From Nitrospira japonica (lineage in GTDB: Bacteria; Nitrospirota; Thermodesulfovibrionia; UBA6902), in contig DYJL01000017.1 of assembly GCA_020723105.1 (NCBI GenBank), positions 1,395 to 65,394 on the forward strand: a stretch of 64,000 nucleotides of DNA, read 5' to 3'. How positions within the stretch are numbered: position 1 is the stretch's first letter; the number at the start of each line of letters is the position of its first letter. Below the pieces are notes generated by a model that was given only the letters and a program-made list of their open reading frames with translations, did no database searches and was not told where the DNA came from. The position numbers and the translations under genes were made by a program. Positions 1 to 64,000 of the stretch are shown here, in pieces.

Positions 1-1854
1 TTCTATTTCATCAAAAAGGATTACAGAATATGGTCTCCTGCGAACTATCTCTGTCAATTGCCCTCCCTCCTCATATCCGACATATCCGGGAGGCGCACCT
101 GTTAACCTGGATACATTAAATCTTTCCATATATTCCGACATATCAATTTTTACAAGCGCATTTTCATCGTTAAAAAGAAACTCTGTTAATGCCTTCGCAA
201 GTTCTGTCTTTCCGACACCGGTTGGACCAAGGAAGAAAAACGAACCAATAGGCCTTTTTCTGGCTTTTAATCCTGCACGTGATCTTCTGATGGCCTTAGA
301 AATAGATTTTACTGCTTCATCCTGGCCTACTATCCTCTTATGTAGATCATCTTCCATGCGGAGGAGTTTCTCCGATTCCTTTTCCTCAAGCTTGGCAAGG
401 GGAATACCTGTTATTTTCGACACAGTAAATGATATGTCATCCTCCGTAACAGTAGGCGTTTCTTTCTGCTGATTGTCACGCCAATTTTTATAAAGATTGT
501 CATACAACTTTTTTATCCTGTCTTCCTCACTCTTTACAGAAGCACCTTTTTCAAAATCATGAAGTTTTACATAAAGGTTCTTTTCCTTGTTAAGTCTTTT
601 TAATTCTTTCTCAAGTTCACGAAGTTCCGGAGGCATTGTATAACGTTTCAGTTTAATTCTTGCCCCTGTCTCATCCATAACATCAATTGCCTTGTCAGGT
701 AGAAATCTTTCCGCTATATATCTGTCTGAAAGATTAACACATGCTTTTACAGCTTCATTAGCTATCTTAACCTTGTGATGTAATTCATATCTATTTTTCA
801 AACCATTGAGTATTTTTACACTCTCATCCAATGTAGGCGGTTGTAAGTATATAGGCTGAAAACGTCTCTCAAAGGCTCCGTCTTTCTCAATGTACTTTCT
901 ATACTCATCGGGAGTAGTGGCACCTATACATTGAATCTCCCCTCTTGATAAAGCGGGTTTGAGCATATTTGAAGCATCTATTGAACCCTCTGCTGCCCCT
1001 GCACCAATGAGTGTATGCAGTTCATCAATAAAAAGTATTATATTATCGCACTGAGTTATTTCTTTCATTACAAGTTTCAGTCTTTCTTCAAACTGGCCCC
1101 TGTATTTAGTGCCGGCAATGAGAGCTCCAAGATCGAGGCTTACAATTCTTTTATCAATCAGATTTTCAGGGATATCTTCTGCAACTATTCTCTGCGCCAA
1201 TCCCTCTACTATTGCAGTTTTACCAACTCCGGACTCTCCTATTATTACAGGATTATTTTTTACCCTTCTCCCCAGGATTTGCAGCACTCTCTCAATCTCG
1301 CTCTCCCTTCCTATAACAGGGTCAAGCTTCCCCTCCCTCGCAAGTTGCGTTATATCCCGCCCAAATTCGTCAAGGGCAGGCGTATGGGTTTTCTTTTCTT
1401 TTGCTGCATGCTGTATTTTACGAGTAGACAGATTGATAGCAAGTTGTCTTACAGCAAGGAGATTAGCTCCAAGGCTTCTGAGTATCTTGCCCGCAATTCC
1501 GGATTCTTCCCTTATTAATCCAATAAGGAGATGTTCACTTCCAATATAACTGTGACCGAGCAATCTCGCTTCTTCCACAGCAAGCTCCAATACTTTTTTG
1601 GCTCTTGGAGTAAATGGTATATCACCGAAAGTAAGAATGTTGGAACCGGAAGGCAGATTTCTTTCAACTTCCATACGAAGTTCTTCTGCTGAGAGACCCA
1701 TTTTCTTAAGGATAATCATTGGAAGGCTTTCTTCTTCTCTCAGCAATCCAAGGAGTAAGTGTTCTGTCCCGAGATAATCATTCTGCCGTTTTTCGGCTTC
1801 TTCACGAGCACATATTATTACTTTTCTGCCTCTTTCAGTAAATTTCTCGAACAT
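1..1854 (-). CDS. clpC: ATP-dependent Clp protease ATP-binding subunit ClpC (3' end runs off window)
   Basis: Manual translation from the ATG at 1854 gives [36 protein letters not shown] (Clp-N repeats), Walker A GESGVGKT and a second [19 protein letters not shown]. Missing from the ORF track because it is open at the edge. Confidence 0.95.
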
Positions 1855-2029
1855 CTTTATTCCTTAAAATTAATATATCTTTTCCATGCCTTATTGTCAA
1901 GGTAACCAAACGGTCATTTCATATAGATTTTTATTGAAGTTATAGGGGAACTCCAGAAAAGCTACTTTGTAATCTGTAAAAATATGGGACTCCAAGAAAG
2001 AATAAGGGATGGGAAACCTTCAGTAATTT

Positions 2030-2494
2030 TTAAGTTTTTTTCCGATTGTAAACAACATCCTTAATTTCCTGCATAAATTCTTTTATGTCTTTAAATTGTC
2101 TATATACTGAAGCAAATCTGACGTACGCAACTTCATCAATTTCCTTAAGACCATTCATTATTTGTTCTCCGATAAGAGAACTGGATATTTCTCTCTCTCC
2201 TGATCCTAAAAGATTTTTTTCAATTCTCTTTACTAATGCTTCCCGTGCTTCAACACTTACAGGCCTTTTCTCGCAGGCCTTTTCAAGACCCTGAAGAATT
2301 TTCAGCCTGTCAAAAGGTTCTCTTCTGCTATCCTTTTTAATAACATGAGGCATAATATTTTCGATTCTCTCATAACTTGTAAAACGTCCCTCGCATTTCA
2401 AACATTCCCGTCTGCGTCTTATAATGTCGCCTTCTTTACTCTGTCTTGAGTCAATAACTTTGTCTTCAATATTTCCACAGAAAGGACATTTCAT
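2030..2494 (-). CDS. nrdR: Transcriptional repressor NrdR
   Basis: [30 protein letters not shown] zinc ribbon plus ATP-cone ending [10 protein letters not shown]. Confidence 0.97.
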
Positions 2495-2512
2495 CTTAAT
2501 ATTGTAAATTTC

Positions 2513-3766
2513 TTAAGCTTCCACTTCCTCATACACAGGATATTTCCTGCATAAAGCCCTAACCTTTTCTTTAACATGAGCAATAACCGAAGCATCCTGG
2601 TGATTATGCAGTACTTTTGAAATAAGATCTGCAATAACTACCATCTCAGGCTCTTTCATCTTTCTGCTTGTAACTATTGGCGTACCGATTCTTATACCAC
2701 TTGTTATTGTAGCAGGCAAGGTATCATGTGGTATAGAATTTTTATTCACTGTAATACCAGCCAAATCAAGCGCTACTTCAGCATCTTTACCGGTAATATT
2801 TCTGTCAGTGAGATCTACAAGCATAAGATGGGTATCCGTGCCGCCTGATATTATTTTAAAACCTTTATTTGTAAGAGTGTCGGATAGTTCTTTTGCATTT
2901 TTAATAATCTGAAGCTGATAATGTTTAAATTCTTCTGTCATGGCTTCTTTAAAGGCCACTGCCTTTGCAGCAATGACATGCATAAGAGGCCCGCCCTGCA
3001 ATCCAGGGAAGACCATTTTGTCAACGACCTTAGCATATTCTGCCCTGCACATTATCATTCCGCCACGGGGACCTCTAAGAGTCTTATGAGTAGTAGTAGT
3101 AACAAAATCTGCATGGGGTACAGGTGAGGGATGATTGCCTGTTGCAATAAGTCCTGCAATATGGGCTATATCTGCAAGAAAATATGCATTGACCTCTTTT
3201 GCTATTTCAGACAGAATTTTGAAATCAATAATCCTTGAATATGCGCTTGCACCTGCTAACAGCATTTTAGGTTTATGTTTTTTGGCAAGCTTTCTGACCT
3301 CGTCATAATCAATTAAACCTGTCTTTTTATCAACTCCATAAAAATACGTCTTGTAAATCATCCCTGAGAAGTTTATCTGGAAACCATGGGACAAATGCCC
3401 GCCGTGACTCAGGCTCAAACCAAGTATCTTGTCCTTCGGTTTTAATACCGAAAAATATACAGCCATATTTGCCTGAGTACCTGAATGCGGCTGAACATTA
3501 ATATGCTCGACACCGAAAAGTTCCTTTGCTCTTTTAATAGCAAGGGACTCCACAATATCAGCGTACTCACACCCTCCATAATATCGTCTACCGGGATATC
3601 CTTCCGCATATTTATTGGTAAATACAGAACCCTGGGCCTCAAGCACCGCCCTGCTTGCATAGTTTTCTGATGCTATAAGAACAATGTTTTCTCGTTCGCG
3701 TTTGATCTCTTCTACAACTGCGCTATAAATTTCTGGATCACTCTTTTTAAGTTCAACTGTTTTCAT
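2513..3766 (-). CDS. glyA: Serine hydroxymethyltransferase
   Basis: [22 protein letters not shown] and the PLP motif [14 protein letters not shown]. Confidence 0.98.
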
Positions 3767-4212
3767 TTACACAGCCTCGCTTCTATCGCCTGTATTTTAT
3801 TAAGCCTTCCCTGATGACGTCCGCCTTCAAAAGAAGTTGTAAACCAAACCCTTACAATTTCTGCTGCCGTTTGACTGTTTATAATTCTTCCTGGCAATAC
3901 CAACACATTGGCATCATTGTGAAGTCTGCTCATTTTTGCAGAGTATGTTTCACTGCATAAAGCAGCCCTCACACCTGCAAATTTATTGGCAACGATTGAC
4001 ATGCCGATACCTGTGCCGCATATAAGGATCCCTCTGTCCACTTTACCTGTTGACACCAATTCTGATACTCTTTCACCAAAATCAGGATAATCAACAGATT
4101 CCTCAGTGGTTGTGCCAACATCCTCCCATGCTATATTAAGTTCTTTCAGAACAGGGGTTATTTCATTCTTTAATGCTACTCCTGCGTGATCGCAACCTAC
4201 TACTATCTTCAT
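3763..4212 (-). CDS. rpiB: Ribose-5-phosphate isomerase B
   Basis: [39 protein letters not shown]. Confidence 0.97.
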
Positions 4213-4314
4213 AAGACCCCCGGGGAATATAGAGTTATAAAAAGTAAATTATATTATCAGCCTTCTATGTGTAAGTCAAGAATAAGAAATGCAAAAGTTT
4301 GTTATAATCCACGT

Positions 4315-4905
4315 ATGCCGACAATAGGCCTGACAGGTAATTTCGGGATGGGTAAAACTACTGTTTTATCCCTGTTTAAAAAATCAGGCGCATATATTTT
4401 TAATATTGATGAATTCGTTCATAAAATTCTGACTAAACCTGCAACAATAAGAAAAATCACCAGAGCACTTGGTGATAATATTCTGATAACACGTCCGAAA
4501 TTATCAATAAACAAAGCTCGTGTCGCAAGACTAATCTTTAGCGATTCAAAAAAACGAAGAGCCGTTGAAAATATAATCCACCCTCAAGTGCTCAAGGTCA
4601 TCGGGACAGCCATGTCTAATATATTAAAGAAGAATCCTTCCGCATTGATCATATTTGAAATTCCGCTCCTGTTTGAGGCCGGATATGAAAATCTCTTTGA
4701 TAAAACTATTGTGGTATATTGCAAAAAAAATACAGCTATAAACAGACTCGTTAGAAGAGGTTTTTCGAAAAGTGAGGCACTAAAAAGAATGCGCACTCAA
4801 ATGCCGATAACAAAGAAAAAAAGACTTGCAGATTTTGTGATAGATAATAACAGATATATTGGCAACACGGAAATGCAGGTTAAAAATCTTTTCAAAGAAT
4901 TATAA
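4315..4905 (+). CDS. coaE: Dephospho-CoA kinase
   Basis: IGLTGNFGMGKTTV P-loop, IIHPQV, EIPLLFEAG, ADFVIDNN; start trimmed to MPTIGLTG. Confidence 0.93.
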   Translation: MPTIGLTGNFGMGKTTVLSLFKKSGAYIFNIDEFVHKILTKPATIRKITRALGDNILITRPKLSINKARVARLIFSDSKKRRAVENIIHPQVLKVIGTAMSNILKKNPSALIIFEIPLLFEAGYENLFDKTIVVYCKKNTAINRLVRRGFSKSEALKRMRTQMPITKKKRLADFVIDNNRYIGNTEMQVKNLFKEL

Positions 4906-5084
4906 ATATATGCATTATTATTTATTCTATCTTCTGCCGGTTCTTGACGTCTCAATTTACTGCCTTAACGCAGCAACCCATTGATAATTCAACTGAAACA
5001 TAAAATCAAAGCATGAGTGAAATTGACTATTGCCAGTTTCATCTTGTAGTATTTTTTATTATATTTTAATTTGACGGAGGAACT

Positions 5085-6341
5085 GTGACCATTACTGAAA
5101 AAATTCTTGCAGCGCATTGCGGCAAAAAAGAGGTAGCTCCCGGAGAATTGATAAACGCAAAAATTGACCTCATTCTGGCAAATGATATAACTGCGCCTAT
5201 TGCTATTACTGAATTTAAAAAAATCGGCGCTAAAGACGTATTTGATAAAGACAGAGTCGCTTTCATCCCGGACCATTTTGCGCCACAGAAAGATATTAAG
5301 GCAGCAGAGCAGTGTAAGATGCTCAGGGATTTTTCAAAGGAATACGATCTCAGCCTGTATTTTGAAGTAGGAAGAATGGGTGTTGAACATGCTCTCCTTC
5401 CGGAACAGGGAATTGTCGTACCAGGGGATCTGGTAATTGGCGCAGACAGTCATACCTGCACCTACGGTGGACTGGGCGCCTTTGCAACAGGAGTGGGTTC
5501 AACTGATGTTGCATCTGCTATGGCAACTGGTGAATGCTGGTTCAAAGTGCCTGAGTCCATGAAATTTATTTATTACGGCAAACTGAACAGATGGATCAGT
5601 GGAAAAGATTTAATCCTCCACACGATCGGCGATATTGGTGTTGACGGAGCATTGTACCGGGCCATGGAATTTACAGGCGAAGCTATAGGATCGCTTCCAA
5701 TGTATGCAAGACTCACCATGTGCAATATGGCAATTGAAGCTGGAGGGAAAAACGGCATCATAACCCCTGATGATATTACAGAACAATATGTAAAAGGCCG
5801 GGCCCAAAGGGAATATAAATTTTATTCATCCGATAATAATGCTAAATATACCGAGGTAAGAGAGTATGACTGTTCAAAAATTCCTTTAACTGTATCCTGC
5901 CCTCACCTCCCTTCAAATACAAAGCCTGTGGCAGAGCTTTCCTCGATAAGCATTGATCAGGTTGTTATTGGTTCATGCACAAACGGCAGGATCGAAGACC
6001 TGAGAGAAGCAGCAGAGGTGATAAAGGGAAAAAAGGTAAATTCAAATGTAAGGATGATCGTCATTCCGGCAACTCAGCAGATTTATTTACAGGCAGTAAA
6101 GGAGGGGCTGGCTGAGATATTCGTGAATGCTGAAGCGGTTTTTTCAACTCCAACATGCGGGCCCTGCCTGGGCGGGCATATGGGGATACTCGCAAAAGGC
6201 GAAAGAGCCATTGCTACAACAAACAGGAATTTTGTCGGAAGAATGGGACATCCGGAAAGTGAAGTTTATCTTTCCAACCCGGCAGTTGCAGCAGCTTCTG
6301 CAGTCATGGGAAGGATTGCGCACCCTAAAGAAATACTTTAA
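5085..6341 (+). CDS. leuC: 3-isopropylmalate dehydratase large subunit
   Basis: [46 protein letters not shown]; GGAGG RBS before the GTG. Confidence 0.95.
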
Positions 6342-6357
6342 GTAAAAGGGGACACTT

Positions 6358-7365
6358 ATGAAATATAACGAAGACCTTTTAAACAAAATCCATTTTATTA
6401 TGGAAAGGATAGTGGTATTTGATGGTATTGATGAAGTGCTGGATCATATTGTAAAAAACGCCGTAGCGCTTACCCGTGCAGAGGCAGGCACATTGAGAAC
6501 TTTTGATATTACAACCGGGAAACTGGGCATTAAGGCAAGCTTTGGTTTATCGAAGGGGTTTTTAAGCCAGGCTCCATTAAGAATAGGTGAAGGTATAATA
6601 GGAAAAGTTGTGAAAGACGGTAAACCATTCATGACTTCTGATTTACTTAACGTAACGGATTGCGTTCATAAAAAACTGGCCCAGAAAGAGGGAATAAATT
6701 CCATCTTGTCAGTGCCCCTTAAAAGTTCAAACAAAGCTATCGGATGCATAACAGTTTACCGAAAAGCCAGGGAGAAATTTACAAACTCCGAACTTCTGCT
6801 TCTGAATATATTTGCTTCCCAGTCTACAGAAGCCATTGAAAAACTGAAGCTGCTGGACGACTTAAAAAGGCAGGCTTCTTTTGACTCCTTACTGGATATA
6901 TATAACAGAGGTTTTCTTTTGACGAGGCTCGAAGAAGAAATCAAGAGGGCTTCAAGACATGATCTTATTTTCACTGCTATCTTTATAGATATAGACGATT
7001 TTAAAAAATTTAATGATACACACGGACATCTTTTAGGAGATAAATTGTTAGTCGATCTTACAAAACTTATTAAAAGTAAATTGAGAAAAAATGACATAAT
7101 CGGCAGATACGGGGGAGAAGAAATTGTCATCATAGCTCCTGAAACTGACAAGAAAGGCGGAACAAGTTTAATTAAAAAAATATTGAAATCGGTAAACCAT
7201 CACAGTTTCACGGGCAGCAATGGAGATATAAGAAAAATAGGTTTTTGTGCAGGGGTGTCTGCATACCCTGAAGATGGCAAGACTGCAAAAGAGATTATTG
7301 GAAAAGCCGACCAGGCTATGTATAAAGCAAAAAAGGACGGAAAAAATAAAGTTGTAATTTCCTGA
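6358..7365 (+). CDS. GAF-domain diguanylate cyclase
   Basis: N-terminal GAF ([22 protein letters not shown]); GGDEF domain [32 protein letters not shown]. Confidence 0.9.
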
Positions 7366-7390
7366 TAATAACGAAGGAGGCTTGATTAAA

Positions 7391-7888
7391 TTGAAACTAA
7401 AAGGCAGAGTCTGGAAATTTGGAGATAATGTTGATACTGATGCAATAATCCCGGCGCGTTATTTAAATACATCAGACCCAAAGGAACTTGCTAAACATGT
7501 AATGGAAGATGCGGACCCAAATTTCCCATCAAAAATAAACGCAGGAGATATAATAATCGCAGGAGCCAATTTTGGCTGCGGCTCTTCAAGGGAACACGCA
7601 CCTATTGCAATAAAGGCTGCGGGCCTTCAAGCCGTAATTGCAAAAAGCTTTGCAAGAATATTTTATAGAAATGCATTCAATATCGGGCTTCCTATCTTCG
7701 AGTCAGAAGACGCATCCAAAAAAATCGCCGAAGGAGACGAAATAGAGATAGATGCAGATAAGGGTAAAATAAGAAATATCTCAAAAGGCGAAGACTATAC
7801 CGCAAAACCTATCCCCCCGTTCATGCAGGAACTGATCTCTGCAGGAGGACTGATTGAATGGACCAGAAAACGTCTAAAAGCTTCGTAG
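7391..7888 (+). CDS. leuD: 3-isopropylmalate dehydratase small subunit
   Basis: [36 protein letters not shown]; AAGGAGG at 7374-7380 favours the TTG at 7391. Confidence 0.95.
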
Positions 7889-7900
7889 CCAGAACTGCCA

Positions 7901-9607
7901 ATGTTGGTTGAAAAAAGACAAATAAAAAGATCTGATGCATTTCTTGTTGTAGAATTCAGACCCCACGGTAAAACAACAGAATATTCACTTGGTGTAACAA
8001 GTAATATTTCTCACGAAGGTTTCAGTCTGGACTCACAGGTTTTTGATTTTAAACCCGGGGAGACCCTGGAATTCAGATTAAAACATCCTTATAGCAACCT
8101 GTCTGTTTCTGCAACAGGAAGAATAATCTGGAAAAAAGATTCCTGGTACAACTCTTTAACAGGGATAAAATTCATTGATATGGACGAGGAGGCTAAAACC
8201 AGAATAACAAACCTCATCCATATGGAGCAGAATAAACCTTCTGCGTTATCTCTTAACAAAGATACCGATATCTCCATGACGCAGGAGGATAAAGAATCAT
8301 CTTCAACTATAACTATTAAAGAAGAGCCCTCCCCCTGGATGCCTCCTGATAATGGACAAACGGACCCCGAGGAAATTCATGCTGCACCTGAAAAGAAAAA
8401 AAATATAAACCGTTTATACATTACAACAGTTACGATTGCTGTCATTATTTTAACTGCTACCTTTTACCTGATACTCAACGATTCCAAAGAAGAGAAAAAA
8501 AATGATATTCCTCCGTCTGTCAGTTCAGTTTCTCCCCAACAAACAGACAGGGGCCATTCCCTGGCAGATAACGATGAGACAAAGACTGACTCGCTGCCGG
8601 CACAGGAATTAACTGAGTCAGTTCAAACACAGACTGTGCTGGTGCAAGGAGATAAAAAAGAAAGTTCAGAGCAACCTGCTGTAAATCCAATTAAAAATAA
8701 ACAGCTATCTTCTGCAATTAATATACAAAACAGGCCCTCTATCTCACAGGAAATACCAAAGTCAGAAACATTTCCAGTGTCAGACTCTAAAGGTGAAATT
8801 GCAAAAAAAACCGGTAAAAGTGATTCGACTTCACTGGAAACAACTCTCAATATTCCTGAGAAGACAGAAGAAGAAATCAAACAAAGTTCCGACTCTAAAA
8901 CGATAACAACTACGGAAATAAAAGAGCAGTCAAGGCCCGAGGCCCCTTCCATGCTCAGAAACATTCCGGCAAATCAGGATGTTGAACTTCAAAAAATTCA
9001 GATTCAAAATACCCAGACCCCGCAAAACCGTTCGATATTATTTGAGGAATCATTCAACAGTAATTCTAACAATTGGGAAATATTTAATACTAATATGGCT
9101 TCAGCACAAATAAAAAACGGCGAATACCGGATTGAAAACAAGAGGAAAAAAGGTCCGCACATTATATTCGCCCGCCAGACCCTTCCGTCTGATTCGGACT
9201 TTGTAACAGAAGCTTCAATAAAGACTGAAAGAAACGCAAGTAATTATTCTTATGGCTTGGTTGTTAAAAACTCGGATAACCGTTCTTACGGCCTGGTTAC
9301 GGGCGCCAAAGATACCCTGAATAACTATGCCTTTAAGATTAAAGAAGACGGCTCCTATTCAATTACGAGATCTCATAACGGCACTTCACAGGAGATTGCC
9401 GGTGGAAATGTTAGAAATTCTGGCCTCAATCAAAATGCAGTAAACACTTTAAAGATTGTAAGGCAAGGCAATAATATGAAATTCTATATTAACGATAACT
9501 TTATCCATGAAATTTCAAATTTATCTTTTTTTGGAAATAAAACAGGCTTTATCGTTGAGGGAGAATCCAAGATTGCTGTTGAAAAAATACGTACAGAAAC
9601 CCAATAA
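7901..9607 (+). CDS. PilZ-domain bitopic membrane protein with a long S/E/K/T/P-rich linker and a C-terminal beta-rich extracytoplasmic domain
   Basis: RQIKR (RxxxR) and NISHEG (D/NxSxxG) PilZ motifs; one hydrophobic helix LYITTVTIAVIILTATFYLIL; C-terminal LFEESFNSNSNNW..YGLV..NTLKIVRQG..FYIND resembles a ConA/DUF1080-like fold. Confidence 0.75.
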   Translation: MLVEKRQIKRSDAFLVVEFRPHGKTTEYSLGVTSNISHEGFSLDSQVFDFKPGETLEFRLKHPYSNLSVSATGRIIWKKDSWYNSLTGIKFIDMDEEAKTRITNLIHMEQNKPSALSLNKDTDISMTQEDKESSSTITIKEEPSPWMPPDNGQTDPEEIHAAPEKKKNINRLYITTVTIAVIILTATFYLILNDSKEEKKNDIPPSVSSVSPQQTDRGHSLADNDETKTDSLPAQELTESVQTQTVLVQGDKKESSEQPAVNPIKNKQLSSAINIQNRPSISQEIPKSETFPVSDSKGEIAKKTGKSDSTSLETTLNIPEKTEEEIKQSSDSKTITTTEIKEQSRPEAPSMLRNIPANQDVELQKIQIQNTQTPQNRSILFEESFNSNSNNWEIFNTNMASAQIKNGEYRIENKRKKGPHIIFARQTLPSDSDFVTEASIKTERNASNYSYGLVVKNSDNRSYGLVTGAKDTLNNYAFKIKEDGSYSITRSHNGTSQEIAGGNVRNSGLNQNAVNTLKIVRQGNNMKFYINDNFIHEISNLSFFGNKTGFIVEGESKIAVEKIRTETQ

Positions 9608-9611
9608 CATC

Positions 9612-10289
9612 ATGAAATACTTAAGATCACTGATTGCAATAGTTCTAATACTCAGCCTCTATAACTGCTCTACCATGAGTGTTAATAAGCAGGTAACCAG
9701 TCTTTCAGCAATCACAGCAAACAAAACCTACCAACTCAGGGTGCGCTCAGGGAATATATACTTGGACAAAATTATTCATGAATATGCCTCAACCGGATTC
9801 GGACCTTATCTGCAAATGTCCAGCAAGAAGATTCCTAACAGTCTTATCGAAATAGTTTTTACAGGCACATCCAAACATGGAGACGCAGGTTATACAACAA
9901 ATGTCCTGTATGGAGATACCTGGTACACTGCCGATGATAATTCAGGCATAAAAAGTTACAACCCGATGGCAGAAACAGAAATCAGTCCCGGCAGGATATT
10001 ATCATCTCAGCAAAGTACCATGATTGTGACTCTTAAAGATCTTGAAGGCAAAATTTTATGGGGTGCACACTATAACTACAAAGGCGCTTACGAGGTTTCC
10101 GGCTTGTATACAAAAACGGCTGATGAAGCTGTCAGGCTTTCTCTTGACAGAATTCTCCAGCAGTTTGAAAAGGATTTTATAATAATCCCGGAACCCGGGA
10201 ACAAAACGCAGAATAAAAAACCTACTATCGCCCTTATTGTAGAAAAGCAAAAATCTCCGGCACCTCAAACAAGTCTTCCTCATGATTGA
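9612..10289 (+). CDS. Putative lipoprotein of unknown function
   Basis: MKYLRSLIAIVLILSLYNC signal peptide ending in a lipobox-like Cys. Confidence 0.6.
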   Translation: MKYLRSLIAIVLILSLYNCSTMSVNKQVTSLSAITANKTYQLRVRSGNIYLDKIIHEYASTGFGPYLQMSSKKIPNSLIEIVFTGTSKHGDAGYTTNVLYGDTWYTADDNSGIKSYNPMAETEISPGRILSSQQSTMIVTLKDLEGKILWGAHYNYKGAYEVSGLYTKTADEAVRLSLDRILQQFEKDFIIIPEPGNKTQNKKPTIALIVEKQKSPAPQTSLPHD

Positions 10290-10357
10290 ATCGCCCAGCA
10301 GATTTTGATAGAATTGAACAAAAATTAAAACCTTAACTGTAATAATCAAATCTGAAT

Positions 10358-11377
10358 TTGTCATACAACAATAAAAATACCATAGGGGTCCTTTTGCTGA
10401 ACATGGGAGGTCCCGATTCTCTTCATGCTGTAAGACCTTTCCTGTATAATCTTTTTTCAGACAGGGACATTATCAGACTCGGACCGTCCTTCATGCAAAG
10501 ACCTATGGCATGGCTTATCTCAAGTTTTCGTTCAGGGAAAACCGAACAGATGTACGAGCAAATTGGTGGAAAATCACCAATACTTGATATCACTACTGCC
10601 CAGGCAGAGGCCCTGGAGAAAGAACTGAACAGTTGCAGTTTGCAAGTCCCAGGTTCCAGGCTGTTCAAAGTCTATGTAGGGATGCGCTACTGGCATCCTT
10701 TTATTAAAAATACCGTAGATAAAATTATCCGGGATGACATTAAAGATCTCATGGTCCTTAGCCTATATCCTCATTATTCAAAGGCTACAACAGGATCAGC
10801 AATCGCCGATTTTAAAAAGGCGATTACTGAATTTCAAATTTCAAATTTCAAATTTCAAATTCATTATATTGATCGCTGGTATGATTTTTCTCCCTATATA
10901 GATGCTCTCTCTGCAATTATTGCTGAAGGGATATCAGAATTCAAAGGTGAAAGTTTTGATTTGCTTTACAGCGCGCACAGCTTGCCAAAGTCGTTTATTG
11001 ACGAAGGAGATCCATATCTGGACCACATTAAAGCTACAATCGCAGCGGTTAACTCATCCCTTGTCACTCGTTACTCATTGCTTTTCAATTGGCACCTCTC
11101 TTTTCAAAGCAAGACAGGGCCGGTTAAATGGTTAGAGCCCTCAACAGAGGAAACAATTAAAACCCTTGCACACTCAGACTGTAAGAATTTGTTCGTTGTG
11201 CCAATCAGCTTCGTATCAGACCACATTGAAACACTATACGAAATAGATATTCTCTATAAAAAATTAGCGGAAGAATATGGGGTAAATCTAAAAAGATGCA
11301 AAGCCTTTAATACTGACAGTAAATTTATCCTTGCAATAAAAGACTTAATTCAGAACAGGCTTAAGGGGGTAAAATGA
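10358..11377 (+). CDS. hemH: Ferrochelatase
   Basis: LLLNMGGPDS, GMRYWHP, LYPHYSKATTGS, SAHSLP, WLEPST, FVSDHIETLYEID. Confidence 0.95.
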   Translation: MSYNNKNTIGVLLLNMGGPDSLHAVRPFLYNLFSDRDIIRLGPSFMQRPMAWLISSFRSGKTEQMYEQIGGKSPILDITTAQAEALEKELNSCSLQVPGSRLFKVYVGMRYWHPFIKNTVDKIIRDDIKDLMVLSLYPHYSKATTGSAIADFKKAITEFQISNFKFQIHYIDRWYDFSPYIDALSAIIAEGISEFKGESFDLLYSAHSLPKSFIDEGDPYLDHIKATIAAVNSSLVTRYSLLFNWHLSFQSKTGPVKWLEPSTEETIKTLAHSDCKNLFVVPISFVSDHIETLYEIDILYKKLAEEYGVNLKRCKAFNTDSKFILAIKDLIQNRLKGVK

Positions 11378-12762
11378 AACGAGTAGTCATCGTCGGCGGT
11401 GGAATTTCAGGGCTTACAGTTGCATATTCACTCCTTAACAGTCACAAGTTGCAAGTTACAGATTCCAGGTTTGACATTACAGTTTTTGAGTCTGATAACA
11501 GGACCGGCGGAAAAATATGGACCGAAAAAACAGATGGTTTCCTTTGCGAGAAAGGAGCAAACGGCTTTCTTGACAATAAACCGCAAACCCTTAAATTATG
11601 TAACAGTCTGGGCATTGATCCACTACGCAGCAATGAAAATTCTAAAAAACGGTATATTTTTGTAAATGGGCAACTCAATGCCTTGCCGGAATCACCACCT
11701 GCATTTATAAAGTCAGACCTTCTTTCATGGAGGGGAAAACTCCGGATACTGTTTGAGTATAATGCACCAAAGGGACCTGAAGATGAGACTGTCGCTGATT
11801 TTATTATTCGGCGGCTTGGACGTGAAGCGCTTGATAAACTCATAGATCCGATGGCATCAGGAATTTATGCCGGAGATCCGTACAAAATGAGCATGAAAAG
11901 CTGTTTCTCAAAAATAAAAGACCTCGAACAGGAACACGGTGGCCTCATAAAGGCATTACTTAAAATACGCAAAGAAAAAAAACATCTGCAGAAAGCCCCC
12001 GGTGAGAAAGTATCCGTTGCTCCAGGCGGCACTCTGACATCATTTTTTAACGGAGCACAAACAATAACAGACACCCTTACAGCGCAACTTGGAAACAGCA
12101 TACATCTTGGAGTTTCAGTTCACGGGATTGAGAAAAACGGTGACATGTATCGGCTCTACACATCCAAAGATACTGTAGAAGCAGATATCGTAATTCTTGC
12201 ATCGCCAGCTTATGCCACTGCTAATATCCTGAAAGATTTTGACAGCGATATTTCAAAAACACTCTCTGACATCCCCTACCCTCACGTATCCGTTGTATGT
12301 TTCGGCTACAAAAAAGAAAAAGTCGGGCACCCATTAAATGGTTTTGGTTTTCTGGTCCCTTATATTGAAGGACGAAAAATTCTCGGCACTCTCTGGGATT
12401 CAAGCATATTCCCGAACAGGGCTGCTGAGGGATATACCCTGTTAAGAACCATGGTCGGCGGAGCCAAGGCACCGGAAATGGCAACACTCTCTGATGAAAA
12501 AATTATAACCCTGGTATTTGATGAACTGAAACCGATACTGGATCTTAAAAAAGATCCTGACATGGTAAGAATCTACAGGTGGGAGAAGGCCATACCCCAG
12601 TATGTTCTTGGACACAGCCGAAAGTTGCAACTGATTGAAGAAAGATTAAAAAATTATCCAGGATTATATCTGACAGGCAACGCTTACAAAGGAATCGGGA
12701 TGAATGATTGTATAGAGCATGGTTACAGGCTGGCAGATGAAATAATAAGCAATTTCAAGTAA
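11374..12762 (+). CDS. hemY: Proto/coproporphyrinogen oxidase, HemY type (FAD)
   Basis: IVGGGISGL FAD-binding motif, GIYAGDP, GFGFLVP, RWEKAIPQY, GIGMNDCI. Confidence 0.93.
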   Translation: MKRVVIVGGGISGLTVAYSLLNSHKLQVTDSRFDITVFESDNRTGGKIWTEKTDGFLCEKGANGFLDNKPQTLKLCNSLGIDPLRSNENSKKRYIFVNGQLNALPESPPAFIKSDLLSWRGKLRILFEYNAPKGPEDETVADFIIRRLGREALDKLIDPMASGIYAGDPYKMSMKSCFSKIKDLEQEHGGLIKALLKIRKEKKHLQKAPGEKVSVAPGGTLTSFFNGAQTITDTLTAQLGNSIHLGVSVHGIEKNGDMYRLYTSKDTVEADIVILASPAYATANILKDFDSDISKTLSDIPYPHVSVVCFGYKKEKVGHPLNGFGFLVPYIEGRKILGTLWDSSIFPNRAAEGYTLLRTMVGGAKAPEMATLSDEKIITLVFDELKPILDLKKDPDMVRIYRWEKAIPQYVLGHSRKLQLIEERLKNYPGLYLTGNAYKGIGMNDCIEHGYRLADEIISNFK

Positions 12763-12796
12763 GCGGGCATTGCAACAAACCCTCACAATCTTTTTC

Positions 12797-13831
12797 TCAC
12801 ACATCTTCCGTATAAATCTCAAACAGAGACAGGCATAATGCTGCAATCAGCGGCCCGAGGATAAAACCGAGAAAGCCAAGAAATTTGATCCCGCCGAGGA
12901 CGCTGAAGAATACAAGAAGTGTATGAAGCTTTGCCTTGCCTCCAATTATTAAAGGCTTCAAGACGCTGTCCACGCTGCTGATTATCAAAGCCCCAAAAAG
13001 CATAAGGCCTATTCCCTTTCCCAGACTGCCTGACAAGATTAAGATAAAAGCCGCCGGCCCCCACACAAGAAAAGTCCCAAAGAGAGGGACTAAAGAGGTA
13101 ATCGCCATTACAGTTCCCCAGAATACAGATGAAGGCAGTCCTAATATCCAGAAGGCCAGCCCGCCAAGCATCCCCTGAGCAAGCCCTACAGCAATCTGCC
13201 CGTATACTGCCGCTACTACTGTTTCCTTGACACGCTCTACCAATTTGTGCTTTTGTTCTTCGGAAAAGGGAAGAAGTTTTTTCAGATACTCGGTGAGTGT
13301 TTCGCCATCTTTTAAAAAATAATAAATGGTCAAACACATAATAATAAAATTTAATGCAAGCACAAATACGTTCGCAAAGATATCCGAAATGTGTTTTACA
13401 ATATATCCGCCGACTGACTTTAAAGTAGCTACAAGGCTTTCCTGAAGATTAAAGCCTTCCAGCATGTTGTAGGACGAAAGTTTCTGAAGCAGCTCCTGAA
13501 GCTGTGGATATGACTGTATATTTGCGATGGACTCAAGGCCCTTTTCTTCAATTGCGCTATATACCCCTGTAATTTCACCAGTGAGAGATCTGACAATAAA
13601 AGAAAACGGTCCAAACATTGTTATCATGATTGCAATCAATGTAAGAAGAGATGCAGCCCATGGGCGTTTAAGGAATTTCATAAACAAATTGTAAAGCGGA
13701 TAAAAAGTAATGCTCAGCACCATAGCCCAGGCGATTGTGATAAGGAAGGGATTTAATATTTTATAGAAAAGATAGAACAGTAATAGAACTATTGCTAAAT
13801 ATATTATTGTGGATAAGCGTTCAGTCTGCAT
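12797..13831 (-). CDS. AI-2E family transporter
   Basis: Multi-TM; YYFLKDG, LVPLFGTFLVWGP, DSVLKPLIIG, GFLGFILGP. Confidence 0.9.
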   Translation of the reverse strand: MQTERLSTIIYLAIVLLLFYLFYKILNPFLITIAWAMVLSITFYPLYNLFMKFLKRPWAASLLTLIAIMITMFGPFSFIVRSLTGEITGVYSAIEEKGLESIANIQSYPQLQELLQKLSSYNMLEGFNLQESLVATLKSVGGYIVKHISDIFANVFVLALNFIIMCLTIYYFLKDGETLTEYLKKLLPFSEEQKHKLVERVKETVVAAVYGQIAVGLAQGMLGGLAFWILGLPSSVFWGTVMAITSLVPLFGTFLVWGPAAFILILSGSLGKGIGLMLFGALIISSVDSVLKPLIIGGKAKLHTLLVFFSVLGGIKFLGFLGFILGPLIAALCLSLFEIYTEDV

Positions 13832-13892
13832 TGATTATAACCTCTCGATCCAGGTTTTCAATCAGCATTTTACATTTGTCAGTCTTCATTTA

Positions 13893-15482
13893 TCAACACT
13901 GCCTCAATATTCTACCTGGCAGCACTCCTGTGATTTCACCTTCGGAAACCACAGGGACCCCGTTAATGAATACATGATAAATGCCTTCCGGTTTTCTAAA
14001 CGGGTTGTTGAAGTCTGAGGTGTCGTTTACCTTCTCAGGATTAAAGATCGTGATGTCAGCAAAATATCCTTTTGCAATAACGCCTCGATGTTTAATCTTA
14101 AATATCCGGGCAGGTAAACCAGTCATTTTATATATTGCCTCGCTCAGTGTTAAAAGTTGTTCCTCTCTGACATATTTTCCCAATATTCTCGGAAAACTTC
14201 CAAAACCCCTCGGGTGAGGTTTGCCCTTTGCCGTGACTCCGTCAAAACTCCTTGCGCTGCTGTCTGAACCTATCATAGTGTATGGCTGTTTTAATATGGC
14301 TTCCAGATTCATTTCATTCATTGAGAAAAATATTGCTCCTACCTTTAGATTTTCTTCAATGAGAATATCGAACAAACAATCTACCGGCTGTTTATTTAGA
14401 AATCTGCTTATCTCAGAAAGAGGCTTGCCTTCCATCCATTTGTTTTTAGTCAGAAGCACTGATGAAATTGTTATCTTATTCCAGTAATCTTCTTCAGGAT
14501 GTTCAGTCAATATATTCTTTTTAATATCTTCCTGCACCTTTGAATTTCTTAACTTTCTCAACTCTTCTTCATGCCCGCCTTCAAAAACCCACGAAGGCAA
14601 AACCACATCAAGGTCTGTGCTTGCGGCAATATATGGATATCTGTCGCACGACAGTGAAATACCGACTTTATCTGCCATATCAAACCGCTGAAAGACTTCT
14701 TGAATCTTCCACCAATTGTTTGCACCGCTTGTTTTTAAATGCGATATATGGGTTCGGACTCCAGACGCACGGGCTATCGTTATTGCCTCATCAACTGCCT
14801 CAAGAAGCCTGTCCCCCTCACTCCTCATATGCGTCGTATACATCCCGTTATTTCTTGCAGCCTCACGTGCCAGATATACCAACTCCGGAACTTCGGAATA
14901 AACTCCAGGCGGGTATATAAGTCCTGTGGATAAACCTCTTGCACCTGCATTCATTGCGTCTCTCAGAAACGATATCATTTCTTTTAAGTGGGTCCCCGAG
15001 GGCGATCTGTCATCATATCCAACTACAGACGCCCTTATGTTCCCGTGACCTGCGAGGGTAATAAAATTAGCGGCAAATTTTCTTTCTTCCAGAAGGTCGA
15101 AATATTCTGAAAAGGTATGCCACCTGTCTTTGATATCCAGATTCTTCAAATCCTGCTCTCTTTGTTCAAAAGCAGCCCCAAATAGAGGCGCTGCTGATAA
15201 CCCGCAGTTGCCGTTTATTTCTGTTGTTATTCCCTGACAGATTTTACCCTCGGCCCTGCCGTCAGCAAGCAGAGTAAATTCAGAATGCGAATGAGCATCA
15301 ATAAAACCCGGACAGATACAACAGCCTCTGGCATCAATTACCTTTTCAGCCTTAACATGAGAAAGGTCGCCGATTTCTGTTATCGTATCTCCCTCGATAG
15401 CAATATCAGCTCTGAACAGTTCACTGTCTTTATTTGAACCGTCAATAATAAACCCATCTTTAATTAGATAGCTAATACTCAT
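13893..15482 (-). CDS. N-acyl-D-amino-acid deacylase (amidohydrolase)
   Basis: PGFIDAHSHSE, GNCGLSAAP, LSTGLIYPPG, THMRSEG, HPRGFGSFPR. Confidence 0.9.
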   Translation of the reverse strand: MSISYLIKDGFIIDGSNKDSELFRADIAIEGDTITEIGDLSHVKAEKVIDARGCCICPGFIDAHSHSEFTLLADGRAEGKICQGITTEINGNCGLSAAPLFGAAFEQREQDLKNLDIKDRWHTFSEYFDLLEERKFAANFITLAGHGNIRASVVGYDDRSPSGTHLKEMISFLRDAMNAGARGLSTGLIYPPGVYSEVPELVYLAREAARNNGMYTTHMRSEGDRLLEAVDEAITIARASGVRTHISHLKTSGANNWWKIQEVFQRFDMADKVGISLSCDRYPYIAASTDLDVVLPSWVFEGGHEEELRKLRNSKVQEDIKKNILTEHPEEDYWNKITISSVLLTKNKWMEGKPLSEISRFLNKQPVDCLFDILIEENLKVGAIFFSMNEMNLEAILKQPYTMIGSDSSARSFDGVTAKGKPHPRGFGSFPRILGKYVREEQLLTLSEAIYKMTGLPARIFKIKHRGVIAKGYFADITIFNPEKVNDTSDFNNPFRKPEGIYHVFINGVPVVSEGEITGVLPGRILRQC

Positions 15483-15484
15483 GA

Positions 15485-16663
15485 TTATGGAAGGGGACTA
15501 TCGGACACCAGATTAAAGCCTTCACCATTCTTCTTCATAACAACTGTGGTCCGTGTCATATAGGAATTGACCCCTGTGGCAATGGCCTCTGCAATTCTGT
15601 CTTTATAAAGCTCTTCGGTAAGTCTCTTTTCTTCTTCATCATTGCTTATAAAAGATATCTCAACAAGAATTGACGGTATCTCAGCTCCTACCAGCACATA
15701 AAAAAAAGCATATTTAACACCCAGGTCCTGAATCTTGCTGTAGTTTTCTTTCAGCGTGTTAACCATTGCATTTTGTATACTCGCTGCAAGCCTCATTGAT
15801 TCTTCATTTTTATTTTTCCTGGCAAGATCATAAAGAATCGTCTGCAATTCGCTTCTCATCTTTTCCATTTTTTTAAATGATATTTTGTTCTCCCTCGCTG
15901 CAACCCTCATGGCTTCTGCATCATTGGTCCAGTTCAGAAAATACGTCTCTATGCCTCTTGCCTCTTTTCGGGGGCTTGCATTGGCATGAATAGATATAAA
16001 GAGATCAGCTTTTTTTGAATTTGCTATCTCTGTCCTTTCATTAAGGGGAATAAAAATGTCTTTATCTCTCGTAAATATTACCTCAGCTCCATACCTGGCT
16101 GTAAGAATCGCACCAAGTTTCCTGCCGACAGAGAGTACGATATCCTTCTCCTGCACTCCGCTCGGACCTATCGCTCCCGGGTCGTCACCCCCATGCCCCG
16201 GATCTATTACAATTCTCTTTATTTCATCAAGTCCGGCTACCACCTCTTCCTGCTCCTTTGGTGATGTTCCTGCATACTCTTTGTCATATATATCAATGAC
16301 CAACCTGTATGGATTCTCAAGCATGAATGTATAGAAATTTTCACCTTTCTGAAGTTCAAACACTACCCGTACAGTACTCCTGTCAAACTGGGCTATGCGT
16401 ACGGTTTTCAGAAGGCCATCATCTATTATCACCGGAGAAGCTATTTTCTTCTGAAGCGAGCAATCCTTAAGATCAAAATATAATCTGTCTGGCTTGGGAA
16501 GGCGGTTCTTTGTGAATTCAATTGCATTGTCGATTTCAACAACAACCCTTGTGTGATTTTTATACGATTCTACACGAAGTCCGTTAACTGAGGTAAGCTT
16601 TGAGGCTTTGCTATGACTTGCAAAAAAACATAATATCAAAAGGACTATTAAAGCCTTTTTCAT
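15485..16663 (-). CDS. N-acetylmuramoyl-L-alanine amidase with AMIN domain (AmiC-like)
   Basis: Signal peptide; AMIN (VRIAQFD..VRVV..PYRLVIDI); Amidase_3 IDPGHGGDDPG, ISIHANA, LVEISFISN. Confidence 0.92.
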   Translation of the reverse strand: MKKALIVLLILCFFASHSKASKLTSVNGLRVESYKNHTRVVVEIDNAIEFTKNRLPKPDRLYFDLKDCSLQKKIASPVIIDDGLLKTVRIAQFDRSTVRVVFELQKGENFYTFMLENPYRLVIDIYDKEYAGTSPKEQEEVVAGLDEIKRIVIDPGHGGDDPGAIGPSGVQEKDIVLSVGRKLGAILTARYGAEVIFTRDKDIFIPLNERTEIANSKKADLFISIHANASPRKEARGIETYFLNWTNDAEAMRVAARENKISFKKMEKMRSELQTILYDLARKNKNEESMRLAASIQNAMVNTLKENYSKIQDLGVKYAFFYVLVGAEIPSILVEISFISNDEEEKRLTEELYKDRIAEAIATGVNSYMTRTTVVMKKNGEGFNLVSDSPLP

Positions 16664-16716
16664 ATAATATTTTTAAAGCAAAGCCTTTTAAATGTCAATA
16701 GTTATAAGACGTTAGA

Positions 16717-18180
16717 TCAGATATTATATTTTCTTCTGAGGCTGTAAACAGACGGCCTGCTGATTCCAAGAATTCTGGCAACTTTTGAAATATTGTTATT
16801 GCAATACTTCATAGCTTCTATAAGCTTTTGCTTTTCAATATTGTATCTGACTTCTTTAAGAGACGAAACCTCTTCCATTTTCAGGGCCATCACTTCCAGA
16901 TCCAAATCATCTGGTGTGATAGTATATTCTCTGGACATAACCACAGCTCTTTTAACCTTATTTATTATTTCTCTCACATTGCCAGGCCAATCATAACATT
17001 TAATGGCATCTATCGCTTCTGATGAAAATGTTTTCCTTAAATCCATTTCCCTGGAGAATTTATTCAGAAAATATCTTGCAAGAATCAGTTTGTCCTCTCC
17101 CCTGTCCCTGACTGGCGGGAGAGTTATATTAAAAACATCCAATCTGTAAAAAAGGTCTTTTCTGAACATGCCTTTTTCAATAGCAGTCTTGAGATCGTTA
17201 TTGGTCGCTGCTATAAGCCTGACATCTATCTTCTTTCCCCCGTTAGAACCTATTTTTTCGACGATCTTATCTTCAAGAAACCTCAGGATTTTTGCCTGCA
17301 GACTTGGGGACAGCTCGCCGATCTCATCAAGAAAAATTGTGCCGCCATCAGCATATTCAAACTTCCCTATTTTCTGTTTATGTGCCCCAGTAAACGAACC
17401 CTTCTCATGGCCGAAAAGCTCCGCTTCAAGAAGGCTGTCCGGAATAGCTGCACAGTTGATCGGTATAAATGGTTTATGCCTTCTGGAACTTCTTTCATGA
17501 ATGGCCATAGCTGTCAACTCTTTACCTGTCCCGCTTTCACCTGTAATCAGAACTGGAATATCTAAAGGAGCAACCTTTCTAATCAACGAAAAGACGTTTA
17601 ACATCCTGTGGCTGGAGCCTACGAATTCCTCATTAATGTCAAAACTCTTGCCTATCTTTAAAACTTCCACATCAACAAAATTAAGAATTTTATATATATC
17701 TTCAATCGTAAAAAATTTACTTTTTACAGCAAGTCTGTTAATGAAGGATTCCTTCTCATGTTCAATGATATAATCCTGAGAGTAGAAATTGAGACTCCAG
17801 CCACAGCCATTGCACCTTCTTAGTTTCTGGGCATTCTTGTGCCCACAATAAGGACATGAGATATCATCTTTTATATTTTCTCGTATGTAATCCCAGAGTT
17901 TGAACTTTGCATCTCTATTTAAATTATAAAACCTCGCTGCAACTCCCTTTTCTTCAGAACGAAGCACTTCTCCTAATATCTCAAATTCTCCATAAGTTGG
18001 CAATTCATATTTCAGGCCTATAATTTTGTTTTCTTCATGGGGGGGGAGCCCTTCAATGAATCCGCCGCCAAGGCTCAAAGACGTAAATTTCGCTTCTGCA
18101 TGTCCCTTTGTTTTATTAGGATCATCAAATAATATATTGACTGGCAAATCAACCTTACATCTGACATCTAATCTCGCCAT
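16717..18180 (-). CDS. Sigma54-dependent activator with N-terminal PilZ-like and zinc-ribbon domains
   Basis: RLDVR plus SLSLGG; CPYC..CNGC; AAA+ GESGTGKE, GSFTGA, FLDEIGEL, WPGNVRE; C-terminal Fis-type HTH. Confidence 0.88.
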   Translation of the reverse strand: MARLDVRCKVDLPVNILFDDPNKTKGHAEAKFTSLSLGGGFIEGLPPHEENKIIGLKYELPTYGEFEILGEVLRSEEKGVAARFYNLNRDAKFKLWDYIRENIKDDISCPYCGHKNAQKLRRCNGCGWSLNFYSQDYIIEHEKESFINRLAVKSKFFTIEDIYKILNFVDVEVLKIGKSFDINEEFVGSSHRMLNVFSLIRKVAPLDIPVLITGESGTGKELTAMAIHERSSRRHKPFIPINCAAIPDSLLEAELFGHEKGSFTGAHKQKIGKFEYADGGTIFLDEIGELSPSLQAKILRFLEDKIVEKIGSNGGKKIDVRLIAATNNDLKTAIEKGMFRKDLFYRLDVFNITLPPVRDRGEDKLILARYFLNKFSREMDLRKTFSSEAIDAIKCYDWPGNVREIINKVKRAVVMSREYTITPDDLDLEVMALKMEEVSSLKEVRYNIEKQKLIEAMKYCNNNISKVARILGISRPSVYSLRRKYNI

Positions 18181-18526
18181 AGCTTACCCCTCTTTAGAAA
18201 AACATTTAACTGATTGTTTTAATTAAGAAATATTTTTCATAAAATAACATAAAAAAAAATACTTGTCAATTAATTTTACAGAATATTTAATCGTTCAGCC
18301 TTGCAATGATTTTCGAAAGAATTTTAAATAACTTAATTGATTCCGGTGGGATATAAAAATTATGAAGAATGGGCAAAGATTTGATGTCTTAGCTACTTAA
18401 TGTGAACCATGGATAAGTATAGGCAGACATTTAACGCAAACATATAATGCCTCGCTCTTATATTGGCACGAAAGTAATACAACATCTTCACTTGAAATGC
18501 CACAATTCAAGCATTTGAATTCCATA

Positions 18527-18739
18527 TCAATTCTCCATCAGTTTTTTGATTTCATTCACAATCTTTTCTGGATCCATGTTGTGCATTGCAGCACCAAAAG
18601 CAATAGTCTCCATATTGATTCCAGGACATGTAAAACAACCCCCGCCAAAATATTTCTCTATCACCTGTCTTGCTCCCGGCACTGTTTTAATAACATCTCC
18701 TATAATAGAATTTTTTGTTACTTCGATCTGTGTTGTCAT
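18527..18739 (-). CDS. DUF1858-like small protein
   Basis: 70 aa with IGDVI..PGARQVIEKYFGGGCFTCPG..ETI..A.MH.MD pattern; GGAGG RBS. Confidence 0.75.
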   Translation of the reverse strand: MTTQIEVTKNSIIGDVIKTVPGARQVIEKYFGGGCFTCPGINMETIAFGAAMHNMDPEKIVNEIKKLMEN

Positions 18740-18801
18740 TTTATACCTCCATAATAGATGTTCTTTATTTTTTAATTTAAATCACAAAACAAATATGTTC
18801 T

Positions 18802-18822
18802 ATGATTTGAATCATAAGGTTA
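18802..18822 (-). promoter_or_regulatory. Crp/Fnr-family-like operator ATGAT-N4-ATCAT upstream of the DUF1858 gene
   Basis: atgatttgaatcataaggtta matches the site at 19613 at 19 of 21 positions; centred about -41.5 relative to a TAAATT -10. Confidence 0.6.
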
Positions 18823-19222
18823 CTGCCTTGATTGTCTTCAGTAAATTAAATGCAAATAAAAGCACTGACACAAAAGAAAGTAATGCTGATACAATCAGCA
18901 ATGATTCAGTAAAATTAGATGCATTTCCCATGGCGCGCAAAGGCCAGCCAGCAGCTAATCCAACAAGCCCCGCATTTGCAAACCAAAACTGTATGTGCAT
19001 AATTTTAGGACTGTATATATGCCTCCCGCTAAATTTAGGAAGTATATGATAGCCGACTCCGTAAATCATCATTGACATAAAACCAAGCAGATTAAGATGC
19101 GCATGCGCTGTTACATAGTAACCTGATTCATTCGGACTTAATATCATAATAAAACCAATAACAGCACCTGCTGCGAAATAAATTATACTCATCCTGAGAT
19201 ACCAGACAATTATTTTTTCCAT
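18812..19222 (-). CDS. Small 4-TM membrane protein with heme-copper oxidase subunit I-like HAHLNLLG motif
   Basis: TAHAHLNLLGFMSMMIYGVGYHILPKFSG; four hydrophobic helices. Confidence 0.65.
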   Translation of the reverse strand: MEKIIVWYLRMSIIYFAAGAVIGFIMILSPNESGYYVTAHAHLNLLGFMSMMIYGVGYHILPKFSGRHIYSPKIMHIQFWFANAGLVGLAAGWPLRAMGNASNFTESLLIVSALLSFVSVLLFAFNLLKTIKAVTL

Positions 19223-19248
19223 GTTGCCAACCTCGTTACTTTCTTCCT

Positions 19249-19318
19249 TGTCATCTCTGAGTGAAGCGAGGAATCTCGTCTTAAGATTGCCGCTCTACTC
19301 CGTATCTTGCAATGACAA
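19249..19318. repeat. GTCAT-type palindromic REP-like element
   Basis: tgtcatctctgagtgaagcgaggaatctc...gattgcc...gcaatgaca; same family as 20625 and 45573. Confidence 0.55.
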
Positions 19319-19323
19319 TAATA

Positions 19324-19551
19324 TTATCCGACCTGTACAACTGATTTAATTTCAGGCACTTCTTTTCTGATTGTTTCTTCTATGGCATTCTTAAGTGTCA
19401 ACGTTGACATGGGACATCCTGAACATGCACCAGTAAGCCTTACTTTTACCACTCCATCAGGCTGAACCTCGACAAGTTCCACATCCCCGCCGTCTCTCTG
19501 AAGCAATGGTTTAACTTTGACTAAGACCGCCTCAACTTTTTCTTTTAACAT
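19324..19551 (-). CDS. NifU-C/Nfu-type Fe-S cluster carrier
   Basis: PLLQRDGGDVELV..VRLTGACSGCPMSTLTLK. Confidence 0.93.
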   Translation of the reverse strand: MLKEKVEAVLVKVKPLLQRDGGDVELVEVQPDGVVKVRLTGACSGCPMSTLTLKNAIEETIRKEVPEIKSVVQVG

Positions 19552-19612
19552 ATTCTCCTCCTTTTGAGAAACTTAATTTTATTTTATTATAACTTTTATA
19601 AAAATATATTCC

Positions 19613-19633
19613 ATGATTTCTATCATAAGGTTA
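19613..19633 (-). promoter_or_regulatory. Crp/Fnr-family-like operator ATGAT-N4-ATCAT upstream of the nfu gene
   Basis: atgatttctatcataaggtta; a minus-strand TATAAT at 19586-19591 gives class II spacing. Confidence 0.6.
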
Positions 19634-19708
19634 TATACATTTAGTTTGACAAACCATTGCCCTTCCCTTTAAGATTTAGTCCACATAATTCATAAGATGG
19701 AGCACGTA

Positions 19709-20581
19709 ATGTACTTACAAGACTTAATATTAACACTGCATGATTTCTGGTCAAAAAAAGGCTGCGTCATTCATCAGCCTTATGATATTGAAGTAGGCGC
19801 CGGCACATTCAATCCTGCTACTTTCTTCAGGGTACTGGGGCCAGAACCCTGGAAGACTGCATACGTTGAGCCTTCAAGAAGACCAACCGATGGAAGATAT
19901 GGTGAAAATCCAAACAGGCTCCAGCATTATTATCAGTATCAGGTGATATTAAAGCCGTCTCCGCCCGATACCCAGGAGCTTTATTTAAAGAGTCTTTCCG
20001 CAATAAACATTGAACTCCTTAAACACGATATTCGCTTTGTAGAAGACGACTGGGAATCGCCCACACTGGGAGCCTGGGGGCTTGGATGGGAAATCTGGCT
20101 TGACGGCATGGAAATAACGCAGTTTACCTATTTTCAGCAAGTCGGAGGCATTGAGTTAAAGCCTGTGTCCGTAGAACTCACCTATGGGCTTGAACGCATT
20201 GCAATGTATCTTCAGGAAGCAGATAACGTGTTCGACCTCAAATGGAATAAAGATATCACATATGGAGACATTCATCATGAAACAGAGGTCGAGTTTTCAA
20301 AATACAATTTTGATGAAGCAGACACAAACCTGCATTTCGTACTTTTTGAAAGATATGAAAAAGAATCTGTCAGCCTTCTGAAAAAAGGTCTTGTACTTCC
20401 GGCTTATGACTTCTGTCTGAAATGTTCCCACGCCTTCAACATGCTTGATGCACGGGGAGCGCTAAGCGTAACAGAGAGGACCGGATACATAGCAAAAGTA
20501 AGGCATCTTGCAAGAAGGTGTGCAGAGGGATATCTGAAACTGCGTGAGGAGATGGGGTTCCCGCTGTTAAAGAAAAATTAG
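19709..20581 (+). CDS. glyQ: Glycine--tRNA ligase alpha subunit
   Basis: [46 protein letters not shown]. Confidence 0.98.
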
Positions 20582-20624
20582 GAGTTAATAGCTACTATGG
20601 GATAATTAAGTGTGAGAACTTAAT

Positions 20625-20688
20625 TTGTCACTCCGGCTTGTCCGGAGTCTTTGATTTAAAAAAGATTCCCGACAAGCGGGAATGACAA
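20625..20688. repeat. GTCAT/GTCAC-type palindromic REP-like element
   Basis: ttgtcactccggcttgtccggagtc...gattcccgacaagcgggaatgacaa, imperfect inverted repeat between glyQ and glyS. Confidence 0.6.
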
Positions 20689-20712
20689 CACTACTAACCA
20701 TATTTTTTAATT

Positions 20713-22752
20713 ATGACAAAATCACTTTTATTAGAAATAGGTTCCGAAGAAATACCCGCCAGATTTGTTCTCAGAGGTCTTACGATATTAAAAGAAGAGG
20801 TTACGAATTTTCTTGATAGCGCCTCAATAGAATATGGCACGGTCTCCGAATATGCCACGCCGAGAAGACTTACAATATACATTGAGAACATTCCTGATAT
20901 GCAAAAAGACAGGATTATAGAAACATTTGGCCCACCAAAGAAGGTTGCCTTTGACGATAAAGGCCTCCCTACAAAAGCCGCTATCGGTTTTGCAAAATCT
21001 CTCAATGTCCATGTTGACAAACTTCAGATTGTTAAAACAGATCGGGGAGAATACGTTGCTGCAACTGTCGAGGAAAAAGGTAAAGCAACAAAAGATGTCT
21101 TATGCGATGGTTTACCAAAAATATTATCGTCTCTTCAACTGCCGAAAACAATGAGATGGGGTGACGGTTCATTGAGGTTTTTCAGGCCGGTTCGCTGGAT
21201 TGTGGCAATGCTCGGCAGCGAGGTCTTGTCATTTGAACTTGACGGTATAAAGAGCAGCAATATTTCATACGGTCACAGGTTTCTCTCGCCGGATGCATTT
21301 GAGATTGAAGACCCTTCCGAATATCTATCCCTCCTTTTTAAAAACTGTGTAACTGCAAATCATTCAGAAAGAAAACAATTTATCCTTACAGAGATAGAAA
21401 AGATTGAATCTGATAAAAATCTTAAGGTTCATGAAGATGAGGAACTGGTTGACACAATTACCTTCCTTGTGGAATATCCCACTCTGGTTCTGGGGAGTTT
21501 TGATGATAAATATCTGGCGCTGCCGAAAGAGCTTCTTATAACTGTAATGAGAACTCATCAGAAATATTTCTCAACCGAAAATAAAGAAGGAAACATCCTT
21601 TCTTCTTTTATTGTCGTAAGCAACACAAAAGCCGAAAACAGCAATATTGTCAGAAAAGGCGCAGAACGCGTTCTTCGTGCAAGGCTTGAAGATGCAAGAT
21701 TTTACTATACAGAAGACCAAAGAACGCCTTTGCAGGATTACACCGAGAAGTTGAAAAAGGTGACTTTTCAGGAAAAACTCGGAAGCATCTACGACAAAGT
21801 CGAGCGCATGAAGTCTTTATGCTCTTTCATTGCAGACAAAATTAACTTTCCATCAAGAGAGAAACTCCTGCGCGCTGCATTGCTTTCGAAGGCAGACCTG
21901 GTGACTGGTATTGTGAGGGAATTTCCCGAGCTTCAGGGTTATATGGGGATGATATATGCATTGAACTCAGGCGAAGACAGAGAAATTGCAGCTGCAATCC
22001 ATGAACATTATCTGCCTAAATCCGCCGGCGATGCCCTCCCTTCCGGAGAAATAGGCACCATAGTATCGCTTGCCGATAAGACAGACAATATCGCCTCATT
22101 CTTTTATCTCGGCTTAATCCCATCAGGCTCCGAAGATCCGTTTGCACTAAGACGTCAGGCTGCAGGAATAATAAACATCCTCCAAAATAATGACTATCCA
22201 CTGTCAGTAGACACTATCATAGATAAGGCTCTTGAAAATTTATTGGTTGCATCAAATGAGAAACCAATACTCACAAACCAAATACTGCAATTCTTCAACC
22301 AGAGAGTTGAAGGAATGTTATTGTCACAAGGTTACAGCTATGATATCGTCAACGCTGTGCTTGCAGTAAAAGGGTTGAATATGAAAGATCTGAAATGTAG
22401 AGTCAACACCCTCATGATGTTTAAAAAAGAACCCTCATTCCCGGCCCTTCTTATTGCAGCAAAAAGGGTATACAACATTCTTGTTAAAGCACAGCCCTCA
22501 ACTGTAAACCCGGAATTTCTGACCGATTCTGCCGAGAAAGAATTATACAGCACTGTCAGAAAAACTAAAGACCGTGTTTCGGGTGAAGATTTCATAGCAT
22601 TATTCGATCTCGAAAAACATATAAATACATTTTTCGATAGTGTTCTCGTTATGGACAAGGATGAGAAGATCAAAAATAACAGGCTCGCCCTTCTCTTCTC
22701 TGTGAAAAATGTTTTTGATACTCTCGGAGATTTTTCAAAGATAGTGGAATAA
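20713..22752 (+). CDS. glyS: Glycine--tRNA ligase beta subunit
   Basis: LLEIGSEEIPA, TPRRL, EFPELQGYMG, GSEDPFALRR, NNRLALL. Confidence 0.97.
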   Translation: MTKSLLLEIGSEEIPARFVLRGLTILKEEVTNFLDSASIEYGTVSEYATPRRLTIYIENIPDMQKDRIIETFGPPKKVAFDDKGLPTKAAIGFAKSLNVHVDKLQIVKTDRGEYVAATVEEKGKATKDVLCDGLPKILSSLQLPKTMRWGDGSLRFFRPVRWIVAMLGSEVLSFELDGIKSSNISYGHRFLSPDAFEIEDPSEYLSLLFKNCVTANHSERKQFILTEIEKIESDKNLKVHEDEELVDTITFLVEYPTLVLGSFDDKYLALPKELLITVMRTHQKYFSTENKEGNILSSFIVVSNTKAENSNIVRKGAERVLRARLEDARFYYTEDQRTPLQDYTEKLKKVTFQEKLGSIYDKVERMKSLCSFIADKINFPSREKLLRAALLSKADLVTGIVREFPELQGYMGMIYALNSGEDREIAAAIHEHYLPKSAGDALPSGEIGTIVSLADKTDNIASFFYLGLIPSGSEDPFALRRQAAGIINILQNNDYPLSVDTIIDKALENLLVASNEKPILTNQILQFFNQRVEGMLLSQGYSYDIVNAVLAVKGLNMKDLKCRVNTLMMFKKEPSFPALLIAAKRVYNILVKAQPSTVNPEFLTDSAEKELYSTVRKTKDRVSGEDFIALFDLEKHINTFFDSVLVMDKDEKIKNNRLALLFSVKNVFDTLGDFSKIVE

Positions 22753-22753
22753 G

Positions 22754-23356
22754 GTCAGGTCTTAACGGAAGGATTTATCAGATAACAGTCCAGATCAAAT
22801 TTACCCTGCCGCAGCAAGGCTTCCACTGCCCTGCTCTCCTCAGGTCTGGCTTCAGGGCGTCAATTGGAAACTCAACCCCGTTTCCTCAGCCAGGTCAATA
22901 AACTCCGACGGAGGGACCAGGCCCCGGACCGGATGCCGCCACCTTATGAGGGCCTCCACGCCGGCAATCCTGCCGTCCCGCATCTACACTATTGGTTGAT
23001 AGTGGAGCAGAAATTCGTTCTGTTTTATCGCCTGCCTGAGGTCCGTCTCGAGCTGCATGCGGGCCAGGGTGCTCACGTACATCCTTTTGTCGAATATCTC
23101 ATACCTCCCATTGCCGCTGCTCTTGGCGTAAAACATGGCGATGTCCGCGTCGCGCAGAACATGTTCAGGCCTCTCATATCCAGTTGTGTTGAAGGTTATG
23201 CCTATGCTTACGGAAGTAAATATTTCCCTGCCGTAGCAATTAAAAGGCCTCGATATCATCTCGTGAATGCGCTCCGCAACAGCCACGGCCTCTTTTTCCT
23301 CCTTCAGGTCCTCAAGGAGTATGACGAACTCATCTCCTCCAAAACGGGCGATCGTG
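22754..23356 (-). pseudogene. GGDEF-EAL phosphodiesterase/cyclase remnant
   Basis: [70 protein letters not shown] with an in-frame TAG at 22984-22986. Most of EAL is deleted, leaving only a C-terminal ARP..EALL stub, and the 5' end is cut by the IS remnant. Confidence 0.85.
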
Positions 23357-23877
23357 AAAAGACGGAAGAGCCGCCTTCATGGGCAGCAGTGGATATCAAT
23401 CGAGTCAGTGTCGAGAGGCTTCGTGGTTTTGGCGAGTTCATCCCGGCGTTGAAGTGAAAAAATGTGCAAGCCCCGAAGGCGCAGAGGAAGTCTTTGTGCT
23501 TTGTCGCGCTGCTTCTTTGTTTGACGTGACAGTTACGGAGACAACAACAGGAAAAAACATTTGACCGAAGTGGAAGATGCCTTCAGGACAGAAAAGAACG
23601 ATCTCGGCATGAGGCCTCGGTACTGCCCCAAGAAAATTCATTGAGGAGATGCGGGAAGTAAAATCCCTTGATGTATTGCTTCCTGCAAAAGACAATACCA
23701 TCAGAATGAGAGTGGTCTCTACACCTTCAAAAGAACTGAAGGTGCTGCTGCATAGGATGAAAATTCTTATGCCCAATAGAGCGAAGATTATCGAAAATGT
23801 AGTGAAGAAAATCGCCTGATCTGAAGCGTAATCTATTGAATTAATTTACTTTCAACTCTTGAACTGCGGAAGATGGG
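23357..23877 (+). mobile_element. Internally deleted IS1634-like transposase remnant with right end
   Basis: Discontinuous pieces WAAVDINRVSVERLRGFGE / VHPGVEVKKC..EEVFVLCR / GLGTAPRKFIEEMREVKSLDVLLP..RVVSTP..NVVKKIA*; ends in aactgcggaagatggg, which resembles IS1634 termini. Confidence 0.7.
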
Positions 23878-24400
23878 TTAAATATCCGTCGATATCTTTC
23901 ACTCCATGCCCTTTTAAATAAACGACCTGGAAAATATACCCTGTCGACGTAGCCCTGTCCACAAAGGCAAAGACCCTGCCTTTCATAAGTTCAACGCTGG
24001 TTATCCCGCTGTCTTTCCGCGTAAAAATATACCCCTTGTATGTTGAATTGCCGTCTGGGTTAACAGGTCTTGCAAGTGGCTCGACACCGAGTTTTATGAT
24101 GGCAAGGGCCCCGGTAAAACTCCCCCAGAAGGTGCCGTCCATCTTCTCCTGCTGAAACCTTTCGATTATATTCCCGTATCTCGAAAGGACGGAGAACCTG
24201 ATTTTCACGCCCGTCTTTTTTTCGATGTACTTCCCAAGAGGCTCATATCTTTTAAACTGCTTAAAGACATTCTGCTCCGGGATAAGGCCTATGGTAAGCT
24301 CTTCGGCATGCAACAACCCCGAAGAAAAGAAGATAAAAAGAAAAACCGAGATAAAATAATGCATTTGTCTCATATCAGCATTCTTTATACTGTTATTCAA
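23878..24400 (-). pseudogene. PhnD/phosphonate-type substrate-binding protein, truncated by the IS end
   Basis: Signal peptide, LTIGLIPEQ..RYEPLGKYI..YKGYIFTRKDSGI..FAFVDRATSTGYIF; the reading frame runs into the IS terminus at 23877. Confidence 0.8.
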
Positions 24401-24409
24401 TTTCTTTTT

Positions 24410-24437
24410 ATATCGGAATTATTACTAAAAAACTTAA
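24410..24437 (-). promoter_or_regulatory. Sigma28 (FliA)-type promoter
   Basis: Minus strand TTAAG-N15-TCCGATAT just upstream of the PhnD-like gene. Confidence 0.5.
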
Positions 24438-24574
24438 GGTTAAGCGGTCCTTATTCACAGCTTTTTTATGATATTTTTTGTTTGAATTTAGGCTTTGTTT
24501 TTGTGTAAAATAACTGACTCTGTAAGTCTATTTGATTTTCAAACTATAAACCTTTACATTTCGGGAGGATTAAT

Positions 24575-27343
24575 ATGGCAAAGAAATACGTATACTTTTT
24601 TGGCGCGGGCAAGGCCGACGGCAACGCGGGCATGAAAAATCTCCTCGGAGGCAAGGGCGCAAACCTTGCCGAGATGGCGGGACATCCCTCGCTGAGGCTT
24701 CCGGTCCCACCCGGTTTCACTATCACCACAGAGGTCTGTACACTTTACTATGCAAACAACCGCAAGTATCCCAAAGAATTAAAGCCGCAGGTTGAAGCAT
24801 CCCTTGCAAGAGTTGAAAAAATCCTTGGCAAGAAATTTGGCGACCCGGTAAACCCCCTTCTCATGTCTGTACGTTCTGGCGCACGCAGTTCAATGCCAGG
24901 AATGATGGAAACGGTTTTAAACGTCGGTCTCACCACAAATACAATCCACGGACTTATCAGAAAAACCAGCAACGAGCGTTTTGTGTATGATGCTTACCGC
25001 CGTTTAATGATGATGTATTCCGACGTTGTAATGGAAAAGGCAGCAGGTATTGAGCCGGAAGACGGTCATGGCATCCGCCATAAACTCGAACATGCAATGG
25101 ATAATTTAAAGAAAGCAAAAAACTATAAAAATGACACTGATATGACCGTTGAAGATCTGAAACAGTTATGCGATGAATTTAAAAAAATAATCAAAAATAC
25201 CTTGCACAAAGAATTTCCTGACAACCCAATGGAACAGCTTTGGGGCGGCATCGGCGCTGTTTTCCAGTCCTGGATGGGTAAACGCGCTGTCTCATACCGC
25301 AAAATTGAAGGTATCCCGGGTGACTGGGGAACAGCAGTTAATGTGCAGGCCATGGTCTTCGGCAATACCGGCAATACTTCAGCAACAGGTGTTGCATTTA
25401 CCCGTAACCCAGCTACCGGCGAAAATATGTTTTTTGGTGAATGGCTGCCTAATGCGCAAGGTGAAGACGTAGTTGCAGGAATCAGAACCCCCAATCCTGT
25501 CAACAAGGCAGGCAAGACCGACGATACTAAACATCTGCCTTCTCTCGAAGAGGCCATGCCCAAGTTATACAAAGAACTGTATTCATATCAGAAGAGACTC
25601 GAGAAGCACTACACCGACATGCAGGACTTAGAGTTTACCATTGAGAACGGCAAACTCTGGATGCTTCAGACAAGGGTAGGTAAACGCAATGGACCATCTG
25701 CTATCCGCATGGCAGTTGAAATGGCAAAGCAGAAACTTATCTCCAAAGAGACCGCTGTGCTTCGCGTCAAGCCTGATCAGATTGATGAACTCTTACATCC
25801 AAGTGTGGATCCGATTGCAGAAGAAGACGCAGTGCAGCTTGCAAAGGGACTGCCAGCAGGACCAGGCGGTGCCGTAGGCAAAGTCGTATTTACTGCCGAT
25901 GATGCAGAAGCATGGGCGAAAAAAGGTGAAAAGGTAATTCTCGTCAGAAATGAAACCTCTCCTGAAGATGTTCACGGTATGCATGCAGCAGAAGCGATTC
26001 TAACTGCAAAAGGCGGAATGACAAGCCATGCAGCTCTTGTTGCAAGAGGCTGGGGAAAATGCTGTATCGTGGGCTGCTCCGAGCTTCATATTGATGCAGG
26101 GAAAAAAGAGATTCATGTCAATGGCAAGCTCGTCAGAGAAGGCGAATGGATCACTCTAAACGGCACAAAGGGACGTGTATATGAAGGCAAACTTGGCCTT
26201 CTTCCTGCTGACCCGGATCATAATAAATGGTATAAGGAATTAATGAAATGGGCTGATCAGATAAGAACCTTAAAAGTCAGAACAAATGCTGACACCCCGC
26301 AAGACTCCGAAACAGCACGAAAATATGGCGCAGAAGGTATTGGACTTTGCAGAACCGAGCACATGTTCTTCGGCCCTGACAGGATTAAAGCCGTCAGAGA
26401 GATGATACTCTCCGATACCCTTGAAGGAAGACAGAAGGCACTGGCAAAACTCCTTCCATTTCAAAAGGAAGATTTTCTTGGCATCTTCAAGGCAATGAAA
26501 GGTCTACCTGTTACAGTCAGACTGTTGGATCCGCCACTGCATGAATTCCTTCCGCATACCGACAATGAACTGCGCGATCTTGCCAGCGATATGGGTGTTT
26601 CATTTGATAAACTGAATGCAAAGAACCAGTCTCTCCATGAATTCAACCCGATGCTCGGCCATAGAGGCTGCCGCCTTGGAGTAACTTTCCCGGAAATTTA
26701 TGGAATGCAGGCTCAGGCCATAATGGAAGCTGCATGTGAACTTACAAAAGAAAAAGTGAAGGTCATCCCTGAAATCATGATTCCACTCGTAGGGCATGTA
26801 AAAGAGCTTGAAGCCATGAAAGACGTTGTTATTTCTGTTGCAACCAATGTGCAAAAGGAATACAAGGTAAAAGTTCCGTACACAGTTGGCACCATGATTG
26901 AGCTGCCAAGAGCCTGCGTGACCTCTGACCAGATTGCTGCGATTGCAGACTTTTATTCATTTGGTACAAATGATCTCACACAAACAACTTATGGCCTTTC
27001 AAGAGATGATGCCGGAAGATTCCTGCCGTTTTACGTCGAACATAAGATACTCGGTGAAGATCCGTTTATCACTATTGATATCGAAGGGGTTGGAACAATG
27101 ATGAAGATGGCTGTTGAAAAAGGTCGGTCGGTCAAGAAAAATCTGAAGATGGGCATCTGCGGAGAGCACGGCGGTGAACCAAAATCCGTTGAGTTCTGCC
27201 ACAATATCGGACTCGATTATGTCAGTTGTTCACCCTTCAGGGTGCCGATAGCAAGATTCGCAGCTGCACAAGCGATACTGAAAGAGAAATCTACAAAGGC
27301 TGTGAAAAAGGCCGGCAAAAAAGTTCAAAAAAAGAAAAAATAA
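24575..27343 (+). CDS. ppdK: Pyruvate, phosphate dikinase
   Basis: LLGGKGANLAEM, SVRSGARSSMPGMM, phospho-His motif GGMTSHAA, GIGLCRTEHMF, GICGEHGG. Confidence 0.98.
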   Translation: MAKKYVYFFGAGKADGNAGMKNLLGGKGANLAEMAGHPSLRLPVPPGFTITTEVCTLYYANNRKYPKELKPQVEASLARVEKILGKKFGDPVNPLLMSVRSGARSSMPGMMETVLNVGLTTNTIHGLIRKTSNERFVYDAYRRLMMMYSDVVMEKAAGIEPEDGHGIRHKLEHAMDNLKKAKNYKNDTDMTVEDLKQLCDEFKKIIKNTLHKEFPDNPMEQLWGGIGAVFQSWMGKRAVSYRKIEGIPGDWGTAVNVQAMVFGNTGNTSATGVAFTRNPATGENMFFGEWLPNAQGEDVVAGIRTPNPVNKAGKTDDTKHLPSLEEAMPKLYKELYSYQKRLEKHYTDMQDLEFTIENGKLWMLQTRVGKRNGPSAIRMAVEMAKQKLISKETAVLRVKPDQIDELLHPSVDPIAEEDAVQLAKGLPAGPGGAVGKVVFTADDAEAWAKKGEKVILVRNETSPEDVHGMHAAEAILTAKGGMTSHAALVARGWGKCCIVGCSELHIDAGKKEIHVNGKLVREGEWITLNGTKGRVYEGKLGLLPADPDHNKWYKELMKWADQIRTLKVRTNADTPQDSETARKYGAEGIGLCRTEHMFFGPDRIKAVREMILSDTLEGRQKALAKLLPFQKEDFLGIFKAMKGLPVTVRLLDPPLHEFLPHTDNELRDLASDMGVSFDKLNAKNQSLHEFNPMLGHRGCRLGVTFPEIYGMQAQAIMEAACELTKEKVKVIPEIMIPLVGHVKELEAMKDVVISVATNVQKEYKVKVPYTVGTMIELPRACVTSDQIAAIADFYSFGTNDLTQTTYGLSRDDAGRFLPFYVEHKILGEDPFITIDIEGVGTMMKMAVEKGRSVKKNLKMGICGEHGGEPKSVEFCHNIGLDYVSCSPFRVPIARFAAAQAILKEKSTKAVKKAGKKVQKKKK

Positions 27344-27352
27344 TTCTATTGC

Positions 27353-27395
27353 AAAAAAAGAGCGCCAGGGATTATTTCCCTGGCGCTCTTTTTTT
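27353..27395. terminator. Bidirectional intrinsic terminator
   Basis: aaaaaaagagcgccaggga-ttatt-tccctggcgctcttttttt between convergent ppdK and dedA. Confidence 0.9.
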
Positions 27396-27515
27396 GGAGT
27401 TCAATTTATGAACGGAAGTGGAATTAAAATCCGCATGAAAAGCGGAGAAGCAGGACGAGTAAAAAAGATATCGGCTTAGAAATTGCCTTTGAAATAAATT
27501 CGACCGTTACATCCA

Positions 27516-28136
27516 TTATTCCCCCATAATTGTACCTATATGCCTTTTCCTCTTATGCGATCGTATATAAAAATAAATAATGACGATGCTAACGAGCACC
27601 ACAACTATCAGTGTCTGGTGGGAATATTTAACAATCAATTCCTGATTTGCTCCAATAAAGTAACCGATATAGGTAAGGATCGTCACCCATATACCAGCGC
27701 CTGCCAGCGTATAAAAAGAGAACTTGAAGTGGTTCATACCTGCAAGTCCGGCTGGCAATGAAATCAGGTGCCGTACTACAGGCAACAATCTTCCGATGAA
27801 AGTGGATATCTCGCCATGGTCCTGAAAATACTTTTCCACCTTGGCAAACTTTTCTTCAGTAATCCACACATATTTTCCATATCTTAACAAAAGCGGCCTG
27901 CCGAGATAATGAGCGGCAAAATAATTTGCATAGGCCCCTACGAGACTTCCTATAGTGCCCCAGAAAATAGCAATCCAGATATGCATCTTCCCTTGCTGGG
28001 CAAGATATCCTGCTGGGGGCATTACCAACTCGCTTGGAACAGGAATTATCGAACTTTCCATAGCCATAAGCAAAAAAATGCCCAGATAGCCCAAGTCGCC
28101 TATGGTATTAACCAGCCACATAATCAATTCATGCAT
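27516..28136 (-). CDS. DedA family membrane protein
   Basis: LMAMESSIIPVPSELVMPPAG, GRLLPVVRHLISLPAG. Confidence 0.92.
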   Translation of the reverse strand: MHELIMWLVNTIGDLGYLGIFLLMAMESSIIPVPSELVMPPAGYLAQQGKMHIWIAIFWGTIGSLVGAYANYFAAHYLGRPLLLRYGKYVWITEEKFAKVEKYFQDHGEISTFIGRLLPVVRHLISLPAGLAGMNHFKFSFYTLAGAGIWVTILTYIGYFIGANQELIVKYSHQTLIVVVLVSIVIIYFYIRSHKRKRHIGTIMGE

Positions 28137-28195
28137 AATGTTGACCTCTCTTTATTGATTTATTCCGTTATAGTATAACCGTACCGCAATATTAC

Positions 28196-28223
28196 AAAAA
28201 AAAGGCGGGGTTTTATCCCGCCC
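28196..28223 (-). terminator. Intrinsic terminator
   Basis: Minus strand GGCGGG-ATAAAAC-CCCGCC-TTTTTTTT. Confidence 0.8.
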
Positions 28224-28476
28224 TCTTTGTCAAGCTTAAAGCCTAACTATATGGGGGTGAAATAACCGCCGCCGCTGCATTCTATATAATATTTCTCCAC
28301 GAATAAAACTTACTACTTTCAATTAGTTACATATAATATATAAAGCTTTACATAAAGTTAACTTTATGTTTAACAACATATGTCACTTATTACTTTTTAC
28401 CGTGGAATTGTAAGTTAAGTATACCAGTTCAGGCAGTCATATGTCCAGCTTACAATAATATCACCTGATAACGATC

Positions 28477-28953
28477 TTATTTCCCTCTTTTTTGGATTAT
28501 AGATCGTCTGGCAAGTAAATCAGCTTCTTTGTTCATCTCCCTGGGAACATGTGTAACAATATAATGAGAGAACTCTTTAAGAGCTTTCATGGCCCGGTTC
28601 CACAAGGGTATTAACTTCTCGTTTTTAACTCTGTAAATTCCATTTATCTGCCTTACAAGAAGTTCGGAATCCATAAATATCTTTATATTTCGAATTCCTA
28701 ACGACCTTGCTGCTTCAAGCCCCTTTAATAAGGCAGAATACTCGGCTACATTATTTGTAGCAGTCCCAATATATTCCGATATCCTGTGGCTCTTGTCTTT
28801 TCCTGACTGTCCGCTATCGTCACTTATAATAGTAATAACAACTCCTATCCCGGAAGGTCCGGGATTCCCGCTTGATGCACCGTCACAATACATTTCAGCA
28901 TATCCAGTATCAAATAAATTCGGCTGATCCATCTGCTGTAAATATTTAGTCAT
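28477..28953 (-). CDS. rnhA: Ribonuclease HI (archaeal/actinobacterial-like type)
   Basis: YCDGASSGNPGPSGIG, ATNNVAEYSAL, DSELLVRQING, HVPREMNKEADLLA. Confidence 0.9.
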   Translation of the reverse strand: MTKYLQQMDQPNLFDTGYAEMYCDGASSGNPGPSGIGVVITIISDDSGQSGKDKSHRISEYIGTATNNVAEYSALLKGLEAARSLGIRNIKIFMDSELLVRQINGIYRVKNEKLIPLWNRAMKALKEFSHYIVTHVPREMNKEADLLARRSIIQKRGK

Positions 28954-29001
28954 GAAATCTGTGGGGGGAATAATTTCAGTGAGTCTGCACTAAAAAATGT
29001 T

Positions 29002-29709
29002 TTACTGCTCTTTATAATAAAGGAATCTCTTACAGTAATAGCAGTTAAAAATGTTTTCGTTTTTTTTGATATCGTTATATTGCTGGGGTGGAATATTTGT
29101 ATTGCAACCAAAACAGATTTCGTTTTTAGTCTGCACAACAGCGACTCCCCCTGACCGTTTTAACAGATTCATGTATTGTTCGTAAACATCACTCTCTATC
29201 TTTGCGACAAATTCTTTCCTTTTGGTCTTGAACATTTCCATTTCTGCGTGAAATTTTGCTTTCTCGTCTTCAAGCATCTTCTCCTGATGCTTAAGTTCTT
29301 CTTCCAGATTTTTAACTTTTATTTCTTCCTTCTGCGAATTTTTCGTATGAGCTTCCAGAGCCTCCATCATAACCAGGACTTCGTCCTCTATTTTAAACTT
29401 TTCCTTTTCAAATCCCTCTATTTCTTTCAGGTATGCTTCATATTCCTTATTAGTCTTTATATCCTTGCCCTTAGATTTAAGTTTATTGATTTTCTCCTGC
29501 AGTTCTTCAGCTTCCAATTCCTTATTTTTCTTATTCTTGGTTAACGCATCAAATTGTGCCTTGACCTTCTGTAGTGCATTGCTGGCTTCTTTGAATGGAG
29601 CTTTATATTGTTCCAATTGACCCGGAAGTGATTCAATCTTATCAGCTATTGACAGGATAGAGGAATCTATTTCCTGAAGCTCGACCAGAAGTTTTAATTG
29701 TTCATTCAA
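29002..29709 (-). CDS. Coiled-coil C4 zinc-ribbon protein (DUF164/CT398-like)
   Basis: LVELQEIDS, long coiled coil, CFGC..CYYCKRFLY. Confidence 0.9.
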   Translation of the reverse strand: MNEQLKLLVELQEIDSSILSIADKIESLPGQLEQYKAPFKEASNALQKVKAQFDALTKNKKNKELEAEELQEKINKLKSKGKDIKTNKEYEAYLKEIEGFEKEKFKIEDEVLVMMEALEAHTKNSQKEEIKVKNLEEELKHQEKMLEDEKAKFHAEMEMFKTKRKEFVAKIESDVYEQYMNLLKRSGGVAVVQTKNEICFGCNTNIPPQQYNDIKKNENIFNCYYCKRFLYYKEQ

Positions 29710-29726
29710 TTGCCCCTCCCAAAACA

Positions 29727-29793
29727 GGCTACAAGTTAAAAGTTATGAGTTGAATAATTTCCATTTTCACTTTCTGCTTGTCACTTTCAACTT
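29727..29793. repeat. Inverted pair of degenerate heptamer arrays
   Basis: GGCTACA AGTTAAA AGTTATG AGTTGAA, then TTCCATT TTCACTT TCTGCTT GTCACTT TCAACTT. Confidence 0.6.
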
Positions 29794-29799
29794 TTCTGT

Positions 29800-29875
29800 T
29801 GGTGGGCCCACCAGGACTCGAACCTGGGACCAACCGGTTATGAGCCGGTAGCTCTACCAACTGAGCTATGGGCCC
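29800..29875 (-). tRNA. tRNA with CAT anticodon, most likely tRNA-Ile2 (lysidine)
   Basis: GGGCCCATAGCTCAGTTGGTAGAGCTACCGGCTCATAACCGGTTGGTCCCAGGTTCGAGTCCTGGTGGGCCCACCA; 76 nt, encoded CCA, paired G1-C72 (so not an initiator). Confidence 0.93.
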
Positions 29876-30028
29876 TGCTTATTAAATTTTAACATGACAT
29901 TCTATGATAAAACGCTCATAAAAGTAAACTCTAACATCGCCTGGAATCGCAATTCACTCATCATAAAAATCACAACTTCTATAATTTATGAGTTGAAGTT
30001 TCTCATCCTCATCATTCATAATAACCCC

Positions 30029-31183
30029 ATGAATCCCACTTTTATAAAAGTCCATTCAGAAATTCAAAGAGGCATGAAACTTTCAAAGTGCAGAAAATGC
30101 GGCTGCATGAGTGGAACTCTGAATAATCTAAAAGCCTCTCTTCCGTTATTGAAGATGAAAGATGCAGAGGAACTGCTGCAAAGCGTCAATCAATGGCTCC
30201 AACAGCTTGAACCTCAGGCATATCCCTGTTTTGGATGCAAATACTGTATTCCGCCTGAAGCCATGACTGTATTGACAACAAAATACCCCTCTCTGGCATC
30301 TTCCACGCTGTCAAGCTGTGAAATAAAAATAAGCGACAACTCATGGCCCCCTGTTGAAGGTGAATACACGGTGCTGAACGCATCGGCGCCTGTTGCTGTT
30401 TCCACGCTTGCAAGTATTAACCTTGAAGAGAAATTATCAAAACTCAAACCAGCCGGCCTTTGTATTGTCGGCAAGACAGAGACTGAAAATATCGGCATTG
30501 ATAAAATCGTAAAAAATATCATCTCAAATCCTGCCATAAATTTTTTAATAGTAACAGGAAAAGATACAGAAGGACATCAAAGCGGAAAAACACTTTTAGC
30601 ACTCTGGGAAAACGGCATTGATAAAGATATGCGTGTAATCGGTTCTAAAGGCAGGCGTCCTATTCTAAAAAACGTAACACCTTTGGATGTAAATACATTC
30701 CGCAAGCAAATCCAGATCAAAGACCTGATTGGCTGTGAAAATACAAAAACAATAACAAACGCAATAGATGAGCTTTCAAAAAAAGCAGTTTCGGCAAAAA
30801 CCGTATCAAGTTGCGTGTGCAGTTGTGAATGTAACGAACCACAAACCAAGAAAACAACAATTTCGCTGCCTCTTGCAAAACCTGCCCTATCTATTCCAAA
30901 GATTACAGTAAAAAAATATGGCAAGTCTGTAAAGCTGGATCCATCTGGTTATTTTGTAATTATCCCATCAAAGAAAAACGGAAATATCCTTGTTGAGCAT
31001 TATTCATATAACAACAAACTGCTAAGAAAAATAGAAGGCGCCAACAGCCGGGATATCTACTTTACAATTGTTAACAATAACTGGGTGACTGAGTTAAGCC
31101 ATGCTGCATATCTGGGAAAAGAACTTGCAAGGGCCGAGATGTCTCTAAAGAAGGGCTTCAAGTACGTACAGGATGGAGCATAA
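30029..31183 (+). CDS. MtrA-like corrinoid-binding domain plus DUF4346 fusion, with Cys-rich N-terminus and linker
   Basis: WPPVEGEY..PVAVSTLAS..GKTETENIGIDKIVKNIISNPAINFLIVTGKDTEGHQSGKTLLALWENG resembles MtrA; LDPSGYFVI..HAAYLGKELARAE..YVQD resembles DUF4346; CRKCGC, CFGCKYC, CVCSCEC. Confidence 0.8.
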   Translation: MNPTFIKVHSEIQRGMKLSKCRKCGCMSGTLNNLKASLPLLKMKDAEELLQSVNQWLQQLEPQAYPCFGCKYCIPPEAMTVLTTKYPSLASSTLSSCEIKISDNSWPPVEGEYTVLNASAPVAVSTLASINLEEKLSKLKPAGLCIVGKTETENIGIDKIVKNIISNPAINFLIVTGKDTEGHQSGKTLLALWENGIDKDMRVIGSKGRRPILKNVTPLDVNTFRKQIQIKDLIGCENTKTITNAIDELSKKAVSAKTVSSCVCSCECNEPQTKKTTISLPLAKPALSIPKITVKKYGKSVKLDPSGYFVIIPSKKNGNILVEHYSYNNKLLRKIEGANSRDIYFTIVNNNWVTELSHAAYLGKELARAEMSLKKGFKYVQDGA

Positions 31184-31248
31184 ATAAAACTCGAAACATG
31201 TAGTCCGGAATGCGAATTTCGATATTCGCATTTCGATATTATTTTCTT

Positions 31249-32022
31249 ATGGGTAAAATAACTGCCGTAGCCAATCAAAAAGGTGGCGTCGGAAAAACAA
31301 CAACAGCTATCAATATATCAGCCTCTCTGGCTGCCGCTGAAAAAAATGTTCTGCTTATAGACACTGATCCTCAGGGAAACTCAACCAGCGGAATTGGTTT
31401 GGATAAAGACTCTCTCGAAGGAAGTCTTTACGATTTATATACCGAATCAAAAACCTTAGATGAGGTTATCAGACAAACAAACCTCCCTTTCCTCAGCATT
31501 ATTCCATCAAATATAGAACTGATTGGAGCGGAGCTTGAGCTCACTGGTAAAGACAACAGAGAGCTGATACTTAAGAATGCTATAGAACCAATTAAACACC
31601 GCTATGATTACATTTTCATAGACTGCCCTCCCTCTCTAAGCCTTCTGACACTCAATGCACTCGTTGCTGCTGATAGTCTGCTTATTCCCATGCAGTGCGA
31701 ATATTACGCTCTCGAAGGAATCAGCATGCTGCTTAGAACTTTCAATCTCATCAAAAATTCCTTCAATCCTTCACTTGAAATCGAAGGGATTCTGCTCACT
31801 ATGTTTGACGGCAGGAATACACTTGCCAATCAGGTTTCTGATGAATTAAAAAAACACTTTGGCGATAAGGTCTATAAAACACTTATCCCCCGGAATATAA
31901 CACTGGCTGAAGCTCCAAGTCATGGGAAACCTGTTATACTGTATGACAGCCGCTCAAAAGGCGCCCAGAGTTACCTCGATCTTGCAAAGGAGATAATGGA
32001 AAATGAAGCCCGCATTGGGTAA
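31249..32022 (+). CDS. parA: Chromosome partitioning ATPase ParA/Soj
   Basis: ANQKGGVGKTTT, DTDPQGN, IDCPPSL, QCEYYALEG, LAEAPSHG. Confidence 0.96.
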   Translation: MGKITAVANQKGGVGKTTTAINISASLAAAEKNVLLIDTDPQGNSTSGIGLDKDSLEGSLYDLYTESKTLDEVIRQTNLPFLSIIPSNIELIGAELELTGKDNRELILKNAIEPIKHRYDYIFIDCPPSLSLLTLNALVAADSLLIPMQCEYYALEGISMLLRTFNLIKNSFNPSLEIEGILLTMFDGRNTLANQVSDELKKHFGDKVYKTLIPRNITLAEAPSHGKPVILYDSRSKGAQSYLDLAKEIMENEARIG

Positions 32023-32851
32023 GGGTCTTTCTGCCCTGATACCAGAAAAAGAAAAAGTGAAGTCCCATGAGATACTCGAATTGAATATCAATTCAATCAT
32101 ACCTAATGAATACCAGCCCAGAAGAACCTTTGATGACAAGGCCTTAAGTGACCTTGTTGACTCAATTAAAGAAAAAGGCATTATCCAGCCTGTTATCGTA
32201 AGGAAAACATCAAGCAATTCATATCAGCTCATTGCCGGTGAGAGAAGATGGAGAGCTGCAAAGATTGCCGGACTTATTGGCATTCCGGCAATTGTTAAAG
32301 AAGCAGCTCCTGAAGAAGCCCTTGAACTTGCGCTTATCGAAAATATTCAGAGAGAAGACCTGAATCCTGTTGAAACAGCAGAGGCCTTCCAGAAGCTGAT
32401 AAATGAATTTAAACTTACACATGATGACATTTCTAAAAAAGTCGGAAAAGACCGGGCCACAGTAACAAATTATCTAAGAATACTTAAGCTCCCCTTTGAG
32501 ATAAAAAAGTGGATTGCTGAAGGCTCCTTAAGCATGGGACATGCCAAGGCGCTGCTTCAGGTTGAAAACCAGAGACTTCAGACAGAAATAGCAGGCAAAG
32601 TAATCAAATATGCACTGAGTGTCAGAGAGACAGAAGCTCTATGTAAAAAAGGTTTTATGCCGCAACCCCACCCTTCTGCCACCAGTAAATCAAAAGACCC
32701 TCAGATCGCCTCTCTTGAAGAAAAAATGATGCACAGGCTTGGAACAAAGGTCCGTTTAATCCACAAATCCAACAAAAAAGGCGGCAGGATAGAAATAGAA
32801 TACTACTCTCTTGAAGAACTGGACCGGCTGCTGGAAATATTGACAAGCTGA
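32003..32851 (+). CDS. parB: Chromosome partitioning protein ParB
   Basis: ALGKGLSALI, YQPRRTF, LIAGERRWRAA, ENIQREDLN, HTH. Confidence 0.96.
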   Translation: MKPALGKGLSALIPEKEKVKSHEILELNINSIIPNEYQPRRTFDDKALSDLVDSIKEKGIIQPVIVRKTSSNSYQLIAGERRWRAAKIAGLIGIPAIVKEAAPEEALELALIENIQREDLNPVETAEAFQKLINEFKLTHDDISKKVGKDRATVTNYLRILKLPFEIKKWIAEGSLSMGHAKALLQVENQRLQTEIAGKVIKYALSVRETEALCKKGFMPQPHPSATSKSKDPQIASLEEKMMHRLGTKVRLIHKSNKKGGRIEIEYYSLEELDRLLEILTS

Positions 32852-32870
32852 TGTATTTCCAAGCTCTTGT

Positions 32871-33098
32871 TTATGTTTTGGTTCTTCTTACTAAAACAAC
32901 TTCCTGTGCCTGAAACCCGTCTCCATCTTCTACCACTGTAAATTCTACAGGATCTCCTTCTTCCAGTGTGCATTTGCTGCCCTCACAGACAACAGCGCTG
33001 TAATGAACATATATTTCATCTCCCTGCTTGCGGGCTATAAAACCGTAGCCTTCTATATTGTCATACCATCTGACAATTCCGATTTCACGCTTTGGCAT
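32871..33098 (-). CDS. Cold-shock domain protein
   Basis: GIVRWYDNIEGYGFI (RNP1), IYVHYSAV (RNP2). Confidence 0.88.
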   Translation of the reverse strand: MPKREIGIVRWYDNIEGYGFIARKQGDEIYVHYSAVVCEGSKCTLEEGDPVEFTVVEDGDGFQAQEVVLVRRTKT

Positions 33099-33150
33099 AT
33101 TTCCCTACTTACTTAATTTAAAAATATAACATCAGCCACTTACCTTATGA

Positions 33151-33178
33151 TATTCGGCACAAAAGCTATTTTTCTTTA
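33151..33178 (-). promoter_or_regulatory. Sigma28-type promoter
   Basis: Minus strand TAAAG-aaaaatagcttttgt-GCCGAATA. Confidence 0.65.
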
Positions 33179-33266
33179 TAGCAGGTAATAAAAGCAGGTT
33201 TTAGAAATGGTACAACTATCTGTTTGCAGGAAGCTGTCAGAGGTTATACAAATTTGTGCTTTGCAG

Positions 33267-33761
33267 TTATGACTTCTCAACATTCCTGGCTTTTTTTAGT
33301 ACTTCAGATGCCATTTTTTTCCTATAGTCTTTGAGAGCGCTTGCAATAATAGGGTCTTTTACGCCTAAAATCTGTGCTGCAAAAATTGCAGAATTTTTTG
33401 CGCCGGCCTTGCCTATGGCCATTGCTGCAACCGGAACGCCAGGAGGCATCTGGACTGTTGAGTAGAGGGCATCAACACCTTTAAGGGGAGATGAATCAAT
33501 CGGCACCCCAATTACGGGAAGGATCGTGTGAGAAGCTATTACTCCAGCAAGATGTGCAGCGGCTCCGGCGCCTGCAATAATAACTTCAACACCATTTTTC
33601 TCAGCATTTTTTATAAGCTTAAAAGTTCGTTCGGGAGTCCTGTGAGCTGATGAGACAGTAATCTCATAAGATATATTAAACTGTTCAAGAATTTTTCCTG
33701 CCTCCTCCATTACCGGAAAATCAGAATCACTGCCCATTACTATTAAAACTTTCGGTTTCAT
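33267..33761 (-). CDS. purE: N5-carboxyaminoimidazole ribonucleotide mutase
   Basis: MGSDSD, SAHRTP, AAHLAG, VQMPPGVPVA. Confidence 0.97.
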   Translation of the reverse strand: MKPKVLIVMGSDSDFPVMEEAGKILEQFNISYEITVSSAHRTPERTFKLIKNAEKNGVEVIIAGAGAAAHLAGVIASHTILPVIGVPIDSSPLKGVDALYSTVQMPPGVPVAAMAIGKAGAKNSAIFAAQILGVKDPIIASALKDYRKKMASEVLKKARNVEKS

Positions 33762-33777
33762 AATATCTCCTGACTTT

Positions 33778-33858
33778 TAGTAGTTAGTTGGTAGTTAGGG
33801 GAAAAGAAAAAATATGGAAGATGTCCCTTAACTACTAACTACTGATTCCTTAGCTACT
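33778..33858. repeat. Inverted pair of degenerate heptamer arrays
   Basis: tagtagttagttggtagttagggg ... cccttaactactaactactgattccttagctact. Confidence 0.65.
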
Positions 33859-35128
33859 GTCTCTTGATTGCTTTATCTGCAATATCCGTCCTGTAATGCA
33901 TTCCATCAAAATGGATTTTCTCAAGGGCTTTATAGGCATTTCCCTTTGCTGTCTGAATGTCCTTGCCGAGTGCAGTTACACCCAGCACCCTTCCGCCAGA
34001 GGTGACGATCTTCCCTTTATTAAGACTTGTGCCTGCGTGAAAGACCATTATATTTCGTTTACCTTTGAGTTCATCAAGCCCTTCTATAATTTTGCCCTTT
34101 TCATACGTCCCGGGATATCCCTTTGATGAAACAACTACACACACAGCAGTATCTTCTTTCCATATAACCTGAACCTCGCTGAGCCTGCCTTCTGCTGTTG
34201 CTTTCAACATATCAAACAAATCGCTGTCGAGTCTCATTAAAATTGGCTGGGTCTCAGGATCGCCAAAGCGGCAATTAAACTCAAGTACATAAGGTTTCCC
34301 GTCAACAATCATCAACCCGGCATAAATTACACCCCTGTAATTCATTCTCTCCCTTTTAAGCCCCTTCATCATAGGATCAATAACAGTCTTCATAATCTTT
34401 GAATATAAATTTTTATCTATTACCGGGGCCGGACTGTAAGCGCCCATACCACCAGTGTTAGGCCCTTTATCTCCATCAAAAATTTTTTTATGATCCTGTG
34501 ACGTAGCAAGAGGGACAACAGTTTTGCCGTCAGTCAAAATCATAAAAGAGGCCTCTTCTCCTTTTAAACATTGCTCAACCACAACCTTGCTGCCGGCATC
34601 ACCAAATGCCTTTTCCTTCATTATCAACCTGAGGGCATCTATAGCCTCATCAGCAGTTTCACATACAAATACGCCCTTGCCTGCTGCAAGACCGTCTGCC
34701 TTTATCACAACAGGCACCCCTTTGAGTCTGATATATTCTTCTGCATGAAGACAGGATGTAAATGTCTTGTATTCAGCAGTGGGCAGGCCATATTTACGCA
34801 TAAAATTTTTTGCAAATACCTTGCTGCCCTCAAGCCTTGCTCCTGATTTGTCCGGGCCGAAAATCCTGCGTTCTGCTTTTAGAAATGAATCAACAATTCC
34901 TGCAGTAAGCGGGGCCTCGGGGCCAACAACTGTCAAATCAATACCCTCGTATTTTGCAAAGTTTAACAATGCATCTATATCGTCTGCCTTTATATCAAGG
35001 CATTCTGCAAGTTCCACTATGCCGGTATTGCCTGGAGCACAGAATACCTTATCAACCCTTGAACTCTGCCTGAGCTTCCACACAAGGGCATGTTCCCTGC
35101 CGCCACTACCTATTACAAGAACTTTCAT
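33854..35128 (-). CDS. purD: Phosphoribosylamine--glycine ligase
   Basis: GSGGREHAL, KADGLAAGKGV, GPNTGGMGAYSP, EFNCRFGDPE. Confidence 0.98.
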   Translation of the reverse strand: MKVLVIGSGGREHALVWKLRQSSRVDKVFCAPGNTGIVELAECLDIKADDIDALLNFAKYEGIDLTVVGPEAPLTAGIVDSFLKAERRIFGPDKSGARLEGSKVFAKNFMRKYGLPTAEYKTFTSCLHAEEYIRLKGVPVVIKADGLAAGKGVFVCETADEAIDALRLIMKEKAFGDAGSKVVVEQCLKGEEASFMILTDGKTVVPLATSQDHKKIFDGDKGPNTGGMGAYSPAPVIDKNLYSKIMKTVIDPMMKGLKRERMNYRGVIYAGLMIVDGKPYVLEFNCRFGDPETQPILMRLDSDLFDMLKATAEGRLSEVQVIWKEDTAVCVVVSSKGYPGTYEKGKIIEGLDELKGKRNIMVFHAGTSLNKGKIVTSGGRVLGVTALGKDIQTAKGNAYKALEKIHFDGMHYRTDIADKAIKRQ

Positions 35129-35138
35129 GATTTTCTCC

Positions 35139-35220
35139 AGGGTTCAAGGAAGTAAGGGGTAGGGTGCAGGTAGAAAACCATTTTATCCTACACCCTTCTC
35201 CCTCAATCCCTACACCCTTT
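35139..35220. repeat. Inverted pair of degenerate heptamer arrays
   Basis: agggttcaaggaagtaaggggtagggtgcaggtag ... tcctacacccttctccctcaatccctacaccc. Confidence 0.6.
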
Positions 35221-35223
35221 CTT

Positions 35224-36771
35224 TTAATGTTTAAAGTGCCGCATTCCGGTAAATACCATAGCCATATTATGTTCATCGGCTGCAGCAATTACATCGTTAT
35301 CTTTAATCGAGCCGCCAGGCTGAATAACTGCAGTTACGCCCATAATTGCGATATAGTCTATGCCGTCCCTGTTGGGAAAAAATGCATCTGAGCCGACAAC
35401 CGAACCTTTCAGCGAGTTAAGCGACTTCATGGCGCCGAGCTTTGCTGAATCTATCCTGCTTGTCTGTCCCACGCCGATACCGAGCGCCCGGTCCTTTGTG
35501 GTATAAACGATTGCATTTGATTTCATGTGTTTGCATACCTTCCATGCAAAAGAAAGCGCAGCATACTCATCATTGCTCGGCTTTCTCCTGGTAACAACCT
35601 TCAAAGATCTGACGTCATCAATCATTCCCGTATCTCTCTCCTGAACAAGGAGCCCGCCCTGAACTTTTCTTATTTCAAACCCCGCAGGGGCCTTTGCCAA
35701 ATCCAGTTCAAGCAGCCTTATATTAGGTTTGCCGCTTAAGAGCTTCAAAGCCTCTGCATCAAAAGCCGGCGCAATGATGATTTCAACAAAAAGCTTAAGT
35801 ATCTCATTTGCGGTCGCTGCATTGACAGCCCTGTTTAACGCAATAACTCCTCCGAAAGCAGACAACGGATCAATTTCATAAGCCTTCACATACGCTTCTT
35901 CAATTTTATCCGCCACTGCAACTCCGCAGGGATTGTTATGCTTGATAATAATTGCGGCCGGTTCAGTAAACTCTCTCACCAAATCAATTGCCGCGCTTGA
36001 GTCAAGATAATTGTTATATGACATCTCCTTGCCCTGCAAGATCTTTGCGCCGACAAGGGAAAGCCCGTTATAAAGAGGCTCTTTATATATGGCCGCCTTC
36101 TGATGAGGGTTTTCACCATACCGCAGCTCATTTATCTTCGAAAAGCTCTGATTGAAATACTGCGGCAGCAGTTCCGCAGCTTTATCGTATCTCGCAAGAT
36201 AATTGGAGATCAGCGTATCGTATCTTGCGGTGTGCGTAAAAACCTTTCGTGCAAGATAGAATTTTGTATCGCGGCTTGCGGTACCACCGGTTTTCAATTC
36301 ATCAAGAATTTTTGAATAATCATCAGGGTCTACAATAACAATCACGTCCTTGAAATTTTTTGAAGCCGCCCTCAGCATGGTAGGTCCCCCAATGTCAATA
36401 TTTTCAATAGCCTCTTCAAAGGTTACATCAGATTTTGAAACCGTTTGTTCAAACGGATAAAGATTCACTACAACCATGTCTATAGGTTTGATATCATACT
36501 TTTTAATGTCTTCCTGGTCCTTTCCATGGTCCCGTCTTGAAAGCAGCCCTCCGTAAATCTTTGAATGCAGGGTCTTAAGCCTGCCGTCAAGCATTTCAGG
36601 AAAACCCGTGTAATCGGAAACCTCGATAACAGAAAGGCCGGCATCGCGCAGCGCTTTTGCAGTGCCTCCGGTTGAAAGAATTTCAATTCCGAGACTGGTT
36701 AACTCCTTTGCAAACTCCACTATCCCTGTCTTGTCAGATACACTTATCAGCGCTCTTTGAACCTTTGCCAT
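35224..36771 (-). CDS. purH: Bifunctional AICAR transformylase/IMP cyclohydrolase
   Basis: [43 protein letters not shown]. Confidence 0.98.
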
Positions 36772-36798
36772 TTTACCTCCAGTTATAAATCCTGAATT

Positions 36799-37491
36799 TT
36801 ATACATACCCTTTTTCCATTATGCTTACATAGTTGCCATCTGCAACGACTACATGATCCAACACATTAATGCCTATTATTCTGCCTGTCTCAACAAGCCT
36901 TTTAGTAATATCTATATCGTCTTTGCTTGGGTTTGGATCCCCGCTTGGGTGATTATGTACAAACAGAACAGAGGCAGCCGCTTCCTTTATAGCGTACCGA
37001 AATACCTCCCTGGGATGCACAAGAGAAGATGTAAGGGTGCCGTCTGAAACAGTGGTTTCCTTAAATACCCGGTTCTTTACATCAAGCAGTGCGCAAAGAA
37101 ACTTCTCCTTTTTTAAACCGTAAAATCTGGGCCTGTAGTATTCATATACTTCCCGGCTGTTCCTAAAATACGGAATCGTTCCTTCTCCGCCCGCTTCATT
37201 CTGTAACAGCCTTCTTCCAAGCTCAAATGAGGCTTTTAACTGAGCAATCTTGGCAGGGCCCATGCCTTTAAATTTAGCCAATTCATCAGGAGCTGCATCC
37301 TCCATCTCCTTGAGATCTTTAAAATTCAAAAGTATCTCCCTTCCTAATTCCAGAGCGCTCTTGTTTTTATCGCCGGTCTTTAATATTATCGCCAGCAACT
37401 GAGCTGTGCTCAAACCATAAGCGCCAAATCTCAGAAGCCTCTCACGCGGTCTTTCATCCTCAGGCCATTGCTTGATGCTTTTATATTCCAT
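36799..37491 (-). CDS. radC: RadC/UPF0758 JAB-domain protein
   Basis: WPEDERPRERL, VHPREVF, HNHPSGDPNPSKDD, LDHVVV; start trimmed to MEYKSIK. Confidence 0.93.
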   Translation of the reverse strand: MEYKSIKQWPEDERPRERLLRFGAYGLSTAQLLAIILKTGDKNKSALELGREILLNFKDLKEMEDAAPDELAKFKGMGPAKIAQLKASFELGRRLLQNEAGGEGTIPYFRNSREVYEYYRPRFYGLKKEKFLCALLDVKNRVFKETTVSDGTLTSSLVHPREVFRYAIKEAAASVLFVHNHPSGDPNPSKDDIDITKRLVETGRIIGINVLDHVVVADGNYVSIMEKGYV

Positions 37492-37503
37492 ATCCCCGTT
37501 AAA

Positions 37504-37531
37504 GAATACAGGATTCGGGATACAGGATGCA
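37504..37531. repeat. Degenerate heptamer array
   Basis: GAATACA GGATTCG GGATACA GGATGCA between rph and radC. Confidence 0.6.
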
Positions 37532-37534
37532 ATA

Positions 37535-38254
37535 TTAACTTTCTCCAAGCGCAGCCTTCTGAACAGCAATAATTTTCTTTATCCCGGCCTCTGCAAGATC
37601 GAGCATGCTCTGCAGCCGCATCCTGTCAAACGGCTCTGTTTCTGCAGTGCCCTGAACTTCTATGAATTTTCCTGAACCCGTCATAACAATATTCATATCA
37701 ACCTCTGCTGTTGAATCCTCAAGATAAGAAAGGTCCAGTCTCGGCGCTCCCTCAACCATGCCGACACTTACAGCAGCAACATAATCCCTCAGGACCTGTT
37801 TTTCGATGATCCTGTTTTCCAGAGCATATCTCAGGGCCAGTTTCAGCGCTACAAAGGCGCCAGTTATCGCAGCAGTCCTGGTCCCGCCATCGGCCTGAAT
37901 AACGTCACAATCAAGCCATATCGTTCTTTCTCCCAGCGCCTTAAGGTCTACAACAGAGCGCATGGCCCTGCCGATAAGCCTTTGTATTTCGTGAGTCCTG
38001 CCGCCAATCTTTCCGCTTGACGCTTCCCTTATTGTTCTGATAGGCGTGGCCCTCGGAAGCATTGAATATTCAGCCGTGATCCACCCCCGGCCCTGATCTT
38101 TCAGAAAAAGAGGCACCTTATTCTCAATGGAAGCTGTGCATATTACTCTTGTATCTCCCATTTCTATCAACACGGCGCCTTCAGCAGTATTTAAAAACCT
38201 GTTTATAATATTAATTTTTCGCAACTCATCTGTACTTCTTCCATCAGGCCGCAT
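37535..38254 (-). CDS. rph: Ribonuclease PH
   Basis: [45 protein letters not shown]. Confidence 0.97.
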
Positions 38255-38257
38255 CCG

Positions 38258-39142
38258 TTATCCTCCGTTATATATTTTTTCTATATGTTCAATCTTTTGA
38301 TCCAGAAACCGCTCTCCGACCTTTATAAACCTTCCTGGCGCATCTGTCACGTAAAATTTCCACAATGGTTGTGAAAGAGAAGCGCCTTCCATGCCGTATT
38401 GAATCAGTGCACTCTTCACCTCAAGGACTGTTTCATGAGCAGAATCTATCAGCTCTATTTCATCACCCATAATCTGGGAAATGACTCCTTTTAATAAAGG
38501 ATAATGTGTGCAGCCGAGAACGAGTGTGTCAATGGGTTCTTTTTTCAGCCCTTCAAGGTAATGTCTCGCAGTAAGAACGGCAACATCATTAGAAGCCCAG
38601 CCTTCCTCAGCAAGCGGCACAAAAAGCGGACACGCCTTTGTAAAAATAGTGATGTCTTCAAGAAGGACCTCGAAGTATCTGTCAAAATGTATGGCCCCAT
38701 GCTCTTTAATGACAATGGGTTTGTTGCCATACAGGGCGTTTATTGCGTTTACATAAGAGTTGCTTTTTATTGTTCCCTCAGTGCCTATAATGCCGATCTT
38801 TCCTGATCTTGTCGCCTGCATTGCTTTTCTTGCGCCGGGCTCAATGACTCCTATCACGGGTATGTCGAACCTTTCCTTGATGGCAGACAGGGCCAGGGCT
38901 GAGGCGGTATTGCAGGCAACAACTAAAAGCTTTATCCCCTTTTTAACGAGGAAGTCAACCATTTCCAGAGAATACCTCGTCACTGTCTCTGCCGACCTTA
39001 TCCCATAGGGGACCCGGGCCGTGTCGCCAAGATAGAGCACATTCTCTCCGGGCAATTGACGCATTACTTCTTTCATGACAGTCAACCCACCAACGCCTGA
39101 ATCAAAAACCCCAAGGGGCCTGTTGTCAGATGTCTTCTGCAA
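38258..39142 (-). CDS. murI: Glutamate racemase
   Basis: FDSGVGGLTV, GDTARVPYG, VACNTAS, LGCTHYP. Confidence 0.96.
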   Translation of the reverse strand: MQKTSDNRPLGVFDSGVGGLTVMKEVMRQLPGENVLYLGDTARVPYGIRSAETVTRYSLEMVDFLVKKGIKLLVVACNTASALALSAIKERFDIPVIGVIEPGARKAMQATRSGKIGIIGTEGTIKSNSYVNAINALYGNKPIVIKEHGAIHFDRYFEVLLEDITIFTKACPLFVPLAEEGWASNDVAVLTARHYLEGLKKEPIDTLVLGCTHYPLLKGVISQIMGDEIELIDSAHETVLEVKSALIQYGMEGASLSQPLWKFYVTDAPGRFIKVGERFLDQKIEHIEKIYNGG

Positions 39143-39689
39143 TTTCTTTCCCTATTGGTTTTGAAATATCAATATGTCCGCCAAAAGTATCAGTCTCATG
39201 GCCTTCTATTAAAATCTTCAGGGCTGTAAGGCCGGGAACCACCGGCTCAATGCTTTTATATAATCCGGCAATAATATTCAACTCCTCAGAGGCATCACCT
39301 CTGAAATTTTTCTTGAGCTCACCGCTAAGATCAATATACATTATGCCTTCCCTGTCCATATATAAATCCAGAAGCCTCACCTCGTAAGTCTTCATGTATT
39401 TTCTTATTGAGTCCTCTGCTGCGGCAAGCAGTGAACTTTCTGCAGCCTCTGTTTCATCACTATCTTTTGAAACAGTGTCTTTTAACTCATACAGCCTGCG
39501 GGTATCTTCCTTTTGCTCTTTGCTCCCTGGTTTAGACGGCCTTGAGGCAATTTCCTCAATAAAAGCAGAATCAAATTCAAACTTGCCTTTTAAGTAGAAA
39601 TAACTTATACCCAGACTGACAGCAAAAGTTGCAATCAATACGAAGATAAAAACCCCGTCTGCTTTGTTACTTCGCTTCACTCTCCTCAT
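39126..39689 (-). CDS. Membrane-anchored GerMN-like domain protein
   Basis: One TM; ..YIDLS..ILIEG..TFGGHIDISKP; sits next to murI and rph. Confidence 0.65.
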   Translation of the reverse strand: MRRVKRSNKADGVFIFVLIATFAVSLGISYFYLKGKFEFDSAFIEEIASRPSKPGSKEQKEDTRRLYELKDTVSKDSDETEAAESSLLAAAEDSIRKYMKTYEVRLLDLYMDREGIMYIDLSGELKKNFRGDASEELNIIAGLYKSIEPVVPGLTALKILIEGHETDTFGGHIDISKPIGKEIAEDI

Positions 39690-40635
39690 ACAAGTAAAGT
39701 CCTTTGTTCAGAGTATTTGCCACTGCTGTTTTAAATTCCTCAGTATAGTTTGCGTATTCAAATGAGGGCAGTTCAATCATGAGGGCAGCAGCCTCTATCT
39801 TTGAAAGAATGCTGTAAGGAAGCGGCAATACTCTTACCGTCTCTTCGCCTGACCCTGACCTGCTTGCTGCCTCCTTAATGGCATTCAGCAAGACAACAGT
39901 TTTTTTAAGATATTTTTCCTGTCCTCTATTGGATAAATACGGCTTAACTATGTCTGAAACATACTCTGTAATCACAGGCATATAAATTACCATATCTTTA
40001 TGATGGCCAACATGCAGACTGATAAGAACATCCGCATTCCTGCTGTTTGTATATTTCACTCTCTCAGCCTGGGCCATAAAGAGATCCCCGCTTCTGGTCA
40101 GATAACTTTTGAAAGATCCCTGTTCTGCAAGCGCACCGAGTTTTCTGGCAATATCCAGCACAACGTTTTTCTCCGCATAATCATCCCTGACAATACCACT
40201 TTCAAAGCCCCCATGTCCGGGGTCTATCACAATTATTTTAGCAGGGGCAGATTTTAAAGCCGTTTCCTTTTTCTTCTCGCCTTTCTTTTCATCCTGATAC
40301 ACATCTATGATAAGCCGGCCCGGATTTTTCAGAGCAGAGACCTTTAACCCGCTAAACTCTCCCGGTGAAAACATAACTGTATCCTTATCTGTCTTTTTAT
40401 GAGCAACCTCTGCCTTTTCTTCCTGTATTGTAAAGCTGGAGACCGGGAAGGTAACGAGTATATTTGATCCCTTCTGGTTTACTATTGCTTTGGTTACTAT
40501 CTCTTCAGCACCTTCAAGGACTATCCGCAGGTAGCCGGGATTGTAGCTCGTTCTTAATTTAAGGGGATACTCTTCTCCTCCTGAAATTTGCGGCAATAAA
40601 AGCAGGAACAGTGACAATAAGACAATATTTTTCAT
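39667..40635 (-). CDS. N-acetylmuramoyl-L-alanine amidase family (divergent Amidase_3)
   Basis: Signal peptide; IDPGHGG..EKNVVLDIA..LISLHVG..LMIELP. Confidence 0.75.
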   Translation of the reverse strand: MKNIVLLSLFLLLLPQISGGEEYPLKLRTSYNPGYLRIVLEGAEEIVTKAIVNQKGSNILVTFPVSSFTIQEEKAEVAHKKTDKDTVMFSPGEFSGLKVSALKNPGRLIIDVYQDEKKGEKKKETALKSAPAKIIVIDPGHGGFESGIVRDDYAEKNVVLDIARKLGALAEQGSFKSYLTRSGDLFMAQAERVKYTNSRNADVLISLHVGHHKDMVIYMPVITEYVSDIVKPYLSNRGQEKYLKKTVVLLNAIKEAASRSGSGEETVRVLPLPYSILSKIEAAALMIELPSFEYANYTEEFKTAVANTLNKGLYLYEESEAK

Positions 40636-40665
40636 ATCCAGAAATCGGCATCTCCTTTTAGATTC

Positions 40666-41250
40666 CTAGTTCTTCCGATGGCTCTCAAGGAGTATTTCCT
40701 CTACCATCTGGCAGATAACATGACCGAGAGTAATATGGGTTTCCTGTATCCTCGGAGTACTGCTGGATGGAACAGCAAAGACATAATCCGTCTTTGAGGC
40801 GAGCTTGTCGCCTTTTGCGCCTGTAAAGGCCACGGTCTTTAATTTTTTCTTTTTTGCAACATCTATCGCCTTCAAGACATTTGGAGAATTCCCGCTGGTG
40901 CTTATTGCAATGACCACGTCTCCTTCCTGCGCAAGGGCCTTTAACTGACGTGCAAAGATTTCCGAAAAATCATAGTCGTTTGAAATAGAGGTAAGGACCG
41001 CCATATCCGTATTCAGTGCAATGGCAGGAAATGGAGGACGGTCTTTCATAAAACGATTTACGAACTCCGCAACAATATGCGAGGCATCAGTAGAACTGCC
41101 GCCATTGCCAAAAAGCAGGAGTTTGCCGCCTTTGCTAAAGGCCTCGGCAATCATCTTTGATACCTCAATAATAGTGTCAATATTTTCTTTAACAAACTGC
41201 TGCTTGACAGATGCACTCTCCTCAAACGCTTTTATAATTTTTTCCCTCAT
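40666..41250 (-). CDS. gmhA: Phosphoheptose isomerase
   Basis: GNGGSSTDASH, ISTSGNSPN, TPRIQETH. Confidence 0.95.
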   Translation of the reverse strand: MREKIIKAFEESASVKQQFVKENIDTIIEVSKMIAEAFSKGGKLLLFGNGGSSTDASHIVAEFVNRFMKDRPPFPAIALNTDMAVLTSISNDYDFSEIFARQLKALAQEGDVVIAISTSGNSPNVLKAIDVAKKKKLKTVAFTGAKGDKLASKTDYVFAVPSSSTPRIQETHITLGHVICQMVEEILLESHRKN

Positions 41251-41252
41251 TA

Positions 41253-41756
41253 TCAATGAACCTCCGTCGTAATCTGAATTTCTTTTGAAAGCAATCCCTC
41301 TGACAGCCCCACTGCTGTAATCCTGTAATAATATTTCACATTGGGTTTAACGTTCTTATCTGTGAAAGCAGGAGTGACCGTCTCGCCAACCAGCATCTGG
41401 CCCTCGCCTGTTGTGGTGGAGCGATAAATTCTGTACAGTTTTATATCCTGTCCCTGAACCTCATCCCATGTAAGCACAATGCTTTGCCGGGTATAAACAC
41501 CTTTTAGTCCTGCGGGGGAATCCGGAGTGGTTACCTGTATTGTTTGCTCTTCACGCATTTTCTGCTTTGACAAATCCTCTTGTCTCTCTCCCTCTTTTTG
41601 GGTTTCATCCTTCTTTCTTTCAACAGCTCTTTCATCACGGGGTTCAATTGCAACAGGATCGCCCCTTCTGCCGCAAGCAGTAAGCGAAGTGAGAAGTAAG
41701 AAGTGAGAAGCAAGAAGTAAGATATTAACGCTCAGAAATAATTTTTTATTTTTCAC
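41253..41756 (-). CDS. Lipoprotein with fibronectin type III domain
   Basis: LTACGRRGDP lipobox; P.GL..LTWD..YRIYR..FTD..V.P..YYYRITAV. Confidence 0.8.
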   Translation of the reverse strand: MKNKKLFLSVNILLLASHFLLLTSLTACGRRGDPVAIEPRDERAVERKKDETQKEGERQEDLSKQKMREEQTIQVTTPDSPAGLKGVYTRQSIVLTWDEVQGQDIKLYRIYRSTTTGEGQMLVGETVTPAFTDKNVKPNVKYYYRITAVGLSEGLLSKEIQITTEVH

Positions 41757-41766
41757 TTCCCACTTT

Positions 41767-43137
41767 TCACTTCCCAGTTTTTATTTTCCTGATCCTTGCA
41801 AGCACCCTCCTTCCGGAGGTCCCGCCGAAAGATTTCTTACTGTCAATTGAAGTCTTAACTGTAATGTAATCAAAGACATCCTTCCCGATAAGCCTTGAAA
41901 ACTGCTGAAACTCCCTCGTACTCAACTCATTCAGGGCCTTCTTATTATCAATGCAATATCTCACGATTTCACCGGTAACCCTGTGAGCCTCGCGGAAAGG
42001 CATGCCTTTTCTGACAAGATATTCAGCAAGGTCTGTGGCAGTCGGAAACCCCTTCTCTAAGGCCTGCTCCATCGCTTCTTTATTAAAGCGCATTCCAGGC
42101 AGCATCTCTGTTAAAACCTGAAGGCTTGATTTCACTGTATCAACTGTATCAAACAAAGGCTCTTTGTCTTCCTGCAAATCTCTGTTATATGCAAGCGGCA
42201 ACCCCTTCATGACAGTGAGTATGGCCACAAGATGTCCAAACACCCTTCCCGCCTTGCCCCTTATCAATTCAAGGACATCAGGGTTTTTCTTCTGCGGCAT
42301 GATGCTGGAACCGGTCGTAAAGGAATCGGGCAATTCAACAAATCCGAACTGATCGTTATTCCATATAATTATTTCTTCTGAAAGCCTTGACAGATGCACC
42401 ATCAAAGTACTTGACGCTGAAATAAATTCAATGACAAAGTCCCTGTCAGATACAGCATCCATGCTGTTTTCCGATATTCTGGGAAACTTTAAAAGCTGTG
42501 CTACATATTTCCGGTCAACAGGGAACGTTGTTCCAGCTAATGCAGCAGAGCCAAGAGGCATCACATTCACCCTCTTCAGACAGTCTTTAAATCTCTCCAG
42601 GTCCCGCTCCAGCATCTCAAAATATGCAAGCAAATGATGCGCAAGCAGCACAGGCTGTGCTTTCTGGAGATGCGTAAATCCGGGCATAACAGTATCAACA
42701 TGTTTCTCTGCGGCAGAGACCAGAACTCTCTGAAAGTTCTTAAGGAGTTTTAAAACATCTGCAATTTCATCCCGCAGAAAAAGCCTGATATCAAGAGCCA
42801 CCTGGTCATTCCTGCTCCTTGCCGTATGAAGCTTGCCACCAACAGGGCCTATTTTCTTGATGAGGGCCTGTTCTATATTCATATGCACATCTTCAAGGCT
42901 GTCAAGAAACCTGAACTTGCCGCCCTGTATTTCCGTCTTTATTTCATTCAGCCCCTGAAGGATTAAACCGGCATCTTTTTGAGGTATTATCTTCTGCCTG
43001 CCGAGCATCTTTACATGTGCGATGCTGCCCTCGATGTCGTATTTCCAGAGACGGACGTCAAAAGACAGTGAAGAGGTAAAATTTTCCACCACCTTTTCCG
43101 TCTTTTCTTTAAACCTTCCGGACCAGAGTTTTTCCAT
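41767..43137 (-). CDS. argH: Argininosuccinate lyase
   Basis: KLWSGRF, KLHTARSRNDQV, GSSIMPQKKNPD, YNRDLQEDK. Confidence 0.98.
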   Translation of the reverse strand: MEKLWSGRFKEKTEKVVENFTSSLSFDVRLWKYDIEGSIAHVKMLGRQKIIPQKDAGLILQGLNEIKTEIQGGKFRFLDSLEDVHMNIEQALIKKIGPVGGKLHTARSRNDQVALDIRLFLRDEIADVLKLLKNFQRVLVSAAEKHVDTVMPGFTHLQKAQPVLLAHHLLAYFEMLERDLERFKDCLKRVNVMPLGSAALAGTTFPVDRKYVAQLLKFPRISENSMDAVSDRDFVIEFISASSTLMVHLSRLSEEIIIWNNDQFGFVELPDSFTTGSSIMPQKKNPDVLELIRGKAGRVFGHLVAILTVMKGLPLAYNRDLQEDKEPLFDTVDTVKSSLQVLTEMLPGMRFNKEAMEQALEKGFPTATDLAEYLVRKGMPFREAHRVTGEIVRYCIDNKKALNELSTREFQQFSRLIGKDVFDYITVKTSIDSKKSFGGTSGRRVLARIRKIKTGK

Positions 43138-43288
43138 GAGAGTAAGAATAAAATTTAACCCTGCGGATAGTCAAGCACATGTTGATAATCACTATAAAGT
43201 TACTTTAGACTATCAGCCATACATAACAAAATCATCATCAAAGAAACAGGCATTGTTTCTGCAGGGCCCGGGTTATCATTAAAGTTCA

Positions 43289-44239
43289 GTGAAAAAAAAA
43301 CGCAGGAAAAAAAGCAAAATTACAAAACTCCTTGAATACGCAGCAGCGTATCTCATCATATTCATCACACAACTCGCACCGTTGAAAGTTGTAAGGCTGA
43401 TCAGCAATCTTCTTGGCGATCTCTTCTACTTCTTAAGCAGGAAACGCCGCAATATAGCTATTAGCAATCTGCAGCATGCCTTTAAAGAAGAAAAGGATGA
43501 ACATACCATCAGAAATATTGCGCGTCAAAGCTGCAGGTCTTTTGTTCTTACCTTTCTGGAAATCATAAAGCTCCGTCAATTCTTCTCAAAACCTGAGGCT
43601 GTAGACAGCTTCAGAAGCACAACTAAAGATCTGGACCAACTGTTTCTTAAGGCAAAAAAAATTCATGATGAGTCTCAGGGATGCATTTTTGTAACTCCGC
43701 ATATAGGCAACTGGGAAATCCTTCCTCAGTTAAGCGCAACACTTGGAATTCCCCTTGTTGCCGTTGCAAGGCCTCTGGATAATGAATATCTCGAGAAACT
43801 CATATTCAGGAGCCGCTCTTTTGGCGGACAGATTATCATTCCCAAAAAAAATGCCCTGTTCGTCCTCCAGAAGACACTTAAGCAGGGTACCTCCATAGGC
43901 CTGCTGCCGGACCAGAGCACGATGAAGGGAATCCTGATTGATTTCTTTGGACGCAAGGCTACTACTACCCCTGTTCCCGCTATCCTTGCCGTAACATATA
44001 AAAAGCCGGTTGTTGTTGTAGCCTGCTGCAGGAAGTCAGGGGATTACCAATATGAAGGTTTTGTAAGCGACCCTGTTTATCCGGGGGAATACACAAGTGA
44101 AAAGGATGAGATAATCAGAGTTACCGAAGAGATGACCCGTAAAATGGAATCTATTATCAGAAAGTATCCCGAACAATACCTCTGGATACACAACCGATGG
44201 AAGACCTATAAGGGGAAGAAAGAATTCTTGTCAGGCTAA
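43289..44239 (+). CDS. Lipid A late acyltransferase (LpxL/HtrB family)
   Basis: TPHIGNWE, LLPDQ, FFGRKA, PEQYLWIHNRWK. Confidence 0.9.
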   Translation: MKKKRRKKSKITKLLEYAAAYLIIFITQLAPLKVVRLISNLLGDLFYFLSRKRRNIAISNLQHAFKEEKDEHTIRNIARQSCRSFVLTFLEIIKLRQFFSKPEAVDSFRSTTKDLDQLFLKAKKIHDESQGCIFVTPHIGNWEILPQLSATLGIPLVAVARPLDNEYLEKLIFRSRSFGGQIIIPKKNALFVLQKTLKQGTSIGLLPDQSTMKGILIDFFGRKATTTPVPAILAVTYKKPVVVVACCRKSGDYQYEGFVSDPVYPGEYTSEKDEIIRVTEEMTRKMESIIRKYPEQYLWIHNRWKTYKGKKEFLSG

Positions 44240-45453
44240 ACAGTTACCTCTATCCTGTTCCTGCCTTTTTGTTTGGCCCTCAGCAGAGCCTCGTCAGCCC
44301 TGCTGATAATTTCCTGCTTTTCCATCATATTATGATTATAAGACGAGACCCCAAGGCTTATGGTAATACCGGCTTCCTCCTCTACTTCCCTTCTTATCCT
44401 CTCAGCAACCTCGCAGGCCTCTGACAGGCCTGTTTCAGAGAGAATTATGAGAAATTCTTCACCGCCGTATCTTACGCCAAGGTCTACATGACGTACTTCC
44501 CTCGATATTATTTTTGCCAGATTCACAAGCATCTTATCCCCAACAGTATGCCCGTAAGTGTCATTGTAATTCTTGAAGTAATCAATATCGAGCATAATTA
44601 CTGAAAAGGGATATTCTGTTCTTCTGGCTCTTGCAAACTCGGTCTCAAGGACATAATCCATGAGGCGCCTGTTTGCAAGCCCTGTGAGAGGGTCATGAAG
44701 CGAAAGTTCCTTAGTCTCTTTAATCAGGTTTTCCAGTTCATCTTCTCTCTTCTTCAGGTCTTTTGTCATTTTATTGAAATGATCAGCAAGCTGGCCGATT
44801 TCATCATGCGTACTTACATGAACAATATGTCCCAAGTCACCGCATCCCACTATTCTGACTGCCTCTGCAAGCTCGGAAACAGGCCTTGTTATGGTTTTTG
44901 AAAGAAAAATCGCTGCAACAACCCCTGCGCTCATAACAGCAGTAATTATCCAGAGCATAAGCATGACAATGTCATTAATGTCTCTTTTGATTGAATCCCT
45001 TGAGAGGCCCAGATGTATGCTTCCTACCTCGCCTTTTAAAACAGGCACTGCTATATCAAGAATATCTTTAGTTCCCATTTTAACAGCCTGAACACTGCGT
45101 GTCTGTCCGGCGCCGATTATGTTTGCACTTTTCAGGTCTACAGGAAAACCCTCTTCAAACGTGTGCGCCAGTACCTCTCCGTCATTGTTCAGAATGCATA
45201 TATATTCAATATCCTCTTCAGAGCTTTTAACATCTCTTGCCATCATCTCAAGTTCAAAGAACTGCTCTGTCAATATTGGGGCAATACTGTATTCAGCAAT
45301 ATATGTGGCTATAGAGAAACCTCTCTCCTGAAGTTTAATAAAGAGCTTCTGATAGAGCGCTGTCTTCACAAAAAACATCATGGAGACTGCTGACATCATT
45401 ACAACACCTGCCGTCATCATTAATATTTTGGCCTTCAGGTTTAAAGTTCCCAT
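44236..45453 (-). CDS. Membrane HAMP-GGDEF diguanylate cyclase
   Basis: 2 TM with periplasmic sensor, HAMP (DEIGQLADHFNKM), RHVDLGVRYGGEEF. Confidence 0.9.
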   Translation of the reverse strand: MGTLNLKAKILMMTAGVVMMSAVSMMFFVKTALYQKLFIKLQERGFSIATYIAEYSIAPILTEQFFELEMMARDVKSSEEDIEYICILNNDGEVLAHTFEEGFPVDLKSANIIGAGQTRSVQAVKMGTKDILDIAVPVLKGEVGSIHLGLSRDSIKRDINDIVMLMLWIITAVMSAGVVAAIFLSKTITRPVSELAEAVRIVGCGDLGHIVHVSTHDEIGQLADHFNKMTKDLKKREDELENLIKETKELSLHDPLTGLANRRLMDYVLETEFARARRTEYPFSVIMLDIDYFKNYNDTYGHTVGDKMLVNLAKIISREVRHVDLGVRYGGEEFLIILSETGLSEACEVAERIRREVEEEAGITISLGVSSYNHNMMEKQEIISRADEALLRAKQKGRNRIEVTV

Positions 45454-45548
45454 AATTTATCTACCTTAACTTCCCTCTTGCTGCTGTAAAATTGCCCTTT
45501 GTGAAGATTCTACCCCCTATCCTCTTGTGAGTCAATTTTTAAAGACGA

Positions 45549-45711
45549 GCAGGCTGCTGAAAAAGTCAGTAATTGTCATTGCGAGGAGCGTATTTTGCGA
45601 CGAAGCAATCTCAGACTTATTGATTTATAAAGAAGTGAGTTTGCTTCGCTCGCAATGACAAGCGAGGGACCTGCTTGCAAAGACAGCTAAAATACTTTTT
45701 CAGCAACCTGC
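45549..45711. mobile_element. MITE-like element (IS5/IS1182-like ends) enclosing a GTCATTGCGAG palindrome
   Basis: 18-bp terminal IR gcaggctgctgaaaaagt/actttttcagcaacctgc (1 mismatch); internal 13-bp perfect IR ttgtcattgcgag/ctcgcaatgacaa. Confidence 0.7.
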
Positions 45712-45820
45712 GGGTTTAAGCCGCTTAAACCGTTTTTTGTTTCTTCCCTACCCCCCTACACCCTATCCCCTAATCCCTGATTTATTGAATTAACCATTTG
45801 ATTAATGATATTTTATTCAG

Positions 45821-46951
45821 GTGCTAAAAAGACTGATGATAAGCACTGGGGAGGCCTCCGGAGAACTATACGGCGCCATGCTGAGCAGAGAGGTGAAAAG
45901 GCTCTGGCCTGATACGGAAATATTCGGCATCGGAGGCCCGCGCATGAAGGCTGAAGGCGTTTCTCTTATAGCTCCGATTTCACATGTGGTCGGCATTGTT
46001 GAAGCAATCAGGCATATCAGGGAAATCAGACTCACCTTCAAAAAAGCATCTGAAGCATTAATCAGCAAGAAACCTGATGTCCTCGTCCTCATAGACTATC
46101 CTGATTTCAATATCACTCTGGCTCAAAAGGCAAAAGCCTCTAACATTCCCGTGCTCTATTATGTCAGTCCGCAAGTATGGGCCTGGCGAAGTGGAAGAGT
46201 GAAAAAAATTTCCTCGCTTGTAAACAGAATGGCGGTCCTGTTCCCCTTTGAAGTGGAATATTATAAAAATACAGGCCTTCCCTGCGAATTCGTCGGACAT
46301 CCTGTTGCGGAAACAATAAACATACGTCGCTCCAGGGAAGAACTTAAAAAAGATCTTGGACTTGACGCTGATAAGAAAGTAATCACGCTTCTTCCCGGAA
46401 GCAGGCCTAATGAAATCCAGAGACATCAGAAAATAATCAGAGAGGTTGCTGTAAAGATTCACGGGGAATTTCCGGACCTGCAGATTGTGGTCCCCCTTAC
46501 CGCTGAAACACGCCTGACTGAACAATTCCCCGGGTATGTCAGGGTTGTCTATAACCGCACCACAGAAGCTGTCGCCTGTTCAGAGGCATCTGCCGTAGCC
46601 TCAGGCACGGCAACGCTTGAGACAGCACTGTTAAGCACGCCGATGGTTGTCTTTTATAAACTCTCTCCCCTCACTTACTATCTTGTAAAGTCCCTCGCCA
46701 AAGTCCGGTTTGTATCTCTGGTGAATATTCTTTCGGGGAAAGAAGTGGTCCGGGAAATGCTGCAGAAAGATGCGCACCCCGAGAAAATATTTGCAGAAAT
46801 AAAAAGGCTTCTGACAGATACGCAATACCGGGGTGAAATGATATTCAGCCTTAAAAAAATCGGCGATATCTTTCAGGGGAAAAAACCGTCTGTCAGGACC
46901 GCCGAGATAATTGGGGAAATAGCAGGATGGCAAAATGCTGTTCATATATGA
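45821..46951 (+). CDS. lpxB: Lipid-A-disaccharide synthase
   Basis: GEASGE, IDYPDFN, YVSPQVWAWR, LLPGSR, SGTATLE. Confidence 0.95.
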   Translation: MLKRLMISTGEASGELYGAMLSREVKRLWPDTEIFGIGGPRMKAEGVSLIAPISHVVGIVEAIRHIREIRLTFKKASEALISKKPDVLVLIDYPDFNITLAQKAKASNIPVLYYVSPQVWAWRSGRVKKISSLVNRMAVLFPFEVEYYKNTGLPCEFVGHPVAETINIRRSREELKKDLGLDADKKVITLLPGSRPNEIQRHQKIIREVAVKIHGEFPDLQIVVPLTAETRLTEQFPGYVRVVYNRTTEAVACSEASAVASGTATLETALLSTPMVVFYKLSPLTYYLVKSLAKVRFVSLVNILSGKEVVREMLQKDAHPEKIFAEIKRLLTDTQYRGEMIFSLKKIGDIFQGKKPSVRTAEIIGEIAGWQNAVHI

Positions 46952-48197
46952 TCTCCTTTCAGCAATAGCGCTTCTTCTGTATCTGCCCGCGCTCTTTCTG
47001 AAAAAAGGCCCTGATGACAAAAGAAAGTTCGTCAAAGAACGTCTCGGCATCTCATGTTATAAAAAGACCGATATATGGGTACATGCAGTCTCAGTAGGAG
47101 AGGTAATTGCGTGTGTGCCTTTTCTTCAGATGCTCAGGAAAGAATTTCCATATAAACGAATCATATTTTCCACAACAACATATACCGGACAAAAGCTTGC
47201 GCTTGAAAGATTCCCTGAGGCTGACAGGATAATGTATATGCCCTGGGACAGCGGATTATGCATCAACAGGGTTGTGCATTCTTTAAAACCGGAAATCTTC
47301 ATAACAATAGAAACCGAGCTGTGGCCCGCCCTCTTTCACACCCTGAAAAAATCAGGCTCCAGAATCGTTGTGCTGAACGGCAGGATATCAAATAAATCCT
47401 TCAAAGGCTACAAGCGCTTAGGGTTTTTAATGGAGAACCTCCTGTCGTATGTTGATTTTCTCTATATGCAGGGGAAAAGTGATGCTGAAAAAATCATAGC
47501 GCTCGGGGCGGATAAATCCAGGGTAGGGCTTATGGGAAATTTCAAATTCGATATCTCATTTGACACCCTTCATCCCCTGCAGTGGCTTGAGCCTGTTAGC
47601 GGCAGAATCCTCCTGGCTGCCAGCACCCATAAAGGCGAAGAAGAAATAATTCTTGATGCTTATGAAACAGCAAAACTGAATCATCCTGATTTAAAACTCA
47701 TTATAGCCCCGCGGCATCCTGAGAGGTTCAGCGAGGTTGAAGAAATTCTTGGGAAAAGAGATTTTAATTTTATCAGACGTTCGGCGCTAAGCAATGGACT
47801 ATATGCAGGAACGCAGTACGCTGCGCCTTTTGATATCATACTGCTCGATACTATCGGCGAGCTGTCACAGGTCTTCTCCAGAAGCTCCATAGCCTTTGTA
47901 GGCGGAAGCCTTGTACCATTAGGCGGACACAATATTTTAGAACCTGCTTACTGGGGCCGGCCTATAATATTCGGGCCTCACATGGATAATTTCCCGATTG
48001 CAAATGAATTTCTTGCAAGAGCTGCTGCAATTCAGGTAAATAATGCAGATGAAATAGCACAGGCCGTCAAACATTTACTGGATAATAATGAAAAAGCTGT
48101 GCGGCTGGGACAAAATGCAAAGACCATTGTAGAAGAAAATTCAGGCGCAGTAAATAAAGCAATCGAGCTTGTGAGGAGGTTCCTTGGGACTGCTTAG
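46935..48197 (+). CDS. waaA: Kdo transferase
   Basis: IWVHAVSVGE, ETELWP, APRHPERF, GGSLVPLGGHNILEPA. Confidence 0.95.
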   Translation: MLFIYDLLSAIALLLYLPALFLKKGPDDKRKFVKERLGISCYKKTDIWVHAVSVGEVIACVPFLQMLRKEFPYKRIIFSTTTYTGQKLALERFPEADRIMYMPWDSGLCINRVVHSLKPEIFITIETELWPALFHTLKKSGSRIVVLNGRISNKSFKGYKRLGFLMENLLSYVDFLYMQGKSDAEKIIALGADKSRVGLMGNFKFDISFDTLHPLQWLEPVSGRILLAASTHKGEEEIILDAYETAKLNHPDLKLIIAPRHPERFSEVEEILGKRDFNFIRRSALSNGLYAGTQYAAPFDIILLDTIGELSQVFSRSSIAFVGGSLVPLGGHNILEPAYWGRPIIFGPHMDNFPIANEFLARAAAIQVNNADEIAQAVKHLLDNNEKAVRLGQNAKTIVEENSGAVNKAIELVRRFLGTA

Positions 48198-49251
48198 CGC
48201 ATTATACGGGCTGGGAGTAGGATGCAAAAGGTTCCTTGTAAAACCTCAACGGCTTCCTGCAAAAGTCATCAGCGTCGGCAATATAACCCTCGGCGGCACC
48301 GGCAAGACCCCCGCTGTAATTTCCATAGCAGAAGAAGCAAAAAAGCGGGGCTTTCAGCCGTGCATACTTACGAGGGGGTATAAAGGTAAAGTAAAAGGCC
48401 CGTGCTTTATAATAAGCGCAAATCATTCCGCATCACCTGTAGGGGCAGGCCTCTGTGCCTGCCCTGGGCAACCACAGGGGGTTGCCCCTACAAAAAAATA
48501 CATCTGCACTGGTCTCGATGCGGGTGATGAACCAGCGTTGATGGCGGAAAGATTAGAAGGCACGCCCATAGTAAAATGCGCAGACAGATATAAAGGCGGG
48601 CAATTTGCAATTTCAAATTTTAGATTCGAACTTCCGAATTTATTGTTCATCCTCGACGACGGCTTTCAGCATTGGAGGCTTCACAGAGATATTGATATAC
48701 TTCTAATAGATGCAACTAATCCTTTCGGCAACAAAAGACTATTCCCTGAAGGCAGGCTGAGAGAGCCTTTAAGCTCCATGAAAAGAGCAAACCTGATAGT
48801 GCTGACAAAAACCGATAACGTCAACAGTAAAACAATTTCCATGCTTGTTCAGGAGATAAGAAAACATAACTCAGACGCTCCAGTTTACAGGGCCTCGCAC
48901 AAACCAGCAGCGCTTATTAAATCATCCGGAGAATCGGCAGATCTGAATTTCCTGAGAAATAGAAAAATTTTTGCCTTTGCAGGCCTTGCAAATCCATCTC
49001 ACTTTAAAGAGACCCTGATTTCAGAAGGCGCTGATATAATCAACTTCAAGACCTTCAGGGACCACTATAGTTACAGACAGAGGGATGCAGATAAAATCAG
49101 ATCGGAAGCAGCAGGATCAGACATCATTACGACAGAAAAAGATTTGGTAAAACTCAGAGGATTTCAATTGCCGAACAATATATTTGCGCTAAGGATTGAA
49201 TTCTCTGTTGAAGAAGATTTCTATAACAAAATATTTCGGAGGGAGCAATGA
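48184..49251 (+). CDS. lpxK: Tetraacyldisaccharide 4'-kinase (with two repeat-derived in-frame inserts)
   Basis: SVGNITLGGTGKTP, TRGY, GDEP, LDDGFQH, G.LREP, TTEKDLVK. Confidence 0.95.
   Translation: MGLLSALYGLGVGCKRFLVKPQRLPAKVISVGNITLGGTGKTPAVISIAEEAKKRGFQPCILTRGYKGKVKGPCFIISANHSASPVGAGLCACPGQPQGVAPTKKYICTGLDAGDEPALMAERLEGTPIVKCADRYKGGQFAISNFRFELPNLLFILDDGFQHWRLHRDIDILLIDATNPFGNKRLFPEGRLREPLSSMKRANLIVLTKTDNVNSKTISMLVQEIRKHNSDAPVYRASHKPAALIKSSGESADLNFLRNRKIFAFAGLANPSHFKETLISEGADIINFKTFRDHYSYRQRDADKIRSEAAGSDIITTEKDLVKLRGFQLPNNIFALRIEFSVEEDFYNKIFRREQ
48438..48492. repeat. GTAG-type REP doublet inside lpxK
   Basis: TGTAGGGGCAGGCCTCTGTGCCTGCCCTGGGCAACCACAGGGGGTTGCCCCTACA. Confidence 0.85.
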
Positions 49252-49649
49252 TTAAAAATATCAACATCAGGACCAAATCAAGAAATGAATTCGTTGACAT
49301 CACTTCAGACATACAGGCTCTCATTGAAGAGGCCGGGGTAGAAAATGGGCTATGCTGTATTTATATTCCTCATACAACCGCAGGAATTACAATTAACGAA
49401 GGCGCAGACCCTTCGGTTGTAAGAGATATACAGAATACGCTCAGCAATTTAATCCCGCACAGCAAAAACTATCAGCATATGGAAGGCAATTCAGATGCAC
49501 ATATTAAAACCACGCTGGTCGGCTCTTCTCAAACTGTTCTTATTGACGGAGGCAAGCTCCTTCTGGGCACCTGGCAGTCTGTATTCTTCTGCGAATTCGA
49601 CGGGCCCCGACACAGAAGAGCGACAGTGAAGCTTGTGAGTGACAGGTAG
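49248..49649 (+). CDS. YjbQ/UPF0047 family protein
   Basis: PHTTAGITINE, HMEGNSDAHIK, LGTWQSVFFCEFDGPR. Confidence 0.93.
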   Translation: MIKNINIRTKSRNEFVDITSDIQALIEEAGVENGLCCIYIPHTTAGITINEGADPSVVRDIQNTLSNLIPHSKNYQHMEGNSDAHIKTTLVGSSQTVLIDGGKLLLGTWQSVFFCEFDGPRHRRATVKLVSDR

Positions 49650-49656
49650 CCGCCGG

Positions 49657-50952
49657 TCAGAGGTATTTCACCTCTGCCCTTCCCTTTTCTTCATTGACAA
49701 AATACAGCAACATCCCCCCGATGATGAAAAAAAATGCAAGAGAAGCAATGCCCACCCGTGATGCTATATTACTGGCATACCCCATTGATTTAACCAGCAG
49801 TCCGATCCCTCCCATAAATACAGGGCCCAGCACTGTAGCAGATTTTCCGATCATATTATAAAAACCGAAATACTCTGCTGATTTTTCAGGCGGTATGATT
49901 CTCGCATAAAAAGAACGGCTCAGGGACTGTATGCCCCCCTGAACAAAACCAACTGTTATTGCCAGAATGTAGAATTCATTTTTACTGTCCATAAAAGCTC
50001 CCCAGACAGTAACAAACAGATACACAGCAATTGCGATAAAGAGGCCCTTCTTCGTCCCGATTCTGTCAGCGAGATAACCAAATCCTATGGCACATGGAAA
50101 GCCGACAAACTGGGTGATAAGTAGTGCAACAATCAAATCATGGGCCTGTAACCCTATGGAAATACCATAATCAAGCGCCATGACTATGATTGTATCCACT
50201 CCGTCAATATAGAGCCAATATGCAAACAGAAAAAGAAAGATAGTTTTCAGATGCCGGATTTCATGAAAGGTATTTCGTAATTGAACAAGACCGGCTTTGA
50301 CCACATTCTTTCCATCTTTAACATTCGCACTTTCAGGTTCTTTGACGATTACGAGCATAGGAATGGAAAATACCGCCCACCAAATCCCAACAGAAATAAA
50401 AGAAAACCTGACCGCTTCATGAACCCCTGTGAAACCAAAGGTCACAGGGTGCAGCGTCATCCATACGTTCATCGCAAAAAGGAGGCCCCCTCCAAGATAA
50501 CCGAGTGCAAAACCAAAGGAAGAAACAAAGTCAAATTTCTTCTCTGATGAAACTGCGGTGATTAATGAATCATAAAAGATATTTCCCCCTGAAAATCCGA
50601 CAATTGCAAAAACATACAATACAATTGCAAAGAGCCAGTTATCCTGAGAGACCATATAAAGAGAGGAGGTCATCACAACACCCATATAGGCAAAGAAGAC
50701 GAGAAATTTTTTCCTTGACGTCCCTTTGTCAGCTATGGCTCCAAGCACAGGGGCAAGCAAGGCCACTGTTATGCCTGCAATAGAATTGGCCATTGCAAGC
50801 CTCGCCGTGCTTACTGTTACATCAACACCCGCGCTCCAGAACTGTTTAAAGAATACAGGGAAGAACCCTGCCATAACAGTCGTTGCAAAGGCTGAATTGG
50901 CCCAGTCATACAGGGCCCAGGCCAGAATTGCTTTCTTACTGTCAGACTGCAT
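49657..50952 (-). CDS. MFS transporter (UMF1/ATG22-like)
   Basis: WALYDWANSAF, APVLGAIAD, GYLGGG, GGIQSLSRS. Confidence 0.9.
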   Translation of the reverse strand: MQSDSKKAILAWALYDWANSAFATTVMAGFFPVFFKQFWSAGVDVTVSTARLAMANSIAGITVALLAPVLGAIADKGTSRKKFLVFFAYMGVVMTSSLYMVSQDNWLFAIVLYVFAIVGFSGGNIFYDSLITAVSSEKKFDFVSSFGFALGYLGGGLLFAMNVWMTLHPVTFGFTGVHEAVRFSFISVGIWWAVFSIPMLVIVKEPESANVKDGKNVVKAGLVQLRNTFHEIRHLKTIFLFLFAYWLYIDGVDTIIVMALDYGISIGLQAHDLIVALLITQFVGFPCAIGFGYLADRIGTKKGLFIAIAVYLFVTVWGAFMDSKNEFYILAITVGFVQGGIQSLSRSFYARIIPPEKSAEYFGFYNMIGKSATVLGPVFMGGIGLLVKSMGYASNIASRVGIASLAFFFIIGGMLLYFVNEEKGRAEVKYL

Positions 50953-51033
50953 AACGATATGGATTCATAGGTAGATTAGCCTCAATTATATCCCTGTTAA
51001 TTTAATCAGTCAAATTATGTTATTCTTTGCAAT

Positions 51034-51549
51034 ATGTTTAAAAAAATGAAATTCCTCTGGAAACTGTACCTCTATAAAACTCAGGGGCTCCTGGGGCTTA
51101 AGAGATGCGACATCATGTCCTTCATCAATGATTATTACAGGGAGGATTTTCTGAAACTTGACAAGAAAGATATTGCCGTAATTCTGCCCCATTGCCTTAT
51201 CAGTAAAAAATGCCCTGCAAAATTCTCGAAAACAGACGGGGTACTTTGCAATGAATGCAATCTCTGCGGATGCGGTAAAATCTGCTATTCTGCAAAACAG
51301 AGAGGTTATCAGTTCTACATTTCCCCGAGTGTAGGTTTCACCAAACGACTTGCCAAAAGGAAAAACCTCAAAGGAGTTATTGGCATTGCCTGTGACTATG
51401 AAATAGAAAAAGGTATCGGCGCTGAGAAGATCAGATACAGTGGGGTAAAGATTGCAGGCAACAGCATCAAGACACAGGGGCTGCGGCTTGATGTATACGA
51501 TTGCATCAACAACAGCGTGGACTGGGAAAAAATCGAAGGATTGATGTAG
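51034..51549 (+). CDS. DUF116-like Cys-rich protein
   Basis: ILPHCL..CPA..CNECNLC..VIGIACDYE..DCIN. Confidence 0.75.
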   Translation: MFKKMKFLWKLYLYKTQGLLGLKRCDIMSFINDYYREDFLKLDKKDIAVILPHCLISKKCPAKFSKTDGVLCNECNLCGCGKICYSAKQRGYQFYISPSVGFTKRLAKRKNLKGVIGIACDYEIEKGIGAEKIRYSGVKIAGNSIKTQGLRLDVYDCINNSVDWEKIEGLM

Positions 51550-51573
51550 TTTTATAATGTAAAGTTATTCTAT

Positions 51574-52620
51574 TCATTCTGCCACTACGCAGTTTTTGCC
51601 ATGTTTTTTTGCTGTATACAATGCATTATCTGCACGTTTAAAGAAAGCCTCCTGGGTTTCATTCTCCCGATACTCGGCAATACCTATGCTGATGCTGACT
51701 TTGCCCACTTTACCAAAGTCGTAACTGTTCACCATGTTCCTCATCTTCTCAGCCAGGATCTTCGCCTGTTCCAGCTTAGTCCCAACCGCAACAACTGCAA
51801 ACTCTTCACCGCCTATCCGGAAGAACGCGTCACTGTTTCTCAGGCTGTTTGATATTAATTTTGCCATTTTTTTCAATACGTCATCCCCTGTATCGTGCCC
51901 GAACTTATCATTTATACGCCTGAAATGGTCTATATCGAATATCAGCAAAGATGATAATAAATGGCGTCTATTCAGTAACTTCATTTCCTGCTTCAGTATT
52001 ACATTGAAGGAGTACCTGTTCAATATGCCTGTTAGATGATCATAGCTGGCCAGGTACTCAAGCTTATTCCTGACATGTCTCCTGATTAAAACTATGATCA
52101 GTACGACAGCAGCTATGTTAATGCCACTGATAATAAAGACAAAGCGCAGAAATACCAACTTGTTCTCCGATATTGACTGCGCTTCAAAGACAAGCACGTT
52201 AGCTGTTATCCAGCATTTTTCACTGAGTTCCAGCACCCGGGCCCTGTTTCCCTGATAGTTGTTTCTTCTAAGTTCGTAAATTTCTTCCTGAAGGAGTTTC
52301 CACTCCTTTCTCAGCTTCTGCTCCAATTCCATGTATTTTCTGCTCCTGATAAATATATCCAGCCCTTTACCCTGATTATCAAAGTCTGCAAGTATTGTAT
52401 TTATTTCTGATATATATTTATTGGCTTGCACCCCTGACAGCTCGAGCTTGGATATTCTCTGTATAGAACCCCTTACTATTCCGGCATAATTAATGACTCT
52501 TGCATCGTTTTTAATTCTTTCTATAACAAAGAAAACAAATAACGCATTGCTAATCACAATGAAAATAATAATCATTGCAACAAGTGTTAATTGTGTGGAA
52601 CGTCTTCTTGTTTCTATCAT
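51574..52620 (-). CDS. Membrane diguanylate cyclase with NarX/PilJ-like periplasmic helical sensor
   Basis: TM-DARVINYAGIVRGSIQR..TM; DIDHFRRINDKFGHDTGD..RNSD..RIGGEEF. Confidence 0.85.
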   Translation of the reverse strand: MIETRRRSTQLTLVAMIIIFIVISNALFVFFVIERIKNDARVINYAGIVRGSIQRISKLELSGVQANKYISEINTILADFDNQGKGLDIFIRSRKYMELEQKLRKEWKLLQEEIYELRRNNYQGNRARVLELSEKCWITANVLVFEAQSISENKLVFLRFVFIISGINIAAVVLIIVLIRRHVRNKLEYLASYDHLTGILNRYSFNVILKQEMKLLNRRHLLSSLLIFDIDHFRRINDKFGHDTGDDVLKKMAKLISNSLRNSDAFFRIGGEEFAVVAVGTKLEQAKILAEKMRNMVNSYDFGKVGKVSISIGIAEYRENETQEAFFKRADNALYTAKKHGKNCVVAE

Positions 52621-52787
52621 AATTCAATAAACATATTTCATAATATATTGTAACCGGATTATCTGGCTGTCCTCTGCCCTGTTTCAATTTATACAATTAA
52701 ATATATTTAATCAACAAGGCTATAAGTAATAATCATATCTCTATTCAACAATCATTGCAGCTTTTGTAAAGTTACAATAAAATATCC

Positions 52788-53780
52788 GTGAAAATGAAAG
52801 ATGATCCAAAAGCACTTAAAACAGAAATCAGGCGCCTCCGGAAAACTATCTCCAGATTGACCCCTTCGCTTGAAACCATGCTGAAACTCCGGGGCTTCAG
52901 CATATACAAAAAAGAACCTTCAGAAGATCTGCTGCTGCCTCAGAAAAAATATTTAAGCCTCTATACTGAGAAGTTAAAAAGATATTCCTTCAGGCTATTT
53001 CTCAGGGATGTTATAAAACATCAGGACGCCTTTACACCTGAAGCAGTAACAAGATATGCAACAGCAGAGGTGACATCACAATATATTGACTTTCTTTTGA
53101 GGACAGGGGTAATCGAGCGAATACCTGAAGGCTATCACATAAAAAACCGCCCTGTAAAAAGTTTTGGTGAGACCCTTGAGTGGTTTATTGCCAGATTGCT
53201 GCGAAAGGAATTTGAGGCTGAAACTGTTTGGGGCGTAAAATTCAAAAGGTCCCGGGCAGGCGGCGACTATGACATTCTTGCAAAAATTGAATCTTCAATA
53301 CTTTATATGGAAGTCAAATCCTCGCCGCCAAAGCAGATTTATGACGGGGAAATCATTGCCTTCCTGAAGCGTGTTAAAGACCTGAAACCTGATATATCAA
53401 TCTTCCTTGTTGACACTGAGCTGAGGATGAAAGACAAAATAGTCCCTATGTTCGGAGCCGTACTGCAAAAGAATTACGGAACTCCTCCTTCCGTTGAGCG
53501 GCTTGAAAAAGAATTGTTTCATATAGACAGAAAAATCTTTATAATAAACTCCAAAGACAGCATAGAGGCGAATATAGGGACTGTGCTGAGATTTTACTGG
53601 AGAGAAGAAAAGGAGTTCGTCATGGAAAAAACAATCTGCGCAATCTGTGCATGGAGAGAGACCTGCCAGAAAAAGTTCTCCGTAAGCGGCAGGGACCTTA
53701 AATGTGTTGATTATGTAAAAGACCTGTCTATTAAGGAAGAAAAAGAAGCGCCTGAAAAAGCTGAATCTGAAAAGAAATAA
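52788..53780 (+). CDS. PD-(D/E)XK nuclease-like protein with C-terminal Cys4 mini-domain
   Basis: GETLEWF..GGDYDILA..YMEVKS; tail CAICAWRETC..C. Confidence 0.6.
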   Translation: MKMKDDPKALKTEIRRLRKTISRLTPSLETMLKLRGFSIYKKEPSEDLLLPQKKYLSLYTEKLKRYSFRLFLRDVIKHQDAFTPEAVTRYATAEVTSQYIDFLLRTGVIERIPEGYHIKNRPVKSFGETLEWFIARLLRKEFEAETVWGVKFKRSRAGGDYDILAKIESSILYMEVKSSPPKQIYDGEIIAFLKRVKDLKPDISIFLVDTELRMKDKIVPMFGAVLQKNYGTPPSVERLEKELFHIDRKIFIINSKDSIEANIGTVLRFYWREEKEFVMEKTICAICAWRETCQKKFSVSGRDLKCVDYVKDLSIKEEKEAPEKAESEKK

Positions 53781-53785
53781 TATTT

Positions 53786-54424
53786 CTATTCAGCAGGACG
53801 CTCCTGCTCGTCCTGAGTTTCAACCTCAATTGCCTTTGGTTCATCATTAACGGGTTCTCCCGGCTTTGTTTCTTCCGGGATAATCTCCGGAGCTTCAGGA
53901 ATATCTACTTCCTGAAATTCTTTAAGGGTGGGCATTTCTGATAAGTCTTTCAACCCGAAATATTGGAGAAATTCCTTTGTTGTGCCGTACATAAGCGGCC
54001 GGCCCGGGACTTCTTTTCTGCCGAGGATCTTAACAAGTCTCCTGTCAAGGAGCGTCTTCACTACCCCATCGGAGTTAACACCCCTGATGGCTTCGATCTC
54101 AGCCTTGATAATCGGCTGCTTGTAGGCGATTATCGCAAGGGTTTCAAGTGACGGCTGAGATAATTTTGTAGGCACGGCAGTAGAAAGAAGCTTCTTTACC
54201 CAGGGAGCGCAGGCAGGATTGGTAACCATCTGAAAGCCTCCCGCAACTTCAGCAACAAGAAGGCCGTTGTTATTTATCGTATATTCATTAATGAGTTCCC
54301 TTGCCAGCCTTTCAACCTCGCCTTTATCAATCTCCAGAATGTTAATGAGTGAGTCCAGAGATATTGGCTCCCCGGCTATAAAGAGAATTGCTTCGAGTAT
54401 TGATTTTGCCTGCTTGTCATCCAT
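53786..54424 (-). CDS. scpB: SMC-Scp complex subunit ScpB
   Basis: LEAILF, LETLAIIAYKQPI, EAIRGVNS, GRPLMYGTT..FL..FGL; start trimmed to MDDKQ. Confidence 0.95.
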   Translation of the reverse strand: MDDKQAKSILEAILFIAGEPISLDSLINILEIDKGEVERLARELINEYTINNNGLLVAEVAGGFQMVTNPACAPWVKKLLSTAVPTKLSQPSLETLAIIAYKQPIIKAEIEAIRGVNSDGVVKTLLDRRLVKILGRKEVPGRPLMYGTTKEFLQYFGLKDLSEMPTLKEFQEVDIPEAPEIIPEETKPGEPVNDEPKAIEVETQDEQERPAE

Positions 54425-54440
54425 AATAAAAAACCCCTGT

Positions 54441-54501
54441 TGTAGGGGCAAGCATCTGTGCCTACCCATGGCAAGGGCAACCACAGAGGGTTGCCCCTAC
54501 A
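54441..54501. repeat. GTAG-type REP doublet upstream of scpB
   Basis: TGTAGGGGCAAGCATCTGTGCCTACCCATGGCAAGGGCAACCACAGAGGGTTGCCCCTACA, homologous to 48438-48492. Confidence 0.85.
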
Positions 54502-54617
54502 AGAAACATATCACAATTCCTGAATAATGAAGAAAAGAGTAACAAAAATAGCTTAAAAATACAATGTCTTTCCAAGGGGTTTATAGCCGGTTTGATGCCG
54601 TTGATAAATTTTTTAGC

Positions 54618-54645
54618 TAAAGAAAAATCAGTTAATTGCCGATAA
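54618..54645 (+). promoter_or_regulatory. Sigma28-type promoter
   Basis: TAAAG-aaaaatcagttaatt-GCCGATAA (consensus -10) ahead of rhodanese and MCP. Confidence 0.75.
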
Positions 54646-54713
54646 TTAAGTGTAATTAGAGAAACCACCATCGGTGGGTACACAAAAGACCTATATAGTT
54701 AAGGGAGGGTTAT

Positions 54714-55193
54714 ATGGTTAAACAATGGTTAATGGTAACAGCAGCAGTTACCCTGCTTGTAGCAGGTATTGCCTTCGCAGGATCATATCCTGACGATCTG
54801 ACACAGCAATTTATGGCTTTCAAGGCTGATGGAGAGGCGGGAAAAGAAATGCCTGCTGCTCTGGAAGGGGTACATACTGCCACAACCAATGAAGCCTATA
54901 AGATGTGGAAAGAGAAAAAGGCTGTTATTCTCGATTGCCGTCCTAAGTCGCAATATGACACTGAGAGGATTCAGGGCGCAGAGCTTTTTATAGCTGACGA
55001 CTTTATCAGCAATCCTTCTATGGCAGAAAAACTTGACAAGAACAAGACCTATCTTCTTTATTGTAACGGAGTAAAATGCTGGCGTTCGACCTCAGTAGCT
55101 CTTATACTTGCCAAACATTTTGGTTTCAAAAATATCTATTGGTACAGAGACGGCATCATGGACTGGAAGAAAAACAGTTACCCTATTGAGTAA
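54714..55193 (+). CDS. Exported rhodanese-like protein
   Basis: Sec signal (AFA); ILDCRPKSQY..RIQGA; YCNGVKCWRS loop; WYRDGIMDW. Confidence 0.85.
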   Translation: MVKQWLMVTAAVTLLVAGIAFAGSYPDDLTQQFMAFKADGEAGKEMPAALEGVHTATTNEAYKMWKEKKAVILDCRPKSQYDTERIQGAELFIADDFISNPSMAEKLDKNKTYLLYCNGVKCWRSTSVALILAKHFGFKNIYWYRDGIMDWKKNSYPIE

Positions 55194-55287
55194 TGGCACA
55201 GATACCGGAATAAGGGGTAATGGAAAAACATATTGTCAATTTCCTTACCCCTCTTCTGTTATATGAAATATTGAACAGGGAATCGCC

Positions 55288-57741
55288 TTGACTATAAAAA
55301 CTAAATTAACATTGAATATTGTTATTGTTCTTGTAATTGTAGGCGCAGTTGCAACCACGAGCGTCATAGGAATGAGATTCATCAAGAACAAGCTATTCTA
55401 TCTCACGGAACGAAGCACTCCCTTTCAGATGAAGACTTTGGAATTTCAGAAGGCTATACAGGGAGTCACCGCAGATATCCTTAAGGTCAGCTCTTCAAAT
55501 AATATTGATAAATATAATGTTACCCGCCCGGAGGCTGAAAAATCTCTGGCAGAAGTTCACAAAATACAAAGTGAGTTAGAGGCTCTTTATGGCGGCCAGA
55601 AAATAGCAACCTACGAAGAATTAAATATAATAGCTCAGGAACTGTTTGAGATAACAAACAGCAGACTCAAATCAGAAGGGTATATTGTAGAGGCTAATAA
55701 ATTAATAACCCAAAGATTAAGGGAATCCACAAATCTCTTAAAGCAACTGGATGAAAAGGTGAAAGGATTTCAGCTTAATCGTTCAGCAACTGTTCTGACT
55801 TTACAGACTAACATAAAGACAATTACACGCAGGCTCAAAGAAGTAGAGGCGTTACGACCTATTTTAAAAGACGTTCAGGTAGCTGTCTTCGAAATACAGA
55901 GGGCTCAGGACAAAAAAACATTAACATCTGTCCATGAGAAAATCAGCTCCATAATAACCAAAACACTTCAAACCGAATTTATAAAAGAATCAAAGGATCT
56001 TTCCAGCGAAATAAAAACGTCAGGCGAAAAGCTGGAAGAAATTATAAAACTGCAGGGCTCTGTTATTGAGCAGGTAAAAGACGATACAAAAGACAGGCAG
56101 AATGAACTGATTAAAGATGTGGACCGGAGATTATTGACGGTTTTTTCCGCAATAGACCGTGAAGCTAATTCGCTGCATGACAAAAATGATACAGAAAACA
56201 AGAGGGAAGAGGATGCCTTTACACAGGCCAATATTGCCTTTAATGCCTTATCAACCTCGTCAGAACTGTTGCCGATTGGGTTACATATAGAAACATTATC
56301 AATCAGTCTCTTTAATGTAATGTCTTTAAAAGAGCTGGAAGGCATTGAACTTGAAATCAAAAAAGGTTTTGAAAAGATTGAATATACCCAAAAAGCTATG
56401 GAAAAGCTGTTAACAAAGCTCAAGGCAAAAGATGAACATGAAATATATTTAAACGTGTCCAAAGCCTTAAACTCAATTAAAGGAATTCTGCTGGCACATG
56501 ACGGTACAATTAATAAAATTCGTGATCAGCTTACCATTAAGGCAAAGGTCCTGCAATCCGCCGACAAATTGAGAGAGATTGTTTTCAGTCAGGCCGAGAA
56601 AGGTAAAGAGACTGTTGCCTCCGCAAAAGGCGAACAGGAAAAAGCAATAGGCATTGTAAATAATATGGTGCGTGTCAGTGCAATACTTGTAGTACTGATA
56701 AGCATCGGAGCTATTATATTCGGCATAACCTTCGGCACCTGGGTATATAAGTCCATTGCAAGCCCACTGGACCAGCTTATGAAAGTTTCTAATGGGGTCG
56801 CAAATGGTGACTTGAAATGCATGATATCTGCCAACAGCAATGACGAGGTCGGCACAGTCCAGACATCTGTAGCAAAAATGGTTACAAATCTCAGGGATAT
56901 TGTCGGCAGAATGTTGACAGCCACATCCAGTCTTGCAATCAGTTCAGAGCAGTTGTCAGCTACAGCAACCTTACTGGATAAAGGCTCTCAGGACCAAACT
57001 CATCAGATAGAACAATCAACAACATCTATAACTGAAATGTCACAACTCACTGTGGAAGTGGCAAAAAATGCAGGGGATGCAGCAAATACATCACAAAAAA
57101 CTTCAGAGCTGGCAAAAAAGGGCAAGGATGCCGTGGAGCAAACCGTTCAGGGAATGTTGAATATCTCAAAAGCGGTTAAAGATGCCTCAATGCTTGCAAC
57201 TTCTCTTGGTGAAAGCTCTAAAGAAATTGACAAGGTAGTAGATGTTATAAATGAAATAGCTGAACAGATAAATCTCCTGGCTTTAAACGCAGCCATTGAA
57301 GCAGCAAGAGCTGGTGAGTATGGAAGAGGCTTTGCCGTGGTAGCAGACGAGGTAAGACAGCTCTCAGAAAAAACAGTCGGTTCAACAAAGGAGATCTCCG
57401 GTATAATCAAGAACATTCAGACTACCGCTTCAAAGTCCATAGAAGCCATGATTCGCGGGGAAATAGAAGTGGACAAAGGAGTAAAGCTTTCTGAAACCGC
57501 AAGGTCATCCCTGGATATGATAGTGGCAGCCTCTGAAAAAGGAGCTGATATGATATACAAAATTGCCGGAGGCTCAGAAAAACAATCTTCTGCTGCAGAA
57601 GAGGTATCGCAAAACATGGACCATATATCCCTTGTAACAAAAGAACTTAGCAACTCCATAGCCGAGATAAAGAAAACTTCAGAATCCCTCTCACATCAGG
57701 CCAGCGAACTTAATTCCATGGCTACATGGTTTAAAACGTAG
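55288..57741 (+). CDS. Methyl-accepting chemotaxis protein with about 430-aa helical periplasmic region
   Basis: TM..TM-HAMP; [34 protein letters not shown]. Confidence 0.95.
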
Positions 57742-57747
57742 AAACTA

Positions 57748-58485
57748 TCAGGAAGCTTTTCTTAAATATATACCTAAGGGGTGTTTTTTCAGTACTTCTG
57801 AATCTTTGCCGTTATTTAACAGCTCCAACATTCTGGTAAATGACTCCCGTCTGAAACTATAAATATCCATCACGGGAATTTCATAGGGGAAGCGATCATC
57901 AATAAAATTGGAAATCGGGGCATAATTGGGTAACCTCGATAAGAATAGAACCCCTTTAAATATCCTTTTATTCGTTTTAAAAGAAAAAAAGAGGCTTTCG
58001 AGTTTATCTTCCATGAAAATATCATTTTTCTTTTGCATAACCTTGTCAAGGTTCTTCAGCGTCCTTCTGTATTTCTTGTCAACAATACTATCTGCCTTGA
58101 CTTCTAACATAGAGTGTTTGAAAGGTACCCGGGTTTTTTCGAGATTGTGCACTACGGTATCCGCACAAAGATGTGTTAAATAACCATAAGCAAAGGCCTT
58201 CTGCCGGTTTGTCTTTGCAGCTTCAAATAACTTCCATGCATTGTCCCAGTTGTGGGAATTTTTGTCATGTTCATGGAATCTTCTTCCAAGGATTATATCT
58301 GCGCTGAGATTGCCGTACAGAAAATCGTTCTTGTATTTCTTGATAATGCTGTAGACTCCTGCCGGTACAAGGGCGGCTCCAAGATCCAGTACTTGATGAC
58401 CAAGGTAAAGGTGCGTAAGTGGCCCCCAGGCATCTGCAATAGAAGGGATCAGAAGAAGCGACATGATAAAACTGACAATAAACAT
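57748..58485 (-). CDS. Zinc-dependent phospholipase C family protein
   Basis: Signal then WGPLTH (N-terminal Trp/His Zn ligands); G.LSAD; GYLTHLCADTVVHN; H..LE. Confidence 0.8.
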   Translation of the reverse strand: MFIVSFIMSLLLIPSIADAWGPLTHLYLGHQVLDLGAALVPAGVYSIIKKYKNDFLYGNLSADIILGRRFHEHDKNSHNWDNAWKLFEAAKTNRQKAFAYGYLTHLCADTVVHNLEKTRVPFKHSMLEVKADSIVDKKYRRTLKNLDKVMQKKNDIFMEDKLESLFFSFKTNKRIFKGVLFLSRLPNYAPISNFIDDRFPYEIPVMDIYSFRRESFTRMLELLNNGKDSEVLKKHPLGIYLRKAS

Positions 58486-58882
58486 TTAACTTAGTTTAGG
58501 ACATTCTTTTGGAAAAATCTATAGCATAAATTACCTTCTTAAAAAAGCTGTTACCCACTGACAAAAATTTACATTTTCTTTACACACATTAACAGCACAT
58601 TTACAAAACCGTCTGATACCATTAATGCAGGATAATCTGAATATGCATGCTTTTTCGAAAACAATTGAATTGATCAATGCTGAATTTTGCAAATCGTTTG
58701 ATAATCAATGCTTATATTTATTGACCGGATACTGCTTATGTGATAAAAGCTTGATAAGCAGGCGAATAGACTATATGGAATCTCAATCACGAAACCCTAA
58801 TACATGAAAAAAAAGGAGGTGAAAGAACTTTTAACTTTGCATTTGATTTCTAAAAATTAACTTAAAAAAGGGGGAATTAAAA

Positions 58883-60598
58883 ATGAAAAAAAATATCTAC
58901 ATCCTGATTGCGGCAGCGCTTGCTCTTGTCTTTACGGTAGGCCTTTATTATTCAAAAGTAGATGCCCAGACTGAAAAGGCCTCTGCCAAGACAGCAGTTC
59001 AAAAAGAGAAAGACGTCAAGGCGGAGACATGCTATGAATGTCATGACCAGATTCAGGAGCTCCATAAGATGGGGAAACATTCAAAGGTCAATTGCGCGAA
59101 CTGCCACAAGGAGCTTGACAAGCATCTGAAGGCCGCGGAAAACCAGACACCGGAAACAAGGCCTGTAACTGACACATCATGGGAAGCCTGCGGCCAGTGC
59201 CATAAGGAACAATACGAGACATTTATGAAGACCGCCTATCACAGGCCGGCGCGTGATGAAAAATCACAGCTTACAAACAGGTCTCCAAACCCATTCTGGG
59301 ACAAACTGATGGCAGGTCACGGCTTTACAAAAGAGCACAACCTTACGAGAAGCCATAACTGGATGCTTACAGATCATCTCATAGTTGACAGGGCCTATGG
59401 CGGAAGATTCCAGGGTAAAAACGGATGGCAATATATATTTGAGACCGGCAAGGCTTGGGACATACTCCAGGATAATTATCCGGATGTTGCCGAGCACAAA
59501 CCTTTTATTCCGCAAAGCGCCGCTGCTGCAAATCCTGTGTGTCTGCAATGTAAAACGCAGGACCAGATACTCAAATGGTCGTACATGGGCGACCCTGTTC
59601 AGGGCGCAACATGGTCCAGAACCTCAAAGGTATTTGAATTTGTCAAAGATCTCCAGCACGGACTTAACTGCTTCTTCTGTCATGACCCTCACGCTGCAAA
59701 GCCGAGAATCGTAAGAGACGGTTTAATTGATGCGCTCACAAGGCCTGAAGCGGATACACTCTGGCATAAGGATCCCAACAGAACAGGGATAAAGGTTATT
59801 GACATGGGCATGAGAGGCTTTACAAGGAAGATCGCTCTGCTCGATAAATATGACACAAGACTTCAGTGCGGACAGTGCCATGTCGAGTACAATTGCAATC
59901 CGGGTTATGATCCGAAGAATCCTGACACGTCGAAACCCAATGTTACAATGGCTGACAGAAGGACCAACCATTTCCCGTACAAGGATGTATTTGAGCTCTA
60001 TGATCATTATGTAAATAAAGTCAGCTTCCTCGATTTTAAACATGCCATAACAGGCGGACTGCTCTGGAAGGCCCAGCATCCTGAAGCTGAAGTTTATTAC
60101 AATTCTAAGCATGCAAAGGCCGGAGCAGGCTGTGACAGCTGTCATACGCCGAAGGTAAAAGACAAAAAAACCGGAAAGGTCTACACCTCTCATTTCGCGG
60201 TCACTCCAAAAGTCCAGCTTAATGACACCTGTCTTAAATGCCATCCCAAGTGGACCGAGGAACAGGCGCGGTATGCGATTGATTCTGTAAAAGCCCATAT
60301 ACGGGGCAAAATGAGAAAGGCTGAATACTGGCTGTCAACACTGATCGACAGAATCGCAGCAGCCAAGAAGGGCGGGGTAGATGCCGAGATCATAAAGCAG
60401 GCGCAGGACCAGCATCTCAAGGCACATATCCTCTGGGAATTCTGGACTGCCGAGAATTCAGACGGTTTCCATAATCCCCAAATGGCAAAGGAATCTATGA
60501 CTAAGTCCATTGACGAGTCCCAGAAAGGCATCAAGATCATCGATGACGCGATGGCGCCCAAACCTGCTGCTGCAGCACCGGCTGCACCGGCAAAGTAA
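58883..60598 (+). CDS. Octaheme cytochrome c nitrite reductase (ammonia-forming, ONR/TvNiR type)
   Basis: Signal peptide; 7 CxxCH plus one CxxCK (CLQCK, fourth heme); KAQHPEAE; AENSDGFHNP. Confidence 0.92.
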   Translation: MKKNIYILIAAALALVFTVGLYYSKVDAQTEKASAKTAVQKEKDVKAETCYECHDQIQELHKMGKHSKVNCANCHKELDKHLKAAENQTPETRPVTDTSWEACGQCHKEQYETFMKTAYHRPARDEKSQLTNRSPNPFWDKLMAGHGFTKEHNLTRSHNWMLTDHLIVDRAYGGRFQGKNGWQYIFETGKAWDILQDNYPDVAEHKPFIPQSAAAANPVCLQCKTQDQILKWSYMGDPVQGATWSRTSKVFEFVKDLQHGLNCFFCHDPHAAKPRIVRDGLIDALTRPEADTLWHKDPNRTGIKVIDMGMRGFTRKIALLDKYDTRLQCGQCHVEYNCNPGYDPKNPDTSKPNVTMADRRTNHFPYKDVFELYDHYVNKVSFLDFKHAITGGLLWKAQHPEAEVYYNSKHAKAGAGCDSCHTPKVKDKKTGKVYTSHFAVTPKVQLNDTCLKCHPKWTEEQARYAIDSVKAHIRGKMRKAEYWLSTLIDRIAAAKKGGVDAEIIKQAQDQHLKAHILWEFWTAENSDGFHNPQMAKESMTKSIDESQKGIKIIDDAMAPKPAAAAPAAPAK

Positions 60599-60610
60599 TT
60601 AACTTCAAAA

Positions 60611-60635
60611 AAGGCGGAGCATAGTGCTCCGCCTT
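60611..60635. terminator. Stem-loop after ONR (terminator or stabilising hairpin)
   Basis: aaggcggagca-tag-tgctccgcctt; weak U-tract on the + strand. Confidence 0.6.
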
Positions 60636-60674
60636 CTGATTTTACAAGATGGGGAAGGGGGTGAAATTTTAGAT

Positions 60675-61160
60675 ATGAAAAAATTTATTTTACTCTTTGT
60701 AATCGGCTTGGGAATTGTCTCATTCTTTGCTTCAACAGGCAGCGGCCATAACAACAGCTCTCCCAATTTTGAATGCAACACATGTCATCAGGGTGAAGGC
60801 TCTGCTGAGATAAAAATTGACGGCCTGCCAAAGAAATATGTCCCCGGCAAAGTTTATAAAATGACATTGATAATCGAAAGCGGCAATCAAAGTTTCGGTG
60901 ATAACGCAGGCGGATTTGCCATGGAAGCCTCGGCGGGCGAACTTGTGGTGACTGATAACAAAAATACACAGATAAGCGAAGGGCTTCTGACTCACACACA
61001 GGAGGGCGCAGCGTTAAGAAAATGGACCTTCGGATGGAAGGCCCCGGCTGATAAAAAAGATGTTGACCTGACCATAATGGGTGTAGCTGCAAATGGAGAT
61101 TTTTCGCCGGTCGGCGACGTGATAGGAACGGAAGGTTTAACAATTATGCCGGAGAAATAA
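60675..61160 (+). CDS. Exported monoheme (CxxCH) Reeler-like protein
   Basis: Signal peptide; CNTCH; GLPKKYVPGKVY..GGF..LTHT..WTFGWKAP..VAANGD. Confidence 0.75.
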   Translation: MKKFILLFVIGLGIVSFFASTGSGHNNSSPNFECNTCHQGEGSAEIKIDGLPKKYVPGKVYKMTLIIESGNQSFGDNAGGFAMEASAGELVVTDNKNTQISEGLLTHTQEGAALRKWTFGWKAPADKKDVDLTIMGVAANGDFSPVGDVIGTEGLTIMPEK

Positions 61161-61267
61161 ACATGGGTTGTAAAGAGAAGAGAAAGTGAAAGCAGGCAGT
61201 ATGAAGTAAGCAGTAAGCACGGTAAGTTTATTCTGCTTACTATTTTAAACAAGGGAGGTGCTGACAA

Positions 61268-64000
61268 ATGAAAATTACCAGAAGAGATTTTCTAAGATAT
61301 AGCGCGATAACAACAGCCGCTGCGGCAGCAGGCATAACAAAGCCTGAAATGCTTCTTGCGGCTTATGGGGTGAAGGCGCTACCAGTAGGGCAATGCAGAT
61401 ATTGCGCTGTCGGCTGTACGATGATCGCGGACTGCGAGGTAGACGCTGCGGGAAAAGTTACAAAGATACTCGCCATCAAAGGTGACTTGAAAAGTCCGGT
61501 TAACAGGGGTGTTCTGTGCACAAAAGGTTTTTACCTTCACAAGGCGATGGCCTACAAGGACAGGCCCAAAGGCGCGCTTATCAGAAAAGAGTGGATCAAC
61601 CCTGAGACCGGAAAGCCTGACATGACAAAATCCCCGAGGGTGCTGCAGGGGAAATCAACCAAAGACGTAGCAGGCGCAACGCCTTCGGAAGTTGATATGA
61701 AGGAGAACTTTGTCCTCGTGCCGTGGGAAGACGCGGTAGATTTTGTGGCTGACGCGATTGAAAAATCCATAAAGAGCTACGGCAAGCACAGCGTCGCGTT
61801 TTACGGCAGCGGACAGCTTGGCACTGAAGAGACGCATATTATGAACAAGGTTTTTAAAGGCGGCGGTATGCTGGCCAACAACGCCATCGAAGGCCAGCCG
61901 AGGATGTGCATGGCATCGGCAGTTGTAGGCTACCTTTATGCGTTCGGCAAAGATGAGCCTTACGGGTGTCTTGATGATATAGACGTTCCTGATCCCGATT
62001 ACGGGAAACACGCCGATACTTTCTTCCTCATCGGCAGCAACACTGCGGAGGGGCATCCGATAATATTCAACAGGATCGCTGCATTAAAGTCAAAAAATCC
62101 GAATGTAAAGATTATCCTTGCCGATCCGAGAAAGACGCGCTCAGGAACCATTGCCGATCTGTGGCTGCCCTTTGCAACAGGCAGGGACCTCGTCCTTATC
62201 AATTCAATTGCGTATGTTATTGCGCATGAGCTTGATGGCGCAAAGGCTGATGTTGAAAACGGCACTGTCGAGGCAAAGTGGAAATATCTCGATAAGAAGT
62301 TTATCGAAAAACACGTGAGTTTCGGCATTCATGAAGATGTGAAGAAGACGTGGATAAAAACAAATTACGGCGGCACAAGGGAAGCTGCATGGGATTTGAC
62401 CTATACCGCAGAGCCGAGGAAAACATATCCAAGTCCAAAGAACAAATATGCGTCGGAAGATGAAATAATGAAAGACCTCTACAAGGGTTTCGCGGTATTC
62501 CTGAAATTCCTTGAAGATTATAAACCCGAGAAGGTAACCGATGTGATCTTTGAAGGCGAATCTCCGCTTGTCTATGACAAGGCAACAAGGACATGGAAGA
62601 AAATAAGCGGCCCGGAGGCAATCAGGCTTGCAGCCAAATGGTTTGCAGACGGATATACCCTTTCCGCGTGGTGCATGGGCGTCAACCAAAAACTTCAGGG
62701 CACATGGACCAACGCATCGCTTCACATGCTGCATCTTATCACGGGTAAAGCGGTTAAACCGGGAAAACATTCATACAGTTTCACGGGACAGCCTAACGCC
62801 TGCGGAGGGATAAGGGCGCCCGGCGCACTATGCCATGCCCTGCCGTATGGAAGGCTTGTCGCAAATCCCCTTCACAGAGAAGCAGTGGAAAAGATTTGGA
62901 AAGACAGGGCTGCCGATTATCTGAAAAAGCAGGGAGCAGCCGATACAGTCATAACTGATGAGACGGCAAAGATAAAGATACATGACAAACCGGGCCCGCA
63001 TACGATTGAGATGTTCAGAAGGCTCGGAGCGGGACAGATAAAGCTGCAGATAATTTCAACGGTCAACGCGGGACAGAGCCTTCCGTATTCATGGCCGTAC
63101 AGGCTTGCGATGGGCGCCGCGAATAAAGGCGAGCCGTGGCCGCTTGTAGTCACTCTTGAGGCCTTCCCAAACGCGACAACTCAGGTTTCGGATATCGTGC
63201 TTGGAGCGTCCAGTTGGTATGAAAAAGAATTCATATTCGGAAATCTTGAGAGACGTTATCAGGTGATTAAGCAGGTCATCGAGCCTTACGGCAATACGCT
63301 TCCTGATCACACAATTTTCGCGTGCATCATGAGGAGGCTTGAGGAAAAAGGCGTAGTGCCCAAGGGTCATGTCTCACAGTTCTGGCCTGCTGAATATAAC
63401 GGCAGCGACTGGCTGAAAAAGACCATTGACGCAGGCAAGACAAAAGAATGGAACAGGAAGTTCTCATGGAACATCTGGGATGAGCTAAGGGCTTTGTCAA
63501 AGGGAACAGGGTATGACTTCAGCGGCATGAAGCGCGAACTCCTCCTTGAGCAGAATCACGGCTACAGGATACCTTTCCCTGAAGAAGTGCATACCAATCC
63601 TGAGATCAAGCGGCGGTATGAGAAATACCAGTCAAGTATACAGTACGCTTATCCTTACGATCCGCATATAGAGGGGAAGACAGCCGCTTACATAAAGAAC
63701 ATGAAGGACTTCAATCCGGTTTACGGAGAATGGCTCGATAAAAATATCAATTCCATGAGAGCTGATAAGGAATACCAGAAGGCGCAAAACCTCCCTGACG
63801 GATGGTACGCAAGTTTTTACAACAGCAATGCCTTCATTCATGGAATGCTGGATGTGACAACACCCGACGGCAAGACCAAAAAGATTCCCGGCTGGGACGG
63901 AAGAGCCATAGCCTGGGCTAATCCGTGGTGGGCATGCAAATTTGACGGTAAGCAGTTTGCGAAATATAAATCTGTCACTATTATTGAAAGGAGATTTAAT
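61268..64000 (+). CDS. napA: Periplasmic nitrate reductase NapA-like molybdopterin enzyme (runs off window)
   Basis: Manual translation: Tat signal TRRDFLR; CRYCAVGC..LCTKG [4Fe-4S]; YGSGQ; Mo-ligand region PRMCMASAV; WCMGVNQ; TGQPNACGGIR..LPYGR; open for 911 codons to the edge. Confidence 0.85.
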   Translation, partial: MKITRRDFLRYSAITTAAAAAGITKPEMLLAAYGVKALPVGQCRYCAVGCTMIADCEVDAAGKVTKILAIKGDLKSPVNRGVLCTKGFYLHKAMAYKDRPKGALIRKEWINPETGKPDMTKSPRVLQGKSTKDVAGATPSEVDMKENFVLVPWEDAVDFVADAIEKSIKSYGKHSVAFYGSGQLGTEETHIMNKVFKGGGMLANNAIEGQPRMCMASAVVGYLYAFGKDEPYGCLDDIDVPDPDYGKHADTFFLIGSNTAEGHPIIFNRIAALKSKNPNVKIILADPRKTRSGTIADLWLPFATGRDLVLINSIAYVIAHELDGAKADVENGTVEAKWKYLDKKFIEKHVSFGIHEDVKKTWIKTNYGGTREAAWDLTYTAEPRKTYPSPKNKYASEDEIMKDLYKGFAVFLKFLEDYKPEKVTDVIFEGESPLVYDKATRTWKKISGPEAIRLAAKWFADGYTLSAWCMGVNQKLQGTWTNASLHMLHLITGKAVKPGKHSYSFTGQPNACGGIRAPGALCHALPYGRLVANPLHREAVEKIWKDRAADYLKKQGAADTVITDETAKIKIHDKPGPHTIEMFRRLGAGQIKLQIISTVNAGQSLPYSWPYRLAMGAANKGEPWPLVVTLEAFPNATTQVSDIVLGASSWYEKEFIFGNLERRYQVIKQVIEPYGNTLPDHTIFACIMRRLEEKGVVPKGHVSQFWPAEYNGSDWLKKTIDAGKTKEWNRKFSWNIWDELRALSKGTGYDFSGMKRELLLEQNHGYRIPFPEEVHTNPEIKRRYEKYQSSIQYAYPYDPHIEGKTAAYIKNMKDFNPVYGEWLDKNINSMRADKEYQKAQNLPDGWYASFYNSNAFIHGMLDVTTPDGKTKKIPGWDGRAIAWANPWWACKFDGKQFAKYKSVTIIERRFN

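What the first reader, a model, noticed from the sequence alone, without database searches (positions are those of the whole stretch)
10631..11474. Four different heptamer tandem arrays inserted in frame in hemH and hemY
Seen: AGTTGCA GTTTGCA AGTCCCA GGTTCCA (10631-10658, SCSLQVPGS); ATTTCAA x4 perfect (10831-10858, FQISNFKFQI); TAACTCA TCCCTTG TCACTCG TTACTCA TTGCTTT (11050-11084, NSSLVTRYSLL); and AGTCACA AGTTGCA AGTTACA GATTCCA (11440-11467, SHKLQVTDSR). All lie between conserved motifs and leave the frame intact. A 7-bp period does not fit codon structure, so a DNA-level process rather than protein selection is likely. Inference: something seeds heptamer arrays, and they survive only in tolerant loops. 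A one-unit slip in the perfect ATTTCAA tract would frameshift ferrochelatase, so it could act as a contingency switch.
Basis: partly seen in the sequence, partly recalled or inferred. Interest (0 to 1): 0.7.

Follow-up and report, generated by a model that had tools for sequence, protein, structure and literature searches.

The report
Heptamer repeat arrays inside heme genes
Short 7-base tandem repeats, part of a repeat family that litters the whole genome of this groundwater Nitrospirota bacterium, sit in frame in loops of two heme-synthesis enzymes as tolerated passengers rather than as a genetic switch.

Summary
One is a perfect array, AATTTCA x4.6 at 10830-10861. The other three are decayed arrays, weak alone but matched by perfect arrays at the same codon positions in orthologs.

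They belong to a genome-wide family. Perfect period-7 runs of 3 or more copies number 54 in the 3.13-Mb genome, against 0 in four shuffles and 1-2 for periods 6 and 8. Of the 208 stronger TRF arrays, 84 lie inside ORFs. All 16 host ORFs tested are housekeeping enzymes.

In HemH, HemY and AroC of related Thermodesulfovibrionia/Nitrospirota genomes, the same loops carry heptamer arrays with different units. Some also hold nested GC-rich palindromes. So this is a DNA-level process filtered by frame, stop codons and loop tolerance.

Sites 1 and 4 fit a gain of 21 nt (3 units, 7 codons). Sites 2 and 3 are replacements, not pure insertions.

Unit choice is non-random (AGT/ACT-rich, few families), and 23 array pairs are inverted.

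The contingency-switch idea found no support. Unit-number variation could not be measured because only contigs were available.

The closest known kinds are cyanobacterial STRR, Beggiatoaceae TAACTGA repeats and general heptanucleotide SSR excess. I rate it a new variant of a known kind.

The parts
10358..11377 (+). hemH (ferrochelatase) ORF, 339 aa, host of sites 1-3
   Evidence: ORF list. Pfam PF00762 E 3e-106. TIGR00109 E 1.5e-96. AF2 model pLDDT 91.
10631..10663 (+). Site 1: decayed heptamer array of the AGTTCCA family (AGTTGCA GTTTGCA AGTCCCA GGTTCCA GGCTG), encoding SCSLQVPGSRL in the loop after LEKELN
   Evidence: Lag-7 matches 13 of 21. The closest relative has perfect AGTTCCA x4 here, and 14 of 36 relatives have a strong lag-7 array here. 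The loop is 11 aa, against 2-6 aa in most other ferrochelatases. pLDDT is below 50 at model residues 100-102.
10830..10861 (+). Site 2: perfect AATTTCA x4.6 array encoding (E)FQISNFKFQI(H)
   Evidence: TRF 100% matches, score 64. The tract is identical in G006, and 10 of 36 relatives have strong arrays here with other units. It is a helix end plus loop, with mean pLDDT 70 for the block.
11050..11084 (+). Site 3: decayed ACTCGTC-family array encoding (N)SSLVTRYSLL; it replaces the loop KRLSxxPYNIxxL of array-less alleles
   Evidence: Lag-7 matches 17 of 28. 12 of 36 relatives carry the SSLVTRHSL-type segment, several with near-perfect ACTCGTC units. Array alleles are 12 aa against 14 aa.
11374..12762 (+). 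hemY-type protoporphyrinogen oxidase ORF, 462 aa, host of site 4; overlaps the hemH stop by 4 nt
   Evidence: ORF list. PF01593 and TIGR00562 E 3.5e-112.
11440..11472 (+). Site 4: decayed array AGTCACA AGTTGCA AGTTACA GATTCCA GGTTT encoding SHKLQVTDSR(F)
   Evidence: Lag-7 matches 15 of 21. It is exactly 21 nt longer than the L016-type allele (AAC AGTTCAC AGTTT). L002 has AGTTCCA x3 + AGTTACA here.
41679..41781 (.). Other heptamer arrays in the window: GAAGTRA x5.3 (41686-41722) and a period-14 CACTTCC-type array (41750-41781) of opposite orientation, at a gene start/intergenic boundary on the minus strand
   Evidence: TRF; sequence and ORFs.
37506..37528 (.). Weak heptamer array ATACAGG x3.3
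   Evidence: TRF score 32; lag-7 locus at 37500.
61196..61219 (.). Weak heptamer array GCAGTAA x3.4
   Evidence: TRF score 34; lag-7 locus at 61190.

Best explanation
The four segments belong to a genome-wide and lineage-wide family of heptanucleotide tandem arrays. One is fresh and three are decayed. The family resembles STRR-type simple sequence repeats: about 4-5 units per array, few unit families, and AGT/ACT-rich units.

Shown:
- A DNA-level process with a 7-nt register makes such arrays all over the genome.
- Arrays are denser per base in non-coding DNA.
- Inside genes, arrays persist only where they keep the frame, have no stop codon in any of the three phases they are read in, and fall in variable segments at helix-strand junctions. 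Two of the three modelled HemH sites are low-confidence loops; site 3 overlaps a confident helix end.
- The same HemH, HemY and AroC loops are hot spots across related Nitrospirota. Each lineage has its own internally homogeneous unit.

Inferred:
- Arrays arise and turn over by slipped-strand or template-switch replication.
- In essential ORFs only steps of three units (21 nt, 7 codons) survive. A loop therefore toggles between about 1 and about 4 units, and each re-expansion makes a fresh perfect array of whichever unit survived. That is concerted evolution.
- Between turnovers the array decays by point mutation, which is the state of sites 1, 3 and 4.
- Patchwise recombination between lineages also moves array alleles.

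The arrays are passengers and a mutational hazard for hemH and hemY, not regulators.
For: Genome-wide excess:
- TRF rows: 501 at period 7, against 66 at period 6 and 174 at period 8.
- Perfect runs of 3 or more copies: 54 at period 7, against 0 in 3 triplet shuffles and 1 Markov-3 simulation. At 4 or more copies: 22 against 0.

Location and filters:
- Of 208 arrays (TRF score 40 or more): 84 ORF-internal, 32 in the first 25 aa of crude ORFs, 2 C-terminal, 90 non-ORF. Coding fraction is 90%.
- Non-ORF units carry stops on both strands in 51 of 90, against 12% of random heptamers. Sense-strand units are stop-free in 64 of 84 internal arrays.
- All 16 tested host ORFs are housekeeping enzymes.

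Orthologs:
- Strong lag-7 arrays at site 1 in 14 of 36, site 2 in 10 of 36 and site 3 in 4 of 36 relatives, against 0-1 for lags 5, 6, 8, 9 and 10, and 0 of 47 in loci titled as other phyla.
- Units differ between lineages by 1-4 substitutions while each array is homogeneous.
- AroC shows the same pattern in another loop.

Length steps:
- Site 4 equals the native allele plus 21 nt.
- The site 1 loop has mode 11 aa in relatives, against 2-6 aa elsewhere.

Structure: sites 1 and 2 are low-confidence loops in an otherwise confident model.
Against: - Site 2 array alleles are +15 nt and site 3 alleles are -6 nt relative to array-less alleles of the order. A pure +/-3-unit slippage model does not explain all sites.
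- Site 3 overlaps a helix end predicted with high confidence, not an obviously disordered loop.
- Unit usage is far from random: 91 classes against a simulated mean of 184, a top class of 23 against a simulated maximum of 6, and AGT/ACT in 50% of units against 17%.
- The exact (ATTTCAA)4 tract recurs at 53 places in 16 of 64 genomes of the order. This argues for a sequence-specific or copy-and-paste component beyond local slippage.
- The 42 nt that include the site 2 array are 100% identical between the window and G006, while the genes are 69% identical. Simple neutral turnover does not predict this.
- The HemH tree is too poorly resolved to separate single origin from recurrent origin.
- Gene calls are crude ORFs of my own, not an annotation.
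Confidence: 0.75

Rival explanations
1. The arrays are arms or remnants of a small mobile or copy-and-paste element. Blocks of a few preferred heptamer units, often as inverted pairs that form a hairpin, are inserted or converted into loops. They are not grown in place from a native heptamer.
For: - There are few unit families, and the exact (ATTTCAA)4 tract is at 53 places in 16 of 64 genomes.
- 23 of 80 adjacent array pairs are inverted, against 2 direct.
- The same composite, (AAGAGTC)n followed by (GACTCTT-like)n, lies in AroC of this genome and in HemH site 1 of G004.
- L012 and L025 are about 90% identical but differ abruptly over about 70 nt at site 3 and at sites 1 and 2, which indicates patchwise replacement.
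- L002 has the same unit, AGTTCCA, at sites 1, 2 and 4.
- Length changes of +15 nt and -6 nt fit replacement better than unit slippage.
Against: - The four arrays in the window have no inverted partner and no significant fold (z -0.75, -1.47, +0.17, +0.38).
- No terminal signature, target duplication or associated enzyme was identified.
- Site 4 is exactly the native allele plus 3 units of a heptamer already present in array-less alleles.
- The native sequences at sites 1 and 4 both begin AAC-(A/G)GTTCAC, so the same unit could grow independently at both.
Confidence: 0.2
2. The perfect ATTTCAA tract is a contingency locus: one-unit slips switch ferrochelatase off and on in the population.
For: - The unit length is not a multiple of 3, so a one-unit slip would shift the frame (sequence).
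- Heptanucleotide repeats do drive phase variation of HMW1A in Haemophilus influenzae (PMC8262952; search listing and start of abstract only).
- The hemH of G002 is frameshifted inside this very tract.
Against: - The G002 shift is a 1-nt length difference (32 against 33 nt), not a unit. That assembly has only 10 contigs, so a long-read indel error is possible; that is my inference.
- The tract has the same 4.6 copies in G006.
- HemH read as one open frame in all 36 relatives aligned; G002 was left out of that alignment.
- 0 of 208 arrays in this genome splits a gene by +/-1 unit. All 5 candidates proved to be arrays at gene ends.
- The hosts are housekeeping enzymes, not surface or restriction genes.
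- Four units is short for a hypermutable tract (my own knowledge).
Confidence: 0.04
3. The arrays are kept by selection for a function. Candidates are binding sites on DNA or mRNA for a heptamer-reading protein (cold-shock-type OB-fold proteins were suggested for TAACTGA repeats), a translational pause element between folding units, or a flexible 7-aa-periodic linker.
For: - Arrays persist at the same loop across genomes whose HemH is only 47-55% identical, and they stay homogeneous.
- The site 2 tract is fully conserved between two species.
- MacGregor 2015 (PMC4679880, passages read) proposes regulatory roles for intergenic TAACTGA repeats.
Against: - 17 of the 36 relatives lack a heptamer array at site 2 and 24 of 36 lack the site 3 array allele, so the arrays are dispensable.
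- Units, and therefore peptides, differ freely between lineages.
- There is no Rfam match and no significant RNA fold.
- Sites 1, 3 and 4 of the window are decaying.
Confidence: 0.08
4. The periodicity is chance or a by-product of codon usage and amino-acid repeats.
For: Sites 1 and 3 alone score at a level reached 5-14 times in triplet-shuffled windows.
Against: - The perfect 32-nt tract and the genome-wide counts have no counterpart in any shuffle.
- Other lags give 0-2 loci at the 15-of-21 level, against 10 for lag 7.
- Orthologs have perfect arrays at all four sites.
Confidence: 0.01

Closest known systems
STRR (short tandemly repeated repetitive) heptanucleotide sequences of heterocystous cyanobacteria
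   Same: Both are tandem arrays of a 7-nt unit, dispersed in many copies, built from a few unit families. The cyanobacterial units as I recall them (CCCCAGT, CAACAGT) share the AGT core enriched here. Rehm 2015 cites three tandemly repetitive heptanucleotides in Calothrix PCC 7601 (PMC4692102, passages read).
   Different: The phylum differs: related loci here are titled Nitrospirota/Thermodesulfovibrionia. Here 84 of 208 arrays are inside ORFs of housekeeping enzymes, in frame, whereas STRR are described as mainly intergenic. The STRR unit sequences are recalled from memory, not seen in a call.
TAACTGA direct repeats of marine Beggiatoaceae, some Cyanobacteria and Bacteroidetes (MacGregor 2015, PMC4679880)
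   Same: [quoted passage not shown] That unit has stops when read forward and is translatable only in reverse (passages read). Non-ORF units here likewise carry stops.
   Different: There, one unit dominates and related heptamers rarely repeat; the repeats lie mostly just upstream of start codons. Here there are 91 unit classes and many in-frame coding arrays.
GGGNATC / GGGGA(C/T)T quadruplex-forming heptamer repeats of Xanthomonas and Nostoc (Rehm 2015, PMC4692102), and the general excess of heptanucleotide SSRs in prokaryotes reported by Mrazek and co-workers in 2007, as cited there and in PMC4679880
   Same: Both show over-representation of heptameric SSRs and a clear preference for about four units (abstract and passages read). 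Here the perfect runs peak at about 3.5-4.6 copies.
   Different: Those repeats are G-rich, and the four-unit bias is attributed to G-quadruplex formation. [quoted passage not shown] Here A/T-rich units such as ATTTCAA show the same copy number, so G4 formation cannot be the general cause.
SSR contingency loci, e.g. heptanucleotide repeats controlling HMW1A in Haemophilus influenzae (PMC8262952)
   Same: A 7-nt unit whose copy-number change could alter expression.
   Different: No copy-number polymorphism was seen or testable here, the gene is housekeeping, and the tract is short. Only the listing and the start of the abstract of that paper were seen.
Small dispersed repeats (SDR) nested in tandem heptameric repeats of Nostoc (Elhai et al. 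2008, Genome Res 18:1484)
   Same: In relatives' hemH and hemY, small GC-rich palindromic elements sit inside or between heptamer arrays. One example is the insert splitting the CGATTCA array of L018.
   Different: No such nested element lies in the window's hemH or hemY. The paper is not held. I saw only its reference entry in PMC3116915; its content is recalled.

Membership tests
Heptanucleotide SSR / STRR-like dispersed tandem repeats | Head-to-tail copies of a 7-nt unit | tested here: met
   Site 2 is 100% periodic over 32 nt. Sites 1, 3 and 4 score 13 of 21, 17 of 28 and 15 of 21, and have perfect counterparts in orthologs.
Heptanucleotide SSR / STRR-like dispersed tandem repeats | Many dispersed arrays; period 7 over-represented relative to other periods and to shuffles | tested here: met
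   There are 54 perfect runs of 3 or more copies, against 0 in four shuffles and 1-2 for periods 6 and 8. TRF gives 501 rows at period 7.
Heptanucleotide SSR / STRR-like dispersed tandem repeats | A limited set of preferred unit sequences | tested here: met
   208 arrays fall into 91 classes against a simulated mean of 184. The top class holds 23 against a simulated maximum of 6.
Heptanucleotide SSR / STRR-like dispersed tandem repeats | Mainly intergenic location | tested here: inconclusive
   Density is about 5-fold higher outside crude ORFs, yet 84 of 208 arrays are ORF-internal. The gene calls are crude.
STRR sensu stricto (cyanobacterial) | Occurrence in heterocystous cyanobacteria with the canonical units | tested here: not met
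   Related loci are titled Nitrospirota/Thermodesulfovibrionia, and the units differ.
Phase-variable contingency locus | Unit-number polymorphism within a population or between close strains that switches the gene | not testable with these tools
   Only Logan contigs were available, and they break at the 31-mer repeat. Indirect data argue against it: the copy number is the same in G006 and 0 of 208 arrays splits a gene.
Phase-variable contingency locus | Host gene of a class where ON/OFF switching is adaptive (surface, restriction-modification and similar) | tested here: not met
   The hosts are ferrochelatase and protoporphyrinogen oxidase. The other hosts are housekeeping enzymes too.
Palindromic mini-element (REP/MITE/SDR-like) | Inverted repeat or stable hairpin | tested here: not met
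   The four window segments fold no better than shuffles. Inverted array pairs exist elsewhere in the genome (23 pairs) and in AroC.

The most novel reading that the evidence does not exclude
A sequence-biased heptamer-amplifying process with an AGT/ACT core operates in Thermodesulfovibrionia and other Nitrospirota. It continually regenerates 4-unit arrays at fixed loop positions of essential enzymes. The reading frame locks these arrays into a toggle between about 1 and about 4 units (+/-21 nt). Arrays of one unit family at many loci keep each other homogeneous by ectopic conversion, and some form in-frame inverted pairs. This would be a standing source of 7-aa-periodic loop inserts in dozens of housekeeping proteins, and a new case of concerted evolution of a non-triplet repeat inside coding sequence.
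Probability: 0.3. Interest if true: 0.65.

Novelty: new variant of a known kind. Interest (0 to 1): 0.5.

Why it matters
Heptanucleotide repeats are known to be the most over-represented long SSR class in many prokaryotes. Their origin, and the reason for the 7-nt register and the roughly four-unit size, remain unexplained. They are described as mostly intergenic.

This genome and its relatives offer a natural experiment. The same process acts inside conserved, alignable enzymes. Gains, losses, unit turnover and length steps can therefore be read against orthologs at codon resolution.

A/T-rich units show the same four-unit preference, which argues against G-quadruplex formation as the general cause.

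There are practical consequences too:
- Such arrays inflate loop lengths.
- They create identical 31-mers that break assemblies, as seen at this very tract.
- They place frameshift-prone tracts in essential genes.

Tried and rejected
- **Read-level test of unit number.** The look-up of sequencing runs gave only Logan contigs. When laid, the contigs end or start at 10830-10861 because the tract is a repeated 31-mer. Summed depth in that bin was 1071 against about 113 in the probable source run, and 1800-3150 against at most about 37 in any other bin in three other groundwater runs. No copy-number information came out of it.
- **The search for related loci with HemH alone** found nothing. The alignment query worked.
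- **HemH tree to separate single from recurrent origin.** It was star-like: 2 of 33 inner branches were well supported.
- **Rfam.** No match at E up to 1 in 9500-13000.
- **RNA folds of the four segments.** Not better than shuffles.
- **Search for genes split by +/-1 unit.** There were 5 candidates among 208 arrays. All were arrays abutting gene ends, none a split gene.
- **Literature.** No paper held both 'heptamer repeats' and 'Thermodesulfovibrio'. Of the 10 listed of 24 hits for heptamer + tandem repeat + Nitrospirae + in-frame, none was relevant by title and abstract start.
- **Elhai 2008** could not be read.
- **A pure +3-unit insertion model for all four sites** was rejected. It fits sites 1 and 4 only.
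Full report
**1. What is in the sequence**

The four strings are at the stated coordinates.
- They lie in one ORF matching ferrochelatase (10358-11377, PF00762, TIGR00109).
- The other host is an ORF matching protoporphyrinogen oxidase (11374-12762, PF01593, TIGR00562). It overlaps the hemH stop.

TRF finds one clear array in this stretch: AATTTCA x4.6 at 10830-10861, with 100% matches. The other three segments are degenerate. Their lag-7 matches are 13 of 21, 17 of 28 and 15 of 21.

Within the 64-kb window:
- The 13-of-21 level is reached at 29 lag-7 loci, against 9-28 at other lags and 5-14 in triplet shuffles. Sites 1 and 3 are not significant alone.
- At 15 of 21 there are 10 lag-7 loci, against 0-2 at other lags and in shuffles. 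Three of the 10 are in hemH/hemY.

Sites 1 and 4 are versions of one unit family. They match 27 of 36 bases ungapped, the only match of 24 or more in the window.

**2. Where the segments sit in the proteins**

An AlphaFold2 model of HemH, built from 36 aligned orthologs, has mean pLDDT 91. Model numbering is ORF numbering plus 4.
- Site 1 (model 95-105) is the loop between helix 79-96 and strand 106-113. pLDDT is below 50 at residues 100-102.
- Site 2 (162-173) is the end of helix 146-163 plus the loop before strand 171-175. Mean pLDDT for the block is 70.
- Site 3 (236-247) covers the end of helix 224-243 and a short loop. It is predicted with high confidence, so it is not an obviously floppy loop.

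Against human ferrochelatase, the window protein is longer by 3 aa at site 1, 1 aa at site 2 and 4 aa at site 3.

**3. The genome as a whole**

The window lies in a 3.13-Mb, 94-contig genome with 42% GC.
- TRF gives 501 rows at period 7, against 66 at period 6 and 174 at period 8. Periods 21 and 42 come almost entirely from one giant repeat gene on contig C56.
- Perfect period-7 runs of 3 or more copies number 54. There are 0 in three triplet shuffles and one Markov-3 simulation, 2 for period 6 and 1 for period 8. For 4 or more copies the figures are 22 against 0.
- The length histogram of perfect runs is bimodal: 98 runs of 17-20 nt, 11 of 21-23 nt, 42 of 24-34 nt and one of 40 nt.

Context was assessed with crude ORF calls of my own, which give 90% coding. 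The 208 arrays with TRF score of 40 or more split as follows:

| Context | Arrays |
|---|---|
| ORF-internal | 84 |
| Within the first 25 aa of an ORF (possibly 5' leaders) | 32 |
| C-terminal | 2 |
| Outside or partly outside ORFs | 90 |

Arrays are therefore several-fold denser in non-coding DNA but are numerous in genes.

All 16 host ORFs that I fetched, those with internal perfect arrays of 25 nt or more, match housekeeping families:
- PurL, chorismate synthase, AspRS, TilS, MnmA, LarC, LolA;
- a PyrK-like protein and a CofH/MqnC radical-SAM enzyme;
- an oxidoreductase fusion;
- six genes of a cobalamin cluster on C94.

Non-ORF units carry stop codons on both strands in 51 of 90 cases, against 12% of random genomic heptamers. 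Sense-strand units of internal arrays are stop-free in 64 of 84. This fits a filter by translation.

**4. Orthologs**

Titles of related hemH loci name Nitrospirota/Thermodesulfovibrionia MAGs, many from groundwater. I aligned HemH from 36 genomes of the same order and class. G002's broken copy was left out.
- **Site 1.** Nearly every lineage has something different: AGTTCCA x4 in the closest relative, GGTTCAC x4, CCGTCAC x4, ACTCGTC x4, AGGGGTC x4, CAGAATA x4 and others. Some hold two arrays with a GC-rich palindrome between them.
- **Site 2.** 19 of 36 carry a heptamer array or its remnant (units ATTTCAA, AGTTCCA, AAGTTCA, CCAAACT, AGGGGTC and more). Of the other 17, 14 have a short array-less loop and 3 carry a GC-rich insert instead.
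- **Site 3.** 12 of 36 have the ACTCGTC-type segment. The rest mostly have KRLSxxPYNIxxL.
- **Site 4 (HemY).** The window, L002, L003, L009 and L022 have array-type inserts. Most others are 6-7 aa shorter.

With a strict criterion (18 or more of 21 lag-7 matches), arrays are present as follows:

| Site | Relatives with a strong lag-7 array |
|---|---|
| Site 1 | 14 of 36 |
| Site 2 | 10 of 36 |
| Site 3 | 4 of 36 |

Control lags 5, 6, 8, 9 and 10 give 0-1, and 47 loci titled as other phyla give 0.

Five named loci duplicate unnamed relatives. After removing them, four further Nitrospirota-titled genomes have strong site 1 arrays: L047, L053, L061 and L104. Their HemH is 47-55% identical to the query.

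AroC shows the same behaviour in a loop after NKDWxNW. Most of 30 relatives have a heptamer array there, each with its own unit.

**5. Length relations**

- **Site 4.** The window and L002 are exactly 21 nt longer than the L016-type allele. That allele already holds one AGTTCAC unit after the Asn codon.
- **Site 1.** Loop length has its mode at 11 aa in relatives (10 of 36). In 51 of the 79 other loci it is 2-6 aa. This fits a base loop of about 4 aa plus 7.
- **Site 2.** Array alleles are 14 aa against 9 aa, a gain of 15 nt.
- **Site 3.** Array alleles are 12 aa, against 14 aa in the order's array-less alleles and 6-7 aa in more distant ferrochelatases.

So two sites fit a gain of three units and two are replacements.

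L012 and L025 are about 90% identical in DNA. They differ abruptly at sites 1, 2 and 3, over about 70 nt at site 3. This indicates patchwise replacement by recombination.

**6. Signs of something beyond simple slippage**

- Unit usage is strongly non-random. The 208 arrays fall into 91 classes (simulated mean 184). The top class, AACTCTT/AAGAGTT, has 23 arrays (simulated maximum 6). AGT/ACT occurs in 50% of units against 17% expected.
- The exact (ATTTCAA)4 tract occurs at 53 places in 16 of 64 genomes of the order. The reversed control pattern occurs at 0. The tract is concentrated in the window's genus and in one other family.
- Of 80 adjacent array pairs, 23 are inverted and 2 are direct. 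In AroC of this genome, an inverted pair, (AAGAGTC)n then (AACTCTW)n, is read through in frame.
- The 42 nt that include the site 2 tract are identical between the window and G006, although the genes are 69% identical.

I cannot explain these points by local slippage alone. They keep a copy-and-paste or inter-array conversion model alive.

**7. The switch hypothesis**

- Reads were not available. The contigs break at the tract.
- The hemH of G002 is frameshifted inside the tract, but by one base, not one unit.
- HemH read as one open frame in all 36 relatives aligned.
- None of the 208 arrays splits a gene by +/-1 unit.
- There is no Rfam match and no significant fold.

I rate the switch at about 4%.

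**8. Comparison with the literature**

- MacGregor 2015 (PMC4679880, passages read) describes TAACTGA repeats. [quoted passage not shown]
- Rehm 2015 (PMC4692102, abstract and passages) reports GGGNATC-type repeats. [quoted passage not shown]
- STRR units and the content of Elhai 2008 are recalled, not seen.
- My searches found no report of heptamer arrays in Thermodesulfovibrionia or Nitrospirae, or of in-frame positional persistence with unit turnover. These searches cover only the held library.

**9. Verdict**

The thing is a member of the known class of heptanucleotide SSR/STRR-like arrays. Three features look new: dozens of in-frame arrays in housekeeping enzymes, hot-spot loops shared across a phylum with lineage-specific homogeneous units, and in-frame inverted pairs.

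The mechanism is inferred, not shown: slippage or template switching under a frame filter, with some conversion or recombination.

Noticed in passing
G000 contig C94, about 60-84 kb (outside the window): A cobalamin-biosynthesis cluster (CbiG/methylase fusion, TP_methylases, CbiX-CbiC, CbiA, CobQ) is unusually dense in heptamer arrays. About 11 arrays are listed there, six of them perfect arrays inside six different genes. The genome average is about 0.07 per kb. The window's arrays are also in tetrapyrrole genes.
   Followed up: partly
L134 (G000:C6, AroC, around residue 96-125): An inverted pair of heptamer arrays, (AAGAGTC)n - 21-nt spacer - (AACTCTW)n, is read through in frame in chorismate synthase. 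A potential long hairpin therefore lies inside a coding sequence.
   Followed up: partly
Whole genome G000: 23 of 80 adjacent array pairs (150 nt or less apart) are inverted repeats of the same unit, against 2 direct. Several sit just after stop codons, for example C64:1594-1657, and could act as terminator-like hairpins.
   Followed up: no
Relatives' hemH/hemY: L003, L004, L006, L009, L012, L021, L022, L023, L025, L029, L030: GC-rich palindromic mini-elements are inserted in frame next to or between heptamer arrays. They translate as PPxxKGGxGG, EPALSLSKG and similar. L025 has a further 33-nt element nested in one of them. None lies in the window's hemH or hemY.
   Followed up: partly
L037 (G002:C8, hemH): hemH is split into two frames by a 1-nt length difference inside the site 2 array. 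The assembly has only 10 contigs, so it could be a sequencing error or a real pseudogene.
   Followed up: partly
L012 vs L025 (G033, G029): Two hemH genes about 90% identical in DNA differ abruptly and completely at sites 1, 2 and 3. Site 3 is array-type in one and native-type in the other. This suggests recombination patches.
   Followed up: partly
G000 contig C56, about 23-49 kb: A giant gene region is built of 21- and 42-nt tandem repeats, with units such as GGTGATGTTACTAATATTAAA and more than 100 copies. It accounts for nearly all period-21 and period-42 TRF rows.
   Followed up: no
window 10828-10871 in runs X1-X4: The 31-mers of the (AATTTCA)n tract have summed contig depth of about 1071 against 113 in the probable source run, and 1800-3150 against at most about 37 in any other bin in three other groundwater metagenomes, with many different flanks. 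The same array word is therefore common in many contexts in these habitats.
   Followed up: partly
window 10635-10639 in run X3: A related strain's contig has a compensating +1/-1 indel pair inside the site 1 array. It restores a cleaner AGT-register (AGTTGTC AGTTGCA ...). It rests on a single contig at depth 6.7.
   Followed up: no
L098, L073, L059, L106, L114 (loci titled Deltaproteobacteria, Geobacteraceae, Thermodesulfobacteriota, Acidobacteriota): Heptamer arrays of 4-4.9 units also occur near hemH in other phyla: 14 arrays in 178 kb, none at the HemH loop sites. This is consistent with a widespread bacterial phenomenon.
   Followed up: no

What the first reader, a model, noticed from the sequence alone, without database searches (positions are those of the whole stretch)
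29727..61241. Window-wide family of locus-specific heptamer arrays, often as head-to-head inverted pairs inside operons
Seen: intergenic 7-mer arrays followed by an approximate reverse-complement array at 29727-29793, 33778-33858 (purD/purE), 35139-35220 (purH/purD), 41687-41771, about 55200-55256 and 61173-61241. Single arrays occur at 31215-31240, 37504-37531 and 45745-45780. The unit differs by locus (AGTTAAA, TAGTTAG, TAGGGTG, AAGTGAG, AGTAAGC, ATTTCGA, GGATACA, CCCTAAT), but period and architecture are shared. Known: heptamer STRR repeats are described in filamentous cyanobacteria. Inference: these may be empty footprints or target sites of a small mobile cassette. From memory and unverified, such arrays often flank four-helix-bundle or GxxExxY genes. 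Alternatively they are RNA hairpins marking processing sites. Conserved period without conserved sequence suggests an uncharacterised generating mechanism.
Basis: partly seen in the sequence, partly recalled or inferred. Interest (0 to 1): 0.7.

Follow-up and report, generated by a model that had tools for sequence, protein, structure and literature searches.

The report
Heptamer-repeat hairpins across a Nitrospirota genome
The gaps between genes in this bacterium are full of short 7-base tandem repeats, often in mirror-image pairs that can fold into hairpins; such repeats are already known from cyanobacteria and Xanthomonas, and their origin is still unexplained.

Summary
Seven of the nine named sites are period-7 arrays. 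One (55200) is a plain hairpin and one (31215) is a period-14, terminator-like hairpin. In the whole 3.13-Mb genome, a Nitrospirota MAG, period 7 dominates: 501 Tandem Repeats Finder (TRF) rows against 66 (period 6) and 174 (period 8), with 73-98 in shuffled controls. Any trinucleotide recurring 4 times at a fixed spacing gives 928 loci at period 7 against 95 and 108. Inverted partners lie within 150 nt for 106 of 501 arrays (controls 26 and 9).

This is the known class of heptamer simple-sequence arrays (cyanobacterial STRR, Xanthomonas GGGAATC, Beggiatoa TAACTGA), here in a new phylum. It is not the footprint of an ORF-carrying cassette: inverted partners show no excess at gene-sized distances, and no GxxExxY ORFs lie between arrays.

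New details:
- The hairpins have a fixed handedness. The 5' arm holds AGT 221 times and ACT 3 times.
- Arrays most often have four units, even where the units are not G-rich.
- The same operon spacers are occupied in relatives, but with different units.
- Arrays sit in frame inside housekeeping genes.
- Distribution across the phylum is patchy (147 of 251 genomes).

The most likely origin is DNA-level slippage and template switching plus occasional copying. This is inferred, not shown.

The parts
29733..29754 (.). 5' arm of a degenerate inverted pair, units AGTTAAA/AGTTATG/AGTTGAA. It lies between tRNA-Met (29800-29875, -) and the start of the zinc-ribbon ORF 29002-29709 (-).
   Evidence: Sequence; tRNA; period-7 autocorrelation 0.53 and weak hairpin (z -1.4 and -1.0).
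29764..29793 (.). 3' arm of the same pair, units of the form nnnACTT (CACTTTT-like).
33778..33801 (.). 5' arm (on the + strand) of the purD/purE spacer hairpin, units TAGTAGT/TAGTTGG/TAGTTAG.
   Evidence: z -4.6 on + strand, -2.7 on - strand; gene labels from Pfam.
33825..33858 (.). 3' arm of the purD/purE hairpin (TAACTAC units). It runs into the purD stop codon at 33854-33856.
   Evidence: (33829-33843, 2.1 copies, 100% match).
35140..35173 (.). 5' arm (on the + strand) of the purH/purD spacer hairpin, G-rich units such as TAGGGTG and AAGGGGT.
   Evidence: z -3.2 and -5.7.
35186..35219 (.). 3' arm of the purH/purD hairpin, C-rich units such as CTACACC.
41679..41722 (.). 5' arm of the hairpin just downstream of argH (41767-43137, -). 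Units GAAGTGA/GAAGTAA/GAAGCAA with a 14-nt super-period.
   Evidence: period 7, 5.3 copies; period 14, score 60; z -6.7 and -5.7.
41750..41781 (.). 3' arm of the same hairpin, units TTTTCAC/TTCCCAC.
   Evidence: period 14, 94% match.
55211..55252 (.). Plain inverted repeat (purine-rich arm first) between the rhodanese gene and the MCP gene. It is a hairpin, not a clear heptamer array.
   Evidence: period 7 0.40 against period 8 0.39; z -2.6 and -3.6.
61180..61241 (.). Array of AGTAAGC/AGTGAAA-type units (TRF row 61196-61219) with a short complementary CTGCTTACT at 61233-61241. It lies upstream of the molybdopterin oxidoreductase gene.
   Evidence: 3.4 copies; z -1.5 and -2.4.
31206..31240 (+). 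12-pair hairpin with a T-rich tail after the MtrA-like gene. It contains a period-14 direct repeat. It is terminator-like rather than a heptamer array.
37504..37531 (.). Single array ATACAGG x3.3 between rph (RNase PH) and radC.
   Evidence: (0.71).
45713..45780 (.). Composite element: a small hairpin (45713-45731), a T run, then a C-rich array of four units (CTACCCC-type, 45745-45780) in the divergent GGDEF/lpxB spacer. It belongs to a multi-copy family.
10830..10861 (+).

Best explanation
These are heptamer simple-sequence arrays of the STRR kind. The class is abundant across this lineage of Nitrospirota and is not tied to any one locus or gene.

Shown:
- Arrays are most often 4 units long (about 28-32 nt).
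- They are enriched in transcribed spacers between co-directional genes.
- About a third of intergenic arrays have an inverted partner within about 100 nt.
- The pairs have one fixed handedness: a C-poor, AGT/TAG-type arm on the 5' side and a G-poor, ACT/CTA-type arm on the 3' side.

Inferred mechanism:
1. Arrays arise and change length at the DNA level by replication slippage with a preferred 7-nt register. This is the idea that PMC4692102 attributes to its reference 33.
2. The inverted arm arises by intrastrand snap-back or template-switch copying. This would explain why both arms share a unit and why only one handedness occurs. A nascent strand made of A, G and T can self-pair through G-T and A-T, whereas one made of A, C and T cannot.
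3. Whole composite hairpins are occasionally copied to new sites, often nearby.
4. Selection then keeps only copies that do no harm: in spacers between the stop codon and the Shine-Dalgarno sequence, or in frame and free of stop codons in surface-variable parts of proteins.

On this reading the arrays are by-products of genome dynamics, selfish or neutral, and not footprints of a cassette.
For: Kind:
- Period-7 excess.
- 193 distinct units.
- Density by spacer type: co-directional 1.29 per kb, convergent 0.72, divergent 0.43. The under-representation in divergent spacers matches what PMC4692102 reports for Xanthomonas and Nostoc.
- Copy number peaks at 4: counts are 134 (2 copies), 133 (3), 183 (4), 39 (5), and 12 with 6 or more, out of 501. 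PMC4692102 reports the same four-unit preference.
- That paper describes 70 and 75 'convergent' inverted pairs. This is the same handedness as found here.

Handedness:
- In 83 inverted loci the 5' arm holds AGT 221 against ACT 3, TAG 120 against CTA 1, and GAG 81 against CTC 3.
- The same holds in samples of G026 (17:1), G005 (10:0) and G098, a genome of another class (9:0).

DNA-level rather than sense-RNA-level:
- RNA fold energy shows no bias to the transcribed strand (27 against 30 of 57).
- The paired fraction is the same in co-directional, convergent and divergent spacers (0.29, 0.30, 0.25).
- No U-tract terminators: only 2 of the 9 sites fall at scan hits.
- No Rfam family apart from the tRNA.

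Turnover with persistent occupancy:
- The purH/purD and purD/purE spacers of 13 genomes of the order nearly all hold an array or a palindrome, but with different units. The closest metagenome relatives show the same.

Slippage signature:
- 14- and 21-nt super-periods (155 and 64 TRF rows against 23-31 and 0-6 in controls).
- Each arm has its own alternation of variant units.

Copying:
- 18 of 84 inverted loci have a second copy.
- A roughly 110-nt composite hairpin is shared, about 85% identical by eye over the element (78% mean over all 251 aligned columns), by the cbiD and cbiG/H genes, with unrelated flanks.
- The two pur spacers of G005 are near-identical.

Selection filter:
- All 21 ORFs tested that hold deep arrays are housekeeping genes by Pfam.
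- Stop-triplet words number 147 on the sense strand against 336 on the antisense strand of those arrays.
- Ferrochelatase (27 orthologues) and CbiD (9 orthologues) show in-frame insertions of variable length at a few hot spots.
Against: - No step of the mechanism was observed. I found no strain-level polymorphism. The closest relative found is at 87-90% amino-acid identity, so unit gain or loss was never seen directly.
- The sharp drop above about 4.6 units is not what unconstrained slippage predicts. It needs an extra length limit or a selection term that I cannot name.
- Why the register is 7 is unexplained. Some relatives carry octamer arrays as well (G024, G031, G030 and family f3).
- Nearly every pur-operon spacer in 13 genomes is occupied. 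Co-directional spacers are enriched. Both facts would also fit a selected RNA function.
- The weak shared unit pattern has information content 4.26 bits against 3.59-3.84 for shuffled units. The AGT enrichment is 1.7-fold. Either could equally reflect a sequence-specific protein or enzyme.
- Gene calls were crude (longest ORFs of 90 aa or more), so the intergenic and ORF counts are approximate.
Confidence: 0.5

Rival explanations
1. Selected RNA elements. The hairpins act in polycistronic transcripts, either as barriers to 3' exonucleases, as RNase processing sites, or as platforms for a protein that binds single strands with a 6-7-nt footprint (for example a cold-shock OB-fold protein). They are kept by selection while their sequence drifts.
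For: - Highest density is in co-directional spacers (1.29 per kb against 0.43 in divergent spacers).
- The same two pur-operon spacers are occupied in nearly all of 13 genomes despite unit turnover.
- In the two pur spacers the hairpin fills the gap from the stop codon to the Shine-Dalgarno sequence.
- Because of the fixed handedness, the hairpin looks the same from either strand.
- Hairpins also separate tRNA genes.
- PMC4679880 raises the Csp heptamer-binding idea (passages read).
Against: - Sense-strand RNA is no more stable than antisense (27 against 30).
- The paired fraction is the same in convergent and divergent spacers.
- 164 of 501 arrays lie deep inside ORFs, and some genomes of the order have almost none (G014: 0 hits). 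The function would therefore have to be dispensable.
- No Rfam match.
- The paper on Xanthomonas found no regulatory role (PMC4692102 Discussion).
Confidence: 0.2
2. Non-autonomous mobile elements (MITE- or REPIN-like) moved in trans by a transposase, for example the roughly 320-aa Y1 (HUH) proteins encoded in the genome.
For: - 18 of 84 inverted loci are multi-copy.
- One near-perfect palindrome family built of TAGTTKT units has 8-11 copies.
- A 110-nt composite element is copied between two genes.
- A 115-nt element with terminal inverted repeats and an internal four-unit array has 30 copies beside unrelated genes.
- Y1_Tnp domain genes occur in 54 of 64 genomes of the order, 6 matches in this genome.
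Against: - 66 of 84 inverted loci have no second copy at 70% coverage.
- There are 193 distinct units, so there is no conserved recognition sequence.
- No target-site duplication is visible at the one copied pair examined.
- No array lies within 1 kb of any of the 5 Y1 loci examined.
- Y1 presence does not track arrays. G047 has 171 AGT hits and no Y1 match. G014 has 3 Y1 matches and no arrays.
Confidence: 0.15
3. Non-B DNA or G-quadruplex regulatory elements, as proposed for the G-rich heptamers of Xanthomonas and Nostoc.
For: - Some units are G-rich (AGGGGGT 13 rows, AGGGATT 16 rows).
- The most common array length is four units, which is the minimum for a quadruplex (PMC4692102).
Against: - The four-unit mode comes from the whole set of 501 arrays (not split by unit type).
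- The commonest unit (AAGAGTT, 31 rows) and many other common units have no G tract.
- The same mode is seen in G026, G005 and G098.
Confidence: 0.05
4. One reading: the inverted arrays are empty footprints or target sites of a small cassette that carries an ORF.
For: In relative G026, small GC-rich palindromes sit in or beside some hairpin loops. From recall, Elhai 2008 reported small dispersed repeats embedded in heptamer arrays in Nostoc. I could not read that paper.
Against: - No excess of inverted partners at 150-4800 nt.
- 0 of 23 array-flanked small ORFs carry GxxExxY.
- No filled allele in the 13 genomes or the 9 metagenome loci compared at the pur spacers.
- GC-rich palindromes are not near arrays in this genome.
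Confidence: 0.03

Closest known systems
STRR (short tandemly repeated repetitive) heptamers of heterocystous cyanobacteria. Mazel et al. 1990 is recalled; PMC4692102 mentions it as three heptanucleotides in Calothrix PCC 7601.
   Same: Tandem 7-nt units, several unit sequences per genome, mainly intergenic, unknown origin. From recall, two of the three STRR units contain AGT, as many units do here.
   Different: Here the phylum is Nitrospirota, with 193 distinct units rather than a few. Inverted pairing and handedness are quantified. Arrays also lie in frame inside housekeeping genes.
GGGAATC repeats of Xanthomonas and GGGGA(C/T)T repeats of Nostoc PCC 7120 (Rehm et al. 2015, PMC4692102; passages and Discussion read).
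   Same: Heptamer period, strong intergenic bias, most common length of four units, under-representation between divergent genes, pairs in 'convergent' orientation (70 and 75 cases), conservation of position with variation in length and sequence between species, and no function found.
   Different: Those genomes have one dominant G-rich unit, read as G-quadruplex-forming. Here most units are not G-rich, yet show the same length mode and handedness. This argues that the quadruplex is not the cause.
TAACTGA direct repeats of marine Beggiatoaceae, some cyanobacteria and Bacteroidetes (MacGregor 2015, PMC4679880; passages read).
   Same: Heptamer direct repeats of 2-6 copies, mostly intergenic and close to start codons, patchy across phyla. 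The reverse complement of the unit contains AGT. Repeats inside ORFs lie in the orientation without stop codons.
   Different: That system has essentially one unit and almost no inverted pairs (one case). Here there are many units and about a third of intergenic arrays are paired.
REP/REPIN elements with RAYT transposases (Bertels and Rainey 2011, PMC3116915; passages read).
   Same: Intergenic, hairpin-forming doublets of inverted short repeats, multi-copy, non-autonomous.
   Different: REPs have a conserved sequence of 20 nt or more and a cognate flanking RAYT gene. Here units differ by locus, arms are internally periodic, and the Y1 genes are not flanked by arrays.
Rickettsia palindromic elements (Ogata et al. 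2000; recalled, not read).
   Same: Palindromic elements of about 100 nt inserted in frame in protein-coding genes and translated. Here a 110-nt composite hairpin lies in both cbiD and cbiG/H.
   Different: No sequence relationship. Here the elements are built from heptamer arrays and most are single-copy.

Membership tests
Heptamer simple-sequence arrays (STRR-type) | Head-to-tail copies of a 7-nt unit, at least 2-3 copies | tested here: met
   501 period-7 rows in the genome; 7 of the 9 named sites.
Heptamer simple-sequence arrays (STRR-type) | Genome-wide excess of period 7 over neighbouring periods and over chance | tested here: met
   501 rows against 66 and 174, with controls at 73-98; 928 loci against 95 and 108.
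Heptamer simple-sequence arrays (STRR-type) | Preference for non-coding DNA | tested here: met
   239 of 501 rows lie in the 11% of the genome outside crude ORFs.
Xanthomonas-type convergent inverted heptamer pairs | Two arrays close together on opposite strands, always in the convergent (purine-rich arm first) order | tested here: met
   106 of 501 paired; AGT 221 against ACT 3 in 5' arms. The definition is taken from PMC4692102.
Xanthomonas-type convergent inverted heptamer pairs | G-rich unit able to form a G-quadruplex | tested here: not met
   the commonest unit is AAGAGTT. G-tract units are a minority.
REP/REPIN with RAYT | One conserved palindromic sequence in many copies | tested here: not met
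   193 units; 66 of 84 inverted loci have no second copy.
REP/REPIN with RAYT | A Y1 transposase gene flanked by the repeats | tested here: not met
   Y1 genes are present, but none of the 5 loci examined has a period-7 or period-14 array within 1 kb.
MITE | Terminal inverted repeats, target-site duplication and many copies | tested here: inconclusive
   some families are multi-copy (30 copies of a 115-nt element). No duplication is visible in the one pair aligned. Ends were not mapped systematically.
Intrinsic (Rho-independent) terminators | GC-rich stem-loop followed by a U tract on the transcribed strand | tested here: not met
   only 31206-31235 and 45713-45731 match. None of the six inverted pairs does.
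Known RNA families (Rfam 15) | Match at the gathering score | tested here: not met
   the tRNA is the only match in the 64-kb window.
In-frame palindromic insertions (Rickettsia palindromic element-like behaviour) | A palindromic element inside an intact ORF, translated, and present in more than one gene | tested here: met
   This is behaviour only; there is no homology to the Rickettsia elements, and translation is inferred from intact frames.

The most novel reading that the evidence does not exclude
A still unidentified DNA-copying activity that varies between lineages could be at work. It would be snap-back or template-switch synthesis with a register of about 7 nt, acting on nascent strands that contain G. 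Such an activity would build heptamer-array hairpins of one fixed handedness and a preferred length of about 30 nt. It would paste them into operon spacers and, in frame, into housekeeping genes. The same process would underlie the unexplained heptamer repeats of cyanobacteria, Xanthomonas and Beggiatoaceae. Because array abundance ranges from 0 to about 600 pattern hits among related Nitrospirota genomes, the responsible gene could be found by phyletic profiling.
Probability: 0.25. Interest if true: 0.8.

Novelty: new member of a known kind. Interest (0 to 1): 0.5.

Why it matters
Over-representation of heptamer repeats in bacteria has been reported since 1990 (Calothrix STRR, recalled) and 2007 (reference 33 of PMC4692102). 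According to the two 2015 papers I read, no mechanism or function has been agreed.

This genome and its relatives add four things:
- Handedness. The fixed order of the two hairpin arms does not depend on which strand is read. It therefore constrains any mechanism.
- Length. The four-unit preference comes from a set whose commonest units have no G tract. This weakens the G-quadruplex reading, although the two unit classes were not compared separately.
- Protein evolution. Arrays and composite hairpins sit in frame inside conserved enzymes: ferrochelatase, CbiD, MurC, MurD, PurL, GuaA and AspRS. They are a source of variation in protein loops.
- A natural experiment. Related genomes range from none to hundreds of arrays: 60 of 64 genomes of the order and 147 of 251 sampled across the phylum have at least one hit. 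A comparative search for the cause is therefore feasible.

There is also a practical point. Arrays coincide with contig ends and inflate ORF starts, so they affect the assembly and annotation of MAGs.

Tried and rejected
- RNA evidence: the look-up of sequencing runs (kind rna) on window 29000-38999 listed no RNA holder.
- Papers not held: Elhai 2008 by DOI and by PMC id, and Mrazek 2007 by DOI. What I say of them is recalled or taken from citing papers. A full-text search for 'heptanucleotide' + 'tandem repeats' + 'Nitrospirae' found 0 papers. Among the 40 of 91 papers listed for five heptamer-repeat terms, none has a title or abstract start that concerns Nitrospirota. No supplements were opened.
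- Regional sharing of units in this genome: neighbouring arrays 150-10000 nt apart are no more alike (7-8% within one mismatch) than random pairs (6%). I dropped the idea for G000. In G026 and G005 neighbouring elements do look alike, but I did not quantify this.
- Translational-coupling idea (only hairpins tolerated in operon spacers): the paired fraction is the same in all spacer types, so it is not supported.
- Wobble asymmetry as a sign of RNA selection: no bias.
- Y1 transposase link: weak and with exceptions both ways.
- Arrays as targets of GC-rich palindromes in G000: not supported.
- A shared unit consensus: expectation-maximisation alignment gives only a weak pattern, roughly T-Y-A followed by purines (4.26 bits against 3.59-3.84 for shuffled units).
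- 'Seed or insertion' test on CbiD orthologues: all 9 genomes carry some insert at the hot spots, so no empty site was available.
- The first version of the motif script failed on TRF consensus units not 7 nt long. It was rerun on 492 of the 501 rows. The trinucleotide counts count each word and its complement, so only the ratios are meaningful.

Full report
WHAT IS THERE

The window is G000:C35:1395-65394 of a 3.13-Mb, 94-contig assembly with 42% G+C. Its PurH is closest to MAGs titled Nitrospirales, Nitrospirae or Nitrospira (best 72% identity). Pfam confirms purE (33267-33761, -), purD (33854-35128, -) and purH (35224-36771, -), as well as the other genes flanking the sites.

I measured their periodicity and folding against 200 dinucleotide shuffles. 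Period 7 is the strongest period between 4 and 10 at every site (0.40-0.71).

Three inverted pairs are strong hairpins:
- 33778-33858: z -4.6 and -2.7
- 35139-35220: z -3.2 and -5.7
- 41687-41771: z -6.7 and -5.7

Two pairs are weak (29727-29793 and 61173-61241, z -1.0 to -2.4). The site at 55200-55256 is a hairpin without clear heptamer periodicity. The site at 31215-31240 is a period-14 repeat within a terminator-like hairpin. The site at 45745-45780 is part of a multi-copy composite element.

IS IT MORE THAN CHANCE?

Yes, by a wide margin.
- Tandem Repeats Finder (TRF) on the whole genome gives 501 period-7 rows, against 66 for period 6 and 174 for period 8. Periods 14 and 21 give 155 and 64 rows. 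A third-order Markov genome gives 98 period-7 rows and a block-shuffled genome gives 73.
- A TRF-independent count asks how often any trinucleotide occurs four times at a fixed spacing. It gives 38, 95, 928, 108 and 145 loci for periods 5 to 9. For AGT/ACT alone it gives 0, 1, 113, 2 and 1.
- A reverse-complement array (two units, at most 2 mismatches) lies within 150 nt of 106 of 501 arrays. The complement control gives 26 and the reverse control 9. These merge into 84 loci.
- Partners are close. Downstream of the left arm, 47 lie within 100 nt, against 12 in the control. At 150-4800 nt inverted copies are no commoner than direct ones.

WHERE THE ARRAYS LIE

Gene calls were crude: greedy selection of ORFs of 90 aa or more, giving 2729 ORFs and 88.7% coverage. 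On that basis the 501 arrays split as follows:
- 239 are intergenic.
- 98 lie near an ORF end. Many of these reflect over-extended starts.
- 164 lie deep inside ORFs.

Density per kb of spacer is 1.29 between co-directional genes, 0.72 between convergent genes and 0.43 between divergent genes. The fraction with a partner is the same in all three (0.29, 0.30, 0.25).

The deep-ORF arrays are real. All 21 ORFs I tested are housekeeping genes by Pfam: the cbi/cob operon, murC, murD, purL, mqnC/E-like radical SAM genes, dapF, tilS, guaA, aspS and a TPR protein. Inside the window, the ferrochelatase gene carries a perfect AATTTCA x4.6 array (10830-10861) read as EFQISNFKFQI.

Alignments of 27 ferrochelatase orthologues and 9 CbiD orthologues from the same order and genus show well-conserved enzymes interrupted at a few hot spots. 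The interruptions are in-frame inserts of variable length. Their peptides are translations of heptamer arrays, for example SSKFQVPSSK and SSLVTRHSSL. In relatives some are translations of GC-rich palindromes, for example PPSPPFSKGG. In deep-ORF arrays, stop-triplet words are rarer on the sense strand than on the antisense strand (147 against 336). Orientation is otherwise balanced: AGT-type sense 33, ACT-type sense 35.

ANATOMY

Units are diverse: 193 canonical units among 501 rows, led by AAGAGTT (31), AGGGATT (16) and AGGGGGT (13). They share only a weak pattern, roughly T-Y-A followed by purines (4.26 bits against 3.59-3.84 for shuffled units). AGT/ACT is enriched 1.7-fold.

Copy number peaks at four (183 of 501) and collapses above five; only 12 rows have six or more copies. 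The same mode appears in samples of G026, G005 and G098.

The most striking regularity is handedness. A palindrome's 5' arm is equivalent on both strands, so the order of the two arm types does not depend on strand choice. In 83 inverted loci the 5' arm holds:
- AGT 221 times against ACT 3
- TAG 120 against CTA 1
- GAG 81 against CTC 3
- AAG 115 against CTT 4

AGT outnumbers ACT in 59 arms, the reverse holds in 1, and 23 are tied. By purine content, 65 loci are purine-first and 15 pyrimidine-first. Most of the 15 belong to a TAGTTTT-type family that still has AGT in the 5' arm. The rule holds in G026 (17:1), G005 (10:0) and G098, a genome of another class (9:0).

RELATIVES

AGT-N4 arrays occur in 60 of 64 genomes of the order. 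Pattern hits on both strands range from 0 to about 600, and G000 has 155. Chance expectation, by my own estimate from base composition, is below one per genome.

The period-8 control gives 0-2 hits in G000. It reveals true octamer arrays in a few lineages: G024, G031, G030 and family f3.

In an even sample of the phylum, 147 of 251 genomes have at least one hit. The pattern is strongly patchy by family: f21 55 of 60 and f25 28 of 39, against f19 0 of 12, f26 2 of 28 and f28 4 of 17.

At the two pur-operon spacers, 13 genomes of the order nearly all carry an array pair, a single array or a small GC-rich palindrome, but the units differ:
- G000: TAGTTAG
- G009: AGTGACG
- G005: GTRACGC (near-identical elements in both spacers)
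- G027: GCGTTnn
- G026: AAAATCA

Nine metagenome loci at 66-90% PurD identity show the same. One of them has an array of at least 14 units running into the contig end. No allele holds an ORF between the arms.

COPYING

Most composite hairpins are unique. Of 84 inverted loci, 18 have another copy covering at least 70% at 80% identity or more, and 39 share one arm with another site.

Copying clearly occurs. A roughly 110-nt composite (purine-type array, a second internal array, then a pyrimidine-type array) is shared by cbiD and cbiG/H, 5.5 kb apart. Both copies are in frame and the flanks are unrelated. Identity is about 85% by eye over the element; the mean is 78% over all 251 aligned columns. 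I saw no target-site duplication there.

The array at 45745-45780 belongs to two dispersed composites:
- One has 9-mer GCTTAAGCC-like repeats, a T run and the C-rich array.
- The other is a 115-nt element with terminal inverted repeats, found 30 times beside unrelated genes.

WHAT IT IS NOT

- Not a known RNA family: only the tRNA matches Rfam.
- Not intrinsic terminators: only two of the nine sites fall at terminator-like hits, and neither is an inverted pair.
- Not REP/RAYT. Y1 transposase-domain genes exist (54 of 64 genomes, 6 matches here). However, none of the 5 loci examined has arrays nearby, and presence does not track array counts.
- Not flanking GxxExxY genes: 0 of 23.
- Not associated with GC-rich palindromes in this genome.

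COMPARISON WITH WHAT IS KNOWN

PMC4692102 (passages and Discussion read) describes heptamer GGGAATC arrays in Xanthomonas and GGGGA(C/T)T arrays in Nostoc. The shared features are:
- an intergenic bias;
- a preference for four units;
- 70 and 75 'convergent' inverted pairs;
- under-representation between divergent genes;
- conserved position with variable length between species;
- no function found.

That paper relays the idea that 7 nt matches the DNA segment held by the polymerase, which would favour slippage.

PMC4679880 (passages read) describes TAACTGA repeats in Beggiatoaceae, cyanobacteria and Bacteroidetes. It raises cold-shock proteins as heptamer binders.

The finding is therefore a new member of a known kind. 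I found no paper tying it to Nitrospirota: the three-term search returned 0 papers, and nothing relevant appeared among the 40 titles listed.

The additions here are the quantified handedness with units that are not G-rich, the four-unit mode in arrays whose commonest units lack G tracts, in-frame invasion of housekeeping genes, and the patchy phylum-wide distribution.

HOW IT MOST LIKELY WORKS

This section is inferred. I propose slippage in a 7-nt register, with 14- and 21-nt block duplications, followed by snap-back or template-switch copying that creates the second arm. Only an A/G/T strand can self-pair through G-T and A-T to prime this, which would give the single handedness. Occasional copying of whole elements follows. 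Selection then leaves copies only between the stop codon and the Shine-Dalgarno sequence, or in frame in tolerant protein loops.

The lack of transcribed-strand bias in fold stability (27 against 30) favours a DNA-level origin. So does the equal paired fraction across spacer types.

Four points count against this reading:
- No polymorphism was observed.
- The cut-off near 4.6 units is unexplained.
- The reason for a register of 7 is unknown, and some lineages use 8.
- Persistent occupancy of operon spacers would also fit a selected RNA role.

I put 0.5 on this account, 0.2 on a selected RNA function, 0.15 on transposase-driven elements, 0.05 on non-B DNA or quadruplex regulation, and 0.03 on the cassette-footprint idea.

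Noticed in passing
window 10830-10861 (ferrochelatase gene 10358-11377): A perfect AATTTCA x4.6 array lies in frame inside a conserved enzyme. Orthologues in 27 genomes show four hot spots of in-frame inserts of variable length, derived from arrays or palindromes.
   Followed up: yes
G000 C94:60001-80000 (L141) and G026 C48:60001-100000 (L105-L106): The cobalamin-biosynthesis operon is the densest array region in both genomes, which belong to different families. CbiD alone holds six arrays in G000.
   Followed up: partly
G000, 30 places (for example C34:51789-51826); related to window 45745-45780: A MITE-like element of about 115 nt has terminal inverted repeats and an internal ordered four-unit C-rich heptamer array. 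It lies beside unrelated genes in either orientation.
   Followed up: partly
window 45713-45741 and about 20 other places in G000: A composite of tandem 9-mers (GCTTAAGCC-like) forms a small hairpin, followed by a T run and then the C-rich heptamer array. The sequences next to it recur at other sites as well.
   Followed up: partly
G024, G031, G030 and family f3 genomes; L001:4203-4277; L212 upstream spacer: Some relatives carry octamer arrays (units such as AGTTATTA and AGTGTCAG) with the same look, so the period is not strictly 7 across the order.
   Followed up: no
pur spacers of G002, G006, G009, G010, G020 and L178: Small GC-rich palindromes beginning with GTAGGGGC occupy the same spacers that hold heptamer hairpins in other genomes. 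They look REP-like (from recall). In relatives they also appear translated inside ferrochelatase.
   Followed up: partly
G000 C69:31422-32390, C83:167-1102, C32:11-991: Proteins of about 320 aa have an N-terminal Y1 (HUH) transposase domain and a C-terminal part. From recall the C-terminal part resembles the DnaA helix-turn-helix domain; this was not tested. Similar genes occur in most genomes of the order.
   Followed up: partly
L178 (metagenome contig end) and G000 contig starts C48:145 and C45:74: Arrays sit at contig ends. One relative's contig stops inside an array of at least 14 units, which suggests that long arrays break assemblies and are under-counted.
   Followed up: no
G000 C48:145-593: Spacers between tRNA genes in a tRNA cluster are filled with AAGAGTT/AACTCTT hairpins. 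The window site beside tRNA-Met at 29727-29793 is similar.
   Followed up: no
window 15947-15966: A further short period-7 row (CTCTTGC x2.7) that I did not examine.
   Followed up: no
window 41253-41756 and 36799-37569: ORF lists start these genes inside the arrays, and Pfam coverage begins later. Arrays therefore inflate predicted N-termini.
   Followed up: partly
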